A stretch of 64,000 bases of DNA, taken from Nitrospirota bacterium (GTDB lineage Bacteria > Nitrospirota > UBA9217). The translations under genes were made by a program, and so were the position numbers. The DNA is taken from NCBI GenBank assembly GCA_963737155.1, contig CAVTRN010000002.1, positions 896,001 to 960,000 of the forward strand, read 5' to 3'. The notes under the pieces were generated by a model. It was not told the DNA's origin. It did no database searches and saw only the letters and a program-made list of their open reading frames with translations. Shown here one piece after another: positions 1 through 64,000 of this stretch; positions within the stretch are counted from its first letter, which is position 1, and each line of letters opens with the position of its first letter.

Positions 1-614
1 GCTCGCATGCAATAATCAACATCTTCACCAAGATGAAAGTAGGACTCATCCAGATAGCCTGTATTATCAAGACAGCGCCGGGAAATTAGCATGGAGCAGC
101 CGGGAATGTATAGTTTTTCCGAACAGTTCTGGGGCGAATCATGTTCAGCTTGAATATGACGTGCATCTCCTGTATTGACATTAAATACACCACCCATTGC
201 CCAGACCTTTTCTGGTCGATTAAAGTAAAAAATCTTTGATCCGACTATCCCGATGTCACAGCCTTTCGCCACCAGAACCATTTCCGTGAGTGTTTGGGGT
301 TCCACGACCGTATCATTGTTGAGAAGCCATACGAGTTCTGCGTCTTGTTTGATAGCTTGTCTGATGCCCAGGTTACTCCCTGCCGCAAATCCTAAATTTG
401 ATGCGACTTGAATAAGCAATATATCCTGATACTGTTTTTGCAACTTTAAAGCGGAATCGTCCGATGACCCGTTATCGATGACAACAATGCGGAAATTGGC
501 GTAGGCCAATCTCCTCAGGGAACCAATGCATTCGGCGGTATCATCAAACCTGTTCCAGTTCACCAAAATAATACACACGAAGGGCTGATTACTTTGAGCG
601 CTCGATAAATTCAC
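1..614 (-). CDS. GT2 family glycosyltransferase (3' end runs off window)
   Basis: Hand translation from GTG at 614 with GGAG upstream: ...IILVNWNRFDDTAECIGSL...VVIDNGSSD...NLGFAAGSNLG...LLNNDT...GCSMLI...GEDVDYCMRA. Confidence 0.85.
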   Translation of the reverse strand, partial: MNLSSAQSNQPFVCIILVNWNRFDDTAECIGSLRRLAYANFRIVVIDNGSSDDSALKLQKQYQDILLIQVASNLGFAAGSNLGIRQAIKQDAELVWLLNNDTVVEPQTLTEMVLVAKGCDIGIVGSKIFYFNRPEKVWAMGGVFNVNTGDARHIQAEHDSPQNCSEKLYIPGCSMLISRRCLDNTGYLDESYFHLGEDVDYCMR

Positions 615-666
615 AAGTCCCTCCGGTACAATACTTCAATCGGAATGAGTAGACATACTGCATATA

Positions 667-2256
667 TTATATGTGTGCTTTAATTACAAATTTGCCGATT
701 TTTCTTACTTCAACATAGTTATTCTTAATGTATTTGTTCACAAAATTTGCGTAGTTAACAATTTTTCTGCTTTCTAAGCCGTCATACGACGCATTAGGTT
801 CTTCAACAACGAGTGCAACATTATCTTTAATTAATCGACTAACCATAACCCTCTGATCTTCATCCGACGAGAAATAGCCTGGAGCCAGTAGCATCTGCCC
901 ACCACCAAATTTTCTTTCGGCAAAATAATAAAATGATGTAAAAAAAGGTATTGCTAAAATATATTGGTCTTTATGAGTGTTATTCTTAATGTACTCAATT
1001 GTTTGCAGATATTCGTTTGCAGGGTCATTAGCTTTAACAATGTCCAATATTTCATTCTTATTTCCCAATAGGGACTGTAAATTTGTAATTACAGACTTAA
1101 TATTAGCATTAGGTAACATGTCCAAGTTTTTACTTAAAAGCACACTAAGCCCTCCCACAAAAATAAAGGTGATGGCACATGATGCTCGTCCCATTTTTGC
1201 TTTCCATGTTCCTTGAGAATAATTTGTTATCACAATGCTTAAAAGCCATGCAATTAGTACATAATCAATAATTATAGATTGCAATAAATGCCCAAAATCT
1301 GATCTGTGCATTGCTTGGACGAGGGTAAATTGTGACAAGAGAATTGCGACGAGGATTTTGAACTTTTCAGATTGCATTAATTTACTTTTTTGACTAACCA
1401 ATACTGTTAGCGACACCAATGGTATGATATTATAAAATACAAACAAGATAAATATGATGTTATTATTCGATGTAACGGATTGATTATCTTGATAATATGG
1501 GAATGGTATTGATAGTCCTATACCTTGATGCAATATCCCAGATAACGTATCACCTATATAATTTCCTAAGCCTCCTTTATACAACGCCCATAATAACCAA
1601 GGAGAAGCAAAACAAATAATCGCCAGTAAGAACATACTTAAGGTTTTTAGTATTTCAATAGTCTGGTGTTTAAAATTGACTAATAATATCGTCATAAATC
1701 CGCAGAGGGCAGTATAGACTCCAAAATCAAGTCTATATAAACCAGTAATCACAATTGCAAACGCCATAAGAACCATGGACTTAATACTCTTGTAATCTAT
1801 GTATTCCCACGCTGAAAACAATGTCAAGACAGGGCCTAGCGCAATATAATACTTATAAAACCTTGGCATAAGCATCAAAGCAAAACATAGACATATAACC
1901 GAAATGCTAAGTTTTTTACTGACAGCAACAAATAATTTAAACAGCAATAAATATGCAGCTAGATATCCGGAAATAACAAGTAATATCTCGCCTATAATTC
2001 TATTATCAGAAACAATCTGACCAAAAGCACTTGCATAAAACGTCAATGGGCCATATGAGCTTCGGAAATCAATAAACGGATGCTCTCCGGATAAAATCTG
2101 CATAGCACCAGTGAGTTGATGCCCTCCATCAGGATCACTAATGAAGTATTCGGGGTTCGGTACTTTAGTCGATAGAAACAGCAAAATGGAAAATCCAACC
2201 AAAAGTATTATCGTACGGGCATTATTACTATTTATTGAATTGCCATCTCTATTCAT
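667..2256 (-). CDS. Polytopic membrane protein, probable GT-C fold glycosyltransferase
   Basis: 529 aa, many hydrophobic segments, acidic motif (SDPDGG) after TM1, PFIDF..SYGPL loop, soluble C-terminal domain; very AT-rich. Confidence 0.55.
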   Translation of the reverse strand: MNRDGNSINSNNARTIILLVGFSILLFLSTKVPNPEYFISDPDGGHQLTGAMQILSGEHPFIDFRSSYGPLTFYASAFGQIVSDNRIIGEILLVISGYLAAYLLLFKLFVAVSKKLSISVICLCFALMLMPRFYKYYIALGPVLTLFSAWEYIDYKSIKSMVLMAFAIVITGLYRLDFGVYTALCGFMTILLVNFKHQTIEILKTLSMFLLAIICFASPWLLWALYKGGLGNYIGDTLSGILHQGIGLSIPFPYYQDNQSVTSNNNIIFILFVFYNIIPLVSLTVLVSQKSKLMQSEKFKILVAILLSQFTLVQAMHRSDFGHLLQSIIIDYVLIAWLLSIVITNYSQGTWKAKMGRASCAITFIFVGGLSVLLSKNLDMLPNANIKSVITNLQSLLGNKNEILDIVKANDPANEYLQTIEYIKNNTHKDQYILAIPFFTSFYYFAERKFGGGQMLLAPGYFSSDEDQRVMVSRLIKDNVALVVEEPNASYDGLESRKIVNYANFVNKYIKNNYVEVRKIGKFVIKAHI

Positions 2257-2290
2257 AGCTTAAGTATTCCAGAAGTTTAAATTTAACCAA

Positions 2291-3169
2291 TTATTTCTTT
2301 TCGCAGATTACAGTTTGTAAATAAGTCTGCTTGCTTATCAGTCCGAACAAAAAAATGACCATAACGCTCAGTCTGACCAATAAATCTAATACCGCTGATT
2401 TTACACCAGTGTCAATAGCTGCATATGAAATATTATGATTTATTGTCCTAATACTCGATAAACCACTCATGTCCAGCAATTTATTCAAAGAAGAATGATT
2501 AAAGTGATTAAGATGATGTTTGTCGTATAACCTTTGATAAGGCTTATTTATGCCTAGTTTTTTCAGCAAACGTGATAACTGGTATAATATGCTGCGATCA
2601 TTTAAAGTCATGATAATTATGAAGCCATTTTCTGCACACAAATTTTTCAATAATTCTACATATGCAATGGGATCAGGCATATGCTCTATGACTGCCAACG
2701 TTACGACTACATCATACTTTTTATCTAATTTAATATTAAAAGCATCGCTTTGTATAAATTTGATACCATTCATATCATCATTCTTAGTAATATCTATTCC
2801 TGTTAGCGTGAGGATAGGATTATTATTTCTTAAGTATTTCAGGAAATCACCCTTTCCACAGCCTATTTCTATTACAGATTCTACTTGAACCTTGCCGTTA
2901 ATGACCTCACTAATCCTTTCAAACAAGTTAAGGTTAGGGTTCTCAAACCAGTTCTTATGATACTTATTATAATAAAGGTCACTATACTCTTCCATATCAC
3001 TGTGAGCTTTTAATATAGTAAAGCAATGGTCACATCTTGTACACCTGAAAATATTGACATCGGTTAATTCAGCTTCAACCCTACTGTTATAATTACACAC
3101 TGGACACTTTATTTGCAAATCATTCTCCTGTATTTGTATATCACAATATGTCGCTACTCTTTTTTGCAA
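2291..3169 (-). CDS. Class I SAM-dependent methyltransferase with N-terminal Cys (Zn) motif
   Basis: CPVC...CTRC, VIEIGCGKG, YDVVVTLAVIEH, HLNHF. Confidence 0.85.
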   Translation of the reverse strand: MQKRVATYCDIQIQENDLQIKCPVCNYNSRVEAELTDVNIFRCTRCDHCFTILKAHSDMEEYSDLYYNKYHKNWFENPNLNLFERISEVINGKVQVESVIEIGCGKGDFLKYLRNNNPILTLTGIDITKNDDMNGIKFIQSDAFNIKLDKKYDVVVTLAVIEHMPDPIAYVELLKNLCAENGFIIIMTLNDRSILYQLSRLLKKLGINKPYQRLYDKHHLNHFNHSSLNKLLDMSGLSSIRTINHNISYAAIDTGVKSAVLDLLVRLSVMVIFLFGLISKQTYLQTVICEKK

Positions 3170-3842
3170 CTAAATAATATTGTGAACCTAAAGGTAGTTT
3201 TCCAAGACCACGCTCAATATATCTAAATAATTTACCTCTAAACGGGAAAAATATAATATAATTTTCATCTATTATGAACAAATCATTATCGTGCAATAAT
3301 GTTTTAAGCTCCACTTTGCCTATTAGAACGGCATCTTTATCAAATTCACATTTTTTTACAGCATGCCTTGTGAAATAATTTAAAGGATTGTGCTCAAATA
3401 TCATAATTAATCCACCATATTTTGAGACCCTTCTCATCTCAGAAATAAAATAATTCCTTTGCGTTACTTGTAAATGATGCATTACGCATATTGTAAAAAC
3501 AATATCAAATGTATTGTCTTTGAATGGTAGCTTCCCGCCATCATATACTTTATAATCCACAGTCGGGTTTAATATTCTTGCTTTATCAACTGCCTCATGG
3601 GCTACATCTACACCAGATAACATGCTGAATTTATTATTAAGAAATGTATCTGTCTGACCAATGCCACAACCGAGATCAAGTACATTTAATTTGTTAATAT
3701 TACTGCCAAATGTTCTTGCTAATTTTAGAATTAATTCCGCCTTGACTGCTGTAAAAAATTCAACAGTCTGGCCAGAAAAACGAATAGATTTGTCGATTTC
3801 GCTTTTATAAGTATCAGAATATTTGTTAAAATTAGCACACAC
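3141..3842 (-). CDS. Class I SAM-dependent methyltransferase
   Basis: VLDLGCGIG, LPFKDNTFDIV, EHNPLN. Confidence 0.85.
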   Translation of the reverse strand: MCANFNKYSDTYKSEIDKSIRFSGQTVEFFTAVKAELILKLARTFGSNINKLNVLDLGCGIGQTDTFLNNKFSMLSGVDVAHEAVDKARILNPTVDYKVYDGGKLPFKDNTFDIVFTICVMHHLQVTQRNYFISEMRRVSKYGGLIMIFEHNPLNYFTRHAVKKCEFDKDAVLIGKVELKTLLHDNDLFIIDENYIIFFPFRGKLFRYIERGLGKLPLGSQYYLVAKKSSDIL

Positions 3843-3860
3843 ATGAACTCCGTTGCAACT

Positions 3861-4844
3861 TTAGCTAATATCTATCGTAGATAGATTTGAAATAACATCA
3901 GTCTTTCTTTCACGATTATGAATCAACTCTTCAACAAGAAATAATGGCCTGCGCTTCACTTCCTCATATATACGTCCTAAATACTCACCAATAAGACCAA
4001 GACATATGAGGTTGAGTGCACCAAAGACCACTATCGCAACAATCAAAGAAGACCAGCCCGGCACCATGTTTATACCCATAAATATAGATTTCAGCAAGGC
4101 AATGAAGAGATACCCAATAGAAACAATCGTTGCAAACAATGCAGCATAGTATGAGAATCTAAGGGGCCTGGATGACATACTAACAATAGCATCAGCAGCA
4201 AAACGGAGCATTTTCACGAGCGGGTATTTAGTGTTGCCCGCGATTCTTGGTTCCCTTTTGAATTCGATCGACGTTGTTCTAAGCCCTATCCAGCCAACCA
4301 GTCCGCGGAGATAACGGTGGTGTTCTGGCATCCGTTTGAGAGCTTCAAGCGCCCTCCTACTGAGAAGTCTAAAATCCCCAGAATTTTGAGGTGCCCTTGT
4401 TTCGCTGAGAGAACAGATGAGTTTATAGAATAGTTTGGCAGACATAATCTTGAAATAAGAGTCACCCTTCCGTTCAGTGCGAATTCCATAAACTACATCG
4501 TATCCTTCCTGCCATTTCTTTATGAACTCAAGTGTAACTGACAACGGATCTTGTAGATCGGCATCCATGCAAATTATTGCTTCACCACATGCAAGAGCAT
4601 AACCTGCCGTCAGTGCAAACTGATGACCAAAGTTGCGAGTCAGTCTGACAGCAACAAAACGCTGGTCATTGGTAGCTTTGTCTGCAATCATAGCCCATGA
4701 AGTATCCTTGCTTCCGTCATCAACAAGGATTATTTCACTACAGTTTCTAATGGTTTCATGTTCCAGAAATTCAGACAATTCTTTGAATAAGTAGGGGAGT
4801 GCCTTTTCTTCATTATAAATAGGGATGATAAAGCTAAAACGCAT
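3861..4844 (-). CDS. GtrB/DPM1-like polyprenyl-phosphate glycosyltransferase (GT2, two C-terminal TMs)
   Basis: IIPIYNEE, VDDGSKD, RNFGHQ, MDADLQDP, GDFRLLSR, IGEYLGRIYEEVKRRP. Confidence 0.9.
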   Translation of the reverse strand: MRFSFIIPIYNEEKALPYLFKELSEFLEHETIRNCSEIILVDDGSKDTSWAMIADKATNDQRFVAVRLTRNFGHQFALTAGYALACGEAIICMDADLQDPLSVTLEFIKKWQEGYDVVYGIRTERKGDSYFKIMSAKLFYKLICSLSETRAPQNSGDFRLLSRRALEALKRMPEHHRYLRGLVGWIGLRTTSIEFKREPRIAGNTKYPLVKMLRFAADAIVSMSSRPLRFSYYAALFATIVSIGYLFIALLKSIFMGINMVPGWSSLIVAIVVFGALNLICLGLIGEYLGRIYEEVKRRPLFLVEELIHNRERKTDVISNLSTIDIS

Positions 4845-4929
4845 GATATGTGTCTCCGTTGAAGTGATTAGTCATCGCGCTGGAGAGCTTTACTCTTTGA
4901 CATAGCTGTGTACGTAGCTTCAAGATAAG

Positions 4930-5270
4930 AGTATGCATTCGTTCCAAGCATTGATGAAGATAATCCTAGCTCCTTGGAATGGTCCTTTATTTTGTATGCT
5001 GTATGGCGCTGTCATTTCCCGTATTCTTCCAGGCTTGCACCCTTAAAAAATATTTCCGGTGTGACCTCCTGGGAGTAGTGTCCTATCGTGGACAAACGCC
5101 CGGATAACGAGGATACCCTGCATCGGGCACTATCAGATGGGGCCAGATTTCCCCATAGTCGAGAACCACAGGTGCATATCGAGATATTTTATAAAATCTA
5201 TTGCCAACTTCAACAGGTTTATCTTCATGTATTCCAAAAGTCTGTCCCCTTTGGGCGCCGATAATCAACA
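4930..5270 (-). pseudogene. Decayed C-terminal fragment of a WbsX/GH99-like glycosyltransferase domain
   Basis: Fragments across frames: YPRYPGVCPR*DTTPRR, FKGASLEEYGK*, IIFINAWNE. They parallel YKKFRGIFPSWDNESRK / SASPQRYKEW / LIFVNAWNEW in the intact domain at 14898-19667. Confidence 0.7.
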
Positions 5271-5351
5271 GCAGCGTTAATCCCGTTCTGACGCGTGCCC
5301 CAGACTAAGGTGCTGTAGGTTTCTATAGACAGAAGATAAAGTCTTTCAACA

Positions 5352-6302
5352 TTATGGCCAACGCTCAAGATTACCTGCTTCCTGACGGTATACACTTTGG
5401 ATGAAGTGCCAGGTCTTTTCGATGCCGCTCTCTAACGAGGTGAGAGGAGACCAGGAAAGTTCTTTTTTTGCCTTGGTTATATCGAGATAGATCGCTGGTA
5501 TGTCAAAGGTCCGCTTCGCGCTATACTGAGTTCGCACTTCGAGGCCGGTTATCGCGCGAATGACGGAAGCAATTTCATTGAGAGAGTGTCCCGTTCCGCT
5601 TCCCAGGTTAAAAATATGCGATGTTGCGGCCACCATCGATGCGCGGTAAATCCCCTCGACTAGGTCATCAATATAAACGTAGTCGCGCACGACCTCTCCG
5701 TCGCCCCAGATCTCGATGGGTTCGCCTTTGGCGACTTTACCTAGAAAAACAGTTACTGCTCCCTGGATGCCATTCATGTCTTGACGATCGCCGTAGGGGT
5801 TAGAAGGACGCACTATGGTGTAATCGAGGCCATGAAGATGATGGAACAACGCCAGATATTTCTCGATTGCCAGCTTGGTTATTCCGTACGAGCATTCTGG
5901 ATCCGTAGGATCGTCTTCCCGGACTGGCAGCGTCGCAGGTCTACCGTAAATGGTTCCACCTGAAGAAATGAAAATGATTTTTTTGACCTTTTTCTCGACG
6001 CACTGTTCCATCAGGAAAAGGGTTTCAACGACGTTAGACTGGACATCAAAGACGGGATCGTCGTTTGATGTTTTCGGTAGCGTGGTGCAGACAAGATGAT
6101 AAACCATGTCTACGCCGTCCAGCGCTTCGGCCAGCAGACCGCGGTTGCCGAAATCGCCTGACCGGTAATCGACTCCTACCAGAGGCCTGCGGTAACGCTC
6201 CGCGTATTTGTCGAACACGCGCACCCGGTGGCCTTCCTGAAGGAGTTTGTCCACAAGATGCGATCCGATAAAACCGTTCCCACCAAGAACTAAAGTATTC
6301 AT
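5352..6302 (-). CDS. NAD-dependent epimerase/dehydratase (extended SDR, UDP-sugar 4-epimerase-like)
   Basis: GGNGFIG, SSGGTIYG, YGITK catalytic YxxxK, RDYVYIDD; markedly more GC-rich than neighbours. Confidence 0.9.
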   Translation of the reverse strand: MNTLVLGGNGFIGSHLVDKLLQEGHRVRVFDKYAERYRRPLVGVDYRSGDFGNRGLLAEALDGVDMVYHLVCTTLPKTSNDDPVFDVQSNVVETLFLMEQCVEKKVKKIIFISSGGTIYGRPATLPVREDDPTDPECSYGITKLAIEKYLALFHHLHGLDYTIVRPSNPYGDRQDMNGIQGAVTVFLGKVAKGEPIEIWGDGEVVRDYVYIDDLVEGIYRASMVAATSHIFNLGSGTGHSLNEIASVIRAITGLEVRTQYSAKRTFDIPAIYLDITKAKKELSWSPLTSLESGIEKTWHFIQSVYRQEAGNLERWP

Positions 6303-6462
6303 TTTATTATCATCTTTCTATATAAATAGATATTAAACATAAGTACAAATATATTTGGTTAGTTTTGCTTTAATTCCCTTAAAGTTTATTGTAAATTTAT
6401 ATTTATTGAGCAAATAAGTAAGTGTCCGTTAAAACTGCAGCCATCACTTGTTAGAGCGTATA

Positions 6463-7527
6463 TCATTCGGAAAATCCGCCTGTATCTGATTTTGCATAGT
6501 CATGCTGAAAGATAAGATAAACAAGCCCGCCTAACAAACTCCACACCGAAAAAAGTGCAAAAAACAAAATGGAAAAAAGTATCGCTGGTTCTTGCCCCCC
6601 TCCCGTCCGTTTGTCAATAGTTATAACTCCAAATGCCGCAAACATGATGACAAAAGCACCTTCTCGTATGCCGTTTCCACCAATGCTGATAGGAATGCTA
6701 ATGACACAGGTTACAACGGAGAGGATGATTAGAATCTGCATAAAGGTTACATCGAGATGAATAGCCCGCGCGATAGAGTAACCCGCTGTAAAAAAGAAAA
6801 GAAACAAGGCGAAACTACAAAGTATTGCTTTTAATGTCAAATATATTGACTGCCCATGCTGACGAAATCCTGCTATCAGCGATTCAATTATGTCATGCCG
6901 GGGAATCCTTTGCCAGAGTTTATGGGGGAAAAAGGGCAAACTTTTAAAGGGGATAAAAGCGAAGCTTACAGCACTCACCAGCATCAATCCAAATATAATC
7001 AATAATGAATAAACAATATTCCTGGCATCATCACTTTTCATCAATAAACCAAGTTGCCACGGCAGTGCGGCTAGAGCAATGAATAGTAAAATAAACAGAC
7101 CAAGCGCTCGATCCATAATAATCGAGAGCATCGCGTGGGTTTTTTTTGAGGGGGCATATTTTAAGACATAAAGAATCTTGATTACATCGCCTCCCGTCGT
7201 ACCAAGAAGAAACGCATTGAAGAACTGGCCGATTAACGTGAGAGCAGTTACCGTTTTTAGTGGTAGGAAAATGTTCTGCACTTTCAATAAGAACCACCAA
7301 CGAATACTCGCAAAGAGGAAAGAAATTCCCACAAAAAGGCAGGCAGTCAACAACCAAAGGGGATCGCTTTGCATGAATTGCTTGCTCAAAACAGTCCAAT
7401 TAATCTTGAAAACAAAATAGAGCAGAATGGAAATTGTAACAGTAACCCTGATGATAGTCCAACTAGGGGCACGTTTACTTGTTTTATTATCTGTTGGTTG
7501 AACACTATCGATATGCATTACTTGCAC
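6463..7527 (-). CDS. Lysylphosphatidylglycerol-synthase TM / UPF0104 flippase-like membrane protein
   Basis: RWWFLL, GQFFNAFL.GTTGGD.IK, IPISIGGNGIREG family motifs. Confidence 0.8.
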   Translation of the reverse strand: MQVMHIDSVQPTDNKTSKRAPSWTIIRVTVTISILLYFVFKINWTVLSKQFMQSDPLWLLTACLFVGISFLFASIRWWFLLKVQNIFLPLKTVTALTLIGQFFNAFLLGTTGGDVIKILYVLKYAPSKKTHAMLSIIMDRALGLFILLFIALAALPWQLGLLMKSDDARNIVYSLLIIFGLMLVSAVSFAFIPFKSLPFFPHKLWQRIPRHDIIESLIAGFRQHGQSIYLTLKAILCSFALFLFFFTAGYSIARAIHLDVTFMQILIILSVVTCVISIPISIGGNGIREGAFVIMFAAFGVITIDKRTGGGQEPAILFSILFFALFSVWSLLGGLVYLIFQHDYAKSDTGGFSE

Positions 7528-8218
7528 CTAGGGAATAGACAATCATGGTGTTACGGACTAGTCTTTTTTCCCCCATTCTCATAACAGACATGACGTCACC
7601 TCTCGATGTATTTGCAAACGGCAGATGAAAGAAAGATGCCATCAGCGACAGTTGAACGTCACTGACATTGCATTGCCGCATATTGCAAAACGGAAAGCAA
7701 AGTTTCCTTGGTATTATTGAGGGGTTGAACAACAAAGATCAGGGTGATACAGGGCCGACCCTATGGTGATCGAGATGAGGAATATTTTTGTCTCAAAATT
7801 CTGACCTGTATGTTGCCTGACATTTGACCCAAAACGGCTTAAATTAGCGCGCAATTATCGCAAAAAATCCGTAATCATTTACTGATAAAACGTCGAATAC
7901 TATTTGAGGTTAATATGATCAGGGTCTGTTAATCAGTGGTCATGCAGATGGCGATGCCGGATTTTAACGAGTTATCTCTCGTCGCTCCTTCTGTTTTTTT
8001 CTCACCTTGTCATTCTTATTGATTCGTACTATTGTCCCCTTAGTGGCTCTTTTCTTGGAAATGGTTTAGTCCTCGAAAACGAAACGTTACCATCTTATGA
8101 ACCGTTACGTAAAATTTCAACTAACTATAACACTCGTTCTCTTTACCGCATAGGGCAGTCAGTTATGGTGTTCGTGATACATAGCTTACTCAAGGAAAAA
8201 ACCAAACGACAACACGGA

Positions 8219-8920
8219 TTAATCTTTTCTATTCCATTCCCACCATAAGTATTTAGCGAGTTTAATACTTGTGGGCAGAATCTTGAAATGTGTTTCACCA
8301 AAATTACGGGGTATTTCAACTACCGGGAATTCCATCCTTTTCAAACATAGGCGATATGATCTTACCACCATTTCAATATCGATTGATAAACCGTAATCCA
8401 GAATTGCCATTTTTTTGAAGCCTAAAACTGTAAACCCTTTATATCCGTGGAGAACATCTCGGACAAAGTAGCCCTCCCGTTTCCATATCATGGCGGCAAA
8501 TGATGCTAAAAAAAGCACACCCCACTTCCGTGGTTTAAAAAGCCTGTCATCCTCATCATTCCTTGATCCCTTAATATTGCGGCTTGCTATAACCAAATCG
8601 ATTCCATCATGGAAGAAAGAGCGAAATTGAAGTAAACTTTCGGGTGATATCGTTCCTTTTGGGAAAAAAACGACTACTGCATCACAAGTTGATTTCTCAA
8701 CCGCATGGATATACGCTGCATTAAGTCCTTTTTTCGGTTGCAGGTAAACTGGAATATGCTGAGATTCCAGATATTCTGCGGTGCCATCTGTGCTTCCTCC
8801 GTCAATAGCATAGACCTCTTCAAAAGAGGATACTGGTAAGTTTGGCACGTCGATTTTGCAACCTTCCAATTCATTCCACACGATTAAACACAAGGATATT
8901 TTCAACATTCGGTTATTCAC
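8219..8920 (-). CDS. GT2 family glycosyltransferase (DPM-like; canonical DxD appears replaced by FFPKG)
   Basis: IVWNELEG, IDGGSTDGT, DLVIASR, RDVLHGYKGF, EIPRNFGE. Confidence 0.75.
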   Translation of the reverse strand: MNNRMLKISLCLIVWNELEGCKIDVPNLPVSSFEEVYAIDGGSTDGTAEYLESQHIPVYLQPKKGLNAAYIHAVEKSTCDAVVVFFPKGTISPESLLQFRSFFHDGIDLVIASRNIKGSRNDEDDRLFKPRKWGVLFLASFAAMIWKREGYFVRDVLHGYKGFTVLGFKKMAILDYGLSIDIEMVVRSYRLCLKRMEFPVVEIPRNFGETHFKILPTSIKLAKYLWWEWNRKD

Positions 8921-8969
8921 GAAACCTACCCACCCTTTATTTTATACCATTATACAATTTCGGTATCAT

Positions 8970-10181
8970 TTAATGCCGTGCAACATTGCGGGCAGCCTCA
9001 ATAGCACGTTCTACGGCAACGTCAGAATTCATATGTTCCCACAATCCCCACCGACCAAGGGGGACAATATTCTTGCTCTGCGCCCATGATAGTATCCTAT
9101 CTAACGAAACAGGTTTGCCGACCGTATTAACGGGATAGGCGAAAGTATTGCGATGCCTGAATCCAGAGGCGTTTCCAGATCTTTTTGTATTTGTTTCAGT
9201 CCAGTGCCCTTTAGAACCAGAAATAAAATTGTGACGTAGTAATAATCGATGATATGGAACTTCATATGAAGGTTCGTAAACCCAATGAGCGGGGGAATCA
9301 AGCTGATGGGCATGGTAATCTATATCGATTGATGCGTATTGTAGGTCTCTGGCTGCAATGTGCAATGACTGCGGAAGCGCATCCATCTCAAACCATAATC
9401 TCCAAGGAATGGTATTAACAATTACATCTGCTTTTATCCTGCCATTGACAATTTGACGATCTGTGTCAATTGACGCTACGGGACAACCTAGGCGCAGTCG
9501 CTCCCCTAATTCACATCCCATGCGTCGCCAAACTTCTCCGTACCCATGTTGTTTGGGGTAATAAAAGTTTCCATGAGCAGGTAGTGATCCGCTGGATTTC
9601 TTATCAAGACAGGACTGAAGCGTCTCACGGAATGAAACAGAAGGAAGTTTATATAACCAATAAGTTCCAATCTCTTGAACAGGCATCGAAAATAATTTAT
9701 CATTATAGGGGATCATATATTCTTTGGCGATGCGATCACCCAACTTCCATGTAATCCAATCATTGAAACGTTCCGGCTCTGGTACACCATTGACACAACC
9801 TGACTTGGCAATTGATTCCAAAAAATCAACTTGATCAGAGACATGCAGTTGCCAGAGATTTGCTTCTAATGGGTGATCTATTTCCTGGTTGCGGATACGA
9901 ATTCGGGCAATCCTTTCGAAACGATTCCATTCGGATTCGGGCATTAATTCGAAAAGAAAATTCAATACATTTTTTCGCTTGACATCGAGAAAATGTCCGC
10001 CGCCAATATCCAATGGTGAGCCATCAACAATTTTTGATCTGCAAAGTCCTCCAGCTTCGTTTTCCGTCTCCAATACTACAAATGAATCTATGCCATTCCT
10101 ATTTAATTCTCGCGCAAATGAAAGACCGGTGGGACCGGCACCAAGGATACAGAAACGAATATGTTCAAGCAATTTAACCAC
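8970..10181 (-). CDS. FAD-dependent oxidoreductase (HemY-like / UDP-galactopyranose mutase-like fold)
   Basis: ILGAGPTGL, EAGGLCRS, DIGGGH, YPKQHGYG, GRWGLWEHMNSD. Confidence 0.75.
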   Translation of the reverse strand: MVKLLEHIRFCILGAGPTGLSFARELNRNGIDSFVVLETENEAGGLCRSKIVDGSPLDIGGGHFLDVKRKNVLNFLFELMPESEWNRFERIARIRIRNQEIDHPLEANLWQLHVSDQVDFLESIAKSGCVNGVPEPERFNDWITWKLGDRIAKEYMIPYNDKLFSMPVQEIGTYWLYKLPSVSFRETLQSCLDKKSSGSLPAHGNFYYPKQHGYGEVWRRMGCELGERLRLGCPVASIDTDRQIVNGRIKADVIVNTIPWRLWFEMDALPQSLHIAARDLQYASIDIDYHAHQLDSPAHWVYEPSYEVPYHRLLLRHNFISGSKGHWTETNTKRSGNASGFRHRNTFAYPVNTVGKPVSLDRILSWAQSKNIVPLGRWGLWEHMNSDVAVERAIEAARNVARH

Positions 10182-11877
10182 TATATTTCCCCTGATAATT
10201 AATGATTTGTATAGAAGAAGGATTCGAGATTAAGCTGGCTTTAAACGAATACAAAAAGGCCAAAATAGATATCATAGCTAAAAAATGCAATGGGAAAAAG
10301 CCCATGAGATTGTAACCTTGAGGCCATTTAAGAATGGGAAAACCTATAACATCAACAACTGCCATAGAAAGACAAAATGCAAGTAGACCCGACCAACCAA
10401 CTAGAAGCAGTGTTAAAATTGAGGCATAATTGTCACGCTTGTTTCTAAATAACTTCACGCCGGCCACAAGACCTAATATCAGGGAACAAGAATAAATTAG
10501 TCTAAATAGATTCACTATAGAATTGAAGAGGGCATTTTGAAGCCTTATCGAAAAGCTCTGAGACCCAGAAGGTGGATAAGGCCAAGTCTTCAAATATGAA
10601 TGCCATTCAGTCGCAATATTTGAGGGAGGATCAGTTTGAACTAATTGATTACGATATTGCCCCTCTCCTTTAACAAGAAGTAGAAATGACTTAAGACTTG
10701 CCGGCAAAATGTCGTGAGCATCTGAAATTTTTAAGGGTGGTAACATCGAGAATCCAGCTCTGCCGTGCTCTATTTTGCCACTTTCTATTGCGATACGGAT
10801 CTCTTTGGTTGCTTGGCGGCAAAAATCCAAAAAAGCGTGGCCAGTCTCTCGACCCGATAGAATTATTGCCTCAGTCAACGCAAATTCAAAGTCGGATACA
10901 AAAAATTCACGTCCTTCCCCCCCCCATCCATTAAGTTGAAGATGTCCCTTATTGCGAGCGAGATAGTCCATAGCAGGACCTTCCAAGTACGGCTTTAACT
11001 GGGCAAACGTAGGCGAAATAGCATAGGCAAGCTCTCGTGTGTTTGTGTTAATAGGTACATACTTTTGGTGTTGATCCGGTTGCAGAGAACATAAAATTCC
11101 GTAGAAATCTCTAAAGACTGAGTCTTGACGTAATGATGGTGCATAAACGCCATATGATATGTAATTTAATGTGGAAAAAATTGTCATTGGTAAAAGATAC
11201 CCAACAGACATTAATAAAAAAATTACTGCGCAATAGGATAATTTACGTGAACGCCATGCATGATATAGTAAAAATAAAACTACGACAGCAATTGGCAGCA
11301 TAAGCCATGATGCATCTTCTCGCGTGGTGGCTGCAAGACCCAATGTCAAGCCTGCAGAAAATACCCAAGGCCAAACTTTCCTATCGCCAGTTGGAATTCT
11401 AATCACAACTCCGGTCAGTGATATCATGCAATAAAGCGATAGGGCACCGCACAAAGCTGTTCGTAAAAGGCGACTATCATAACCAGCAATAGGGATACAA
11501 AATACACATAATGTCGACAGGTAAAGAATTGTCCATTTCCCAAAATGTAGAGGACGGATAGCTCTCCAAAAAAGAAAAGGCATTGGTGCGAAAAGAAAAA
11601 ACTCAGCCAAACGCAAAGGGATACCAAGACACACGATGCCAGCTAAGAAGACCGAGAAGAAAGGGGCTTTAGAGAGAACCACATTATTGAATGGCCCCAA
11701 CCAATACGCTCCACCTATGTTCGAGATAATAGAAAAAGCATTTTTATAATACAGCGCGTCATCTGCCCACTGCCAGTACTGGACATCAAGAGGACGAAAA
11801 TAAATCACTAAAAGAGATAAGAAATAAATAACAATAAGGCCAATATACTTAAAATATTCTTTATTTTCTTTATTCAT
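10174..11877 (-). CDS. Polytopic membrane protein, probable GT-C fold glycosyltransferase
   Basis: 567 aa, WADDALY acidic motif after TM1, TRED motif, large periplasmic loop, TMs at both ends. Confidence 0.55.
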   Translation of the reverse strand: MNKENKEYFKYIGLIVIYFLSLLVIYFRPLDVQYWQWADDALYYKNAFSIISNIGGAYWLGPFNNVVLSKAPFFSVFLAGIVCLGIPLRLAEFFLFAPMPFLFWRAIRPLHFGKWTILYLSTLCVFCIPIAGYDSRLLRTALCGALSLYCMISLTGVVIRIPTGDRKVWPWVFSAGLTLGLAATTREDASWLMLPIAVVVLFLLYHAWRSRKLSYCAVIFLLMSVGYLLPMTIFSTLNYISYGVYAPSLRQDSVFRDFYGILCSLQPDQHQKYVPINTNTRELAYAISPTFAQLKPYLEGPAMDYLARNKGHLQLNGWGGEGREFFVSDFEFALTEAIILSGRETGHAFLDFCRQATKEIRIAIESGKIEHGRAGFSMLPPLKISDAHDILPASLKSFLLLVKGEGQYRNQLVQTDPPSNIATEWHSYLKTWPYPPSGSQSFSIRLQNALFNSIVNLFRLIYSCSLILGLVAGVKLFRNKRDNYASILTLLLVGWSGLLAFCLSMAVVDVIGFPILKWPQGYNLMGFFPLHFLAMISILAFLYSFKASLISNPSSIQIINYQGKYSG

Positions 11878-11925
11878 AGCTACCTAAGTATGCTATCACA
11901 CTGCAATTAACCCACAGTCGATTCT

Positions 11926-12328
11926 TTAGCGGGCCGTTGAAAAAATACATTGTTTGAAGAAAGGCTCTCGCCCCATTAAATCTAAAGAGGCTTGCTGTTT
12001 TGATCTTTGTCAACGTCAGTGGAGCATTGTTTGTACCTTTTCTCACTATTATGCTAGGAAGGCGGTATCTACATCTACACTATGTGGCGCTACCCCCAAG
12101 ATTTCTCATCCTGATGAGATTATAAGCTGCAGCAGCGATGATGAAGTGACAGGAGACCTTGGGAACACCTCGGTACTTGATCTTGCGGAGATTGCCAATG
12201 GTCTTCATCCTTACGAAGGCCTCTTCAACGCGCTTCCGGAACTTCCGGCTTACGGCATAGCCTAATTGACGGGTTGTTCTTCCATCGATTGCGGAATCGT
12301 CCTTGCGATCACAGTCCGCCAAGGGCAT
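11926..12328 (-). mobile_element. IS5-family remnant: transposase C-terminus plus one terminal IR
   Basis: SAIDGRTTRQLGYAVSRKFRKRVEEAF...AAAYNLIRMRNL; IR-like TAGCGGGCCGTTGAAAAA at about 11927-11945; 5' part missing. Confidence 0.8.
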
Positions 12329-12330
12329 TT

Positions 12331-13239
12331 TTAGGTTGGTTCATTAGTTGCAAATATTACATCTTGATCAAAGCTTTTATGGTCTTCAGCGTATATGTAT
12401 CCTACCTTTGAAAAAAATCTTACCCAGTTTTTTTCGACATATTGTTTTGGTATGCAGCTTTCGCCGTAAAACGATGTCTCCAGCACTCCACCGCCGCCTG
12501 TGGCACTATGAACGAACCTGCCCGCGTCATAATCCAACAAGTCCTTCTCTGGATTGGTAAACGAACATGCTGCCCCACGCTGGAAGTCTTTCAAATTTTG
12601 CTGTTTTGAAAGTTCAATGCAGGTGTTAATGAAATTGCGAGGTCTTGTGGTGGCAATCACCATGCCGTTTGGCTTAAGGATTCGATTGAACTCACCAAGC
12701 CACCTAAGATGGGCTTCTTCGGAAAGATGGGAAAAGACAGAATACAAGTAAATCAAATCAAAGGTGCTGGGTGCAAATTGTGTAGGAGGCATGGTATCAA
12801 TCACTTTAAAATTGCATCCGATATTTTGTTTTTTACATAAATCTATCATTTCCTTGTAACAGTCAATCCCCCACAATCCGGAAGCTTCCACCTCTTTGAG
12901 AAAGAACCTTATGATTCGGCCCCAGCCGCATCCGAAATCCAGAACAGTCGTAAACTTGCCAATATCTTTTGAGTTATTTAGAAGAATACCCTTAAACAAT
13001 TGGTATGCGGCAAACGCTTCCGACAACGCCAAGTGTCCGCTCCTACCGGTGAAGTTGGTCTGTGTTTCCTCGTCCGGCATGCTCGGAAAAAACTGTCTTA
13101 TGAGCACGTTGTTGTCGTATCCAATAGTAAAAAGCCAATACCAAAAATCGTCGCTAACATCCCCAAACACTTTTTTAAGAGACTCTTTTTTGCGTAGTGC
13201 GCTTGTTAGATCCTCAAGTTGTTTCTGATAATCTCTCAT
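12331..13239 (-). CDS. Class I SAM-dependent methyltransferase
   Basis: VLDFGCGWGR, FDLIYLYSVFSHL, LKPNG. Confidence 0.85.
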   Translation of the reverse strand: MRDYQKQLEDLTSALRKKESLKKVFGDVSDDFWYWLFTIGYDNNVLIRQFFPSMPDEETQTNFTGRSGHLALSEAFAAYQLFKGILLNNSKDIGKFTTVLDFGCGWGRIIRFFLKEVEASGLWGIDCYKEMIDLCKKQNIGCNFKVIDTMPPTQFAPSTFDLIYLYSVFSHLSEEAHLRWLGEFNRILKPNGMVIATTRPRNFINTCIELSKQQNLKDFQRGAACSFTNPEKDLLDYDAGRFVHSATGGGGVLETSFYGESCIPKQYVEKNWVRFFSKVGYIYAEDHKSFDQDVIFATNEPT

Positions 13240-13257
13240 TCTAACTGTCCCTCTCCA

Positions 13258-14456
13258 TTACAAGTCCGTTTTTGCATCATTAGATAATTTTAGTTCACGT
13301 GTTGTAAGTTTCCATCGGTCTATCATCCAACTTCCCAAGCGCGTTCCCGGGCGTTCAATTAAAAAATACGTGCAATATGATAATGGAGTCAATAATCCCA
13401 AGGTAAGCAGTACGCAAGCTCCGTACTGCAGGGCGGGGGATAAATGTAGTAAGTAAATCGCACGGTAGACCGGGGTAAGCGCAACTACAAGTGTCGGATG
13501 GTTAAGATAGACCGAATAGCTGATCTTGCCATAAAAGCGTGACGCGCGATTTACAAAAAAGCCTAAAGGATAAATTGCCAACCCTATCAACAACCCTGCA
13601 TATATTAAACCTTGCCAATAATAAGCTTCTATGAGAAAATTTAATTTTCCATCGAGCAACGCAATGTACCCAGCAACGGCGGCTGCTACCACAGCAAACG
13701 CCAAACTGCGGGGAAGAACCTTGCCTTGAATAAAGTGCTCGTACACGAAGAAAACGAGCATACCAAAAGCGAAAATGGGCAATTGGTGAAGGAAACTCAT
13801 ATGGAGAAAACCGGCGCGCTGAGATTCGACTATAGGCAATATACCAACAACACCGGAATAGATAGCTGCGACTATTAATGTGAAAAAGAAAAAACCCAGA
13901 GACTTCCAACAATCATTAATATAATCGTAAATGAAAGGGAATAGAAGATAAAATATGACTTCAACGCTCAGGATCCAACTAGCCCATACAAAACCCTCAT
14001 GCTTGCCGGGGACAAAATAAAACACAAGAACACATTAAGCAGCACGTCTGTCCAAGAATGTGTGACTCCATACCAGAACTTGTCACGAATCAAAGAGAGG
14101 AGCATCCAAAAATAGAAGAGGGGTGCAATTCTAAAAAATCGACGCAGGTAAAATTGCATTGTAAGCTGAGGTTCCTCTTTGCGCTTCTGCATGGACAGAC
14201 AAAGGCAGAAGGCGCTTATTATGAAAAAAAGAGTTACCCCCGTGCCTCCACTCAACACAAACCGGCTTGCCCAAAATGGCACGGTCAAATTCGGTTGGGG
14301 AAGAAGCGCCAAATGATACGACAGAATGTATAGTGCAGCTAGCCCGCGCAGGGCATCGATGGCTTCAAGGCGATCCGGCATTTGCAGAGTTTCAATTCTG
14401 GAAGTCATATTCACGATATCAGGCCCCTTGACATAATGAGAATCTTTTTCCCACAA
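13258..14456 (-). pseudogene. Acyltransferase-3 (OafA-like O-acyltransferase), frameshifted near 14015-14025
   Basis: N-part IDALRGLA...GVTLFFIISAF...RRFFRIAP (13968-14456) and C-part WILSVEVIFY...GKISYSVYLNH...IERP (13258-14025) lie in different frames; one missing base would rejoin them. Confidence 0.8.
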
Positions 14457-14669
14457 TTTACTGCCTATATCACACCGCCGAGGGAGGAATACACTGTAAC
14501 TGATTGGTTACTTTACTATAAATTATAAAGAAAGTATTTTCTTTATAATTATTTCCGTCCGCATTGAATAGAGTGAAAGCAATAATATATCATGCGTATA
14601 ATTATATAACCTGTAAAAGAGGTCAAGAGTGGTCGCGAAATAAGTATACAGACGGAATTATCCCTTCGA

Positions 14670-14814
14670 TTGCTCTTTGTAAGCAGATGCCGAACACTGT
14701 CTTTGCTAACGCGCTCCTTCTCGAAGACCCTGACACTATGACCATGTTTTAAAAGCACCTCGCACGCATGGGACCAAGAAAGCCGCTATCACCTAATACC
14801 AAACATTTCTTCAA
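14670..14814 (-). pseudogene. N-terminal fragment of an NAD-dependent epimerase
   Basis: GGAG then TTG KKCLVLGDSGFLG / frameshift / CEVLLKHGHSVRVFEK, parallel to NTLVLGGNGFIGSHLVDKLLQEGHRVRVFDK at 6302. Confidence 0.7.
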
Positions 14815-14897
14815 ATATATCGACTTCTCCTTAGCTCGTATATTGGCCCTCTAAGTAAATTATCAAAGTAATAAATCTGTTTAATAAGGGTATCTGT

Positions 14898-17800
14898 TTA
14901 ACATGTTATTCCCAAATACTTCTTGATATATTCTCTATATGCATAGATTTTATCCTTGGTTGAAACTTCTACTGGGAATTGACTAATGACAAACTCCTGA
15001 ATTTTTACAACCTCGTCATAGTGCATTTCTTTGTTTTCGGCTGCCACAACACTTCGCACATGCCTTCTATGTAAATTCAATGGCTTAGCACAAAATGATA
15101 TCTTGCCATGCTGAAGGAGCCAGATATAAAAAAACCAATCGCCGGCGATTTTAAAGGAAACTAGATCTTCAACAATACTATCAATTTCTGTTTTCTTAAA
15201 AACAGCAGATGATACGTTTGGTATTGTGTTTTTTATTGCCAATGTGTCAGCAATTTCCAGTCTTCCATCGCGAACATAATTTTTCGTCCATTTATTGCTA
15301 TCAATGTCTGCTGTATAATTCAGATAATTCTCACAAAGAACTTTACCATTTTCATCGATCTGTTTAGACTGGCTATAGCTAAAGACCACTTCGCGATCTT
15401 CAAATCCTTTCAGTACTTCTCTGAGAAACGTTGGCTCGCATAGATCATCAGCTTCAGCTATCCAAATGTACTCACCCCGCGCAAGGGAAATGCCCTTAGC
15501 CCACTGCTTAAATACACTTCCTGAATTAGACTTATCAGCAAGGATCTTAATATCTGCTTGACCCGATGCTGCGAAACTTTGAACAATATCCAGACTATTA
15601 TCATTCGACGCATCGTCCAACACTATTACTTCATAAACCGGATAAGTCTGGCGCGCTATGCTCTGCAGCCGGCTTTCGAGGTACTTGCCATAATTGTAAT
15701 TCGGTACGACAACGCTAACCCTCATATAATTGTGGCCAAGAAGCGAAAGCAGCCTGTAAACATAATCCTTAAAATTCAAATTTGTTTCGACCAAGAGCGA
15801 ACCGTTATAACCCAATCTTTTTCTCTCGTCCTGATTGCTCAACAAGCGTATAGTCTCCGCACTCATTGCGTCTACGTCCAGGTAAGGCACGAGGACTCCC
15901 GTATCTTTAGTAACAATATCTTTGAATCCGCCAGCATCGCTGAAGCCGATAACAGGCAATCGTACGTCCATTGCTTCGGGGACAACACATGGGAAAGGGT
16001 CCTCTCTTGACGTCATGAGAAAGATATCTGCTCCCGCATAATAAAGCGCGATATCTCTCTGCGCATCGACAAAAATGATTCTGTCCTTTAAGGCATACGC
16101 TTTAACTCTGTGGTCAATTACATTTTCAAAATTGGGGTCATGCTTTCCTATCCACACGAAATAGGTCTTTGGCAATACATCGCCGACTTTTTTTGCGACA
16201 TCCAGAAAGAGGTCAATTCCCTTTCTGTAATAGGCATAGCCCACTCCCAAGATAATTTGAGCATCTTCGGGCAAAGATAACATCTTTCGCAAGGCAACTC
16301 TGGCTTCGCCCTGTTCGAATTTATAACGATTCTCGCTAAAGAGCCCCTGAGGCAACACCACAGTTTTATTTTCGTCAAGAGAAACAACAGTTTTAAATTT
16401 ATCCCTCACAAATTCCGCCGGAAAGACAACCGTTGAAGAATGTGTGGACAAAAGATCAGCATGGTTTTCAATTTCATAGTGCCTAATCGTTTCTGGTAAT
16501 TCATGCACCAGCGTTATTACGTTGATCCCTTTGCGCGCCAGAATTTCAGTAAGATCTCCTGACACAACAGTATTGCAAATAGCAACATCCGCGCCCTTGT
16601 CATAAAGATCGTTGATAAGATTGTCTAAGCGGGTAGCATCATTGAAAGCACGGTCGATATTATAAACTGTTGCGTATAGCGAAAAGTCAGGTTCCAACTG
16701 CCCCCCTGATTTAAGAAGCAAATGCACGTCATATCCAAATTTGAGTTTCAATATTTTTATGATATTGAGGGAAAGGAGTTGCGCACCGTGAAAGTGGGCA
16801 TCGTGTGAAACGAAAATTATCTTTCTGGCGTCATGGTGCCTCTCATGATGGTCAATAAGAGCTTTTGCAGTCGCGTTCAGGAACGCATAACCATATTTCA
16901 TGTCAGGCTCCAAATAAGCGCCTTCTGCCCACTCATTCCATGCATTAACAAAAATCAACCTTTCCGTTGCTGAAAAAGTTCTGCGTGTGTACTCGCATAA
17001 ATAATCAAGCCATTCTTTATATCTTTGAGGTGAAGCGCTATAATAAATAGTGCCTTTCCCTCTTTTTCGTGATTCATTATCCCAGCTTGGGAAAATCCCT
17101 CTAAACTTCTTATAAGGTGGTGTGGGATATTTTTTGCTAAATTCAATAGCATTCGCATATTCGTAAACAGTGCCATCAAACGAGGGATTAGTGAAATAAA
17201 TTTCGTTGTTAATGGGTGTCAATGGAAATGTGTTAGGAGCGAATTCTATGGCAGCATCAAATCCTACTTGCCTAGGATCAATGTGCTCAAATGAGTGAGT
17301 TAGTGCCAAATATATTTCTCCGATGCCATTATTCCGACAATAGTTGCGCCATCGTTGAGAAGTTTCTGAGAGTTTGGGGAATAATGCTGGTCTATATATG
17401 ATAAGCAATGGTTTCCCATCAATTCTGATATACCGGACATCCTCAAATAGTTTAGAGACCTCCGTAATAAAAGCAATATCATCTTCCGGGGTGTGCCGTT
17501 GTTCTAATAGGATATCACTATCCCGCCCATCCCATCGTCTCGACCAGCTTTCGTTTGCCCAGTTTATACAGAAAGGAAAATCAAGGGTTTTATCAGTAAA
17601 AAATTGCTCCAATGGAGATTCTAAAACCTTTTCTCCTTGAAACCAGTAAAAATGAAAACAAAATCCGCTAATGCCATATTGTTTGGCCAGTTGTATCTGC
17701 CTTTTTTGGACTTCCGGGATCCTTAAATCGTAATAACCGAGTTCACCCGGCAGACGCGGCTGATAATGGCCTATAAATTGAGGGATGGCTTTTGTTACAT

Positions 17801-19667
17801 TAGTCCATTCTGTAAAGCCTTTGCCCCACCATTCGTCATTTTCTGGAATTGGGTGAAACTGGGGAAGGTAAAAGGCAATAAGTTTAATATCCGTTTTTGG
17901 CACTTCCGGTGATGAGATAGACACGTAATCATTATCCGTACCGTTGATCATCTCAAATAAGAATTTAAAATAATCTTTTCCAGTTCCAATTAATGTATGC
18001 CGTTCATTTTCGGGGGCATTCACCGAATTTTCTTGTTTCAATATCGCCGGTTCCAAACCTGCAGATGTCGGCGGTGGACAAGTGAAAGTATTTACTGAGT
18101 CCTCTTGCGTTAAGTCACGCCATGCATTTCTTAAAAATGGGCGCAAACCTTTCGCTCTGATATTTGGAATCGCCTGTTTAAAATCGTAGGTTTTTATAAT
18201 CCGCAAGATGTTCTGAACAGTTATGTTTTTAAGTGTTCTTTCCTTATTTACTTTCCGATTATTTTTCTTTTGCTTAATTAAAAAGCCCCGCCTTAGAACT
18301 TCGTCAACCTTCCTGAGCGGCGCTGTGAGGCGCCATGAACGGCTCAATTGCATTACATGAAGATCGTTCGTAAGATACTGAATCTTCAATAATGCGTTAT
18401 CGCGCTCCGTCTTTATGAGCTCTTGTTGAACAAGTTGCCTCGTATTCTCTGCAAGGATTCGTTCCTTCTCTGACAACAATTGATTTTGTTCTGTCAAAAC
18501 TCGGTCGCGTTCGGTAACAGTTTGACTGAGAGCACCGATCTGCCCGTTGCGTTCGGTAACACTTTGACTGAGAGCACCGATCTGCGCGTCGCGTTCGGTA
18601 ACAGTTTGACTGAGGGCACCGATCTGCGCGTCGCGTTCGGTAACAGTTTGACTGAGAGTACCGATCTGCGCGTCGCGTTCGGTAACAGTTTGACTGAGAG
18701 CACTGATCTGCGCGTCGCGTTCGGTAACAGTTTGACTGAGAGTACCGATCTGCGCGTGGTATTTAGCTTTGTCCCGAGCAAGTGATTCAATATTGTTTTG
18801 CAAAAGATGATTCCGCGCTACCAAAGCTTCTAATTCTTCGCGGAGAGTACCGTTTCTTTGGTTCTGGTCGTCCACAGATGCCCTTAATTGATCTATCTCC
18901 GCCAGCGTCCTGATATTCTTTCTATAAGCGATAAAAGCGGTCGCAAATTGACCATGCACATAGAGCTGAAAGGCGTGTTCGGTACTCATATAGCAGTCGA
19001 TAACATCAGTTGAGAGGCCAAGCATGCCGAGCAATTTAGTAAAGGGAACAAACTCTTCTATGCCGAACTCTTGATATTTGACCTTGTATAGCTGATGCAG
19101 GCTTCTAAATAAAATGAAAGACAACGGGAGATGATCTTGAAATACCCATTCCGTGTCTGTAACATAATATGCGCCATTTTGTACGATAATGTTATCGAAA
19201 GTTAAATCAAGGTTTGATATTTGGCAGAAAAGTCCTTCACGGCCCATAACAGCTTTTTGTCGGTCATCAAAAACATCATCCAAGGATCCGGTTATTTTAA
19301 ATACACTCGAAACCTTAGTGGCACTTTTAAGCAGGGAAGAATATTCCTCAATAACGTGTACGAATCTCTCTTCATTCCGATCCAGAAAAGCGAGCAGTAC
19401 TTCTTTTTCGTAGCTCTCTCCATCGACATATTCAAAAGTAATTGCATCATCGGCTGTATTCAAGATGCGAGGAAGCCTGAATCTGGTGCCCGCTAAACTG
19501 TTTTGAAAGAGTTCATGATTTTGGTGCATGCGGGCCACATGAGCCCGTGCCTCGGGGGTCAGCGCGCGTTTGATGACATATTTCCGATCGCCTTCGCTTA
19601 CGATGAGAGTCTCGGTTTGAAACTCCTTCCTGCGTGTTCTGCTGTATTTTGCATATAAGACTGTCAT
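14898..19667 (-). CDS. Multidomain glycan polymerase/terminator: kinase-like domain, coiled coil, WbsX(GH99-like), GT4, GT2
   Basis: DLTFDNII...VTDTEW kinase-like; heptad repeats ending SRSWRLTAPLR; IAFYLPQFHPIPENDEWWGKGFTEW (WbsX); SREDPFPCVVPEAM (GT4); VVVPNYNY...AEADD (GT2). Confidence 0.85.
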   Translation of the reverse strand: MTVLYAKYSRTRRKEFQTETLIVSEGDRKYVIKRALTPEARAHVARMHQNHELFQNSLAGTRFRLPRILNTADDAITFEYVDGESYEKEVLLAFLDRNEERFVHVIEEYSSLLKSATKVSSVFKITGSLDDVFDDRQKAVMGREGLFCQISNLDLTFDNIIVQNGAYYVTDTEWVFQDHLPLSFILFRSLHQLYKVKYQEFGIEEFVPFTKLLGMLGLSTDVIDCYMSTEHAFQLYVHGQFATAFIAYRKNIRTLAEIDQLRASVDDQNQRNGTLREELEALVARNHLLQNNIESLARDKAKYHAQIGTLSQTVTERDAQISALSQTVTERDAQIGTLSQTVTERDAQIGALSQTVTERDAQIGALSQSVTERNGQIGALSQTVTERDRVLTEQNQLLSEKERILAENTRQLVQQELIKTERDNALLKIQYLTNDLHVMQLSRSWRLTAPLRKVDEVLRRGFLIKQKKNNRKVNKERTLKNITVQNILRIIKTYDFKQAIPNIRAKGLRPFLRNAWRDLTQEDSVNTFTCPPPTSAGLEPAILKQENSVNAPENERHTLIGTGKDYFKFLFEMINGTDNDYVSISSPEVPKTDIKLIAFYLPQFHPIPENDEWWGKGFTEWTNVTKAIPQFIGHYQPRLPGELGYYDLRIPEVQKRQIQLAKQYGISGFCFHFYWFQGEKVLESPLEQFFTDKTLDFPFCINWANESWSRRWDGRDSDILLEQRHTPEDDIAFITEVSKLFEDVRYIRIDGKPLLIIYRPALFPKLSETSQRWRNYCRNNGIGEIYLALTHSFEHIDPRQVGFDAAIEFAPNTFPLTPINNEIYFTNPSFDGTVYEYANAIEFSKKYPTPPYKKFRGIFPSWDNESRKRGKGTIYYSASPQRYKEWLDYLCEYTRRTFSATERLIFVNAWNEWAEGAYLEPDMKYGYAFLNATAKALIDHHERHHDARKIIFVSHDAHFHGAQLLSLNIIKILKLKFGYDVHLLLKSGGQLEPDFSLYATVYNIDRAFNDATRLDNLINDLYDKGADVAICNTVVSGDLTEILARKGINVITLVHELPETIRHYEIENHADLLSTHSSTVVFPAEFVRDKFKTVVSLDENKTVVLPQGLFSENRYKFEQGEARVALRKMLSLPEDAQIILGVGYAYYRKGIDLFLDVAKKVGDVLPKTYFVWIGKHDPNFENVIDHRVKAYALKDRIIFVDAQRDIALYYAGADIFLMTSREDPFPCVVPEAMDVRLPVIGFSDAGGFKDIVTKDTGVLVPYLDVDAMSAETIRLLSNQDERKRLGYNGSLLVETNLNFKDYVYRLLSLLGHNYMRVSVVVPNYNYGKYLESRLQSIARQTYPVYEVIVLDDASNDNSLDIVQSFAASGQADIKILADKSNSGSVFKQWAKGISLARGEYIWIAEADDLCEPTFLREVLKGFEDREVVFSYSQSKQIDENGKVLCENYLNYTADIDSNKWTKNYVRDGRLEIADTLAIKNTIPNVSSAVFKKTEIDSIVEDLVSFKIAGDWFFYIWLLQHGKISFCAKPLNLHRRHVRSVVAAENKEMHYDEVVKIQEFVISQFPVEVSTKDKIYAYREYIKKYLGITC
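18505..18756. repeat. Tandem repeat, 6 x 42 bp, encoding (QIGxLSQTVTERDA)6
   Basis: Near-identical copies of TCGCGTTCGGTAACAGTTTGACTGAGAGCACCGATCTGCGCG read directly. Confidence 0.95.
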
Positions 19668-20558
19668 TCAGTTTTTCCTGCCAAAAATCAAAAAGGAATT
19701 GGCAAAAAAGTCAAAATGGTTGTTCTTAATAATATTAAGGTAAGCAAGTTTCTCGTTGAATAAAAGAAATCGCTCGCGATCGAAATTAGGCGCTTGCGAG
19801 AGAACATTTATAATATCAGGGAGACGCTCGTCACTGTAAATTTCTCCGGGAAGTTTGTAATCGGGATGAGGGTAATAGAATTCTAAGTCAGTGAAGCCAT
19901 ATGTGTTGAAAAGTTGTATGATCTCGGACTTACCAAATGTTTCATGTGTTTTGTTGGTGACGTATCCCTCTATGTTTTCAAACAGGTTTCCCGTGTGGTC
20001 TTCTCCTGCGCCGCTAAAATATTTCAGCCCAAACTTGTTCTCTATGGCGACGATGAGAGTCCCGCCTTTGATGAGCAGCGAATCCAATTTATTAAAATAA
20101 TCTTTATAAGGCGTCTTGGAATCCACAAAACCCCGAACGTATTCTAGCACCCCGATAAGCGTCACGTAATCAAACTGAGCATCGAAATTCATATCCATTA
20201 TATTTCCAGCAGCGATTTCGAGGTTCTCAATGCTTTCGTACCTGTTGAGAATTATTTCTGCACGGCGCATCGAAAGTTCCACCGCAACTACCCTTTGCGC
20301 TTTTTCGCAGAAAAGACCGGTCATGGCGCCGCAGCCAGCCCCGATCTCCAATAAGGCTGCATTGCGTTTGAAGGGATACCATTCCAGAAGATTACGTCGT
20401 TCCGGTGACAGATGATACAAAACAGGCCATCTATTGTCATTAAAGAGAACGTCTAAATAGTCCGTCTCTTGCCTGACAATTTCAAGAATGTCGTTCTCGA
20501 CATCCCCATCAGAATACAAATCCTGCCCTTTATAAAAATATGAATTTAATATTGCCAT
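19668..20558 (-). CDS. Class I SAM-dependent methyltransferase (putative glycan-capping)
   Basis: LLEIGAGCGA, FDYVTLIGVLEY, AIENKFGLKYFSG; its TGA directly precedes the next ATG in frame. Confidence 0.85.
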   Translation of the reverse strand: MAILNSYFYKGQDLYSDGDVENDILEIVRQETDYLDVLFNDNRWPVLYHLSPERRNLLEWYPFKRNAALLEIGAGCGAMTGLFCEKAQRVVAVELSMRRAEIILNRYESIENLEIAAGNIMDMNFDAQFDYVTLIGVLEYVRGFVDSKTPYKDYFNKLDSLLIKGGTLIVAIENKFGLKYFSGAGEDHTGNLFENIEGYVTNKTHETFGKSEIIQLFNTYGFTDLEFYYPHPDYKLPGEIYSDERLPDIINVLSQAPNFDRERFLLFNEKLAYLNIIKNNHFDFFANSFLIFGRKN

Positions 20559-20610
20559 GCTTTATCCGATTGTTATTGCAGTTGCCTTTCCTTCACTGGT
20601 GCGTATAGCC

Positions 20611-21879
20611 TCACGATTTATAGATCGCAATTTCGCTCTTCAAATCAAAAAATCCGACGAACTTATCGGGGTTTATGACTTCAAAAAGTATAATATCATA
20701 GACTCTGTGGTATACCACGAAGTTATCGGCTTCAAAATTCGTGCAACCTAACGAAAGTGCATATATTCCAGTCTGTAAATTGAGAATTTGGGAAAATTCA
20801 ATTTCCACGACATGGTTTTCTTTAAATACTGATGTGGAAATGTTCTTGTAATTAGAATTTGTTCCGGTTAGTTCCAATCCCTTGATGTCCTTTATGGTGT
20901 AGGCGAAAATTGGATTTTCAATTGCCTCGTTAAATTTAACCTTCATCTTTACATAACAAGCTTCTCCTCCAAATAGTTTTTGAGCCGGCTTGCCAGCCTT
21001 GTCAAAAATGCCAAAATCAACAATTTCAGCCTTCATATTGCCATATATAAGAGCATCTTTGTTGATGGAAAAATTATATTTATAAACGGTTTCTAACTTC
21101 CTGGCGTTTACTTTTGCGGCTGTGGTAGGTGACTCCTGCTTGTAACAATCCGCCATTAACCTCTTATAAGAGTCCACTGCCTCTTTAGGAGTATCTTCAA
21201 CCAGCTTATTGCCATCGCTAAGCAATATCCCTTTATTACAATATCTTATTACATTGTCTATCGAATGAGTGACAAAAAGTATAGTTTGCCCGCTCTCTTG
21301 AAATTCTTGAAACTTTTTATAGCATTTTGCTTGAAAATTCATGTCGCCGACCGCTAACGCCTCATCTACAATCAGGATATCCGGCTCAACATTCACCGCG
21401 CAGGCGAACGCAAGCCGTACGTACATGCCGCTTGAATACGTTTTGGCCGGCTGTTCTATAAAATCTCCGATGTCCGCGAAATTCGCGATCGACTCGAATT
21501 TTTCGTCCATTTCATCTTTTGAGATACCCATTAGTGCGCCGTTCATATAGACGTTGTCCCGGCCTGAAAACTCTCGGTTGAACCCCGCCCCGAGTTCAAG
21601 CAGGGCCGATATCCTGCCCCTGACTGTTGCCTCGCCGGTCGTCGGCTGAAGCACGCCGCAGATGATTTGAAGCAGCGTGGACTTGCCGCTGCCGTTTCTG
21701 CCAATGATACCAACGCACTCACCCTTTTTAATATCAAAGGATATGTCTTTTAACGCCCAGAACTCCTTATGATACTTCTTGCCAAAAGGATGCAGCAGCT
21801 CTTTCAACTTTTCCTTGGGAGAAGGATACATGCGGTAGCTTTTGCTGATGTTTTTGACACTTATTGCGATATCATTCAT
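20611..21879 (-). CDS. wzt: Polysaccharide ABC transporter ATP-binding subunit with C-terminal carbohydrate-binding (Wzt_C) domain
   Basis: GRNGSGKST, YSSGM, ILIVDEALAVGD, C-terminal extension of about 170 aa. Confidence 0.92.
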   Translation of the reverse strand: MNDIAISVKNISKSYRMYPSPKEKLKELLHPFGKKYHKEFWALKDISFDIKKGECVGIIGRNGSGKSTLLQIICGVLQPTTGEATVRGRISALLELGAGFNREFSGRDNVYMNGALMGISKDEMDEKFESIANFADIGDFIEQPAKTYSSGMYVRLAFACAVNVEPDILIVDEALAVGDMNFQAKCYKKFQEFQESGQTILFVTHSIDNVIRYCNKGILLSDGNKLVEDTPKEAVDSYKRLMADCYKQESPTTAAKVNARKLETVYKYNFSINKDALIYGNMKAEIVDFGIFDKAGKPAQKLFGGEACYVKMKVKFNEAIENPIFAYTIKDIKGLELTGTNSNYKNISTSVFKENHVVEIEFSQILNLQTGIYALSLGCTNFEADNFVVYHRVYDIILFEVINPDKFVGFFDLKSEIAIYKS

Positions 21880-22203
21880 AATAATAATGTTGTTGAGTAG
21901 CCGGTGCGTTTATTTGCTGAGTAGTTATGTTTGCTGAAACACTGCTGAGCTTTTGAGACGTTTTGTAGCACTTGGGATCACTGTTGAATAGCCCAGTCGT
22001 TAAGTCGTTTAGTACCGACGATGTAATCATACAACTACTTATGCTTTACTACCGTATCCTTTTTCAGTGGTCCCTTTTTGACTTTGCTTCCGGTTCCGTG
22101 AATTCTTCAACATCAAGCCGCTCAATTGCAACTACGACAGTATGTTTTACGTTTGCCCTCTGCGCTTCGCCCCATGTTCTTTGTGTTATGCGCTCTAAGA
22201 GAT

Positions 22204-23019
22204 TCACAACACTTCTCCAAACCCCGGTTTAAGCCTCCGAAACAGTAGCCCCCCGAGCCCGAAGGTTGCCAAGGAAACTGCGGCCATGGTCGCGATATCG
22301 GCCAAGGGCAGCCATCTTCCCGTTAGGATCGCATAGCGGTACCCCTCGACCATGTGATACAGGGGGTTCAGCTTGAAGATCGGTAAAATACGTGTAGGAA
22401 TTGTGCTCGCGGAATAAAACATCGGCGTGAAGAACATCCAGGCCAGCATCAGGAGACCCACTACTTGTTGCACGTCGCGTAGATACACATTGATGCTTGA
22501 AAGAATCCAGCCGATGCCCACGGAAAATATGATGATGAAGCACAGGTAGAGCAGGATGACTGGCGCCATGAGCGATAGTTTTCCCGTAAAGATGAAAACA
22601 ATTGCGAGCAGAAGGACGACGCCGATGAGATGGCCAATGAGATTGCTGAGGACCGTAATGACGGGTAGGATCTCTGAATTAAACCCCACTGCCTTTTTGA
22701 CCAGGTTTGTGTTAGATAGCAGCACATTGGTCGAGGCGTTCACAGTCTGGGCGAAGAACTGCCACGGGACGATGCCGCAGAGCAGGAACAGGAAGTAGCT
22801 GTTCGTTCCGTAGACCGGGTCGGGCTTCGACTTCAGAAATACTCCGAACACCACGCCATAGATCGCGAGCTGTGCGAGGGGGTTAATGACTGCCCAGAAA
22901 AAACCGAACAGGCTACCGACGTACATGGCCTTCAGGTCGCGGATGGCCATCATGCGGACCATGTAGCGGCTCTCGTACAGTTTTTTCACGAATGCTATGA
23001 AGATCGCAATGTTTTTCAT
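22204..23019 (-). CDS. wzm: Polysaccharide ABC transporter permease
   Basis: RDLKAMYVGSLFGFFWAVINPL, RDVQQVV, TPMFY, LNPLYHMVEGYR; start taken at MKNIA (23019). Confidence 0.92.
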   Translation of the reverse strand: MKNIAIFIAFVKKLYESRYMVRMMAIRDLKAMYVGSLFGFFWAVINPLAQLAIYGVVFGVFLKSKPDPVYGTNSYFLFLLCGIVPWQFFAQTVNASTNVLLSNTNLVKKAVGFNSEILPVITVLSNLIGHLIGVVLLLAIVFIFTGKLSLMAPVILLYLCFIIIFSVGIGWILSSINVYLRDVQQVVGLLMLAWMFFTPMFYSASTIPTRILPIFKLNPLYHMVEGYRYAILTGRWLPLADIATMAAVSLATFGLGGLLFRRLKPGFGEVL

Positions 23020-23091
23020 ACGTACAACTCGGAAGGTTGAGTAGTTGATCAGCGACTTGATAACTAAACAACTCAACTGTTTTTCAATAAA

Positions 23092-24027
23092 CTACTCGAC
23101 GACCTGATCGCCTTTTCCTGTCCACCACCCCGGATGCGCACTTAATCGCCTGCACAGATCCTTCGGCAACAAGCGGTGCCAACGCCCGAGCAGGAAGCCG
23201 ATGCCTCGAAGCGCGGTCCTCAGAAAGCATTCGAGCGCCTGGAGCAAATTGCCGCGCTTGACTACGTTTAAAAACTCGGACCAGGTGTAGCGCCAAGCTT
23301 CGCCCATGTTCCCGCCGAAGGCTTCTCCGATCCATGCCTCGGACTTGTAAAACATCGCGGTATCGAAATAGCGCTTGAGCTCATCCAGCAACGTGTGGTT
23401 ATGAGAATGATACACAGCGGCATCTGGTGCGTATGCGATCAGGTGCCCGGCGAGGATGAGGCGCGCTCCCGCATGCACATCCTCGGCAAAGATGATGCCG
23501 CGCTTGAATAACCCGATCAGTTGCAGTGCATCTTTCCGGTATGCGGAAAAGGAGTCTGACATGAAGGGCGTTTCAATACCGTATGTCGCCTTGTCCTGAA
23601 GGCCCTTGATCCGGGCTTCTGCCGGGTATTTAAATAACCGTAAATGTTCGGCAAATAGCGTTGCCCCACGGTCCGGAAGCTGCCGTCCGTACGCCGCGGC
23701 CACCTGCGCGTTGCTAAAAGGCCTGAGCAGGTTCTCAAGGGCGTGCTCGTTTGCCGGGACTGCGTCCTGAGTCAGAAAAACGATGAAATCTCCTTTGGCC
23801 GATTGGACGGCCAGGTTACGCGTGGCTCCATGATCGAAGTCCTGCCGACCTATGGTGATTACCGTTGCGCCGAAGGACCGCGCAAGTTCGGCCGTATCGT
23901 CCGATGATGAGGAATCGATGACGAGCAGTTCGTATGAAATGGTCTGCTCTTTTAAAGCTCGAAGCAGCCGCGAAAAATCCCCTCCGGCGTTTAGCGTAGG
24001 GATTGCCACCGTAACCAACGCGTTCAT
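23092..24027 (-). CDS. GT2 rhamnosyltransferase-like (RfbN/WbaN-type)
   Basis: IPTLNAG, IDSSSSDDT, FDHGATRN, FLTQDA, YGRQLP, AVYHSHN. Confidence 0.8.
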   Translation of the reverse strand: MNALVTVAIPTLNAGGDFSRLLRALKEQTISYELLVIDSSSSDDTAELARSFGATVITIGRQDFDHGATRNLAVQSAKGDFIVFLTQDAVPANEHALENLLRPFSNAQVAAAYGRQLPDRGATLFAEHLRLFKYPAEARIKGLQDKATYGIETPFMSDSFSAYRKDALQLIGLFKRGIIFAEDVHAGARLILAGHLIAYAPDAAVYHSHNHTLLDELKRYFDTAMFYKSEAWIGEAFGGNMGEAWRYTWSEFLNVVKRGNLLQALECFLRTALRGIGFLLGRWHRLLPKDLCRRLSAHPGWWTGKGDQVVE

Positions 24028-25187
24028 AAGGGCTGTGATTCGAACGTTTTCGTTTTGAGAAACAGCACTGACAGCATGAAGCCGTTAAACATACCCTGGA
24101 TACCAAATGTGATCAGCGTTAGTGAGGGAATCAGATACCGCATGGTCTCCCGGTAATCCAGTGCCAAAAAGTCAACCTTATACCATTTCCAGAACGTAAA
24201 TATAAAGCCCCCCAGACCGAGAAGAACGAGGGCACACGATCCGATTAAAAGATCTTCCAAGGTAAATAATGTCACCAAACGGTGAAATCGTTTGCTATAG
24301 GGCAGGATGCCCACGATATGGCTGTAGAGGGTGGCGAAAATGCCGGTAAAAATCACCTGCATGCCGAGAATCTCCAAAAATGCCATAACGAGAAGTGTGT
24401 GAACGTCCAGCGTTACGCCTTTGATCGCCAAAGGTCCTCTCGCAAGGACGATCTCGCCCAGTAGCCCCAAGAAAAGCATGAAAAGGCCCGGAAATATGAA
24501 AAGCCAGGTAGGGGCGTGGAGCAGCATAAAACGCAGGTGCCTCCACCCGTCCTGCCAGCGTTTGAGATGTGGTCCCCGGCTCCGGCCGTCTTTGTAGAGC
24601 GTTATAGGGACTTCCGAAATCTTAAGGTTTGCAAGCCCGGATTTGATGATCATTTCCGATGCCCACTCCATCCCCGTCGTGACGAGATGGAGGGCGAGGA
24701 CCTTTTCCCTGCGAAATGCGCGCATCCCGCAGTGAAAATCACTCACTTTTATTTTGAAAAACATCTTTCCGATGGTGGTAAGGATGGGATTTCCTATGTA
24801 CCTGTTCAGGCGCGGCATTGCGCCCTGCATAATCCGGCCTTTCATCCGGGTGCCGATGCAAATATCTTTTCCCTGGCGGAGTTCTTTGATCAAGGGGAGG
24901 GCCTCGTCGAAATGGTAGCTGTCGTCGCTATCACCCATCAAGACGTACTTGCCTTTTGCGTGCTGAAGCCCTTGCTGGAGCGCGGCACCATAACCTCTGA
25001 CCGGGCATTTCACCACGCGCGCCCCAAGGTCCCGCGCGATCTTTCTGCTGCCGTCAATCGAACCGTTATCGGCAATGAGGACCTCGCCGTCAATGTTATT
25101 ATCCGCAAGGAGCCGTTGAGCCCGCTGTACGCATACCCCAACCGTTTCGGCTTCGTTCAAGCAAGGCAGTAACACCGTTAGTTCCAT
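24024..25187 (-). CDS. DPM1-like polyprenyl-phosphate sugar synthase (GT2) with C-terminal TMs
   Basis: PCLNEAET, ADNGSIDGS, RGYGAAL, MGDSDDSY, DFHCGMRAF, GMEWASEM, DGWRHL. Confidence 0.85.
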   Translation of the reverse strand: MELTVLLPCLNEAETVGVCVQRAQRLLADNNIDGEVLIADNGSIDGSRKIARDLGARVVKCPVRGYGAALQQGLQHAKGKYVLMGDSDDSYHFDEALPLIKELRQGKDICIGTRMKGRIMQGAMPRLNRYIGNPILTTIGKMFFKIKVSDFHCGMRAFRREKVLALHLVTTGMEWASEMIIKSGLANLKISEVPITLYKDGRSRGPHLKRWQDGWRHLRFMLLHAPTWLFIFPGLFMLFLGLLGEIVLARGPLAIKGVTLDVHTLLVMAFLEILGMQVIFTGIFATLYSHIVGILPYSKRFHRLVTLFTLEDLLIGSCALVLLGLGGFIFTFWKWYKVDFLALDYRETMRYLIPSLTLITFGIQGMFNGFMLSVLFLKTKTFESQPL

Positions 25188-25313
25188 TATGCTATCACCT
25201 TTGCATCATGCCGTTTCTGCATTCGATTTGCTGCACGGTTTCGAGGGTTTTTCCGCACCATATTTCTTTCAATCTTAATTCCGCCTAGTGTCTAATAGGG
25301 GATGAAGCATAGT

Positions 25314-25342
25314 ATATTACTCTAAAAATATGTTAAGGTCAA
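25314..25342 (-). promoter_or_regulatory. Putative sigma-70 promoter of the glycan operon
   Basis: TTGACC-17 nt-TAATAT on minus strand. Confidence 0.5.
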
Positions 25343-25479
25343 ACGGATTTGGGTACTTTTGGGAGCCAGTGAAAGCATTGTAAAAATCCGTCCAGGAACA
25401 ATATATCCCCATTAGGGCTATTTCGATTCCTCTATGCATGGCAAACAAGCCGGGATTATATAGCAATAGCATTTTGAGG

Positions 25480-25508
25480 TTGAAAATCAACCATTGAATG
25501 GTTATAAT
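25480..25508 (+). promoter_or_regulatory. Putative sigma-70 promoter with palindrome in spacer
   Basis: TTGAAA-17 nt-TATAAT; AACCATT-g-AATGGTT inverted repeat overlaps the spacer. Confidence 0.55.
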
Positions 25509-25706
25509 GCCGCCACAATATGATCTTCGACGAGCAGGGGAGGATAGTGTGAATCACTTGTCACACGCTTCACGGAGAATACCGGAATGTGGACGATAAG
25601 AGAAGCTATTATCTGAGATGGAGCCTCGCAAATAACCTCTGCTTTAGCTACGTTAAGACACTGCCGGAAATGCCTAGTAGACGTTATAGCATCTGTAACC
25701 AGGGCC

Positions 25707-27452
25707 ATGGTTTCGAAAAACGATAAAAGAAAAGACACAAATGCCGGGGAGGGGAAACGCTCAGGAATTTTTTGGACATTGGTGGGCCAGCCGGCCGTTC
25801 ATGTCATTCTCATCCTGTTTGTCGGCCTTATTGTATACTCAAACACCTTCAATGTACCTTTCCAGTTCGACGACTTGGATTTCATCCAGAATAATCCCAT
25901 CATAAAATCCCTCGATAACTTTTTTTCAAGCACAAGCGGATACGAGTATAATCCTCAGCGCTTTATAGCGTTTCTTACTTTTGCAGTCAATTATCACTTC
26001 GGTGGGTACGATGTTATCGGGTATCACGTAGTCAATCTCGCTATTCACGTGATAAACTCGATACTTGTTTATATTCTCGTTTTGCTCAGTTTCAATATCC
26101 GATCCGGACAAACGGGACAAGACCCTCATCCTCCCGGGGAATCCCGACCGGACTATTCCCGTATGATTGCGTTATTTTCTGCGCTCCTTTTTGTGGCCCA
26201 TCCTGTACAGACGCAGGCAGTAACGTACATTTACCAAAGGCTGACCTCTCTCGCGACTATGTTTTACCTCCTCTCCCTGGTTGCCTATATTATGGCAAGG
26301 AACGCCGGGGGCGTATCAAAGGGGTGGTGGCGTAATACGGCCTCCGCAGCCCTGTATTTGCTTTCGGTCACGTCAGCGGTGCTTGCAATGAAAACGAAGG
26401 AAACGGCCTTCACTCTTCCGATCATCATAGCGGTTTATGAGTTCGTCTTTTTCAGGACGGAGTTCAGAAAGAAAGTACTTTTTGTCCTGCCTGTTCTGCT
26501 GACGCTCGTGATTATTCCGATCAGCATCATAGGAATGCACAAACCTCTCGGAGAGATCCTCTCCGATATCAGCGAGAAGTCGAGGCTCCAAACGCAAATG
26601 CCGAGGTGGGACTACCTTGTCACCCAGATGCGGGTCGTCACAACCTATGTGAGGCTTCTTTTTATGCCTGTAGGACAGAATGTCGATTACGATTATCCGG
26701 TATATCATTCGCTCTTCACACCGGCCGTCTTTTGCTCTTTTCTTTTTCTCCTATCGATTTTCGGGATCGGCGCGTATCTCCTGTACCGTTCGCGCTTGAG
26801 CCCAAAACCTGCTGCACCAGGCAAAGCGAGCACCTTTCTCAAAGGGGCTCTTCCTTTGCCCCTTTTGCCTTACTATCGGCTTATTGGTTTCGGCATTCTC
26901 TGGTTCTTTATAACTTTATCGATAGAATCATCGATTATACCGATTGCCGACGTGATTTTTGAACACAGGGTCTACCTTCCTTCGGTCGGCGCATGCATAG
27001 CAGCGACATCAACGTTGTTTCTATTTGTTTTTAAAATGAGGAAGAAGTTTCCAAGGGCGGAAGAGATCGTCGTCGGGGTGCTAGTTTTGACGATACTTGT
27101 TTTTTCCGGCGCGACCATAGCTCGGAATGCCATATGGAAAGACACTGTTACCTTATGGGAAGATGCGGCCCAAAAAAGTCCGAACAAGGGGCGAGTTCAT
27201 CAAAATTTGGGAAGAGCATATGATATTAACCGTGAACCGCAGAAAGCATTCGAGCAATATTTGATCGCAACGAAAGTTGATCCTGATTTAGCATTAGCGC
27301 ACGAAAGCCTTGGCATATCTTATGTCAGTATCAGGGAATTCAATGAGGCGCGGAAAGAATTATTAATCGCGCTTCAGTTGAATCCCGATTTAAGTGAGGC
27401 GCGGATGTTTCTTGATTACATCTCCCAGCAAAATAGGAAAGTCTCTCATTAA
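25707..27452 (+). CDS. TMTC-like GT-C membrane protein with C-terminal TPRs (putative protein O-glycosyltransferase)
   Basis: YSNTF..PFQFDD, YHVVNLAIH, LFVAHPVQTQAVTYIYQR, KTKE, EHRVYLPS, RNAIWKD..LWEDA, TPRs. Confidence 0.8.
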   Translation: MVSKNDKRKDTNAGEGKRSGIFWTLVGQPAVHVILILFVGLIVYSNTFNVPFQFDDLDFIQNNPIIKSLDNFFSSTSGYEYNPQRFIAFLTFAVNYHFGGYDVIGYHVVNLAIHVINSILVYILVLLSFNIRSGQTGQDPHPPGESRPDYSRMIALFSALLFVAHPVQTQAVTYIYQRLTSLATMFYLLSLVAYIMARNAGGVSKGWWRNTASAALYLLSVTSAVLAMKTKETAFTLPIIIAVYEFVFFRTEFRKKVLFVLPVLLTLVIIPISIIGMHKPLGEILSDISEKSRLQTQMPRWDYLVTQMRVVTTYVRLLFMPVGQNVDYDYPVYHSLFTPAVFCSFLFLLSIFGIGAYLLYRSRLSPKPAAPGKASTFLKGALPLPLLPYYRLIGFGILWFFITLSIESSIIPIADVIFEHRVYLPSVGACIAATSTLFLFVFKMRKKFPRAEEIVVGVLVLTILVFSGATIARNAIWKDTVTLWEDAAQKSPNKGRVHQNLGRAYDINREPQKAFEQYLIATKVDPDLALAHESLGISYVSIREFNEARKELLIALQLNPDLSEARMFLDYISQQNRKVSH

Positions 27453-27839
27453 TAAGCATGGGGGGAAAGGTTTGCTCTCTTTTACCTTTCTATTTTCTCC
27501 CTAGTCTGCTGGAAGCCGTTACATGGTGAAATGACCTTGCATACTTGGTAATATCACCAGTATTGTTGTAGTGAGACAAACGCATACCAAAAAATCTTGC
27601 ACATTGTCGGGCACGTGCAGAAAGTAATGCGCCTTTAGGTTCAAGTATATAAATTGCATGCATTAACAGAGTTTTAGCTGATTGTGTGGCTGATTGCCGG
27701 TATTTTCCCACTATTACCTGCTGTAATTTCATTAAATACGACTAGAGTATTAATAACCGATCTGCGTCATTCAATATTGTTATGGTTGCGGGATTGATCC
27801 TAGTGACTGATTCATCAATTCAGACAAGGAGGAAGAGTA

Positions 27840-28433
27840 ATGAAGAAGTTATTGTCCAGTTTAGCGATTGTTGCCGTTGCTTGTGTTGCACCAGTAATCG
27901 TATTTGCTGCAGGCGGTCATGATAGTTTAAGCTGCACCGGTTGTCATGCGATTCACACCGCAAAGGAAAAGAAACTGATTTTTGCTGTCGAAAAAAACAA
28001 GACGGATATCAATCCAAGGACTAAACAGCCTTATGCCGGTATCACCGCACTCTGTCTTGGTTGCCATGAGACCCCCGAAAAGGGCGGACAGGGAATCAAG
28101 CCAATTGAAGCGCACATGAGCCATCCCTATGGAATTAAATCTGTAAACCCGAAAGTTGCGCGCGTTCCCGATGAATTATTAAGAAGTGGGAATTTCGAGT
28201 GCGTGAGCTGTCACGATCCGCATCCTTCTAACACCAATTATAAATACTTGAGGGTCGATACTGCCAACGGCGGCAAAATGGAAAATTTCTGCGCAGTATG
28301 CCACCCAATGAAGGCTGATCCTAAAACGGCTGCTGAAAAAGCGCAGTTTTTTAGCAGCATGGATGAACAAGCCTATGGAATGGCGTCACCAGAGGGCACA
28401 ATGAATCCTCCGGCAGCAGGGAAAAAACAGTAA
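27840..28433 (+). CDS. Exported tetraheme c-type cytochrome
   Basis: Signal peptide; CTGCH, CLGCH, CVSCH, CAVCH; AGGAGG SD. Confidence 0.9.
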   Translation: MKKLLSSLAIVAVACVAPVIVFAAGGHDSLSCTGCHAIHTAKEKKLIFAVEKNKTDINPRTKQPYAGITALCLGCHETPEKGGQGIKPIEAHMSHPYGIKSVNPKVARVPDELLRSGNFECVSCHDPHPSNTNYKYLRVDTANGGKMENFCAVCHPMKADPKTAAEKAQFFSSMDEQAYGMASPEGTMNPPAAGKKQ

Positions 28434-28510
28434 GCACACGTTGAATATCGAGCTCATTACTGGCTAGTATAATGGAATGAGTTTCCAGATAGACTATCAA
28501 TCTCCATATC

Positions 28511-28542
28511 TATTCAGGCGGGCATCACTGCCCGCCTGAATA
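28511..28542. terminator. Hairpin, probable intrinsic terminator
   Basis: TATTCAGGCGGGCA-tcac-TGCCCGCCTGAATA perfect 14-bp stem. Confidence 0.65.
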
Positions 28543-28612
28543 ACATTATTCCAACGGAATAACAGCTAACAAATATTTTAAATCATTTCTTCCCCTGCCT
28601 GCTATACAATTA

Positions 28613-28798
28613 ATGATCTTATATTTTTATAACATTCATACAGCTCTATCTCTGCCGGGCGTGGTCGTATTGTTGTCCCTGGCTGCTGACGCAATATTCG
28701 GCTCCGGAATAGGGGCCATCTATGTTAATAACGGCGCCACGGTCGGCGCATCACTGGCTTTCCGGGCCGGCTATCTGTTTCGTGACGGGACTCAGTAG
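28613..28798 (+). pseudogene. TVP38/TMEM64 (DedA superfamily) fragment
   Basis: TALSLPG..VLLSLAADAIFG..IGAIYVNNGATVGASLAF...YLFRD, truncated at both ends. Confidence 0.65.
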
Positions 28799-28959
28799 TT
28801 GTTCGGCTCTCAAATGGAAAAGATGGGTATGCGGATTCAGTAGTTGATTACCTGAAAACCCCGGTCCCAGTAAACTGATATGGTTGACAGTTGTCAATAG
28901 GGAAAATAGTCTCCTGCCCCTTTTTTTCAAAGGGTTCATTGTTTCAATATGTTCCAAGG

Positions 28960-29130
28960 CGTAAGGAGGGACGGGGCCGACTTGTGCGACGTTTGATCAC
29001 TCTGATATTCGCGGGTTTGACCGCAAGACCTTTCTTCGCCGCGGAGCTGCCTCGCTCTATTAACGGAAGTTCGGCATTGCCTTATTCCATAGTTTGGACG
29101 AGGATTCTCCGTAAACGTGGCCGCGTCCCC
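28960..29130 (-). ncRNA. Putative bridge/seek RNA of the IS110/IS1111 element (boundaries approximate)
   Basis: GGAGAATCCTCG...GAGCGAGGCAGCTCCG...TGCGGTCAAACCCGCGAATATCAGAGTGATC scaffold containing short matches to target and donor junctions. Confidence 0.65.
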
Positions 29131-29404
29131 GCTTATGCCTTGGAGGTTGTTTATTGTTTGCTTGCGTCCTCCTTTGTTTTGCCTCAGTCGTTTGAGTCGC
29201 CATTGTTACCGGGTGACTTCAAGTTTTTGATCCTGTTCTTTGGAAAGCTCGATGCTCCCGCCTATGTTGACGATTTGAGCGGTTTTTACCTTTGAGGGTT
29301 GATTTTTTCTTTCATAAATGCCCCAGGATTGATTTTCCAGAGACAGTCCATGCCAAGATACCCCCCCAAGTTTTGTGTGACGCCTTGTTCTTGGGTTAAT
29401 CTTC

Positions 29405-30517
29405 TTATGCGCTCTGGAGATTCACTTCCCGGGCAATTGCCCATATGAAGCCGCATAGTTCCCTGGCAATGGCGGTTACCACCTTGTTCCTGGGCTTCCC
29501 TTTGGCCGTGAGTTTACGGAACCGTCCGCAGAGACGCACCTGGGCTTTCCAGGAGATATCACAGATATTTTTCGGCAGCCCCTCCTGCCGCTTGAGGATT
29601 ACCCGGCTCACTCGGGCCGGCAGACTGTAGGCTTGGGCCGCTTCAATCAATGCGCGCCTGACGTGGGTGTTTCCGGTTTTGGTGATAGCACCCCGTCTGG
29701 TGCTGTCGCCGCTGGAGTATTCGGAAGGGACCAATCCAAGGTATCCCATGAGCTGCTTGGGATTTTCAAAACGTCCCAAGTCTCCGATCTCGGCCATGGT
29801 GGTCGCGGCAGTTACATCCGCGATGCCGCGTAACGATTGGATTGCGAGTGCAACAGGGGCCGTTCGGCATGTGGGCATAAGCGTTTGAATCTGCTCCGTA
29901 AGCCGGGCCACACGCTCTGCGCATTCCTTCACCGTGTTGATGTACTCTTGCAGCGTGATCTGCTGTGCAGGGTGTGGCATCTTGATATCAGACAACCAGC
30001 GCATGTGGGCTTGGGTCCATGCGGTTTCTCCAGAGTAACGGTGTCCATGCCGCAGGAGCATCGCGCCTAACCTCTGCCGGGCAGTGCGATGGGCCTTGAC
30101 TGCGTCTTCGCGGCATCGGGTCAGGTCTCTCATGGCTTCATCATCCTCTTGGGGCACGTAAACAGGAGTCAGTTCTCCGGCCCGATACAGCCTGGCTAGA
30201 CTTTGCGCGTCACGACGATCGGTCTTGACGCGATCGCCGCTTTTCTTGGGAATCAGCGATGGTGCCACAACCGTGCATTTGTAACCTCTCTTGGTTAGAT
30301 GGCGGTATATTTCGTAACCACACGGCCCGGCTTCATAGACGAAGTGCAGTTCTGAGCCTTTGCTTTCAAGCTTTCTGACCATTTTGTCCAATGACGCCAT
30401 GTCGCCGCCGATTTTGCCGTAGTAGCGAACCTCTTGGCTGCCGCCAATTTCGGCCGTTGCTACAGCTATGGAGTTTTTTGCTGAATCGAGTCCTACGATT
30501 GTGATAGAATCTTTCAT
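29405..30517 (-). CDS. IS110-family DEDD transposase/recombinase
   Basis: VGLD, YEAGPCG, KTDRRDA (D-E-D-D), GLVPSEYSSG serine motif, ITKTGN, AIAREL; AGGAGG before MKDS. Confidence 0.95.
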   Translation of the reverse strand: MKDSITIVGLDSAKNSIAVATAEIGGSQEVRYYGKIGGDMASLDKMVRKLESKGSELHFVYEAGPCGYEIYRHLTKRGYKCTVVAPSLIPKKSGDRVKTDRRDAQSLARLYRAGELTPVYVPQEDDEAMRDLTRCREDAVKAHRTARQRLGAMLLRHGHRYSGETAWTQAHMRWLSDIKMPHPAQQITLQEYINTVKECAERVARLTEQIQTLMPTCRTAPVALAIQSLRGIADVTAATTMAEIGDLGRFENPKQLMGYLGLVPSEYSSGDSTRRGAITKTGNTHVRRALIEAAQAYSLPARVSRVILKRQEGLPKNICDISWKAQVRLCGRFRKLTAKGKPRNKVVTAIARELCGFIWAIAREVNLQSA

Positions 30518-30632
30518 GACCTGCCTCCTTGTTTGTGGCTCTGTATTTGGACACCCATTGCATCCAAGTATAACCCACGGTGACAAGGGGCAGGTCACTT
30601 TTTCAACTGTCAACCATTATGTCTATTGATTC

Positions 30633-30661
30633 TTGACAATTATTAACACATATGTTAATAT
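30633..30661 (+). promoter_or_regulatory. Sigma-70 promoter and operator palindrome of the TA operon
   Basis: TTGACA-17 nt-TAATAT; TATTAACA-cata-TGTTAATA palindrome 30641-30660; ATG begins 7 nt after the -10. Confidence 0.75.
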
Positions 30662-30667
30662 CCAACC

Positions 30668-30994
30668 ATGAGTTGGACGGTTACGTACTATAACGAGCAA
30701 GTTAGGAAAGCCGTTTATTCCGTGCCACGCGGTATTCTTGCTCGATACTTGCGCTATGTAGAATTGATGGAGAAACATGGTGTCGATTTAAGAGCTCCCC
30801 ATTCAGAACCCATGGGAGAAGGATTATTTGAATTGAGACCTAAATCACGGGAAGGCATTGGCCGGGTACTTTACTGTACTTTAGCAGGGAGCACAGTTGT
30901 AATACTTCATTCAATTGTAAAGAAGACTCAAAAGACACCACAAAAAGATATAGATATAGCGCGACAGCGTATGCGGGAGGTCAAAAATGGATAA
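30668..30994 (+). CDS. Type II toxin, RelE/ParE (Gp49/HigB-like)
   Basis: PHSEPMGEGLFELR...GRVLY...LHSIVKKTQKTP..DIDIARQR. Confidence 0.9.
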   Translation: MSWTVTYYNEQVRKAVYSVPRGILARYLRYVELMEKHGVDLRAPHSEPMGEGLFELRPKSREGIGRVLYCTLAGSTVVILHSIVKKTQKTPQKDIDIARQRMREVKNG

Positions 30995-31301
30995 ACGTAA
31001 TAAATATAAACCAGTAAAGCATACAAAGGAAGACACGGCCAAACTGCTTGCTTCTGATCCGAAATTAAAAGCCGCCTATGATGCGCTTGAGGATGAATTC
31101 GGCGCACTTGATGCGCTTTTAACAGCGCGTCGTAAAGCGGGGCTTAGTCAAGCAGAGGTTGCCCGGCGCATGGGAATGAAATCGTCATCGCTGGCGCGTA
31201 TTGAAACATCACTTGGAAATCGTAAACATTCACCGTCGTTAGAAACATTACGCAGATATGCCGAAGCTTGCGGTAAAAAACTCATAATAAAGATTGCTTG
31301 A
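30987..31301 (+). CDS. HTH (XRE) antitoxin, HigA-like
   Basis: ARRKAGLSQAEVARRMG...LARIE...SPSLETLRRYAEACG; overlaps toxin stop. Confidence 0.9.
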   Translation: MDKRNKYKPVKHTKEDTAKLLASDPKLKAAYDALEDEFGALDALLTARRKAGLSQAEVARRMGMKSSSLARIETSLGNRKHSPSLETLRRYAEACGKKLIIKIA

Positions 31302-31844
31302 TCATTGGGGAAAAACTCCCATAATCGAGATGGTCGAGCAGGGACAACTGTAGACAAAATCAACCACTAAATCCGATTTAGTGAAGTGCATGCGCGGTGG
31401 CAGAAATTTGCAAAACCAACCAGTAAATCCGAATACCTAAAAAGATGGGCAGCGAACTGGAAACTAGAAGCTTCATATCTCTTTTCCCTGCTGCTCGTCC
31501 TGGTATTTCCTTTTTCCCTGATCAACTTCGTCGCAGACTACCCAAAATGCCCTTGCGGATATTCCTTCTCGGTATCGTGATTGACATTCCGGGCAGCTTC
31601 GTGTACTCCAACATGGCAGCCGGCCTTGCAACGATCACACGCACGAATGAAATTACATCTCCTCACGGGCTCGTTTTTTACCCCTGCTTGGAATCTTCAC
31701 CCTCGTCCCACGGCCTATTAGGAATCCAGGAGGAAAAGAAAAAAAATATCTTTAGTCTGTCGAAAAAAACGGATAATTGTGCTATTATATTGCGGCAAAC
31801 AAGGGGAGTTTAGTCGACTCTTCTCAGGAGCACGGAATTCCGTC

Positions 31845-32483
31845 ATGAATTTGAAAAAAACTGCTGTTGGTTTCTTCCTCGTCGTATGCTTTACAGCAGG
31901 CAGCTATTATTATCTTGATCAGCCGATTGCCCTGTTTGTAAAAGATGTCTTTCTGTCCGGCAGAGAACAGACTCTTTTTTCGGCAAACATTTTCGACGCG
32001 TTACTTCCGATGGTATTTATCATTGCGGCTATTGCGTGGGTTCTCTACTTTCGCGACAAGCGTCACGGTGCATTCGGAATCCGCACGGCTTTCTCTCTGC
32101 TTGTCGGCACTTCGCTTCCCATTGCCTTTGTTCTGAAATCCCTGCTGAAGTTCCTGTTTGGCGGTATCGCCACGCGTTTCTGGCTGGCCTGCAACGTTGT
32201 CAGGGAGTTCCACTGGTTTCACGGTGTCGACGCATACGTCGGCTTTCCTTCCGGTCATATGATTGTCTTTACGGTCCTCCTGATGGACTTGGGGAAATAT
32301 TATCCACGATACCGCTGGGCCTGTGCCGGATCTTTATTCTTGCTGGCGCTGGCGCTCATTGTGACGGACTATCATTTCCTGAGCGATGTCATCGCGGGAA
32401 CTTATTTCGGCGGCCTCATTCATTTTGGCACGGACCACAGTTTGGCTTTATTACACAAATCTGGCATAAATGACCGAAAATAG
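31845..32483 (+). CDS. PAP2-family membrane phosphatase
   Basis: LKFLFG, GFPSGH, HFLSDVIAG motifs with TMs. Confidence 0.85.
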   Translation: MNLKKTAVGFFLVVCFTAGSYYYLDQPIALFVKDVFLSGREQTLFSANIFDALLPMVFIIAAIAWVLYFRDKRHGAFGIRTAFSLLVGTSLPIAFVLKSLLKFLFGGIATRFWLACNVVREFHWFHGVDAYVGFPSGHMIVFTVLLMDLGKYYPRYRWACAGSLFLLALALIVTDYHFLSDVIAGTYFGGLIHFGTDHSLALLHKSGINDRK

Positions 32484-32539
32484 GGAATCGATGCCGGTTC
32501 TCCTGTCCTTGATTTCCATGGTGCAAACCCAGCATTTGG

Positions 32540-32568
32540 TTGACAGCTTGCCAGTCTTAAGTTATGAT
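32540..32568 (+). promoter_or_regulatory. Sigma-70 promoter upstream of the sensor kinase (leader of about 200 nt)
   Basis: TTGACA-17 nt-TATGAT. Confidence 0.6.
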
Positions 32569-32779
32569 ACCAAGGCCTGTAACCGGCTTCAGCGGTTTAC
32601 GGGCCTGCGGCTAGCACGATTGGACAGGACCCTCATTGAGAGGAGGGGTACGGGGAGGATGAGCTCTCCGGCACTTGTTCGCGTTGCCCTCTCCCAACCG
32701 CCCTTATCAGGGGAGGATTCCGATGAATGTATTTTTTCTCATGCCTCGTAGTGGTGCAGGTCGCTGAAGGGATCCAACG

Positions 32780-34663
32780 TTGAAAAAAAAGATTGTTATA
32801 ACACTGATTACGGCCTGTCTGGTTGCTCTTATTGGCGGCGCCTCACTACTGGTCCTGATAGACCATGCGGCGTCGAACTATGACGAGTTGATCATGCTGC
32901 ACCAGGTGGAAATCCTGCGGCAGCAGTTGTTGCTTGAGATCCGCAAGGTGGAAGCGGATTTGTCCTCGCAGTACACGCGGCATCCCCAATCGGATGGCAC
33001 CGTAAATAAACATATCACGGTCATGGGAAGCGTTGTTAAGTCTTGCTCCGGGTGTCACCACTCACCGAGTGTGACGGCAAAAATCGAAGATCTGCAGCAT
33101 CATGCCGATGAATACAGCCGCGCAGTAGACAAGGCCTTCAGGGGACCGTCAGTTGGTCTTGTGCGAAAGGCAAAAAGAGGTCGACGGAAACAGGCAATAG
33201 CCCGGGGGAACCGTCCGGGGGATCTGGAGCAGGCAAGTCTCATTGGCAATTCACTGGTCAGCAAGGTAGATTCCATAATTGTTCTGACCAAGGAACAGCT
33301 CGATGAAAAGACCAGACAAGCCGCACTGGATACCTCTCGCACGAAAATTATCGTGCTCATGGTTGTTGCCGCCGGTCCTATTCTATTCGTTCTGTTCGGC
33401 TTACTGGCGGGCAGAAGCCTTACGAAACCGATCAGCATCCTGGTCAACGCAGCGAGAGAATTGAAAGGCGGTGTCCTGGACCACCGAATCACCGGGCTCA
33501 AGGACGAATTCGCTGAACTGGCAGTGGCTTTCAACGACATGGCCGTATCCTTGAAAGACAACATAACGGCCATTGAAGAGAGTGAGGGGCGGTACCGCCA
33601 TCTGTTCGACAGCGCCTCCGACGCCATTTTCGTCCTGGATGTGGAAGGTGACCAGGCCGGTAAAATTCTGCAGGTTAATAATGCCGGTGCGCAGATGCAC
33701 GGCTATACTGTTGAAGAACTCTTGAAAATGAACGTCAACGAGCTTAATAGTTCCGATTCGGCGCTGGGGTTCGCATCCCGCATACAGCGGATTCTGGGTG
33801 GACAGAGGATCCAGGTGGAGCTGAACCATCGAAGAAAAGACGGCACGATATTTCCCGTCGAGACCAGCGCGGGATTATTCGAGGTTGGCAGCCGTAAATA
33901 TATTCTCGTCATCGACCGTGAGATAATCGAGAGAAAGCAGGCCGAAGAGGCCCTCCAGCGGGCGCAGCAGATCCGGACTTCGGCGGAACTGGCCACGGGC
34001 ATGGCCCATGAAATAAAAAACCCGCTCGCTGGCATCAAACTGTCGATCGAGATTCTTTTGGAGGAACCGCAGCTGTCGGAGGAAAACAAAACCCTCATAA
34101 GGAAAGTAATCGACGAAATCAAGCGCATTGAACATCTGATGAAGGGCTTGCTCAGTTTTGCCAGACCTCCCAAACCGCAGCTGGCGAATACCGATGTCTG
34201 TGAAGTCCTTGAAGCGGTGATGAGCCTGGCGTTGCACAGCCGTCCGTCTTTGCGGGAAAAAGCAGGCTCCATTCAACTCGTGAAGGTTTTCGGGCAGCGT
34301 CTGCCGACAACCTATGCTGACCCCATGCAGCTGAAGCAGGTCTTCATGAACCTGCTTCTGAATGCGGTCGACGCGATGCCGGGCGGAGGAACCGTTACCG
34401 TCAAGACGTCGTTCGACCCATCATCTTTCAATATTATCGTCGACATTTCTGACACGGGGTCGGGGATAGATGCGGCTGTATTGCCTGAGTTGTTCAAACC
34501 TTTTTACACGACAAAGCCCAAGGGAACCGGGTTGGGGCTTGCGACATCCAAGCGGCTGATCGAGGAGCACGGCGGAACTATACGTATCGAAAACAACGCA
34601 GAACACGGTGCCACGGTGCGTGTCAAACTCCCTGCGATAACTTCGGAAAGGATGACGGCCTAG
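32780..34663 (+). CDS. Sensor histidine kinase: periplasmic heme-c sensor, HAMP, PAS, HisKA, HATPase
   Basis: CSGCH between two TMs; DEFAELAVAFNDM; GYTVEELL...HRRKDG; MAHEIKNPL; NLLLNA, DTGSG, GTGLGL. Confidence 0.92.
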   Translation: MKKKIVITLITACLVALIGGASLLVLIDHAASNYDELIMLHQVEILRQQLLLEIRKVEADLSSQYTRHPQSDGTVNKHITVMGSVVKSCSGCHHSPSVTAKIEDLQHHADEYSRAVDKAFRGPSVGLVRKAKRGRRKQAIARGNRPGDLEQASLIGNSLVSKVDSIIVLTKEQLDEKTRQAALDTSRTKIIVLMVVAAGPILFVLFGLLAGRSLTKPISILVNAARELKGGVLDHRITGLKDEFAELAVAFNDMAVSLKDNITAIEESEGRYRHLFDSASDAIFVLDVEGDQAGKILQVNNAGAQMHGYTVEELLKMNVNELNSSDSALGFASRIQRILGGQRIQVELNHRRKDGTIFPVETSAGLFEVGSRKYILVIDREIIERKQAEEALQRAQQIRTSAELATGMAHEIKNPLAGIKLSIEILLEEPQLSEENKTLIRKVIDEIKRIEHLMKGLLSFARPPKPQLANTDVCEVLEAVMSLALHSRPSLREKAGSIQLVKVFGQRLPTTYADPMQLKQVFMNLLLNAVDAMPGGGTVTVKTSFDPSSFNIIVDISDTGSGIDAAVLPELFKPFYTTKPKGTGLGLATSKRLIEEHGGTIRIENNAEHGATVRVKLPAITSERMTA

Positions 34664-34946
34664 TCAATTACCCACCACCTAACTCGTTGAGTTGAGGTGG
34701 GGGCTTGTAACGGCCATGCATTAAGGCTTTTGCAGGCCCATTTGACTAGGGGGCTGATTTAGCTTATCGGCAGCAGTTGTCAAGGTCACGACACCATGGG
34801 GCATTCCGCACACTCCATGCAACTGTCGCCGGCGATTAAAAGTCCAAAGGGGTTAGCGGACGGTGTCGCCGGCACGAAAAGCCTTTACAACAGCCCCGAT
34901 GCGGTGCAGGTCTTTACGACTGCAACTCTGAAAGGAGGGACAGAAC
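34663..34946 (+). ncRNA. omegaRNA (HEARO-like) scaffold; guide predicted in upstream flank about 34640-34662
   Basis: GTCAA...TTGAC pairing, multiple hairpins (e.g. TGTCGCCGGC repeat arms), about 280 nt directly 5' of iscB. Confidence 0.8.
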
Positions 34947-36182
34947 TTGAGAGTATCTGTCTATGTTTTAAACAGGCGAGGGCAACCGCTCATGCCGTGC
35001 TTGCCACGGAAGGCACGAGTGTTATTAAGAAGCAAAAAAGCAAAGGTGTACCAGAGAACCCCGTTTACGATTCAGCTTACAGGGACAACGGGTGAAGCGA
35101 AACAGCCAGTTACTCTCGGCGTCGATTCTGGCTACGTCCACGTCGGGCTGTCTGCAGTAACGCCGAAGCAAGAAGTTTATGCCGCCGCCGTTCATCTTCG
35201 CGAGGACATCGTAAAGTTGAATTCCGAACGTCGGATGTACCGCAAAACGAGACGCGGCCGCAAGACCTGGTATCGTCAACCGCGCTTCCTTAACCGCAAA
35301 AAGCCGGAAGGCTGGCTCGCGCCGTCGATTCAGCACAAACTTGACAGCCAGATCAAGCTAGTGCAGAATACGGCGGTGATATTGCCCCTTTCCAAAGTTA
35401 TCGTCGAGGTTGCTGCGTTCGATATCCAAAAGATTAAAGAACCGACGATTTCAGGCGCTGGTTACCAAAACGGGCCACAAAAGGATTTTGCCAACGTGCG
35501 CGAATACGTCCTTTACCGCGACGGGCACACCTGCCGGCACTGCAAAGGCAAATCGAAAGACCCAATACTCGAGGTCCATCACATCGTCTCTCGGCAGATC
35601 GGCGGTGACCGTCTGGACAATCTGGCGACGCTCTGCAAGACGTGCCATGATAAGCATACGACGGGCAAGTTAGTTCTGAACCTCAAGCCCTCAAACGGGT
35701 TTAAAGCTGAGACCTTTATGTCCATAGTGAGGTGGAAAATCGTCGATCGCTTGCAGGCGCTGGGCTTTGCTGCATCTCACACCTACGGCTACATCACCAA
35801 GCAGGATCGCAAAACACTTGCACTGCCCAAGTCTCACATCAACGACGCTTTCGTAATCGCCTACGGCGCGGACCAAAGCCGGGCAATAGGCACATTTTTT
35901 ATCCAGCAGGTCAGAAAAAGTAACCGGAAACTGTTCAAGGGCGATCGCAGTCACATCAAAAACACCGCGCCGAGGTTCATCCACGGGTTCCAACGGTTCG
36001 ACAAAGTGCAGTGGGACGGCAAAGAATGTTTTATTTTCGGCAGACGTTCAAGCGGATATTTCGATGTCCGTAACCTTGACGGGGCAAAGCTTCATGCTTC
36101 TGCCAAACACAACGATTTAACGCTCTTAGAAAGGTCGTCTACGCTATTAATCGAAAGGAAAAGCGCAAGGATGCATGTGTAA
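34947..36182 (+). CDS. iscB: RNA-guided endonuclease IscB
   Basis: PLMP, RuvC-I LGVDSG, Arg-rich bridge helix, RuvC-II VIVE, HNH (CRHC...EVHH...DNLATLCKTCH), RuvC-III SHINDA; AGGAGG plus TTG start. Confidence 0.95.
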   Translation: MRVSVYVLNRRGQPLMPCLPRKARVLLRSKKAKVYQRTPFTIQLTGTTGEAKQPVTLGVDSGYVHVGLSAVTPKQEVYAAAVHLREDIVKLNSERRMYRKTRRGRKTWYRQPRFLNRKKPEGWLAPSIQHKLDSQIKLVQNTAVILPLSKVIVEVAAFDIQKIKEPTISGAGYQNGPQKDFANVREYVLYRDGHTCRHCKGKSKDPILEVHHIVSRQIGGDRLDNLATLCKTCHDKHTTGKLVLNLKPSNGFKAETFMSIVRWKIVDRLQALGFAASHTYGYITKQDRKTLALPKSHINDAFVIAYGADQSRAIGTFFIQQVRKSNRKLFKGDRSHIKNTAPRFIHGFQRFDKVQWDGKECFIFGRRSSGYFDVRNLDGAKLHASAKHNDLTLLERSSTLLIERKSARMHV

Positions 36183-36252
36183 CTGCATGGCAATTCCTCC
36201 CGCAACCTCTATGTAAATCAAGTAGGTTGGGGTATCCTTGCCACAAAAATAG

Positions 36253-37642
36253 ATGAAGGACCAGCAGAAGATTTATCTCATTGACGATGATGAGCTTATT
36301 GTGTCCATGCTCTCCCGGGTACTTAAAAGCAACGGGTATGAGGTTCGGACTGCGACCGGCACCGATGGCATCGTGAGCAAGATTAAAGCTTGGTCACCCG
36401 CCGTGGTCATGCTTGACATCCGGATCGCTGACCAGAGCGGCATCGATGTCCTGAAGGAGATCGTCAAGCAGGATCTGCCGACTCAGGTGGTCATGCTGAC
36501 AGCCGATGATACGGCGGAAACCGCAGTAAGGGCGATGAAACTGGGTGCCGCTGATTATCTCACGAAGCCGTTCAATGTCGAGGAGGTGAAAATTGTACTC
36601 CAGAACATCATTGAAAAGGGGAAGCTGAAGCAGGAAGTCCTCTATCTGAGGAAGGTCCAATCCGAAGTCTTCGAGAAGGAAATCATAGGCACGTCGAAAA
36701 AGATCCAGGATCTGAAGTCAAAAATAGAGAGGATGGCCGAGGCTTCCGTCTCAACGGTGCTGATCACCGGAGAGAGCGGTACGGGCAAGGAGTTGTTCGC
36801 ACGCTACGCCCATCGCATGCTCCATCAATCCTCCGGCAGCGGTTTTGCACCATTCATCAAGGTCAACTGCGCCGCCCTGCCTGAAACGCTCCTGGAGAGT
36901 GAGTTGTTCGGGTATGAAAAAGGGTCGTTTACCGATGCGAAGTCGGACAAGAAGGGGTTGTTCGAAATGGCGCAGGGCGGTTCCATTCTTCTTGATGAAA
37001 TCGGCGATATGAAGCAAACCCTCCAGGGCAAGATGCTTCGGGTGCTTGAAGAGCGGACAGTGAGGCCGGTGGGCGGCAGCGAGGAAATACCGATTGATGT
37101 CACGGTGATCGCCACGACGAACAGGAATCTGGCGGAATCCGTGGACCAGGGGACATTCAGAATCGATTTATTCTTCCGGTTGAGCACGTTCTACCTGCAC
37201 ATACCGCCGCTAAGGGAGCGTCAGGAAGATATCCCGTATATCATACAGCATTATCTGTCTCAGTTCACGACGCGGTATCAACGAAAATCCATAACGCGCG
37301 TTTCTCCCGAAGCGGAGAAGATCCTTACCTCTTACCGCTGGCCGGGGAACATCAGGGAGCTAAGAAACCTGCTGGAGCGGCTCGTGGTTCTTGAAGGAGC
37401 GGAGGAGATCGTGCCCGAGCATCTGCCGAACTGGCTGACCACTAGCGCGGGTATCGACACGCCCGCCCCCGGGGGGACGGATCTCGCTTCCGACGCAGGG
37501 CATATCTTTTAATGAGCTGGAAAAGGATCTCATTAGCCAAGCGCTTGAGCGGACAAGCAATAATAAAACGCAGGCCGCGAAACTCCTGGGTCTCAGCTAT
37601 GATGCCTTTCGTTATCAAGTGAAAAAGTTCGGGTTGGAATGA
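36253..37642 (+). CDS. NtrC-family sigma-54 activator (REC-AAA+-Fis HTH), frameshifted at C5G6 run 37466-37476
   Basis: REC VMLDI; GESGTGKE; GSFTDA; LLDEIG; WPGNIREL. ORF stops at 37512; HTH (LEKDLISQALERTSNNKTQAAKLLGLSYDAFRYQVKKFG*) continues in another frame to 37642. Confidence 0.85.
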
Positions 37643-37919
37643 TCTGACAGGTCCCGGTTGTATAGAGCCGGGGTTTACAGCATACTTGCGGGTCCACCTC
37701 AATAAAAGATAGAGCGCGGTTTGCCCGGTTCAGGTTATCCTTCTGCGACGTAAAACTTCGTCTTATCATGCCGGTGAGGATATGAAAGCGTCGGGATAAA
37801 ACGGCATAGAGTCAGGAGTGGAAGTCTCATACATGAGAGGATGAGCTGATCCGTCATGGCTTCGAGGCCTGCGCGGGGAGCCGTGAGATTGCACGTGAAG
37901 AGTTACGTTCCTGCCGCGA

Positions 37920-38609
37920 TCAAATAAACTGAATTCCCGCCCGATAGCGGTCACTCGCGCTTGAGGGTGTTACCCACCGAACAATACCGCGGACGTGCTC
38001 GCTTTCGTTCTTGAGCCTGATGATCCGGCCCGGCTCGATATAGGCGTTTGTCGTGATGCCGAGGCCATTCACGCAGATATCGACCGTATCGGCATAACAA
38101 CGATGCCGATCATCCTCCGAATCGGTAGAGAGAATGGTGTAATTCCACGGGTTTGTAAAGGGCTTCCGGTCATGGAGCCTTTTCTCTCCGCTAAGCCTGG
38201 TCATCAGGAAGTTGTGATCCTGGTAGGTATCTATGTGTTTTCCCAGAATTTCCTCCACCACCGCTTTTACCTGAAAAAGATTAAACGGCTTGGCCAGGAG
38301 ATGAAGCGCATGCTCGCGAACGGCTTTCAGCGTGGCGTCATCGGGATGGCTGCCATCCATCATGATGATGCCTGCCCTGGGAGCTTTCTCTCTGATTACT
38401 TTCATCAGGTCAAGGCCGCTCATGTCGGGAAGGAGAAGGGCAAGTAAGCAGAGATCGACTGAGAACGCCTCGATCCATTTGAGCGCATCTGTCCCGGTTG
38501 ATGCGTGTAAAATGACGGTGCAATCATCGCTTAGCAGCGGAGACAGCAGGGAATAGGTCAAATTGTCGTCGTCGACGATAAGGATGAACTTTTTCATAGC
38601 TTGAGTCAC
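37920..38609 (-). CDS. Pseudo-receiver plus PilZ domain protein
   Basis: IVDDD...LCLLALLLPD (Asp replaced by Ala), KPF; RLHDR, DICVNG, GIVRW, YRAGIQF. Confidence 0.75.
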   Translation of the reverse strand: MTQAMKKFILIVDDDNLTYSLLSPLLSDDCTVILHASTGTDALKWIEAFSVDLCLLALLLPDMSGLDLMKVIREKAPRAGIIMMDGSHPDDATLKAVREHALHLLAKPFNLFQVKAVVEEILGKHIDTYQDHNFLMTRLSGEKRLHDRKPFTNPWNYTILSTDSEDDRHRCYADTVDICVNGLGITTNAYIEPGRIIRLKNESEHVRGIVRWVTPSSASDRYRAGIQFI

Positions 38610-38741
38610 GGGACTGCGGTAACAGTTTCCAGTAAACGGTCCCTCGGGAATGAAGAAGCACGGTTCAAGACTTATCTTAGTGGTGCATCAAACTGTGTTT
38701 CTTGCGGCGGAACCCGTGGTTGAGTTCTGGCTGGATTTGCA

Positions 38742-39470
38742 TTAGTGCGGAATGTTATCCGGCGATACGAATTGAATTCCCGCCCTGTACGCTGCCATGG
38801 CGTCGGAGTATTCGCTCCATCGGACCACGCCTCTGCCGTGTACTGGCGCTTCGCTTAACCGGATAAAGTGCCCCGGTTGCAGTTTATGATCGGTAAGGAT
38901 GCCCATGCCTGCCTCGCTGACATCGACAATGCTGGCGGAAACGAGTGTGGCGGTCCTGTCGTCGTCATGCGGGGCGACCGCGTAACAGGTGATTTTGTTG
39001 GTGATCGGCTTCCGCGGGTGTTTTCTGGTATCATCGCAAACCCAGTGAACCGAGGGGATCCCGTATCCAGCCGCGACGCTGTCCTCTCCGGCCGGGTGTT
39101 TTCCAATGGAAAGGACCCAACCGGCCAGCTTCTTGACCTGTTCAAGTTCAAAGGGCTTGGAAATCAGACAATGCGCGTTTTCGCGGACCGCTTTAATGAT
39201 TGCATCCGTGATTTCGCTTCCCGTCATCATGATGATGCGTGTTTGGGGAGAAACATCGCGCAGCTTTTTCATGATATCCAAGCCGTTGATGTCCGGGAGG
39301 TGCATATCAATAAAGCAGAGGTCGAAATGGTTTTCGTCAATTGCCTTTAGTGCCGATTTCCGGTCTGTCGCGGTTATTATTTCTCTATCGCCGTTGTGAA
39401 AGACTGTGGAAAGCGATTCGCGAATTAAATCTTCATCATCAACGATAAGGAATTTTTTCATAGTTTGCAT
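38742..39470 (-). CDS. Response regulator receiver plus PilZ domain protein
   Basis: IVDDE...LCFIDMHLPD, KPF; RKHPR, DVSEAG, GVVRW, YRAGIQF. Confidence 0.8.
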   Translation of the reverse strand: MQTMKKFLIVDDEDLIRESLSTVFHNGDREIITATDRKSALKAIDENHFDLCFIDMHLPDINGLDIMKKLRDVSPQTRIIMMTGSEITDAIIKAVRENAHCLISKPFELEQVKKLAGWVLSIGKHPAGEDSVAAGYGIPSVHWVCDDTRKHPRKPITNKITCYAVAPHDDDRTATLVSASIVDVSEAGMGILTDHKLQPGHFIRLSEAPVHGRGVVRWSEYSDAMAAYRAGIQFVSPDNIPH

Positions 39471-39959
39471 ATATTAATTCATTTCCTCCGGATAAGATTT
39501 CCGATTGGATGATGAACATATGGAATCAGTTGTTATATAAAGCAATTATCATACCATATATTGTGGAGCCGGCAGAATTATTATTAACCCTTTTTTCCCG
39601 CCAAATGTGCATTTTTTTGATTTTATATCTGCTGCAGGTATATTTTCGACTCAAACTTAATGGTGAAATAACCTCTACTGCTGGTAATTTTACCAGCAAA
39701 AATGTGCAGCACATAAAATTAGAACTTTGCTTGGGATGAATTCATGTTTTCGGAGGTGCACGAACACTTTTTTTTGGAATATGATCATTATCATTATTTT
39801 AATTGTCATGGTGAACTTGTCCCTTATGTATTAGATTAAATATACATATCATATACTTAATCGTGGCGATATGACCTAATCTCTCTGGTTATTTAACCAC
39901 TTTTATTCGGAATGCCGGCATGAAAGTGACAAATTCATTGCTTTTATGACGAATTTTTT

Positions 39960-39976
39960 CCGGCATAATTATTGCT
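39960..39976 (+). promoter_or_regulatory. Putative sigma-54 promoter for the lipoprotein
   Basis: CCGGCATAATTATTGCT (GG-N10-GC) in an AT-rich intergenic region. Confidence 0.55.
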
Positions 39977-40186
39977 TTATAATAGAGCCGGATAGAAAGA
40001 GCCATATGCGTGATTTCTTAATAAAATAAAGCTGAGGTAGATGAATAGTGCGAAACAAAGAAGTTAATGGAGGCGGTAAAAAGGGAAAGCCATTAATCCA
40101 TCTTGACAAAAAGTAACTCTAGGATTAAGTTGGTAGACGTTTTATAAAAAGTTATGATTTTGGGTTGGAAGGAGAATCGGAAAATA

Positions 40187-41761
40187 ATGAAAAAAATAAA
40201 CGGGATACTGTACATTATTTTTGTTGCGGCCACCCTTACGGTCACGGCTTGTGGCGGCGGAGGCGGAGGAGGATCAACAGCAACTTCACCAGGAGGAGGA
40301 GGTGGCGGAGGTGGCGGTACACCGCCGGCGTGGCAGGGAACGTTGATCAGCGCTGCTTCTCTAACGATAACGCCTATCACAGCTTTCACTCAGGACGTTG
40401 CATCCGACGGCACCGGCTCGTTTTATGAGATTTTCCCCGGTTCGGCAAATGCCTGGACGCTTGATCCCGGTGATTTCAGCCTTGTGGATGGTTTCGGCAA
40501 TCAATTTTTTTATGCGCTTGATTTAACGGTAGGTGGCACCGATCTTGAGACGCTGGGCAGTCAGCTGGGCAATCAAGATCAACTGACATATGCTAATTTG
40601 TCATTTTATACTCCAATCTTGGCAACTGCCGTCGTGGCCACAGTATCGGACGGGAGCACCATGGGGCCATCGACAGTGCCGGGAACAGTGGGATATGCGA
40701 TAGCGTCGGTAAAGACTGGTACCTATGCGGCCTTCCTTAATGCTACCTCCAACTCCCGTCTCCAGCAAACCATCGATCTTACTTCGGTAAACCCGGCGAG
40801 CACGAATGGGAGCACGATTGCATTCTCATGGACCGATGCCGAATCTTTGTCAGGTGGGGAAATTACGCCCTATACTCCAAACTATCAGGTGGTAGTGCGG
40901 AATACGGATGGATCGCTGGCTACCCAACCGGCGTCACTTATCAATCAAACGTTTAATGGGACATTCCAAAATCATACCGCCTATCTGGATTCCTTTGCAG
41001 GAAAAAAGATCGTTATATCTTTTGAAGAAAACGCCTCGACCGCGCCTTTTGGCGGACAAAGCTACGCTGTATTAGATAACGTAATGATAACAGTCGGCAC
41101 CAACACCACTAACCTCGTAACCAACGGTGGTTTTGAGACCGGCGATCTAACCGGGTGGAACACCAATACACCGATGGAAGTTCAGAATATAACGGCAGGC
41201 ACCTGGACCCCGGTAGCAGGGCTGAATGTTACGAGGTCGTTCTTCACCGAACCACACCAGTTGTGGGGCCGGTGGGTGGATTTATACTCGAATACGACTT
41301 CAACCGCTATTACCACGACCCTTATTTACGAGGTAAGCCTCGGTTACAATTTCATTGGCTCCGCGGGACCCGCTCCGGGGATCATCTATTCTTCTACTAC
41401 CCCAACTACGAGCTTGACTGCGTGGGATTCCTTAAACGGGAGTCGTGATATCGGATGGGTATTCGGAAAAGCAGCCAATGTCGCGTTTACTTCGGATAAT
41501 GGAACGGGGACTGTTGGCAACGATTTAATAGATGTTACCTATAATGTTACCGTCCCGGCGGGCGGCAATGTTGCCATTGTGAATTTTATGCTTATGGACG
41601 GTACATGTACGGGACAGGCCGCGAATGGCAATATAAATGCTAAGGCCACAGCAATCGATAACGAGATTGGGCTAATTGTGAACAACTTTTATACAGACCC
41701 CAATCATACGTATCTTATGGGCATGACCCAGGCACAAATCGATGCAATTCAAAACTTCTGA
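40187..41761 (+). CDS. Thr/Gly-rich surface lipoprotein with beta-sandwich/CBM-like domain
   Basis: MKK...TVTA-C lipobox, poly-Gly tether, NLVTNGGFETGDLTGW. Confidence 0.75.
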   Translation: MKKINGILYIIFVAATLTVTACGGGGGGGSTATSPGGGGGGGGGTPPAWQGTLISAASLTITPITAFTQDVASDGTGSFYEIFPGSANAWTLDPGDFSLVDGFGNQFFYALDLTVGGTDLETLGSQLGNQDQLTYANLSFYTPILATAVVATVSDGSTMGPSTVPGTVGYAIASVKTGTYAAFLNATSNSRLQQTIDLTSVNPASTNGSTIAFSWTDAESLSGGEITPYTPNYQVVVRNTDGSLATQPASLINQTFNGTFQNHTAYLDSFAGKKIVISFEENASTAPFGGQSYAVLDNVMITVGTNTTNLVTNGGFETGDLTGWNTNTPMEVQNITAGTWTPVAGLNVTRSFFTEPHQLWGRWVDLYSNTTSTAITTTLIYEVSLGYNFIGSAGPAPGIIYSSTTPTTSLTAWDSLNGSRDIGWVFGKAANVAFTSDNGTGTVGNDLIDVTYNVTVPAGGNVAIVNFMLMDGTCTGQAANGNINAKATAIDNEIGLIVNNFYTDPNHTYLMGMTQAQIDAIQNF

Positions 41762-41847
41762 TGCAGCGTTGTAAATGATATTTCCAAGAAAATGATCCTT
41801 AGCGACACGCCCAAGCGTGTAGCTAAGGGTGTTGAAAACTGCCGTCC

Positions 41848-41896
41848 AAACAAAACGCGCCTCTAACTTAACCGGTTAGAGGCGCGTTTTGTTTTT
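41848..41896. terminator. Bidirectional intrinsic terminator
   Basis: AAACAAAACGCGCCTCTAAC-7 nt-GTTAGAGGCGCGTTTTGTTT 20-bp stem between convergent genes. Confidence 0.8.
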
Positions 41897-42359
41897 GGCA
41901 TATATTTACTTGACTTAACTCCCTCATCTTTGGTCGTAAAAAGAGTAGTCGCCCTCAATCTAAGACACTTATCCACTCCATAGTGGTAGAATTTCAGGCG
42001 CCTGCAGCGGTTTTTCACCCAGTAAGTTGAAAAATGCACGTCTTAAGATGCGCCGCCACTGTTCATAGAAGTATCTGGTTTTCGGTATTGATGCAGCCAA
42101 GGAAAAGCATAGCGCATTTTTGCGGAATGCCTGCGATAAAACGCTGGTCAGGAATCTTGTCTTTGTCAGCACGCTTGAAAGTCTTAAAAAAGTTGCTCGC
42201 TTATTATATTGAGAGAATCAAATTTCAGCCTGACAGATTCCCTTCGGAGATCGCCTGGATGAAATACGATTCATTCTACCGCACCATAGCGCTGGGCAGG
42301 CTGGGGAAAGACTCCGAAGTACGCTCGCAAAAAACATTTTCCCTTCGAAAGAAGAAAGT

Positions 42360-44168
42360 TCAGGGGAACGTGGACAGTGCCGGTGTATGCGTGACACCGT
42401 GACATACCAGGGTGCAACTCCCGGAGCGAAACCCGTTGTCGGTGAAGATTGGATAGGGATTGCCGGCGACAGCAGTGACGTACCGGGTATCGAAATTTAT
42501 GAGATGGGTATGCGAACCAGAAATCCCGTTGTCCTGTATTCCATGGGGGTCATGACAGATGGAGCAAGGGGTGTTCTGGCCGACGATGTGCATGTTGTGC
42601 CCGCCGGTGCCCGCACTGTTTTCTCTGAAGCTGACGTCCTGCAGGATGCTGGTCCTGTTATGACAGTAGTAGCAGAGCGCGTAAGCGGTTTGGCTTTCAG
42701 GCGTGCCATCCGCCGTTATGTACTGCTGTCTGATGAGCGGGCTGTACTGGGAGCCATGGGAGCCTCGGGGTCCCGGACCGCCGATCGAACGGCTATCGTC
42801 GCTGTCGTGACAATCGGTGCAGTATATTGTACTGCCCGACGTCATCGAAGGTTCATAGATGGAGGGAATGCTTGGTACGTCGACGGTGAGCATGCCTCTC
42901 CCGACGACAGGATGATATGACGGGTTCGTTATCTGGAACGCGATTCGCGTGTCCACGCTCTTGTCGACGCGCGGGATGGGAAGCGATATTGTCTGGGCGC
43001 TCGAACTCGCATGGCACTTAAAGCAGATTTCGTATTCATTCACTGCGTAATTTGGCGGTATGATTGCAGCTCCCGTGATGTCCACGCCGCTAACTTTTCC
43101 CAAGCTGCCGGGGACCGCCGGCGCCGAACCGGCAGGCTGAGAATTTGCGGCGTGGGGGTTATGGCAGTCGACGCATTCCACATGGCCGGTTATCATGAGC
43201 GGGGATTCGCCCGCTTCGTGGTGGTTTGACGTCACACCAATCTCGGTAGCCTCGACCATATGTCGCGACGGCTTTTGAAACTCTGCCTGGATGTTCGTGG
43301 TATCCACATTCCCGTTATGGCAGGGGTAGCAGTTGTCTTCCTCATTTTGGTAGTTTAAGAGCCTCTTCGGCCCTCCGGCGCTGTGGGGAGCATGACAGTT
43401 TTCGCAGCCGTTCTGCTGCACCGTTGACCACCCGAATTCCGTGCCAATACCCGTCCGGGGCCAGGGATTCGGCTGAACGAGGTTCCAGATGGCCGATGAG
43501 GTATTGTGTGGCGTACTCTCCCATCCATTTAGTGCATGGCAGAGGATACATAATCCTGAATTCTGGCTGTTTACGCGCAGGAATTCCTTGTTGGTGTCGT
43601 CATGGGGGTCATGGCAGGTCGTACATTCGATGATTCCATCCCCATAGAAAAGGAGTCCCTGAGGGAGCACCGGAAACAGCTCCGGGTTAGGAAGCGAGCT
43701 GTAATAGGAAAAGGAAACCGGATGGTGATTGGCAAGGGATGTCCCGAAATAAGACGGGCTCGAGACAGGCATCCCGCCTCCGACGGTCATTGAGATCGTT
43801 TCCGAAGGCTCCAGCACCTCTCCAAGTGCAATGGTCCCATCATGACAGCTTAGGCAGAGCCGGGTGGCTCCAGTCGGGCCCGTCGGCGATGGCGGGCTTA
43901 CCATGGTGCTGCTGGTGTAAGGCGTGTACAGGGCGTAATTAACTGCGTCAATATTCTTGTTCCAGAGCGGCGAAAGAGGGTTCGTGTTGTGGGGCGCGTG
44001 GCAGAAAACGCAGATTCTGCTCTCGGTCAGCGCCTTGATCTGGCCAGGGCCGCTGGCAGAAAGGTTATGTTTGCTATAGATGATACTCATTTTCGCATGG
44101 ACCATGGGTGCCGCGAAAACGATGGCAATACACAGCAACACTGACAGAATGCGCGCATGCCTGTTCAT
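42360..44168 (-). CDS. Dodecaheme c cytochrome with OmcE-like N-terminal tetraheme module
   Basis: Signal peptide; 11 CxxCH plus 1 CxxxCH (CTLVCH). Confidence 0.92.
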   Translation of the reverse strand: MNRHARILSVLLCIAIVFAAPMVHAKMSIIYSKHNLSASGPGQIKALTESRICVFCHAPHNTNPLSPLWNKNIDAVNYALYTPYTSSTMVSPPSPTGPTGATRLCLSCHDGTIALGEVLEPSETISMTVGGGMPVSSPSYFGTSLANHHPVSFSYYSSLPNPELFPVLPQGLLFYGDGIIECTTCHDPHDDTNKEFLRVNSQNSGLCILCHALNGWESTPHNTSSAIWNLVQPNPWPRTGIGTEFGWSTVQQNGCENCHAPHSAGGPKRLLNYQNEEDNCYPCHNGNVDTTNIQAEFQKPSRHMVEATEIGVTSNHHEAGESPLMITGHVECVDCHNPHAANSQPAGSAPAVPGSLGKVSGVDITGAAIIPPNYAVNEYEICFKCHASSSAQTISLPIPRVDKSVDTRIAFQITNPSYHPVVGRGMLTVDVPSIPSIYEPSMTSGSTIYCTDCHDSDDSRSIGGPGPRGSHGSQYSPLIRQQYITADGTPESQTAYALCYYCHNRTSILQDVSFRENSAGTGGHNMHIVGQNTPCSICHDPHGIQDNGISGSHTHLINFDTRYVTAVAGNPYPIFTDNGFRSGSCTLVCHGVTHTPALSTFP

Positions 44169-45211
44169 TGATGGACCCCCGTCATTATGATAATTTGCAC
44201 CCGCTCATTATAAGTATCACATACAAAGAGCTTGCCCTGATCGTTCAGATACAATCCCGTTGGCAAAGTGAACTCCCCCGGTCCGTCGCCGCGTCTGCCG
44301 ATTGTAAATAGAAATTTGCCAGACTCGTCGAACAGCTGGATATTGTCGAACAGGGTATCGACAACATATATAACGCCGTAACGGTCTACGGCAATTCCTT
44401 TCGGCATGGCGAAATCGCCGGAGCCGTTGCCGTGATGGCCGAAGGAAGACAGAAAAGCGCCCGAATCATCGAATATCTGGACCCTGAAATTCATGGCATC
44501 GACCACGTACAGCTTTCCACTGGGCGCGATGGTGATATGGGTGGGATAATTAAGCTGGCCGTTCTTATCCCCTGGTTCGCCGAAGGAGGAGAGGAATGTT
44601 CCCTCCTTCGAATAGGCATACACCTTATCGGCGAGCGTATCAACGACAAATAAAACCTTTTTTCTAGGAGAATAGGCCAGGCCTGTCGGCCTCAGAAGGG
44701 GGATATCCCCGGCTTTTTTTATAGTAAAGAGGTGTTTGCCTGCCCGATCAAACACGTATATCGCACGATTGGCCGAATCCGATACGTACAGCTTCAAATC
44801 ATCGTCGAACACAACGCTCACCGGGACACGCAGCTGCTCCTTGCCAACACTGGTGATTTTCCGGTAGCTTTTCTCCGCTGGGACATAAAGATGGATGCAT
44901 GGCTGGCCTGTGTCGGCTATAGCCATCCTGCCGTCCCCGCCGACGGCGACTGCGACAGGACGTAGTATCCTGGTGTCATTTGCTTGTCTTCCAAACACCA
45001 GGAAACGTACAGTTTCCGACATCGAGGTTCCCGTTTCTGTGAAGTTCCGAATCGTCATTTCCTGGCGAGCAATGGGGGTTTTCGCGGAATCATACCACAC
45101 GACAGGTTCCTTGGGGATATCAGTCGCGGGCGACCATGATGTGGCGCATCCGGAGAAAAACATAGCGGTCGCGCAGAACGCGGTAAAAAGTTCTACCAGA
45201 TATTTCGTCAT
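44165..45211 (-). CDS. NHL-repeat beta-propeller lipoprotein
   Basis: FSG-C lipobox; repeated F..P.GIAVD..G.IYVVD..N.RVQIF. Confidence 0.9.
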   Translation of the reverse strand: MTKYLVELFTAFCATAMFFSGCATSWSPATDIPKEPVVWYDSAKTPIARQEMTIRNFTETGTSMSETVRFLVFGRQANDTRILRPVAVAVGGDGRMAIADTGQPCIHLYVPAEKSYRKITSVGKEQLRVPVSVVFDDDLKLYVSDSANRAIYVFDRAGKHLFTIKKAGDIPLLRPTGLAYSPRKKVLFVVDTLADKVYAYSKEGTFLSSFGEPGDKNGQLNYPTHITIAPSGKLYVVDAMNFRVQIFDDSGAFLSSFGHHGNGSGDFAMPKGIAVDRYGVIYVVDTLFDNIQLFDESGKFLFTIGRRGDGPGEFTLPTGLYLNDQGKLFVCDTYNERVQIIIMTGVHQ

Positions 45212-45411
45212 TTTTTGCCTTGCTTACTCCTCTTCATGGCACCGGTAAAATTCCTGATGCTTCCCCAAAGAGCTGTTATTCCCGCCAATTGCGCGTTGGA
45301 TCCATCCCGGGAGAGCAGTGTTTCCGGAGGAGCCTGCAGCCATCGCAAGAGCACCGGGGTGGTGCAGTGCGACAGCGTCGATCAATCCGCTGTAGCATTG
45401 ATTGACGCGGA

Positions 45412-46185
45412 TTATTTTTTATCCGGCTCCTTTTGTGCCGCGTCATCCATAATCTCGATTGTCGCGTTTTTTCTCAGATCGTCGGACCACACCTGAAAAC
45501 GTTTCATTATCTCTATGGTCTTGAGCTTTTTTGCGATTTCGGGTTTGGCTTCCTCGTACGTCATTTGCCTCTCAGGCGTGTCTCCGGATGCCGGGACGAC
45601 AAATTCCTTTTTCCGGCTATCGTATTCCTTTCGCATATCCTCGTCGGATATGCTCACCTTATCAATCACATCCTGTTTCACGATCAGCTGCATGAGAAAG
45701 ATCCGCCTGACTTGGTCGCGCACGTCCGATGGCGTGAGGTCATGTTCTTTCAGGTATTTCTGGTACCCTGCTTCATGCCCGAGATTCCTGATGACCTTGT
45801 CCATCGCTTTGTCGATTTGCATATCATTGACCTTCAATCCCCGGCGGGTCGCTTCCTGGACTGCCAGTTCCTGAAGCACCAATTCATCAAGCGCAATCTT
45901 TCTCACCGACTCCGGCGTCGCCGGATGCGCTGTGTCAGATATGCGGGAAGTCAGGCGGCCCACTATTGGGCTCAGCATGTCGCTGTATAATGCAACGCCA
46001 TTGACCTTCGCGACGACGTATTTCCGTGTCTCCTGCTTCGCCGCTTGCGGGGGCGGCGAAGGCTGTTCGTGCATACGCGGCTGCGTTGCGCAAGCGGTGA
46101 ATAGGAACACGGCGGCAAAAAAGGGGATCACGGACTTGCTACGGTAATAAAAAGATTTCAAGGTAATCCTCCTGAAAAGGTGCAT
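45412..46185 (-). CDS. SurA/PrsA N-domain chaperone-like lipoprotein lacking parvulin domain
   Basis: FTA-C; VVAKVNG, ALDELVLQELAVQEA.RRGL.V, DLRKNATIEI; start uncertain. Confidence 0.75.
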   Translation of the reverse strand: MHLFRRITLKSFYYRSKSVIPFFAAVFLFTACATQPRMHEQPSPPPQAAKQETRKYVVAKVNGVALYSDMLSPIVGRLTSRISDTAHPATPESVRKIALDELVLQELAVQEATRRGLKVNDMQIDKAMDKVIRNLGHEAGYQKYLKEHDLTPSDVRDQVRRIFLMQLIVKQDVIDKVSISDEDMRKEYDSRKKEFVVPASGDTPERQMTYEEAKPEIAKKLKTIEIMKRFQVWSDDLRKNATIEIMDDAAQKEPDKK

Positions 46186-46300
46186 TTCGCTGAGTGCACC
46201 GGTATGTTGCCCTCCCTGCACATCCCTTGCACGGGAGGTAGCAGGCCGGGCGCTTCTTGATCGATTTTAGTCTCGCGATGAACCGAGCGTTTCCCTAATA

Positions 46301-48352
46301 TTAGAACAGGCTTCTGGTCAGAGTCAAATAATAATACTGAGACATGAGTGAGGTTTCCCCCAATGAAGACAACGAGTCGAGTCGGTTATATTGCGCCCCC
46401 ATATTCACCGATAGCAAGCCTATACGCCATGTCAGATTGGAGTTCAGCGTCGTCGAATTAGAATTAGTGAGGGATCGGGTGATAAAATAGGAACCCGTTA
46501 AATTAAAGCTCAGGTTGTTTTCCAAAAACAGTTTGCTCAACCTCAAATCCGACCCCTCCAGTTTTTGCTGGTAACCCGTGCTGGTGAATATTGACGATGA
46601 TGATGCGTAGTAGTCGGTCACTATATAGGACAGGTCGGCAGAAACGGTGACGCTCTGGCCCTGGCCGAAGTGGTCTTGATACGCAGCCTGGTATTTCCAT
46701 TGGGCGTAAGGATACACCTGGGAACGGTAGCTGGTATGTTCTACTGTTGCGGAAAAGGGCCCGTAAATAGACATAATACCGGCGACCTGGTCGATGACAT
46801 TGTCTGACCCCCCTGCGATTGATCCGGATGTTACAGTTTGTCTTACGACTTGATAACTGTAGTAGGGGCTCAGCAGACGATGCAGGAGGTCTGCCTTGAG
46901 CGAGTAACCCTCTGTATATGTCTTTAACTGTGCTCCTTGTTGCAGCGAGTAGGACACATGAAATTCATATGAATAGTTCGGATTGACTTGGGGCGTCGTT
47001 AGGGGCGGAGACACGCTTATGATGGTTATCTGGGTGGCGGTGCCGAGATGGCTGATCTGGTAATTACTGAGTGGCGATAAGGTCACTAAAAGGCCGGTGG
47101 TAGGATCGAGAACCTGGATCACAATCGTGTTTTCGATGGGATTCAGCTGAAGCAGGGAAAATGTATTGGCCGGCGGAGTAACCGTGGTGTTATGCGTTTC
47201 GTTGATTACTACTGGAGTTCCGTTGGAATCAGAATCGGCTTGCGAGTACAAGACGCTGCCGGCGATCCTGCCGGACGGAATCCACTTCGTATAGGTGCTA
47301 TTGATCGTGTCGATCTTCGTGACGGTATCACCTGACGGGGAGACCATGGAAATGTCGTTATAGGTGAAGTTCGTCACCAGACTATTGTAGAGACGATGGG
47401 AGAGGTTTAAGTAGGTGGTGTTGGTCCTGTCGAACGTCGCGGTTGGCGGTAATGTCGACGACGCTTCCGTGGTCAGGTCGTTTTCATCCTGGTATTGATA
47501 GGAAGCAGCGGCGTTGAAGTTCCAGAATAGAGGCATGTTCAGGTTCTCCGTCCAGTTTTCGATGTCGGTTTTGTAGTCCTGGATATTGACAGACTGCTGG
47601 TTTGTCAGCGCCCTGTCGTAGTGGCTATCCAGCGTGTCCCCGAAAAGACGGATGGTATTGACGAAACTGTAAAATTGCCGATCGGTGTTAACGTTGTAAG
47701 ACGACGAGGATTGGGAGTCTGAATATTGCGCCGCGTTCGACGTTACCCGGGTATTATAATTGGCGCTGAGGCGGTATATGTCCGTATTCGTCCTGTTCGG
47801 TCCCAGATCGGTCGAAGTATCGTCATAGCTTGCGACGAAATTCACAGGCTTTTCCTTATAGCGAATGCTCCCGCCCTCGCTGTCGATCGAAGACCGTTGA
47901 AATTCAAAGAATGATTGGGGCGCTGACGCTGATTGATGGAGTGCGTAAAGCTCGAGGTTATAGGGATGCTCCGGAAGAAAGACCGTTCTCAGATTATAAT
48001 CGACGTCGCCTGAAGTCGAACGGGAGGGATTTGTCGTATAATTCCCGGTAATGTCCCATTGGTTTAAGTATCCTGTTACCTTAGCCGTGAATATTTCAAA
48101 CCTCGGGTGGTATATGAATCCCTCCATCTCGGTGCTGATGTCTTCGCGTAAAAACGTGCCCGATGCTTCTAGCTTTTTGCCGTTTGTCGTGTATTCATCG
48201 GTTTGGGATGTAGCGTTGATCCCCAGGCTTGCGTCACTTTTCATGATCTGGGGAGTAAACGTTAGCTCGTCAGCCCTTGACGCGGAAAGAGGGGGCAGAA
48301 GAATAGATACGAGCGTGGCGCAGGCAATGCCTGTCAGAAGATACCCTCGCAT
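46301..48352 (-). CDS. Large outer-membrane beta-barrel (porin of a porin-cytochrome conduit)
   Basis: Signal peptide; alternating beta-strands rich in Y/S/T/N; GFIYHPR and FLPEHPY motifs; C-terminal LTRSLF. Confidence 0.75.
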   Translation of the reverse strand: MRGYLLTGIACATLVSILLPPLSASRADELTFTPQIMKSDASLGINATSQTDEYTTNGKKLEASGTFLREDISTEMEGFIYHPRFEIFTAKVTGYLNQWDITGNYTTNPSRSTSGDVDYNLRTVFLPEHPYNLELYALHQSASAPQSFFEFQRSSIDSEGGSIRYKEKPVNFVASYDDTSTDLGPNRTNTDIYRLSANYNTRVTSNAAQYSDSQSSSSYNVNTDRQFYSFVNTIRLFGDTLDSHYDRALTNQQSVNIQDYKTDIENWTENLNMPLFWNFNAAASYQYQDENDLTTEASSTLPPTATFDRTNTTYLNLSHRLYNSLVTNFTYNDISMVSPSGDTVTKIDTINSTYTKWIPSGRIAGSVLYSQADSDSNGTPVVINETHNTTVTPPANTFSLLQLNPIENTIVIQVLDPTTGLLVTLSPLSNYQISHLGTATQITIISVSPPLTTPQVNPNYSYEFHVSYSLQQGAQLKTYTEGYSLKADLLHRLLSPYYSYQVVRQTVTSGSIAGGSDNVIDQVAGIMSIYGPFSATVEHTSYRSQVYPYAQWKYQAAYQDHFGQGQSVTVSADLSYIVTDYYASSSSIFTSTGYQQKLEGSDLRLSKLFLENNLSFNLTGSYFITRSLTNSNSTTLNSNLTWRIGLLSVNMGAQYNRLDSLSSLGETSLMSQYYYLTLTRSLF

Positions 48353-48754
48353 GACGGTTTTCCGTTACTCCTTTTTTCGTTTTCGGAAACTGTGCGCACC
48401 CTGGTGAAACGCCACGCTTGCGTCACATCGCAATTCCCGCCGGCGCTCTTTCAAATTCCGCCAGACCACCGAGGACAGCCTGCCTACCGCAGGGCTTCAT
48501 ATGAACTGGCACTGATTTTCCAGAACGGATTTTTCCCCGTTCTTATAGGTACTTATCGGCAGTTTGACGAAATTCTTAAGTACAAAAATGGAACAACCCT
48601 CTCCGTCCGTTCCTATCCACACCGCAATCTGCGCAATAAATCCGGAAGTTGAGCGGGGATGGTCGTCCAAACCATGCCTCGTTTTAGTACCGGAGGCCGA
48701 TTGATCGTACCCGGCTATTCTTCCACTCCGCAATTAATTGCGTACCCTGCGGAG

Positions 48755-49297
48755 TTATTGCAGCATATAATCATTGTCCGAGGCGTGCGGGTTATGGCAT
48801 TCGGTGCATTGCGTTCCCGCAGCGTCCTTGTGGACCTCTCTCGAACTTACATCGGCCTTGTCGTGGCAATAGAAACAGAATGTCGTTGGTTCGGCAACCA
48901 GGAGATAGGCTTTCCCCGATCCGTGGGGATTATGACAGACGATGCAGCCTCCCGATGCGACGGGCCCGTGAATATGCTTTTTATGGATATTGAGATCATG
49001 GCAGTTGAGGCACAGACGCTCAACGGGCATGATCAGTTGACCGCCCCCCTTTCTGTGGCAGGCTTCGCACATTTTCGCTGCGTAAGGGCCGTGCGATTTC
49101 ACCGTAGATTTGTCAAGAGCAGCGAGAGTTGATTTGCTCCCTTTCCCCGGCCCGGATTGGTTACCCGCCTGCCCTTCCGCCGGGACGCCGTCGAAAAAAA
49201 AGCTCAGTGTCTTGTACCGGGTCTCGGATGAGCACCCGGTAAGTGCGATGAGTATCGCCATGCTGATAATGTGCGTTAATTGCACGAACTGCTTCAT
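48755..49297 (-). CDS. Pentaheme c cytochrome lipoprotein
   Basis: LTG-C lipobox, LSFFFDGVP; CEACH, CLNCH, CIVCH, CFYCH, CTECH. Confidence 0.9.
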   Translation of the reverse strand: MKQFVQLTHIISMAILIALTGCSSETRYKTLSFFFDGVPAEGQAGNQSGPGKGSKSTLAALDKSTVKSHGPYAAKMCEACHRKGGGQLIMPVERLCLNCHDLNIHKKHIHGPVASGGCIVCHNPHGSGKAYLLVAEPTTFCFYCHDKADVSSREVHKDAAGTQCTECHNPHASDNDYMLQ

Positions 49298-49299
49298 TG

Positions 49300-50502
49300 T
49301 TATTTACTAGTGGGCTCGCTCTTATTTTCGGGGACTCGCTCCTGCAAGGCTTTCTGCATTCTTTCTTTCAGCAGTTTCAGGAGCTCCGCATCCGACGGAT
49401 ACTGCTTCCCCCGTTCCTTGCCCGCTGCGTAGATGCCGATCATCTTGCTTCCAAACTGGTTGGCAACAATGATGAGATGATCGATCTCGAAATTCGGATC
49501 TGCGAATTTCTGGAAGTACGGGATATCGTCATAATCCATAATAATTTGGGAGGGAAGGTTCATGTCTCCCGGATTGTATCCGGTAGTGCCGAAAAAGAGC
49601 AGGAGATAGCCTTCCGGGCTGAATATCTGCACGTTGCCAAAGGCCGCATCGACAGCGTAGAGATCGTCCTTTCGATCGAGGGCGATGCCGCGTGGCCGGG
49701 CGAAGCGGCCGGACTCCGCGCCCAATCCCCCAATTGACCCCAGAAAATGACCATCCCGGTCATATTGCATGATCTGGAATCTGCCGGCATCGGACACGAA
49801 CAGATGTCCCAGCGAGTTAAAGGAAATGTTCGTTGGCCGGGACAACACTCCAGCCGGATCACCGGTATTTCCCATGTACCTATTGACGGTGCCTTTTTTC
49901 CTGTCCATGACCACGATTCGTGAATTTTCGATATCCGCCACATAGAGTTCGTCCTGATAGGGCACTGCGTCAACAGGCTTCCAGGTCCCGGGCATGCCGA
50001 ACGAACCGACGTAAAAATCGTTTTTATCGAAGACTACAACCTCGCTCCTCACGGGATCGGAGACGTACTTCAGGCCATCGGGTGCTATGCGTATGTTCAC
50101 GGGCTGGACCAGTTTTCCCATGCCCTGAGCGCCCTGTAGCCCGCCGTAGGTCCTTTTTGCAAGGTCAAAGATTATGACACCCTGGTTGAGGTCGCAGACG
50201 TAGATCTTGCCGCCCCACGTCGCTATACCGTAGGGTTTGTCAAGCCTTCGGTCGCTTGCTGATGAGCCGGTAATGAAAGCTTCGAAAGCTGATTTTTTCC
50301 TGGCGATGTCCTTTTCTCCGGTCAAGGAGGTGAGGTACTGGATCCGGGGCAGTTCAGGCGGGCTGGGGAAAAATACCTCTGCCTCCTTTGGCTTTGGAGC
50401 GGAGGCGCATGCTGATAGGAATAGGAACAGGACGCTGACGATAAATAAGTGTTTCTGTATGGTGTTTTTCAACGAGTAAAGCCTTTCTCCATGGATTTCC
50501 AC
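49300..50502 (-). CDS. NHL-repeat beta-propeller lipoprotein
   Basis: LSA-C lipobox; FPSPPELPRIQYL; FARPRGIALD..D.LYAVDAAFGNVQIF. Confidence 0.88.
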   Translation of the reverse strand: MEIHGERLYSLKNTIQKHLFIVSVLFLFLSACASAPKPKEAEVFFPSPPELPRIQYLTSLTGEKDIARKKSAFEAFITGSSASDRRLDKPYGIATWGGKIYVCDLNQGVIIFDLAKRTYGGLQGAQGMGKLVQPVNIRIAPDGLKYVSDPVRSEVVVFDKNDFYVGSFGMPGTWKPVDAVPYQDELYVADIENSRIVVMDRKKGTVNRYMGNTGDPAGVLSRPTNISFNSLGHLFVSDAGRFQIMQYDRDGHFLGSIGGLGAESGRFARPRGIALDRKDDLYAVDAAFGNVQIFSPEGYLLLFFGTTGYNPGDMNLPSQIIMDYDDIPYFQKFADPNFEIDHLIIVANQFGSKMIGIYAAGKERGKQYPSDAELLKLLKERMQKALQERVPENKSEPTSK

Positions 50503-50622
50503 TCATGATGAGGACGGAATCCAATGCCTGCATCGAATAATGGCATCATGACGTGGCAGTAGCGGCTGGGTGGCCAATGGTCAACGATTTTCATCATCAA
50601 TTTTTTTATAATACGAAAAAAC

Positions 50623-51237
50623 AGAGCCTGTCGCACAAATCACTCAATATTAAGAATAATGTAGTATTGGCTTTCACGCAGATGAGGAGATACACGATGG
50701 CCTTCAGTTTCAAAGAATGTAACCAGGATCAAGTTTATCTCCTGTCGCCCAGCTTGCGGGAACGGCTGCCACCCAAGGACACTATTTGCTCGTCCTTGAA
50801 GTCGTGGTGGAGGTGGCCTTTGCGGCATTCTATCGGGAAGCCGCCACATCATCGCCGTCCCGAGACCGGATACCGAAAGATCTGACACTCCGGCAGCGGA
50901 TGGAGCGTAAGCTCCTGACCAAGCGAATATAAGACTCTATCTATAAGGCATGAGGCCAGACTGTCGAACCGGTCTTTGGTCAGACCGAAGACAATCGCGG
51001 TATCCGGCATAATATGCGCCGGGGGCTTGAAGCATGCTCCCAGAGGAGTGAAAACTTCACTGCGCGACACACAATTTGCCGAGGCTTTAGCGAAGCGTCA
51101 AAGGAATCACATCTCAGATGGCAACATACAGGACCAACGCGGTCACTTATTCAGGCCGTAGCTTTCGCCAATATGTTTAATATCTGCCTGGTAACGTCCC
51201 ATTTGGACGATCATAGACGGCTTGTGCGTCAGGCTTT
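50623..51237 (+). mobile_element. Internally deleted, decayed IS1182-family element
   Basis: IRs AGAGCCTGTCGCACAA / TTGTGCGTCAGGCTTT (14/16). N-term MAFSFKECNQDQVYLLSPSLRERLP is joined to C-term QRMERKLLTKR...GQTVEPVFGQ...RRGLEAC...ATHNL, with stops. Confidence 0.8.
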
Positions 51238-51510
51238 AATATAGGTAAGCTAGTATATATAACACGGTAATTTGTAATTTTCAATACCAAATTTTTTCGC
51301 AAGCCACAGTGTCGTTTCCCGTTGAGATGTAGCTGGCCAGCCCGATGGTCGGATGATTTGTGATTTTGATCACCGAGAGCAATCCCGATATTGAGTTATA
51401 CTGAAATATTTCCCTCCGGATCCAGGCGGCCAAAATCACCGGAACGGTGAGTAAGGATTTTCTTATTTGATCGAAAGGACATATATGATGTTCGAAGGAA
51501 CAGTCTAAAA

Positions 51511-51545
51511 AAAAAGAGGGGGATGAAATTCATCCCCCTCTTTTT
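51511..51545 (-). terminator. Intrinsic terminator after the OmcE-like gene
   Basis: AAAAAGAGGGGGATGAA-A-TTCATCCCCCTCTTTTT with long U tract on minus strand. Confidence 0.85.
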
Positions 51546-51556
51546 CGATACTGATC

Positions 51557-52327
51557 TTACTTGTTATGGCAGGTGAAGCAAAGGGCGCTATTTGTATCCT
51601 GCACCCAGGTGAACTTCACGCCTTGGGCCTTGGTGTTGTGAACATCATGGCAGGAGCTGCATTCCATCATTCCATTCCAAAGAAGGTCATTGATGGTGAT
51701 GCCGTAGGGGTTCGGACCGCCTATCGGTGTGTCAGCATTGTTGATTTCATCATCAACTGCTGCAACGGCATTGTAATCGAAACCGATGGGATGATGGTTC
51801 GCCAGGTTTCCGCCGCCGCCGATGAGGATTCTACCAGAAGCCATGACATTGCCGGTATTATGCGAAGGTGAAACTCCACCATCAAAATTACCATAGGTGC
51901 TGATGGCGACTGAACCGTCATGGCAGCTGAGGCAGAGTCTCGAAACGCTGCCGGGCTGACCGATAGTAGAAGCTGCGTTATTTTGCTCGTTAATCAAGTT
52001 AGGAGTAACACTGCCGGACGAATAGAGCGTATAGTTTGTCACTTGCGTCAAGCCATGGTTCCAGAGCGGGTAGTAGGTGGCATAGGCAGTAAGGCCCAGG
52101 TTAGCGATATCAGTCGTGCTGGCCGTATGATGCGGTGCATGGCAATAGATACAAATTCGATCCAGTGTGGGATCGGCTAACGTGCCAGCACCCCACTGCG
52201 CGCCTACTCCACTCGTGCTGCTCAGATCATGGGAGGTTCCCTTAATGCCGGTTCCGGGGTTAGCACCGGCCATCGCGTAGCCGGCCAGGGCAAGAACCAA
52301 ACCGACAGCTAGTATAGTTCTTTTCAT
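51557..52327 (-). CDS. omcE: OmcE-like tetraheme cytochrome (candidate nanowire subunit)
   Basis: IKGTSHDLSS, ICIYCHAPH, PLWN, YTLYSS, SRLCLSCHDG, LANHHPIGF, ECSSCHDVH, SALCFTCHNK-stop: same motif order as Geobacter OmcE as recalled; homolog, orthology not tested. Confidence 0.8.
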   Translation of the reverse strand: MKRTILAVGLVLALAGYAMAGANPGTGIKGTSHDLSSTSGVGAQWGAGTLADPTLDRICIYCHAPHHTASTTDIANLGLTAYATYYPLWNHGLTQVTNYTLYSSGSVTPNLINEQNNAASTIGQPGSVSRLCLSCHDGSVAISTYGNFDGGVSPSHNTGNVMASGRILIGGGGNLANHHPIGFDYNAVAAVDDEINNADTPIGGPNPYGITINDLLWNGMMECSSCHDVHNTKAQGVKFTWVQDTNSALCFTCHNK

Positions 52328-52512
52328 TACATGTTCTCCTTTTTCCCCTACCTTTTTGTAAAGGCAAGGGTAATATGTAGGGTTGCCTCTTCAGGACAAC
52401 TCCTCACTTTAGTCAAAATTCTCTTGATTCAATTAATCGGTTTTGTCTTCTTCCGTATTCCCCCGAACACGAAGTGAAGACATCTTGCTGTGGCAGGCTT
52501 GCCAGACATACT

Positions 52513-52529
52513 AGCAAAAGCAGTGCCAG
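52513..52529 (-). promoter_or_regulatory. Sigma-54 promoter for the OmcE-like gene
   Basis: CTGGCACTGCTTTTGCT, consensus TGGCAC-N5-TTGCW. Confidence 0.8.
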
Positions 52530-53090
52530 AATAAAAAATGAAATTTAATAGGTACTTAATTGATATGTGTATACTGGCAGACCGTGAAATGACCATGTGG
52601 TGGCGATATGGCTGATAGTAAATTCAATATATATAAAACCAAGTTCGCGGATAAGTTGCGCAGATGTAATCAGTCGTTTATTTTACGATAGAACATTAAG
52701 AATATAATAGATCAATAACTTAAAGAATAAGAATTTCGGGAAGTTTTTATAGAAAAAATAAATGCATTGGGTTGATTGAAGGGATTGGCGAGTGATTAGT
52801 GCATCACAAGATCAGGCTTCGCTCGATTATTACGATACGGTTATTTTGGAAATCATCCAGGCGAAGTACGCTTCATTATAGAAGGAAAGGAGAATAAAGC
52901 AAAATATGGATGTGGTGAAATGGCTGAGTGCCTTAGGTGTAAATGCCATTTCCCGCTTATTTCGGAACACCGAATTGAATTTTAAAACACATCCTAGAGA
53001 TGATTCTTACTTTTAAAAATGATTTTAATTACAACACGTTGCTCGTTTATTTTCTGCCTTTTCCACTGATATTTTGTGTAGCGCAATTAT

Positions 53091-53107
53091 GTGGCATCGT
53101 TTGTGCA
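53091..53107 (+). promoter_or_regulatory. Putative sigma-54 promoter for the 1091-aa cytochrome
   Basis: GTGGCATCGTTTGTGCA (GG-N10-GC). Confidence 0.55.
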
Positions 53108-53334
53108 ATATGCGTAAATGGAAAAATAATGCCACTCAATTCCCCCGGTTTGGTATGTGGCATTGATTTCGTTGTGGTAGGCTAGGCAATGTGTTTTGAG
53201 GAGGAATAGATAGCGATAGGAATTGAATGAAAGCGGTTATGAAGTATGCGTGCTTATCAGGCATAATAAAATTGTTACAGCCTGATAACGGTAGAAAATC
53301 CTGCAATGAAATAAAAAATTAAAGGAGATTTGAA

Positions 53335-56300
53335 ATGTATATTAAGAAAAACTTAATGTTATGGCTTGCAGTTCTTGCCGTGGCATTGCCGCTCATCCTT
53401 ACCGGCACAGCCAGCGCAAAGTATCTGTCCGATGGCGCTGTCCCGAATGGACAGGGCGAATGGGCTGCACCCATCGACGGTATCTGCGCGCTAAGCCTGA
53501 GCCCCACAGGCACCTATGCGGTTGATACTACGGTTCCCACTGTTAGAGATTGTCAAGCTCGGCTTATTGTTACGACTCCCACGACTTCTGCTCCAACGAA
53601 GCAGGTATGTGGAAATTCAGCTGGTAATACTGCTGGCTTATTGTATGCAGCGCCCGGCAGCAGCACCTGTGTGACCGTGAACATGCCATACAGTGCCTCA
53701 ACCCCAAGCTCCGGGCTCATAACAGGGACCATATCTATGAAAAATCTGGATAGGTCTGCCCAAATGTGTAATGGTAATGGCGGCTTCCTGGCCAGCGATG
53801 CGACTAATGTCAATCAGGCTGAGATTATGGCGACGGGCGGGAATGCGTGCGTTGCTTACGGATGGCAAAATGCAGGCCAGAATCCCGCGACGGGTGCGCC
53901 TTTGACCTTCGGAGCAAATGGCGTGACCGGCGGCATTTCTAATACGAATACTGCTGGCTTCTGTTATTTTACGGGAGATTTGTCGACCGCTTATAGCGTG
54001 GCAACTTGCCCAACGTCGACCTCGAATGCGACTGTCTCCTTAGGCTATTCAATTAGCGGTGGTAAGTGCGTATATAGCTACGTTATTACGGGCTATCCTT
54101 CCGCTGCCCTTACGAATCCTACTGTGAGCACGGGAGGCGCTCTTCAAGTTGTAACTGCCGCCGATACGTTCGTCGATTTGAGCGGCATTACTACCCAAGG
54201 TGCTTGCGTTGTGGCCGGTGGTACATGGAACAACTGGGGTGTCAACGTTGTGGCTGGGTCAACATCAACAGCATCAGTAGCGACTACAGCAAACGCCTCT
54301 ACCATCGTGAAGTTCAATACCGCTTTGCAGGCTATTGGTAGTACTGATGGTTGTCTTCATTGCCACAGCAGCCTGGTACAGGACAATTCATTGGTAGACA
54401 GATGGTCGAAAGACACCTATCTCAAGACCGGCCACAAGAACATGCTGCGCAAAGTTGGAGCTGCCAGCACGAAATGGACGAATTGGGCTGGTCCGGATGG
54501 CGTGATATATACGACTGACGGAGCCCTTACCACTTCAGATACTATCAGCTGGCCAGCTGATTCAGCTTACATATATTCGAAGGGCGTGAATACAACTCTT
54601 ACCTATATTGTCGGCGACTGGATGACAGTCTATCCGACTCTGGAATATCCTGGCTCAGCTTATTCTTGTGCAGCATGCCATACAACTGGCTACAATGATT
54701 CCGTTAACCCCGGCACACAATCACTGGGGACTCCCGGTTACAATGGTGCGCAGCCTGCAGCAGCAGGCACGAATTATGCCGCCTCTGTAAGCGGTGGCGA
54801 TCAGTGGGATCTTGAGGGCATTCAGTGCGGACGGTGCCATAATGCGGCAGCCCCGGCAGAAGCCCAGGCAAACATTACCGGCGGATGTACTGGTACCTAC
54901 ACAACCCAATCAACATGTAATGCAGGCGGCTACGCATGGGTTGCGTCTGAGTCAAGTTTCTCAACAACCGTTCCCGTGACCACCGGTATGGGCAACTTGG
55001 CTGCTGGAACCGGCAGGGTCAATCTCTGCTTCGGCTGTCATCAGTCCATCGCGAAGCTCTGGCCGGCTGAGGGTGGAACTTCAGCGGGTACTACGCAATA
55101 TGATCCAACGCTGATTCCCGCGAGCATCACTGCAACCAAATCTGATTTCAGCGGCCATGTACTTGGCAACTCGTTCCTGAATAGCGTCCATGCGCGTTAT
55201 TCCGGAGTCAACAGCGCCACCGCCCCTGGTGGTATCCAAAACAACTCACTGGGTAAATTCGACTTGGTCGATCCCAACGGCACCGTGGAATACAATAGCC
55301 AGTTCCAGGGCTATCTCTGCGGAAGTCCGGGCGCGACCTTCCCGAGCCAACCGAGCATTGACACGACCAATCCCGATGGCTCGAAAATCACGACAAAGAC
55401 ACAGTGCGATGCTCTGTATGCATGCAGCTTAAGCACTAACACTACGGTTAAATATCCAACGCAGACTGCTTGTACCAGTGCTGGCGGTAAATGGGCTTCC
55501 ACTTGGCAAAGTGACGGCCAAGGCACCTGCACCACCTGCCATGACGTACATAACAGCCTGTTCGTTCCTTCCGAGTCGCAAGCTTCAATCAGAAAGAGCT
55601 GCGAAGATTGCCACGTGAACAACGTTGCATCAGTAACTGGGCCCGTGACAAACGCAACCTCTACGTTTGCTCCGCAAGTAGAGAATTTCAACCATCCGCA
55701 AGTTGGCGGAACGCCGTTCGATACAAGCCTCTACAGCAGCTCATGCGAAGTTTGCCACATGGCGCTTGTAGCGGTTGGCTCTTCAGGCGATGCCAGCTAT
55801 CCCCCGTATCTGACCGGGCAATTCCAACAACTGAGCTTCGCAATGCACGTCTGGAGAATCAACACCAGCCCGAATTACAGCACCTTCCCGACGTATAGCG
55901 TGTTCAGCGGCTCCAACGGCTTGACTAAGGATGATAATGCCCAGACGTCTCCGGAGTCGTATATGACCGCGAACGGCACCACAGCCATAGATAACAAGGC
56001 AGTTTGGGTAGACGTCGATCTCGCCTGCGGCCAGTGCCATGGTGGTTCGAATGGTACAACCTACACGCAGAATGGCGCGCCTTACAAGACGAAGGCCGTC
56101 CTCGCTGCTCAGGCAGTAAATATGCACATGCTGGCTTCAACCCAGCCGGTAGCGTCTACTAGCACGGTAACGACGAGCGGCTACACAGTGTCCTTCAACG
56201 ATACATCAGCCAGTGCCATTGGTGGCTCGATTACCGTAAACTGGGGTGATGGTAATGTCACTGACGGTATGGCAGGTGGGTCCTTCACCCATACGTACGT

Positions 56301-56610
56301 CAGGGCGAAGGACTACAATATCCTGGACATCGTAACCAGCACAACTGGCCTTAGCGATACCCTGACCATTCCGGTCCAGGTACCTGCAAGGGTCTCCATA
56401 ACGTTATCGAGTGTAATCGGTAACGGTACTCAGGTTTCCTTGAAGAGGAACGGCCACACGGTACAGTACATCAGGTCAGCCACCGCCGGTAACCGCTTCA
56501 CCATCATACCGGGTGTCTACTCGATGACTACCTATACAAGGCTCTCTTCAGGCCCAACCACGAGCACATTTGGTCCTTACGACGTTACGAGCAGCGTGAC
56601 GCTGCCGTAA
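53335..56610 (+). CDS. Large secreted octaheme c cytochrome, Thr/Ser/Gly-rich, with C-terminal PKD-like domain
   Basis: Signal peptide; 8 CxxCH; 16 additional Cys; VSFNDTS...VNWGDG...FTHTY. Confidence 0.9.
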   Translation: MYIKKNLMLWLAVLAVALPLILTGTASAKYLSDGAVPNGQGEWAAPIDGICALSLSPTGTYAVDTTVPTVRDCQARLIVTTPTTSAPTKQVCGNSAGNTAGLLYAAPGSSTCVTVNMPYSASTPSSGLITGTISMKNLDRSAQMCNGNGGFLASDATNVNQAEIMATGGNACVAYGWQNAGQNPATGAPLTFGANGVTGGISNTNTAGFCYFTGDLSTAYSVATCPTSTSNATVSLGYSISGGKCVYSYVITGYPSAALTNPTVSTGGALQVVTAADTFVDLSGITTQGACVVAGGTWNNWGVNVVAGSTSTASVATTANASTIVKFNTALQAIGSTDGCLHCHSSLVQDNSLVDRWSKDTYLKTGHKNMLRKVGAASTKWTNWAGPDGVIYTTDGALTTSDTISWPADSAYIYSKGVNTTLTYIVGDWMTVYPTLEYPGSAYSCAACHTTGYNDSVNPGTQSLGTPGYNGAQPAAAGTNYAASVSGGDQWDLEGIQCGRCHNAAAPAEAQANITGGCTGTYTTQSTCNAGGYAWVASESSFSTTVPVTTGMGNLAAGTGRVNLCFGCHQSIAKLWPAEGGTSAGTTQYDPTLIPASITATKSDFSGHVLGNSFLNSVHARYSGVNSATAPGGIQNNSLGKFDLVDPNGTVEYNSQFQGYLCGSPGATFPSQPSIDTTNPDGSKITTKTQCDALYACSLSTNTTVKYPTQTACTSAGGKWASTWQSDGQGTCTTCHDVHNSLFVPSESQASIRKSCEDCHVNNVASVTGPVTNATSTFAPQVENFNHPQVGGTPFDTSLYSSSCEVCHMALVAVGSSGDASYPPYLTGQFQQLSFAMHVWRINTSPNYSTFPTYSVFSGSNGLTKDDNAQTSPESYMTANGTTAIDNKAVWVDVDLACGQCHGGSNGTTYTQNGAPYKTKAVLAAQAVNMHMLASTQPVASTSTVTTSGYTVSFNDTSASAIGGSITVNWGDGNVTDGMAGGSFTHTYVRAKDYNILDIVTSTTGLSDTLTIPVQVPARVSITLSSVIGNGTQVSLKRNGHTVQYIRSATAGNRFTIIPGVYSMTTYTRLSSGPTTSTFGPYDVTSSVTLP

Positions 56611-56644
56611 GTAAGAAGAGTACCATAATTATCATCGCATCAAA

Positions 56645-56683
56645 GCAGGCAGGCGGGATTCTACCGCCTGCCTGTTGTTTTTT
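56645..56683 (+). terminator. Intrinsic terminator
   Basis: GCAGGCAGGCGG-gattcta-CCGCCTGCCTGT followed by a T tract. Confidence 0.85.
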
Positions 56684-57027
56684 GATAGATTCTGTAGTAT
56701 TATGATGATCGCCTGAGCAGACTCTTGAAAAAGTACTTAACCGGCAATAATTTTATACGCTATATGGTACGCCAACTTCCTGCTGATTGGCCCGTTGCGT
56801 TGGCCGTGCCGCAGAGCGCGTTGTGAATCGTTTTATTATCAATAGCCTGTTTAAGCTGATGGCATGCAGAATGTCTTTCGTATAACGAATTGCGTTTTCT
56901 GATCACAACTCCGGTCTTCAGTGACAGCCCTGGATTCTGGAGGATCGGGTCAGTAACAAAGTAAACATATTTTACGAAGTCATAAATTATAATTTCAATT
57001 CCGGCTTGTCCGGGTTAGGAGTAACAA

Positions 57028-57783
57028 ATGCGAAGACAATTGATGACAGCGGTTGTTCTGGCCCTTTTACTTGTGCAGTTTATGCTTGCCGGATGCAAGA
57101 AAACGGAAACGGCGGTCACGACCGCTTCCCTCACAGAACAGGAAGCCGCGCGCCATCAAGATGAGATGATCAAACAGAGCCTGGAAGATTCGAAAAAAAT
57201 GGTTGCCGCAAAGGTCAATGGTGAGCCTATTACTATGTTCTTCGTGTTGCGGGAAATGAATGCAATTGTCCCCCAGTACCTTAAGCAGGGCCAGCAGCGG
57301 ACGCCGGAGATTGACAAAAAAGTCAGGGCCGACGCGTTGAACGACCTGATATTCGAGACCTTGGCGGTGCAGGAAGCGAGAAAGCGTGGCATGACGGTAA
57401 AGCCGGAGGCAATCGATGCCGAGATCAGGAATGATGGTTCGGACCAGTCTTTAAAAAAGTATCTGGCCGACTCTGGCCTTGCAGACGCCGACTTCCGGAA
57501 AGGCATCGAGCAAGACTTGCTGTTTGAAATGATTGCGGGCCAGGAGATCGACGCGAAGATCAAGGTTACCGAGGCGGCCCTGCGGGAACGCTATCGGAAG
57601 GAAAAAGCCCAATGGAAGACAGCCGACGCTGCACACAAACAGATGACCTTTGAGCAGGCCCGTGCCCTGATCGAGCAGAAAGTCAGGGAGGAAGAGGGCG
57701 AGAAGCGTATGCGGCAGTGGGAGATGGACCTTCGGAAAAACGCTACCATTGAAATCGCTGATACAAAGCAGAAACACGGGTAA
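57028..57783 (+). CDS. SurA/PrsA N-domain chaperone-like lipoprotein lacking parvulin domain (paralog of 45412-46185)
   Basis: LAG-C; VAAKVNG, ALNDLIFETLAVQEARKRGM.V, DLRKNATIEI. Confidence 0.78.
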   Translation: MRRQLMTAVVLALLLVQFMLAGCKKTETAVTTASLTEQEAARHQDEMIKQSLEDSKKMVAAKVNGEPITMFFVLREMNAIVPQYLKQGQQRTPEIDKKVRADALNDLIFETLAVQEARKRGMTVKPEAIDAEIRNDGSDQSLKKYLADSGLADADFRKGIEQDLLFEMIAGQEIDAKIKVTEAALRERYRKEKAQWKTADAAHKQMTFEQARALIEQKVREEEGEKRMRQWEMDLRKNATIEIADTKQKHG

Positions 57784-58250
57784 TTCAATCGTACTTGAGG
57801 GCGCTTACAAGCCTGGAAAATAGCAGGGAGCGAGCAGTATCCTGACGTCGCATAATCGTCGGTATTACCGGCCAGCAATGCATCTGTGACGAAAAGTTCA
57901 CAAACAACGCGAAAGAGAAGATAGATTCGCGAGAAACCTTTGAGTTTTCAACGTACACTCGAATACCATTTGTGAGATGATCCGTCTGCCGATTTTAGTA
58001 AATAGATCTTAACAAAGACCTTCGCTTTCTGTCCCCTTCGGCCGGTAAAATAGGGAAGACAATAATCTAAAACTTTATGTTAACTGCCTCTTGACCTTCG
58101 GGCCGTTGGGGGGAGAAGAAGTATGGCCTGCCGCCTTCTTCAAAAAACGTTCATTGATCAGCTTTACTTGCTAGGCGATATGACGGATTTTTCCACGCTT
58201 CATTTGGTCCAAATGCAGGGCTTTCGCATTTGAGCGCAGGCGGAGTACGG

Positions 58251-58892
58251 CTAAAACTCGATCAGCAGGCCCGCCCGGTAGAATGTGCCTCCGAGGTTTT
58301 CCGACACGGAGCTTACAATGGCCCGGGTGTGTTCGGCCTCGACAAAGATTGAGGTATGGAGCACGCCGTAATTGAAATACATCATGCTTGCAGCGCTCTC
58401 GTCCAGGTTGTCCAGGGAAAGCTGCAGGCCGCCCCGGATATTATATCCATCTCCGTGACCGCGTGTGGTTGGCTGGCCCTCGGTCGTCTCGATGTAGTAA
58501 CTTCTGGTAAACCCCCCGCCGAGATAAGGCACTACCCACTGGTTTTCCACCACGACGGCGCGGGCTATGACGAACAAATCGACCGGGATGAGCTCATAGG
58601 TCGCGCTTCCGGTTAAATTTCCGTGAAATTCCTCATAACCCTCTCCCGTCACCTTCATGTGGTCCAAACCGACACCGGCCTCGAGCTGCGGCAGAATCTT
58701 GTACGCCAGTGAAGCCCCATACTCCGGCAGGCGGCTTCTGCCGAAGTAATGCGACAGGTTCTTGAGCGCGGGCTCGAATGATCCGCCCTCGAATTCAAGT
58801 GACCAGTGCGACTGCTCCAGCAGCGGTTCCGCGGCCGGCGTAACTGATGGAAGTATTGTCAGGATCAAGAGGATGATAATTATTTTCACCAA
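58251..58892 (-). CDS. Small outer-membrane beta-barrel, MXAN_2562-like
   Basis: Signal peptide; QWVVPYLGGG, LDNLDESAA.MM..NYGV.HT.IF.E; C-terminal LLIEF. Confidence 0.7.
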   Translation of the reverse strand: MVKIIIILLILTILPSVTPAAEPLLEQSHWSLEFEGGSFEPALKNLSHYFGRSRLPEYGASLAYKILPQLEAGVGLDHMKVTGEGYEEFHGNLTGSATYELIPVDLFVIARAVVVENQWVVPYLGGGFTRSYYIETTEGQPTTRGHGDGYNIRGGLQLSLDNLDESAASMMYFNYGVLHTSIFVEAEHTRAIVSSVSENLGGTFYRAGLLIEF

Positions 58893-58994
58893 TGCACGCT
58901 CCTACCGTACCGGTCTTGTATTCAGCGTCCCCCGGGAGTACTGCTGTCTTTCGGGCCCCAATTCTTCATTTTAATCCCACGCACTTCTCATTTT

Positions 58995-60761
58995 TCAGGA
59001 GCTGGAACTCTTTCTCCGTTTTCTCACGATCCAGAAGAGGATGGTGCTTCCCATAACCAGCGTTACTATGGCCTCTTTGAGCGCTGCCGAAGTTCTCACC
59101 GTGAAGGCGGCTCCGGCCACGACAGGCATCAGCAAGGCTCGCACAGCGGGCTTGAATGCCGGATGAGCGTTTAGGTAAGTCGCGGCATAAGGCCCGTAAT
59201 GATAATACCATGCGACCAGCAGTCTGCCAGGTACTGAAGTCAGGAGATAGCGGTCACGGAAAGAGCGCAGGATCAGAACTTCTGGCGCCGTGTACGATCC
59301 GTATGCGGCCGTTGCGATAAAACAGCTGCCGCTCGTATTCGGCAGGCCCGGATAGGAAAGGGCCTTGTCGGGATAATTGATTTCAATGTTCGACTCACCG
59401 CTTTCAAGCGGCTGGCCGAGCGTGGCGGACACTTCAGGGGAATACGCGCTTACATGCGTGGGATCAAAAGTGCTGTCATAGACCTGAACAACCATATAAT
59501 AAGTTGCTTTGGCATAAGCCGTCACCGCGATGCGGTAGGGCTGGCCGTTCGTAAGGCCGGTAAGCGTGTAGGTCGTGGCATTGCCGACATCGATGGTGTT
59601 CTCTCCGGGTGATGTTATCCCATAATGGACCTTGTATCCCAACGCGCCCGTGGACGCCGACCACGTCAAAAGAAGCGCCGAGTTTAGTGGTGTTGGTTGA
59701 TTAAGGACTGGACTTGGCGGGACCAGGGACGCGGGGTTCAAGTCCTCCAGCGTATAGGTACTGTAAGGCCCTGCGTCAATGGGGGACGGAGCCGTTCCGC
59801 TATTCGCATCCGTGCCGTTATAGTTGCCCGAGGAGTAGCCGTAGTAAACATAATAGCCGCCCGATGATATGTCGTTCGTCACAAGATAGCTGAGGTTCGG
59901 ATCCCAAGTGAGGGTGATCGAGGAGGCCGTGATTGATGTGACGGACAGTCCCATGACGGGAAAGGGATAGATGTCCTCAGCGGGCCCGCCATATGCGCCG
60001 ATATCATCCGGCGCTCCGTCGATGAGGTTGGCCCCGAGCGCTGGATCGCCTGCGTTGATACAGGGAGACCCTTCCTCGACGTGAAAGTCAAAATCGGGTG
60101 GATTCGCGAAGAGTGGATCCCCCATGACTGGGAATGTGCCTGTGGGGCCGTTGATGGAATTTTCGTAGAAGAGGTTGTAGGTGATTAGCGTTGCATTCGC
60201 AGGGATGCCGGCAAGCGCAGTCCCGTTGTTCGCGAAGATGTTACTGTCGATTGTAATGTTCGCATCGGCGCTTACGGCCGTCCCGTTGTTGTAAAAGGTA
60301 TTGTTAACCACCTTGGTGGTGGGAGATTGCTGGATCTGGATTGCCGTTCCGCTGGTCCCGACTGCAAACACGTTATTCATTATTTCGAGGGTGGAGGAGT
60401 TGCTGGAAACGAGGATTCCGGTTGTGGCATTGATGAAGGTGAAGTTGCTGATCGACGTCTCGACCGAACCACTGGCTGTGACGATGGGGCCGGAGCCATT
60501 GTTCATGCTCAGAAAGGTCCGGGCGGTTTCCTGGCCATGGACGGTAACGTCATTCGTAAGTGTTATGGCTCCCACATAAGTCCCCGGCAAAACCAGGATA
60601 TCATCGCCGGGGCTTGCTGCTGTTATTGCCGCCTGGATCGTCGGGTAATCAGTCGGGACGGTGATCTCGGCCGCTCCGGCGCCGAAGGGCGAGACCAGAA
60701 GGAAAAAAGTAAAAACAGCCGATGCCAGCGTGATTATATGATTGAGACGGGATTGTTGCAT
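58995..60761 (-). CDS. CFI-box-CTERM surface protein with beta-helix and FN3-like domains
   Basis: VPTDYPTIQAAI beta-helix start; GYKVHYG...YTLTGLTNG FN3; CFIATAAYGS...LRSFRDRYL...YY.YGP plus TM and basic tail. Confidence 0.85.
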   Translation of the reverse strand: MQQSRLNHIITLASAVFTFFLLVSPFGAGAAEITVPTDYPTIQAAITAASPGDDILVLPGTYVGAITLTNDVTVHGQETARTFLSMNNGSGPIVTASGSVETSISNFTFINATTGILVSSNSSTLEIMNNVFAVGTSGTAIQIQQSPTTKVVNNTFYNNGTAVSADANITIDSNIFANNGTALAGIPANATLITYNLFYENSINGPTGTFPVMGDPLFANPPDFDFHVEEGSPCINAGDPALGANLIDGAPDDIGAYGGPAEDIYPFPVMGLSVTSITASSITLTWDPNLSYLVTNDISSGGYYVYYGYSSGNYNGTDANSGTAPSPIDAGPYSTYTLEDLNPASLVPPSPVLNQPTPLNSALLLTWSASTGALGYKVHYGITSPGENTIDVGNATTYTLTGLTNGQPYRIAVTAYAKATYYMVVQVYDSTFDPTHVSAYSPEVSATLGQPLESGESNIEINYPDKALSYPGLPNTSGSCFIATAAYGSYTAPEVLILRSFRDRYLLTSVPGRLLVAWYYHYGPYAATYLNAHPAFKPAVRALLMPVVAGAAFTVRTSAALKEAIVTLVMGSTILFWIVRKRRKSSSS

Positions 60762-60934
60762 TGATTGTCCTCTTTTACATAATTTACCGACTAATCCGGT
60801 CAAATTTCAATTCACACGTTCCTGCTGTCTGTTTGGCCTGTCACGCTTGTGCAGGGAACGACTGCTTATGCGGGGAGCGCCGGACGCCTGCCTGCGCGCG
60901 AGAGATATGGCTGTACTGGCCTGTCTTATCCGGC

Positions 60935-61354
60935 TCAGCGGATAATCGATATCCCCGGCAATGTCTTGTGACAACTGTAGCAGAAAGTTTTTCCATTGGA
61001 CCTTCTGAGATAATAAAGTTTTTCACCATTCTCAGCCCGATACTCTCCATGAAAGGCATGACAGGTGATGCATACGATTCTGCCCTGATCGTCCAGAGGC
61101 ATGTCAGAAGGGATGATCATGGAGGGTGCCACGTTCACCGGATGCGAAAACACTTTTGCGGTCCCGTGACTCCCCTGGTGGCATGCTACGCATGAGTTAT
61201 TCACCTCGCTTCGAAGGTCCGGTTTGCCCTTGAACGGGAGGTGCCTGTGGCATTCGATACAGGGCGTATTCAACAAATCGTTGTGCGCGTCGTTCTGGTT
61301 GTTCTGTGAAGAGGCGGTGAGTACGGCGGCCAATATGATGGCGGAGATGATCAT
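60935..61354 (-). CDS. Small tetraheme c cytochrome
   Basis: CIECH, CVACH, CITCH, CYSCH. Confidence 0.88.
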   Translation of the reverse strand: MIISAIILAAVLTASSQNNQNDAHNDLLNTPCIECHRHLPFKGKPDLRSEVNNSCVACHQGSHGTAKVFSHPVNVAPSMIIPSDMPLDDQGRIVCITCHAFHGEYRAENGEKLYYLRRSNGKTFCYSCHKTLPGISIIR

Positions 61355-61932
61355 AATTTAAAAGCCTGGATCTGGTCTTCCATGGATTTGATTATCCGTC
61401 TCATGTTTTGGCGTGCGGCCGAAGATTCTGGGGTGGCTGGCGGGTTTCTCAATGGTTCGGTAGCCTTGACCAGCTCCTCGGCGTGGTCTTTTAAACCCTT
61501 GAACCGGCTGTTGAATTCCTCGGCCATTATGTTGATATTTCCTGCAAACTCCCGGAACTCATCGTTTTCCCTCAGAATGACGCGGGAACCAAGATCGCCG
61601 TCTGCGATCTTATGAAGGTCCACGCTAATATGATGGAGCGACCCTTCTATTTTCCGGTACATGGCCTGGAACACCAAAAGGAACAGAAGACTGACGGTAA
61701 TCGCTGCGACAATGCAGGCGACAAATGCCACCGGGGAAAGCAGCGCGCCGACGTCTGTGTGGGGCAGACTCATGGAAAAAAGAATGCTGTTGATCTTTTT
61801 CTTGGCCAGATAAATGAACAGGGTGACTGCGATGACATTTGCGAGTAATGATGCAACGAAAAAGGGGATAATATATCTTGTCTGAAAGCTCTTCAGGACG
61901 AAATAGTTTCTTCTTCGGAATTTTTCCCCCAC
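61351..61932 (-). CDS. Two-TM plus HAMP plus coiled-coil protein without output domain
   Basis: RRRNYFVLKSFQ, two TMs, IADGDL...LRENDEFREFA..IN.M. Confidence 0.75.
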   Translation of the reverse strand: MGEKFRRRNYFVLKSFQTRYIIPFFVASLLANVIAVTLFIYLAKKKINSILFSMSLPHTDVGALLSPVAFVACIVAAITVSLLFLLVFQAMYRKIEGSLHHISVDLHKIADGDLGSRVILRENDEFREFAGNINIMAEEFNSRFKGLKDHAEELVKATEPLRNPPATPESSAARQNMRRIIKSMEDQIQAFKL

Positions 61933-62000
61933 AGATACCCCCCTTTTGCGGCGAAACCGGCACCGTAAATATAATCGTTACAGACAGCTCAAATCACCCA

Positions 62001-62828
62001 TCACACAATATGGCATGCGAAGCACAGCTTGCTGTTCTCATCGCTCATAACCAGCTGTTGGGGAATCGTCGAGTAAGGGTCGTGACAGGACCCGCAGCCG
62101 ATTTTGCCGTTGAAGAACTTTATCCTTGGGTCAACGATGTCCATGGGCCTCAGATCCGTTTTAGCTCCCCTATTGATTCGTACTGATTCATAGTCTATAC
62201 CGATCGGATGACTGTTCTGGTCATGCCGCATAAATCCCATTTGATGTTTCCACGTACCAACCCGGATTGTTACCGAAGTGGCGTATGTCCCGTCATGGCA
62301 TGATATGCAATTTCTGGACATGGCGTCAATTTCCTGGCTTGAATCGGTCACGACATATTGAGACCGGAAATGCGCCTCACCCAGCGATGCGCTGTGTCCA
62401 CTGCTCAACGCGTTTAAATTCCCGTGGCAGATCTTGCAGAACGCCTCCCCGCTTTCCCCTCGTCTGAGGAAGTGAGTAGGGGCTCCATACGGAGTGGTAT
62501 AATCGGCATGGACGTCATGGCAGGTGCTGCACGTTAATTCACCGGACGGGGAGAGCGGCATGTCTGCCGGGATGAAGACGCGCTGAGGCTTGACATCGTA
62601 GGGATGCATGTAGCCCTCGGACAGCCCCTTCTCGTGGCACTTGTTGCAGATTTCGGTTATCGGCGCGTTCATCTCCCGAGCTTCCGCCCCTGATTTTGCG
62701 GGGTTCGGCTGGATATGACACGATGAGCATTGTGTAAAGGCGTGAGGCTGGTTTTCGTTGCTGATGACAAGCAGGGTCAGGAGAAGGAAACCAATAAAAA
62801 TAAGGGCAATCACGCTTTTTTTCCTCAT
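62001..62828 (-). CDS. Heptaheme c cytochrome with N-terminal TM/signal
   Basis: CSSCH, CNKCH, CSTCH, CKICH, CISCH, CGSCH, CFACH. Confidence 0.9.
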   Translation of the reverse strand: MRKKSVIALIFIGFLLLTLLVISNENQPHAFTQCSSCHIQPNPAKSGAEAREMNAPITEICNKCHEKGLSEGYMHPYDVKPQRVFIPADMPLSPSGELTCSTCHDVHADYTTPYGAPTHFLRRGESGEAFCKICHGNLNALSSGHSASLGEAHFRSQYVVTDSSQEIDAMSRNCISCHDGTYATSVTIRVGTWKHQMGFMRHDQNSHPIGIDYESVRINRGAKTDLRPMDIVDPRIKFFNGKIGCGSCHDPYSTIPQQLVMSDENSKLCFACHIV

Positions 62829-63385
62829 ATCTTGATCTGATTGAGCAATGCCCTGATCTCATCTATTCTTTTAAAAATTTTCCCTGTCGCTGCTTTATTT
62901 TCGCTCAGGGGGGGCTGCTTTTCCAGATCGTCCAAAATGGCCGCAAGCTCCCGGGTTTTCGTTTCCAGCTGCACGAGTACGCCGCGATAGCGGCCTGAAA
63001 GATTGTTGAACTCGTCCGCAAGATCATGAAGAACATCATGGGTCCTGAGACGGACTGTGCCGGCGAGGTCCCCTTCAGCAATTTTTTTGGTAATCAAGCC
63101 CAGCTTGTAAATTGGGCCGGCCACGCGGTGGGAGTATATGACCGATATGATGATCGCCCCAACGGCGCTTACCAGCAGGGTGAAGGCAAATACCATGAGG
63201 ACCCGCGTTACGAGTCCCTCGTTCAATTCGGCCAGGAGTTTATAGCTTTCTGCGTAGGTCGTCCCGCCATGCTTCTGGAATGCAAGATAGAATCCGCATG
63301 CAATCAAGATCGCTACGCCGGCAAGGAGGACCAAGATGGTACGAACTACGTTTTTCACATACGATTCAGGCAGCGCACGTTGCAT
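62825..63385 (-). CDS. Two-TM plus HAMP plus coiled-coil protein without output domain
   Basis: SHRVAGPIYKL, IAEGDL...LRTHDVLHDLADEFN. Confidence 0.75.
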   Translation of the reverse strand: MQRALPESYVKNVVRTILVLLAGVAILIACGFYLAFQKHGGTTYAESYKLLAELNEGLVTRVLMVFAFTLLVSAVGAIIISVIYSHRVAGPIYKLGLITKKIAEGDLAGTVRLRTHDVLHDLADEFNNLSGRYRGVLVQLETKTRELAAILDDLEKQPPLSENKAATGKIFKRIDEIRALLNQIKI

Positions 63386-63450
63386 TTGTTAAGTAACCCT
63401 CATTGTTATGTTGCGTCCGTTGAACGACAGGTTATTCCGCGCTACAGCGG

Positions 63451-64000
63451 TCATTTCCCCCCTGCTGCCGGAGCTGGCGATGTTTCCTTGGGCCAGACGT
63501 TTGCAGCCTTTTTACGGTCATAGGAGAATTTCTGATGGCAACCCGGCGCGCAGCTGCCGCCGTTCTCGGTTTTTTTGAAATTCAAGGGGAGATGCCACTT
63601 TCCGAAGACTACGTAGTTCTGGATCAGTCTAGGGTTCTCGCCGGCATGTACAGCATGACAGACCCGGCATGCTTTGCCGCGGTCTTGCCTGTTGACGTGA
63701 AGGTAATGTAGATTTCTATCCCCATCGCGGAACCCTGTTGCAAACTGGGTTGTGGGAAACCTGAGCAGATCGCGGTTGTGACAGCTGAAGCAAAGCGGGA
63801 AATCAGTGTCGTTATAGGAAACATAGAAATCGGTCGAGTAGGGTTTTATCAGGAGCTTGTCATTCGGCGTGCCATGGGGGTTGTGGCAGGCAGTGCACTT
63901 CCCTTCCTTGATCGGGCCGTGGAGCACAGTATCAGTCTTCGCGATGAGATCCTTGTGGCAGCCGAGGCAGAGGTCTTTAATGGATTTCGGCAGGAGCTTG
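63451..64000 (-). CDS. Multiheme c cytochrome (5' end outside window)
   Basis: Frame open to window edge: CLGCH, CTACH, CFSCH, CRVCH, CAPGCH. Confidence 0.88.
   Translation of the reverse strand, partial: KLLPKSIKDLCLGCHKDLIAKTDTVLHGPIKEGKCTACHNPHGTPNDKLLIKPYSTDFYVSYNDTDFPLCFSCHNRDLLRFPTTQFATGFRDGDRNLHYLHVNRQDRGKACRVCHAVHAGENPRLIQNYVVFGKWHLPLNFKKTENGGSCAPGCHQKFSYDRKKAANVWPKETSPAPAAGGK

Follow-up and report, generated by a model that had tools for sequence, protein, structure and literature searches.

Results

The cytochrome locus and its seven-gene core

The window, by which we mean the whole 64,000-nt stretch of DNA that was analysed, holds a series of multihaem cytochrome genes at positions 42360..64000, where an ORF and motif check recovered every gene listed in an earlier note on this DNA. 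The six complete cytochromes have the haem counts given there, namely 12, 5, 4, 8, 4 and 7, in proteins of 602, 180, 256, 1091, 139 and 275 aa. The seventh, credited in the note with at least five haems, is a 445-aa protein that extends to window position 64788 and has 15 motifs in total (13 CxxCH and two atypical), five of which lie inside the window. The host, which the note suspected not to be a Geobacter, is probably a member of the Nitrospirota; the top score in a RecA comparison went to a Geobacter MAG (553 vs 534 bits).

The locus is a seven-gene core (42360-52327) with looser modules around it, not one self-contained island. The core and its flanking signals are as follows:

52513..52528, minus strand: sigma-54-type promoter motif, some 200 nt ahead of the omcE homologue (motif scan)
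51557..52327, minus strand: OmcE-family tetrahaem cytochrome, 256 aa, predicted filament subunit (PDB sequence matches, conserved His)
51507..51545, unstranded: GC-rich hairpin with A and T runs on its flanks, just after omcE; likely terminator (by eye)
49300..50502, minus strand: NHL1, beta-propeller lipoprotein, 400 aa, follows omcE (Pfam, lipobox-like Cys)
48755..49297, minus strand: pentahaem lipoprotein cytochrome, 180 aa, paired-CxxCH type (motifs, lipobox-like Cys)
46301..48352, minus strand: outer-membrane beta-barrel, 683 aa, predicted to have 28 strands (predicted model)
45412..46221, minus strand: SurA1, SurA-N lipoprotein, 269 aa (Pfam)
44165..45211, minus strand: NHL2, beta-propeller lipoprotein, 348 aa, with a 4-nt overlap with the dodecahaem start (Pfam, ORF coordinates)
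42360..44168, minus strand: dodecahaem cytochrome, 602 aa, N-terminal OmcE domain plus octahaem extension; candidate cap/anchor (PDB matches, alignment)

Pfam matches confirm both NHL proteins and both SurA-N proteins of the locus (the second SurA-N protein lies outside the core), and all four have a lipobox-like Cys. SurA1 lacks the parvulin PPIase domain that its relatives retain. The predicted model of the 683-aa protein does fold as the barrel that the note had described: it is all-beta (pLDDT 91), with about 28 long strands counted from the DSSP list. It lacks a plug, and residues 381-470 form an inserted beta domain. The protein has no Pfam or NCBIfam match, and its fold matches are generic: the scores of MtrB, SprA and the FimD usher differ by no more than about 2 Z units. 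MtrB (6R2Q_B) is the top Foldseek match (E 1.8e-9), at a low TM-score of 0.36; by VIA Z it comes second (15.6, rmsd 7.5, 436 aligned) to SprA (15.9).

The OmcE homologue and its control

The 256-aa tetrahaem cytochrome matches the OmcE structures 7TFS (E 5.7e-19) and 9YUQ (E 2.4e-14), which supports the presence of an OmcE filament-subunit homologue beside a barrel, propellers and chaperone-like lipoproteins, as the note had it. It has all four CxxCH motifs, and the four family histidines, His33, 66, 179 and 230, are invariant. His66 is kept in 120/120 OmcE homologues, and we take it to be the histidine that crosses the subunit interface, on the pattern of OmcS. The OmcE papers state only that one histidine does so. 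Two further histidines are conserved in the window's OmcE clade, His178 (120/120 homologues) and His91 (119/120); going by sequence, they might close the protein's own haem and keep it monomeric.

A sigma-54-type motif, found with a consensus that we assumed, precedes omcE in the window, in 7/7 relatives tested and in the Geobacterales locus L122 described below, and is absent from the classic omcE locus L120; its chance rate, taken from the window's own rate, is about 0.02 per 450 nt. The hairpin behind omcE was read by eye and was not listed by the terminator scan; counts from the sigma-70 promoter and terminator scan were at chance level. A divergent motif lies ahead of the large cytochrome gene, and two regulators further off likely control the cluster:

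53092..53107, plus strand: sigma-54-type motif, divergent, upstream of the large cytochrome (motif scan)
32780..34663, plus strand: sensor histidine kinase with one CxxCH (Pfam, neighbourhood comparison)
36253..37512, plus strand: sigma-54 activator, receiver plus AAA (Pfam, neighbourhood comparison)

The dodecahaem

The dodecahaem (11 CxxCH and one CxxxCH) begins with a complete OmcE domain at about residues 26-212, which matches 9YUQ (E 3.9e-19 over residues 11-212) and 7TFS (E 1.7e-26). These two were the only PDB matches at E <= 0.01 for either this protein or the OmcE homologue, and no OmcS chain was matched. An alignment places a full OmcE domain at the N-terminus of 65/65 dodecahaem-type proteins; the OmcE-like N-terminus also rules out the dodecahaem as an equivalent of ExtA or MtrA. 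His34, 60, 149, 189, 221 and 262 are invariant in 64/64 orthologues, and 15 non-motif histidines are kept in at least 60/64, where 12 distal ligands are needed; conserved surplus histidines lie near the C-terminus (524, 527, 542 and 594).

An NHL gene stands directly upstream of 63/64 fusion genes, and all 63 score nearer NHL2. In split versions, with two genes in place of the fusion, His262 is missing from the octahaem in 6/6 cases, as expected if His262 serves an attached OmcE domain. The split NHL2-tetrahaem-octahaem module was found without a window-type barrel in 6/6 loci, which implies that it can exist apart from the pore.

Conservation across genomes

The gene set is far beyond chance: the order NHL1-pentahaem-barrel-SurA-NHL2-dodecahaem recurs in 8/8 barrel-carrying relatives of the family; omcE lies upstream in 7/8, and in the remaining one the contig ends. 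A first scan of genome contigs with the barrel alone confirmed no relative. The core is conserved across many phyla. Among 36 full-length loci from other taxa the barrel occurs in 33, the fusion in 30 and SurA in 5, these loci having been chosen by likeness to the window OmcE, some of them centred on the fusion itself, with kin that are not independent. The core subtype is common in Bacteroidota, Calditrichota and Verrucomicrobiota; in many loci of Bacteroidota and Calditrichota, NHL2 and the dodecahaem stay together but apart from omcE, and the 15-haem cytochrome often lies next to the core in other phyla.

Comparison with described systems

Clusters of this kind are already published. The parts of Petersen et al. 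[quoted passage not shown] The window core has every one of these gene types, the barrel by its predicted model. In the classic locus L120 the OmcE is identical to 7TFS; this locus adjoins purH/resB/ccsB and has glycosylation-type genes, whereas the window core does not follow purHDE-resB-ccsB. L120 has cytochromes with 8 and 9 haems and, unlike the window core, neither a pentahaem nor an OmcE-fusion. The fusion gene is absent in 8/8 classic omcE loci examined, whose OmcE forms filaments, so a fused cap is unnecessary for OmcE wires generally. The 755-aa protein of the classic locus does not match the window barrel (probability 2.3%, profile against single sequence), and in a quick tree of 87 of 176 rows the classic OmcEs form their own group (support 99) with the window OmcE outside it. 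Position, barrel mismatch and tree grouping together rule out the core as an orthologue of the classic omcE locus.

L122, a second OmcE-like cluster in Geobacterales (genome G056), has the same order of OmcE-like protein, NHL1, pentahaem, barrel, NHL2 and dodecahaem. Its barrel matches that of the window (hhalign 99.3%, E 1.3e-20), and its dodecahaem is 35% identical to the window's. In the quick tree the window OmcE clade and four of the five second-cluster rows come together at support 94, short of the mark of 95. L122 has a 13-motif cytochrome upstream and large 7-haem cytochromes downstream. It differs from the window in that its core lacks a SurA gene, a HAMP cassette is absent and a subtilase-type protein is encoded upstream. 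The earlier note had allowed that the locus might simply be syntenic with a characterised Geobacter cluster; the core is indeed syntenic with L122 and the cluster type is published, but L122 is not the characterised omcE locus. Judged by gene spacing alone, L122 is probably GSU3218-GSU3232, and the tags that we infer to belong to it are co-induced on hematite and magnetite (PMC4070692). Transcript and mutation tables aside, next to nothing on the L122-type cluster turned up in the literature library searched.

The osc (OmcS companion) cluster of Shen et al. 2025, as far as the cited parts of PMC13194489 and PMC13712944 describe it, shares the principle that a wire subunit comes with dedicated proteins for folding (OscH), secretion (OscEFG) and morphology (OscD); its subunit is the hexahaem OmcS, whereas that of the window is OmcE-type. 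The MtrAB, Pcc and Ext conduits likewise set a large plug-less barrel beside multihaem cytochromes, with MtrB among the best fold matches, but the window barrel has its inserted beta domain and the cluster its NHL propellers and OmcE-type subunits. In the comparison with the MtrAB/DmsEF porin and decahaem families, the barrel matches 0 families and TIGR03508 scores 24-49 bits against a cut-off of 192, and the term 'NHL' is absent from the pcc survey PMC4245776.

Discussion

A candidate cap for an OmcE-type wire

The secretion, start, stop and anchoring of cytochrome nanowires are stated as open in PMC12307469 and in the cited parts of PMC13712944. The Discussion of the latter pictures a hypothetical OmcE 'anchor', an OmcE-like protein with nine histidines for four haems; such a self-satisfying anchor was sought and none was found inside omcE clusters, and the cited parts name no anchor or tip gene. 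Judged by its sequence, the dodecahaem would be a candidate cap and anchor of an OmcE-type wire, and its ninth conserved histidine, His262, appears to fit that anchor. What looks new is the OmcE-fusion dodecahaem with its paired NHL gene directly upstream and its ninth histidine, His262.

We lean, by a small margin of belief, towards the core being a second, little-studied OmcE-family subtype that builds an outer-surface cytochrome wire with the dodecahaem capping one end. The haem-motif sensor kinase and the sigma-54 activator would switch on omcE and, divergently, the large cytochrome; the cytochromes would be exported and given their haem by ResB/CcsA, the housekeeping system. OmcE would be handled by NHL1 and the dodecahaem by NHL2, SurA1 would act as a holdase that can be dispensed with, and the plug-less barrel would serve as exit pore and mount. 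In the polymer, each OmcE would contribute one histidine ligand to a haem of the subunit that follows. The dodecahaem would offer its His60 to the terminal OmcE and use its own His262 to ligate the haem that stays open in OmcE, and we propose that growth stops there because that haem is filled. Given such a cap, we would place the dodecahaem at the base as an anchor rather than at the tip, though the preference is modest; its extra haems might then span the barrel on the way to the pentahaem lipoprotein and the 15-haem cytochrome. The full proposal is tentative: an unstudied, widespread subtype of OmcE machine may encode its own cap, a wire end already joined by covalent fusion, with His60 for docking, His262 for closure, a haem chain through a new family of 28-strand barrels and one NHL protein per subunit type.

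We think it unlikely that the core is instead a non-filamentous porin-cytochrome conduit, in which the dodecahaem or the pentahaem occupies the barrel in the manner of MtrA within MtrB, and the tetrahaem is a surface cytochrome, monomeric or in short oligomers, with extra histidines that close its open haem. The MtrB matches, the plug-less barrel model and the extra invariant histidines of the OmcE clade suit a conduit, as does a subtype common in Bacteroidota, Calditrichota and Verrucomicrobiota, in which we know of no demonstrated wire. Yet the TM-score to MtrB is low, no MtrB/MtrA family model passed, and the interface His66 is invariant. Moreover, omcE has its own promoter motif and a hairpin behind it, as for a highly expressed subunit, and the genome has a separate decahaem cluster at C2:1035526-1046151.

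Could the dodecahaem, delivered by NHL2, be a second polymer subunit, forming its own 12-haem wire or a minor part of the OmcE wire? The donor-type His60, the NHL2-dodecahaem units apart from omcE and the split form with neither omcE nor barrel nearby speak for this, but we regard it as improbable: the surplus C-terminal histidines are enough to close the last haems in cis, and the dodecahaem is last in the operon, behind the post-omcE hairpin, which suggests a low copy number.

If the cap reading is true, it would answer the published question of how OmcE wires terminate and are anchored, and the same machine would have gone unrecognised in Geobacterales, in L122. The cluster offers an in-operon candidate cap and a residue-level prediction, with His60 as donor and His262 acting in cis; the genome that encodes the solved OmcE has an orthologous cluster as well, which likely makes the idea testable in a model Geobacter. 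Nanowire capacity would likely be extended to Nitrospirota, Bacteroidota, Calditrichota and Verrucomicrobiota. Should the cap idea fail, the locus adds one example to a cluster type already published.

Accessory modules around the core

We propose that three modules around the core are accessory and separable, namely the large octahaem with SurA2, the CFI-box/small-barrel pair and the HAMP-cytochrome cassette. Their genes are listed here, followed by those of the 15-haem cytochrome and of a further lipoprotein:

53335..56610, plus strand: octahaem cytochrome, 1091 aa, many extra Cys (motifs)
57028..57783, plus strand: SurA2, SurA-N lipoprotein without PPIase domain (Pfam; after the large cytochrome in relatives too)
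58251..58892, minus strand: MXAN_2562-like small beta-barrel, extra copy of a family-wide gene (NCBIfam)
58995..60803, minus strand: CFI-box-CTERM protein, beta-helix plus fn3, extra copy of a family-wide gene (Pfam, NCBIfam)
60935..61354, minus strand: small tetrahaem of the HAMP-cytochrome cassette, 139 aa (motifs)
61351..61932, minus strand: short membrane protein with HAMP-like segment (Pfam, NCBIfam)
62001..62828, minus strand: heptahaem of the HAMP-cytochrome cassette, 275 aa (motifs)
62825..63385, minus strand: short membrane protein with HAMP-like segment (NCBIfam)
63451..64000, minus strand: 3' part of the 15-haem paired-CxxCH periplasmic-type cytochrome, 445 aa, start at 64788 (motifs)
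40154..41761, plus strand: lipoprotein of no named family, 535 aa, outside the range of the earlier note (Pfam search)

The 1091-aa octahaem has no meaningful PDB sequence match and no Atlas match above 0.78; its relatives end in PKD or carboxypeptidase-regulatory-like domains, and it is likely a variable surface cytochrome. The CFI-box-CTERM protein (NF041770, 92.5 bits, cut-off 40) and the small barrel (full-length match to the MXAN_2562 model NF040596, 89.9 bits, just below the cut-off of 100) lie where the note had placed them. So do its two HAMP-type proteins, both short membrane proteins, one with a weak Pfam HAMP match (18.9 bits, below the cut-off of 25) and the other with partial sensor-kinase model matches.

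The note's self-contained island with its own biogenesis kit is not supported: ResB/CcsA are encoded at another place in the genome, which also has a second copy of the CFI-box/small-barrel pair, SurA is rare in the loci of other taxa, and the HAMP/cytochrome cassette is often elsewhere in the genome. The strongest form of the note's reading would make all 22 kb a single mobile, self-contained unit whose export is served specifically by the CFI-box protein and the small barrel; this is highly improbable and largely refuted. In its favour, one genome of the same genus (G002) preserves the entire order, the pair adjoins the cluster in G019 also, OmcE and heptahaem queries match the same 11/24 family genomes and the barrel is patchy (9/38 family genomes). 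Against it, ResB/CcsA lie elsewhere, the small barrel occurs in 23/24 family genomes, of which most lack the cluster, and the HAMP cassette, some 79 kb distant in G019, is on separate contigs in four relatives; GC is 0.516 vs 0.494 +/- 0.026, and the 64,000-nt window has no tRNA. Unremarkable GC and the lack of a tRNA in the window also rule out a recent horizontal island, and dedicated export through the pair is ruled out by its being family-wide and duplicated. As a separate observation, a homologue of the 535-aa lipoprotein lies near the dodecahaem in four relatives.

Gene content and the large barrel

Reading the ORFs and haem motifs of the window bore out the genes and haem counts of the earlier note at their places; the last cytochrome extends past the window's edge as far as position 64788, with 15 haem motifs in total. 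Pfam and NCBIfam matched two NHL propellers, two SurA-N proteins and one CFI-box-CTERM protein; the MXAN_2562-like small barrel scored slightly below its NCBIfam family cut-off, and the 683-aa protein had no family match in either database. An AlphaFold2 model of this protein, built from 118 homologues, has a mean pLDDT of 91 and, by our own count, 28 long strands, with a beta domain inserted at residues 381-470 and the plug absent. Fold searches with the model returned generic large barrels only (SprA, Z 15.9; MtrB, Z 15.6, rmsd 7.5 over 436 aligned residues; FimD, Z 14.2), the TM-score against MtrB being 0.36.

Conservation of the core

The features discussed here are:
42360-52327, minus strand: core, comprising the omcE homologue, NHL1, a pentahaem cytochrome, the 683-aa barrel, SurA1, NHL2 and the dodecahaem
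51557-52327, minus strand: 256-aa tetrahaem cytochrome
about 50690-51150, plus strand: disrupted transposase-like frames separating omcE from NHL1, where relatives have a short gap
42360-44168, minus strand: 602-aa dodecahaem, an N-terminal OmcE domain fused to an octahaem extension

Sequence search identified the 256-aa tetrahaem as an OmcE homologue. The barrel profile matches in 9 of 38 family genomes, the window's own counted in, and all eight relatives with the barrel keep the order NHL1-pentahaem-barrel-SurA-NHL2-dodecahaem; omcE stands ahead of it in seven, and in the remaining one the contig ends there. Within this order, NHL2 is in two pieces in genome G019 and genome G133 has two SurA genes, and one relative, G002, retains the full order of modules seen in the window. 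SurA1 lacks the PPIase domain that is kept in all four aligned relatives. The transposase-like insertion might uncouple the genes downstream of it.

An OmcE-alignment scan of named genomes gave 610 confirmed matches, the best 79 of which were taken as loci; they represent Bacteroidota, Calditrichota, Verrucomicrobiota, Pseudomonadota, Acidobacteriota and Desulfobacterota. Among these best 79 of 610, the barrel is present in 60, the dodecahaem in 45 and a SurA gene in 6 (33, 30 and 5 among the 36 of at least 20 kb), counts that describe the subtype and not all OmcE loci, since loci were picked for resembling the query and several of them were centred on the dodecahaem.

Relation to Geobacter clusters and host

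The earlier note had raised synteny with a characterised Geobacter cluster; the core is syntenic with a second, little-studied Geobacterales cluster, not with the characterised omcE locus. OmcE-family matches occur in 54 of the 81 genomes of a Geobacter MAG's order, from which 20 stretches were picked by hand for the Geobacterales comparison. One genome, G056, encodes the exact 7TFS sequence in its classic omcE locus, which comprises cytochromes of 9 and 8 haems, a single NHL match and a 755-aa protein that profile comparison finds unrelated to the window's barrel; within the stretches fetched, the dodecahaem is absent from all eight classic loci. In contrast, a second cluster in G056, L122, has the core gene order, a homologous barrel and a dodecahaem 35% identical to that of the window. 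From the spacing of its cytochromes, L122 presumably corresponds to GSU3218, 3221, 3223, 3226, 3228 and 3232, which a table in PMC4070692 gives as co-induced on hematite and magnetite; in the open-access literature searched, no more than four papers name any of these six tags. In a quick tree covering 87 of the 176 domains, classic OmcEs are set apart (support 99), the fusion N-domains fall on one side (87) and the window's OmcE clade joins four of five second-cluster subunits (94), a grouping that is suggestive only.

The host had been thought perhaps not to be a Geobacter, and it is likely to be a member of the Nitrospirota, because both homologue names and RNA polymerase scores favour that phylum. 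The named best homologues are mostly from Nitrospirota. A 900-residue piece, taken from its motif to be part of an RNA polymerase large subunit, gave its best score, 1535 bits, with two Nitrospirota MAGs, ahead of a Geobacter MAG (1450), a third Nitrospirota MAG (1448) and a Desulfobacterota genome (1362), the comparison covering these five genomes only; RecA scores did not discriminate between the candidate groups.

The dodecahaem and its split form

Residues 1-212 of the dodecahaem match 9YUQ end to end in a PDB sequence search, and the OmcE domain was present in all 65 proteins examined, a set from which three shorter matches were dropped and which excludes variants of 850-1000 aa, outside the query's reach. 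All 64 orthologues have His34, 60, 149, 189, 221 and 262. Non-motif histidines kept in 60 or more of the 64 number 15, as against the 12 distal ligands needed, and in 63 the immediately upstream gene is of NHL2 type. In six Geobacterales genomes a separate locus, behind NHL2 and without the barrel, encodes the protein split after the OmcE domain into a tetrahaem and an octahaem; in all six the octahaem has Phe instead of His three residues past its first motif. The Geobacterales loci L152-L156 and L158 share NHL2, an OmcE-like tetrahaem, an octahaem and mostly a small trihaem, with a SurA-like gene before NHL2 in two of six; from N-terminal sequence, we take the locus to start with a Lon-like protease and to end with a PilB/GspE-like ATPase.

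It is possible, if rather doubtful, that the dodecahaem is the cap or anchor of the OmcE wire. In OmcS, a histidine that follows an odd motif ligates the haem two positions earlier; assigned by this pattern, His262 would close haem 3 in cis, so that His60 would be left free to bind the wire. In the text of PMC13712944 available to us, one haem of OmcE receives a histidine supplied by the next subunit, an anchor is expected to bring nine histidines to its four haems, and the omcE clusters were found to contain neither an anchor gene nor a tip gene; the fusion gene is described neither there nor in the open-access literature searched, and may be in print elsewhere. Against a cap, filaments are made from classic loci that lack the fusion, and the split module occurs where the barrel is absent. 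The window's OmcE clade also has extra conserved histidines (91 and 178, and mostly 67 and 114 too in relatives), which might make it monomeric, counting against a capped wire, or possibly serve as a metal site or in-cis haem ligand. The tetrahaems of L152-L156 and L158 have extra histidines as well and might be of the nine-histidine "anchor" type of PMC13712944.

Accessory modules

The earlier note's interpretation stands in part only: what fell is a self-contained island with its own biogenesis kit. ResB and CcsA are encoded elsewhere in the genome, the small barrel is family-wide (23 of 24 genomes, with a second CFI-box/small-barrel pair on contig C1 of the window's genome), and the HAMP cassette often lies apart. 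The modules beside the core are:
53335-56610, plus strand: 1091-aa large divergent cytochrome
57028-57783, plus strand: SurA2, a SurA-N protein
60935-63385, minus strand: mobile cassette in which 7- and 4-haem cytochromes are interleaved with HAMP-only membrane proteins

Of 24 family genomes, 11 have the HAMP-heptahaem-HAMP-tetrahaem cassette, and these are also the 11 with OmcE matches. The cassette adjoins the cluster in G002, lies within the core in genomes G029 and G038 and loci L049 and L093, is about 79 kb from the cluster in G019 and is on other contigs in four relatives; possibly it is a redox-sensing or membrane-anchoring unit. The large cytochrome varies between 7 and 32 motifs and 987 and 1662 aa (G002, G018, G019, G124). 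Because SurA2 comes after it twice in G124 and also in G002 and G019, SurA2 is likely its own helper. The GC content of the cluster is unremarkable. In G019 (loci L025/L026), giant cytochromes flank the cluster, bearing 21, 32 and 34 haem motifs, and the two scanned, with 21 and 32, end in PKD domains.

Regulation and flanking genes

A sigma-54-type motif stands ahead of omcE both in the window and in seven of seven relatives, and a second one in the window faces the large cytochrome. Upstream, the window has a kinase with a CxxCH motif and a sigma-54 activator, both of which recur beside the cluster elsewhere; across loci, 16 of 24 kinase matches carry CxxCH. The flank also holds:
1-27452: long low-GC (33-46%) stretch about 15 kb from the cluster, with several ORFs that, from sequence, are presumably glycosyltransferase- and ABC-transporter-like
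27840-28433, plus strand: further tetrahaem cytochrome, whose homologue in G002 and G036 lies within the cluster or next to it
29405-30613, minus strand: 402-aa ORF, presumably resembling an IS110-type transposase
34663-36182, plus strand: HEARO RNA (RF02033) and a 411-aa ORF, presumably IscB-like, set between the kinase with the haem motif and the sigma-54 activator
37920-39470, minus strand: two receiver and PilZ proteins, preceded by a sigma-54-type motif and conserved beside the cluster in G002
40154-41761, plus strand: 535-aa lipoprotein outside the named families and having a sigma-54-type motif of its own, with homologues beside the cluster in G002, G010, G124 and G133

For comparison with the low-GC stretch, glycosylation genes come after classic omcE clusters.
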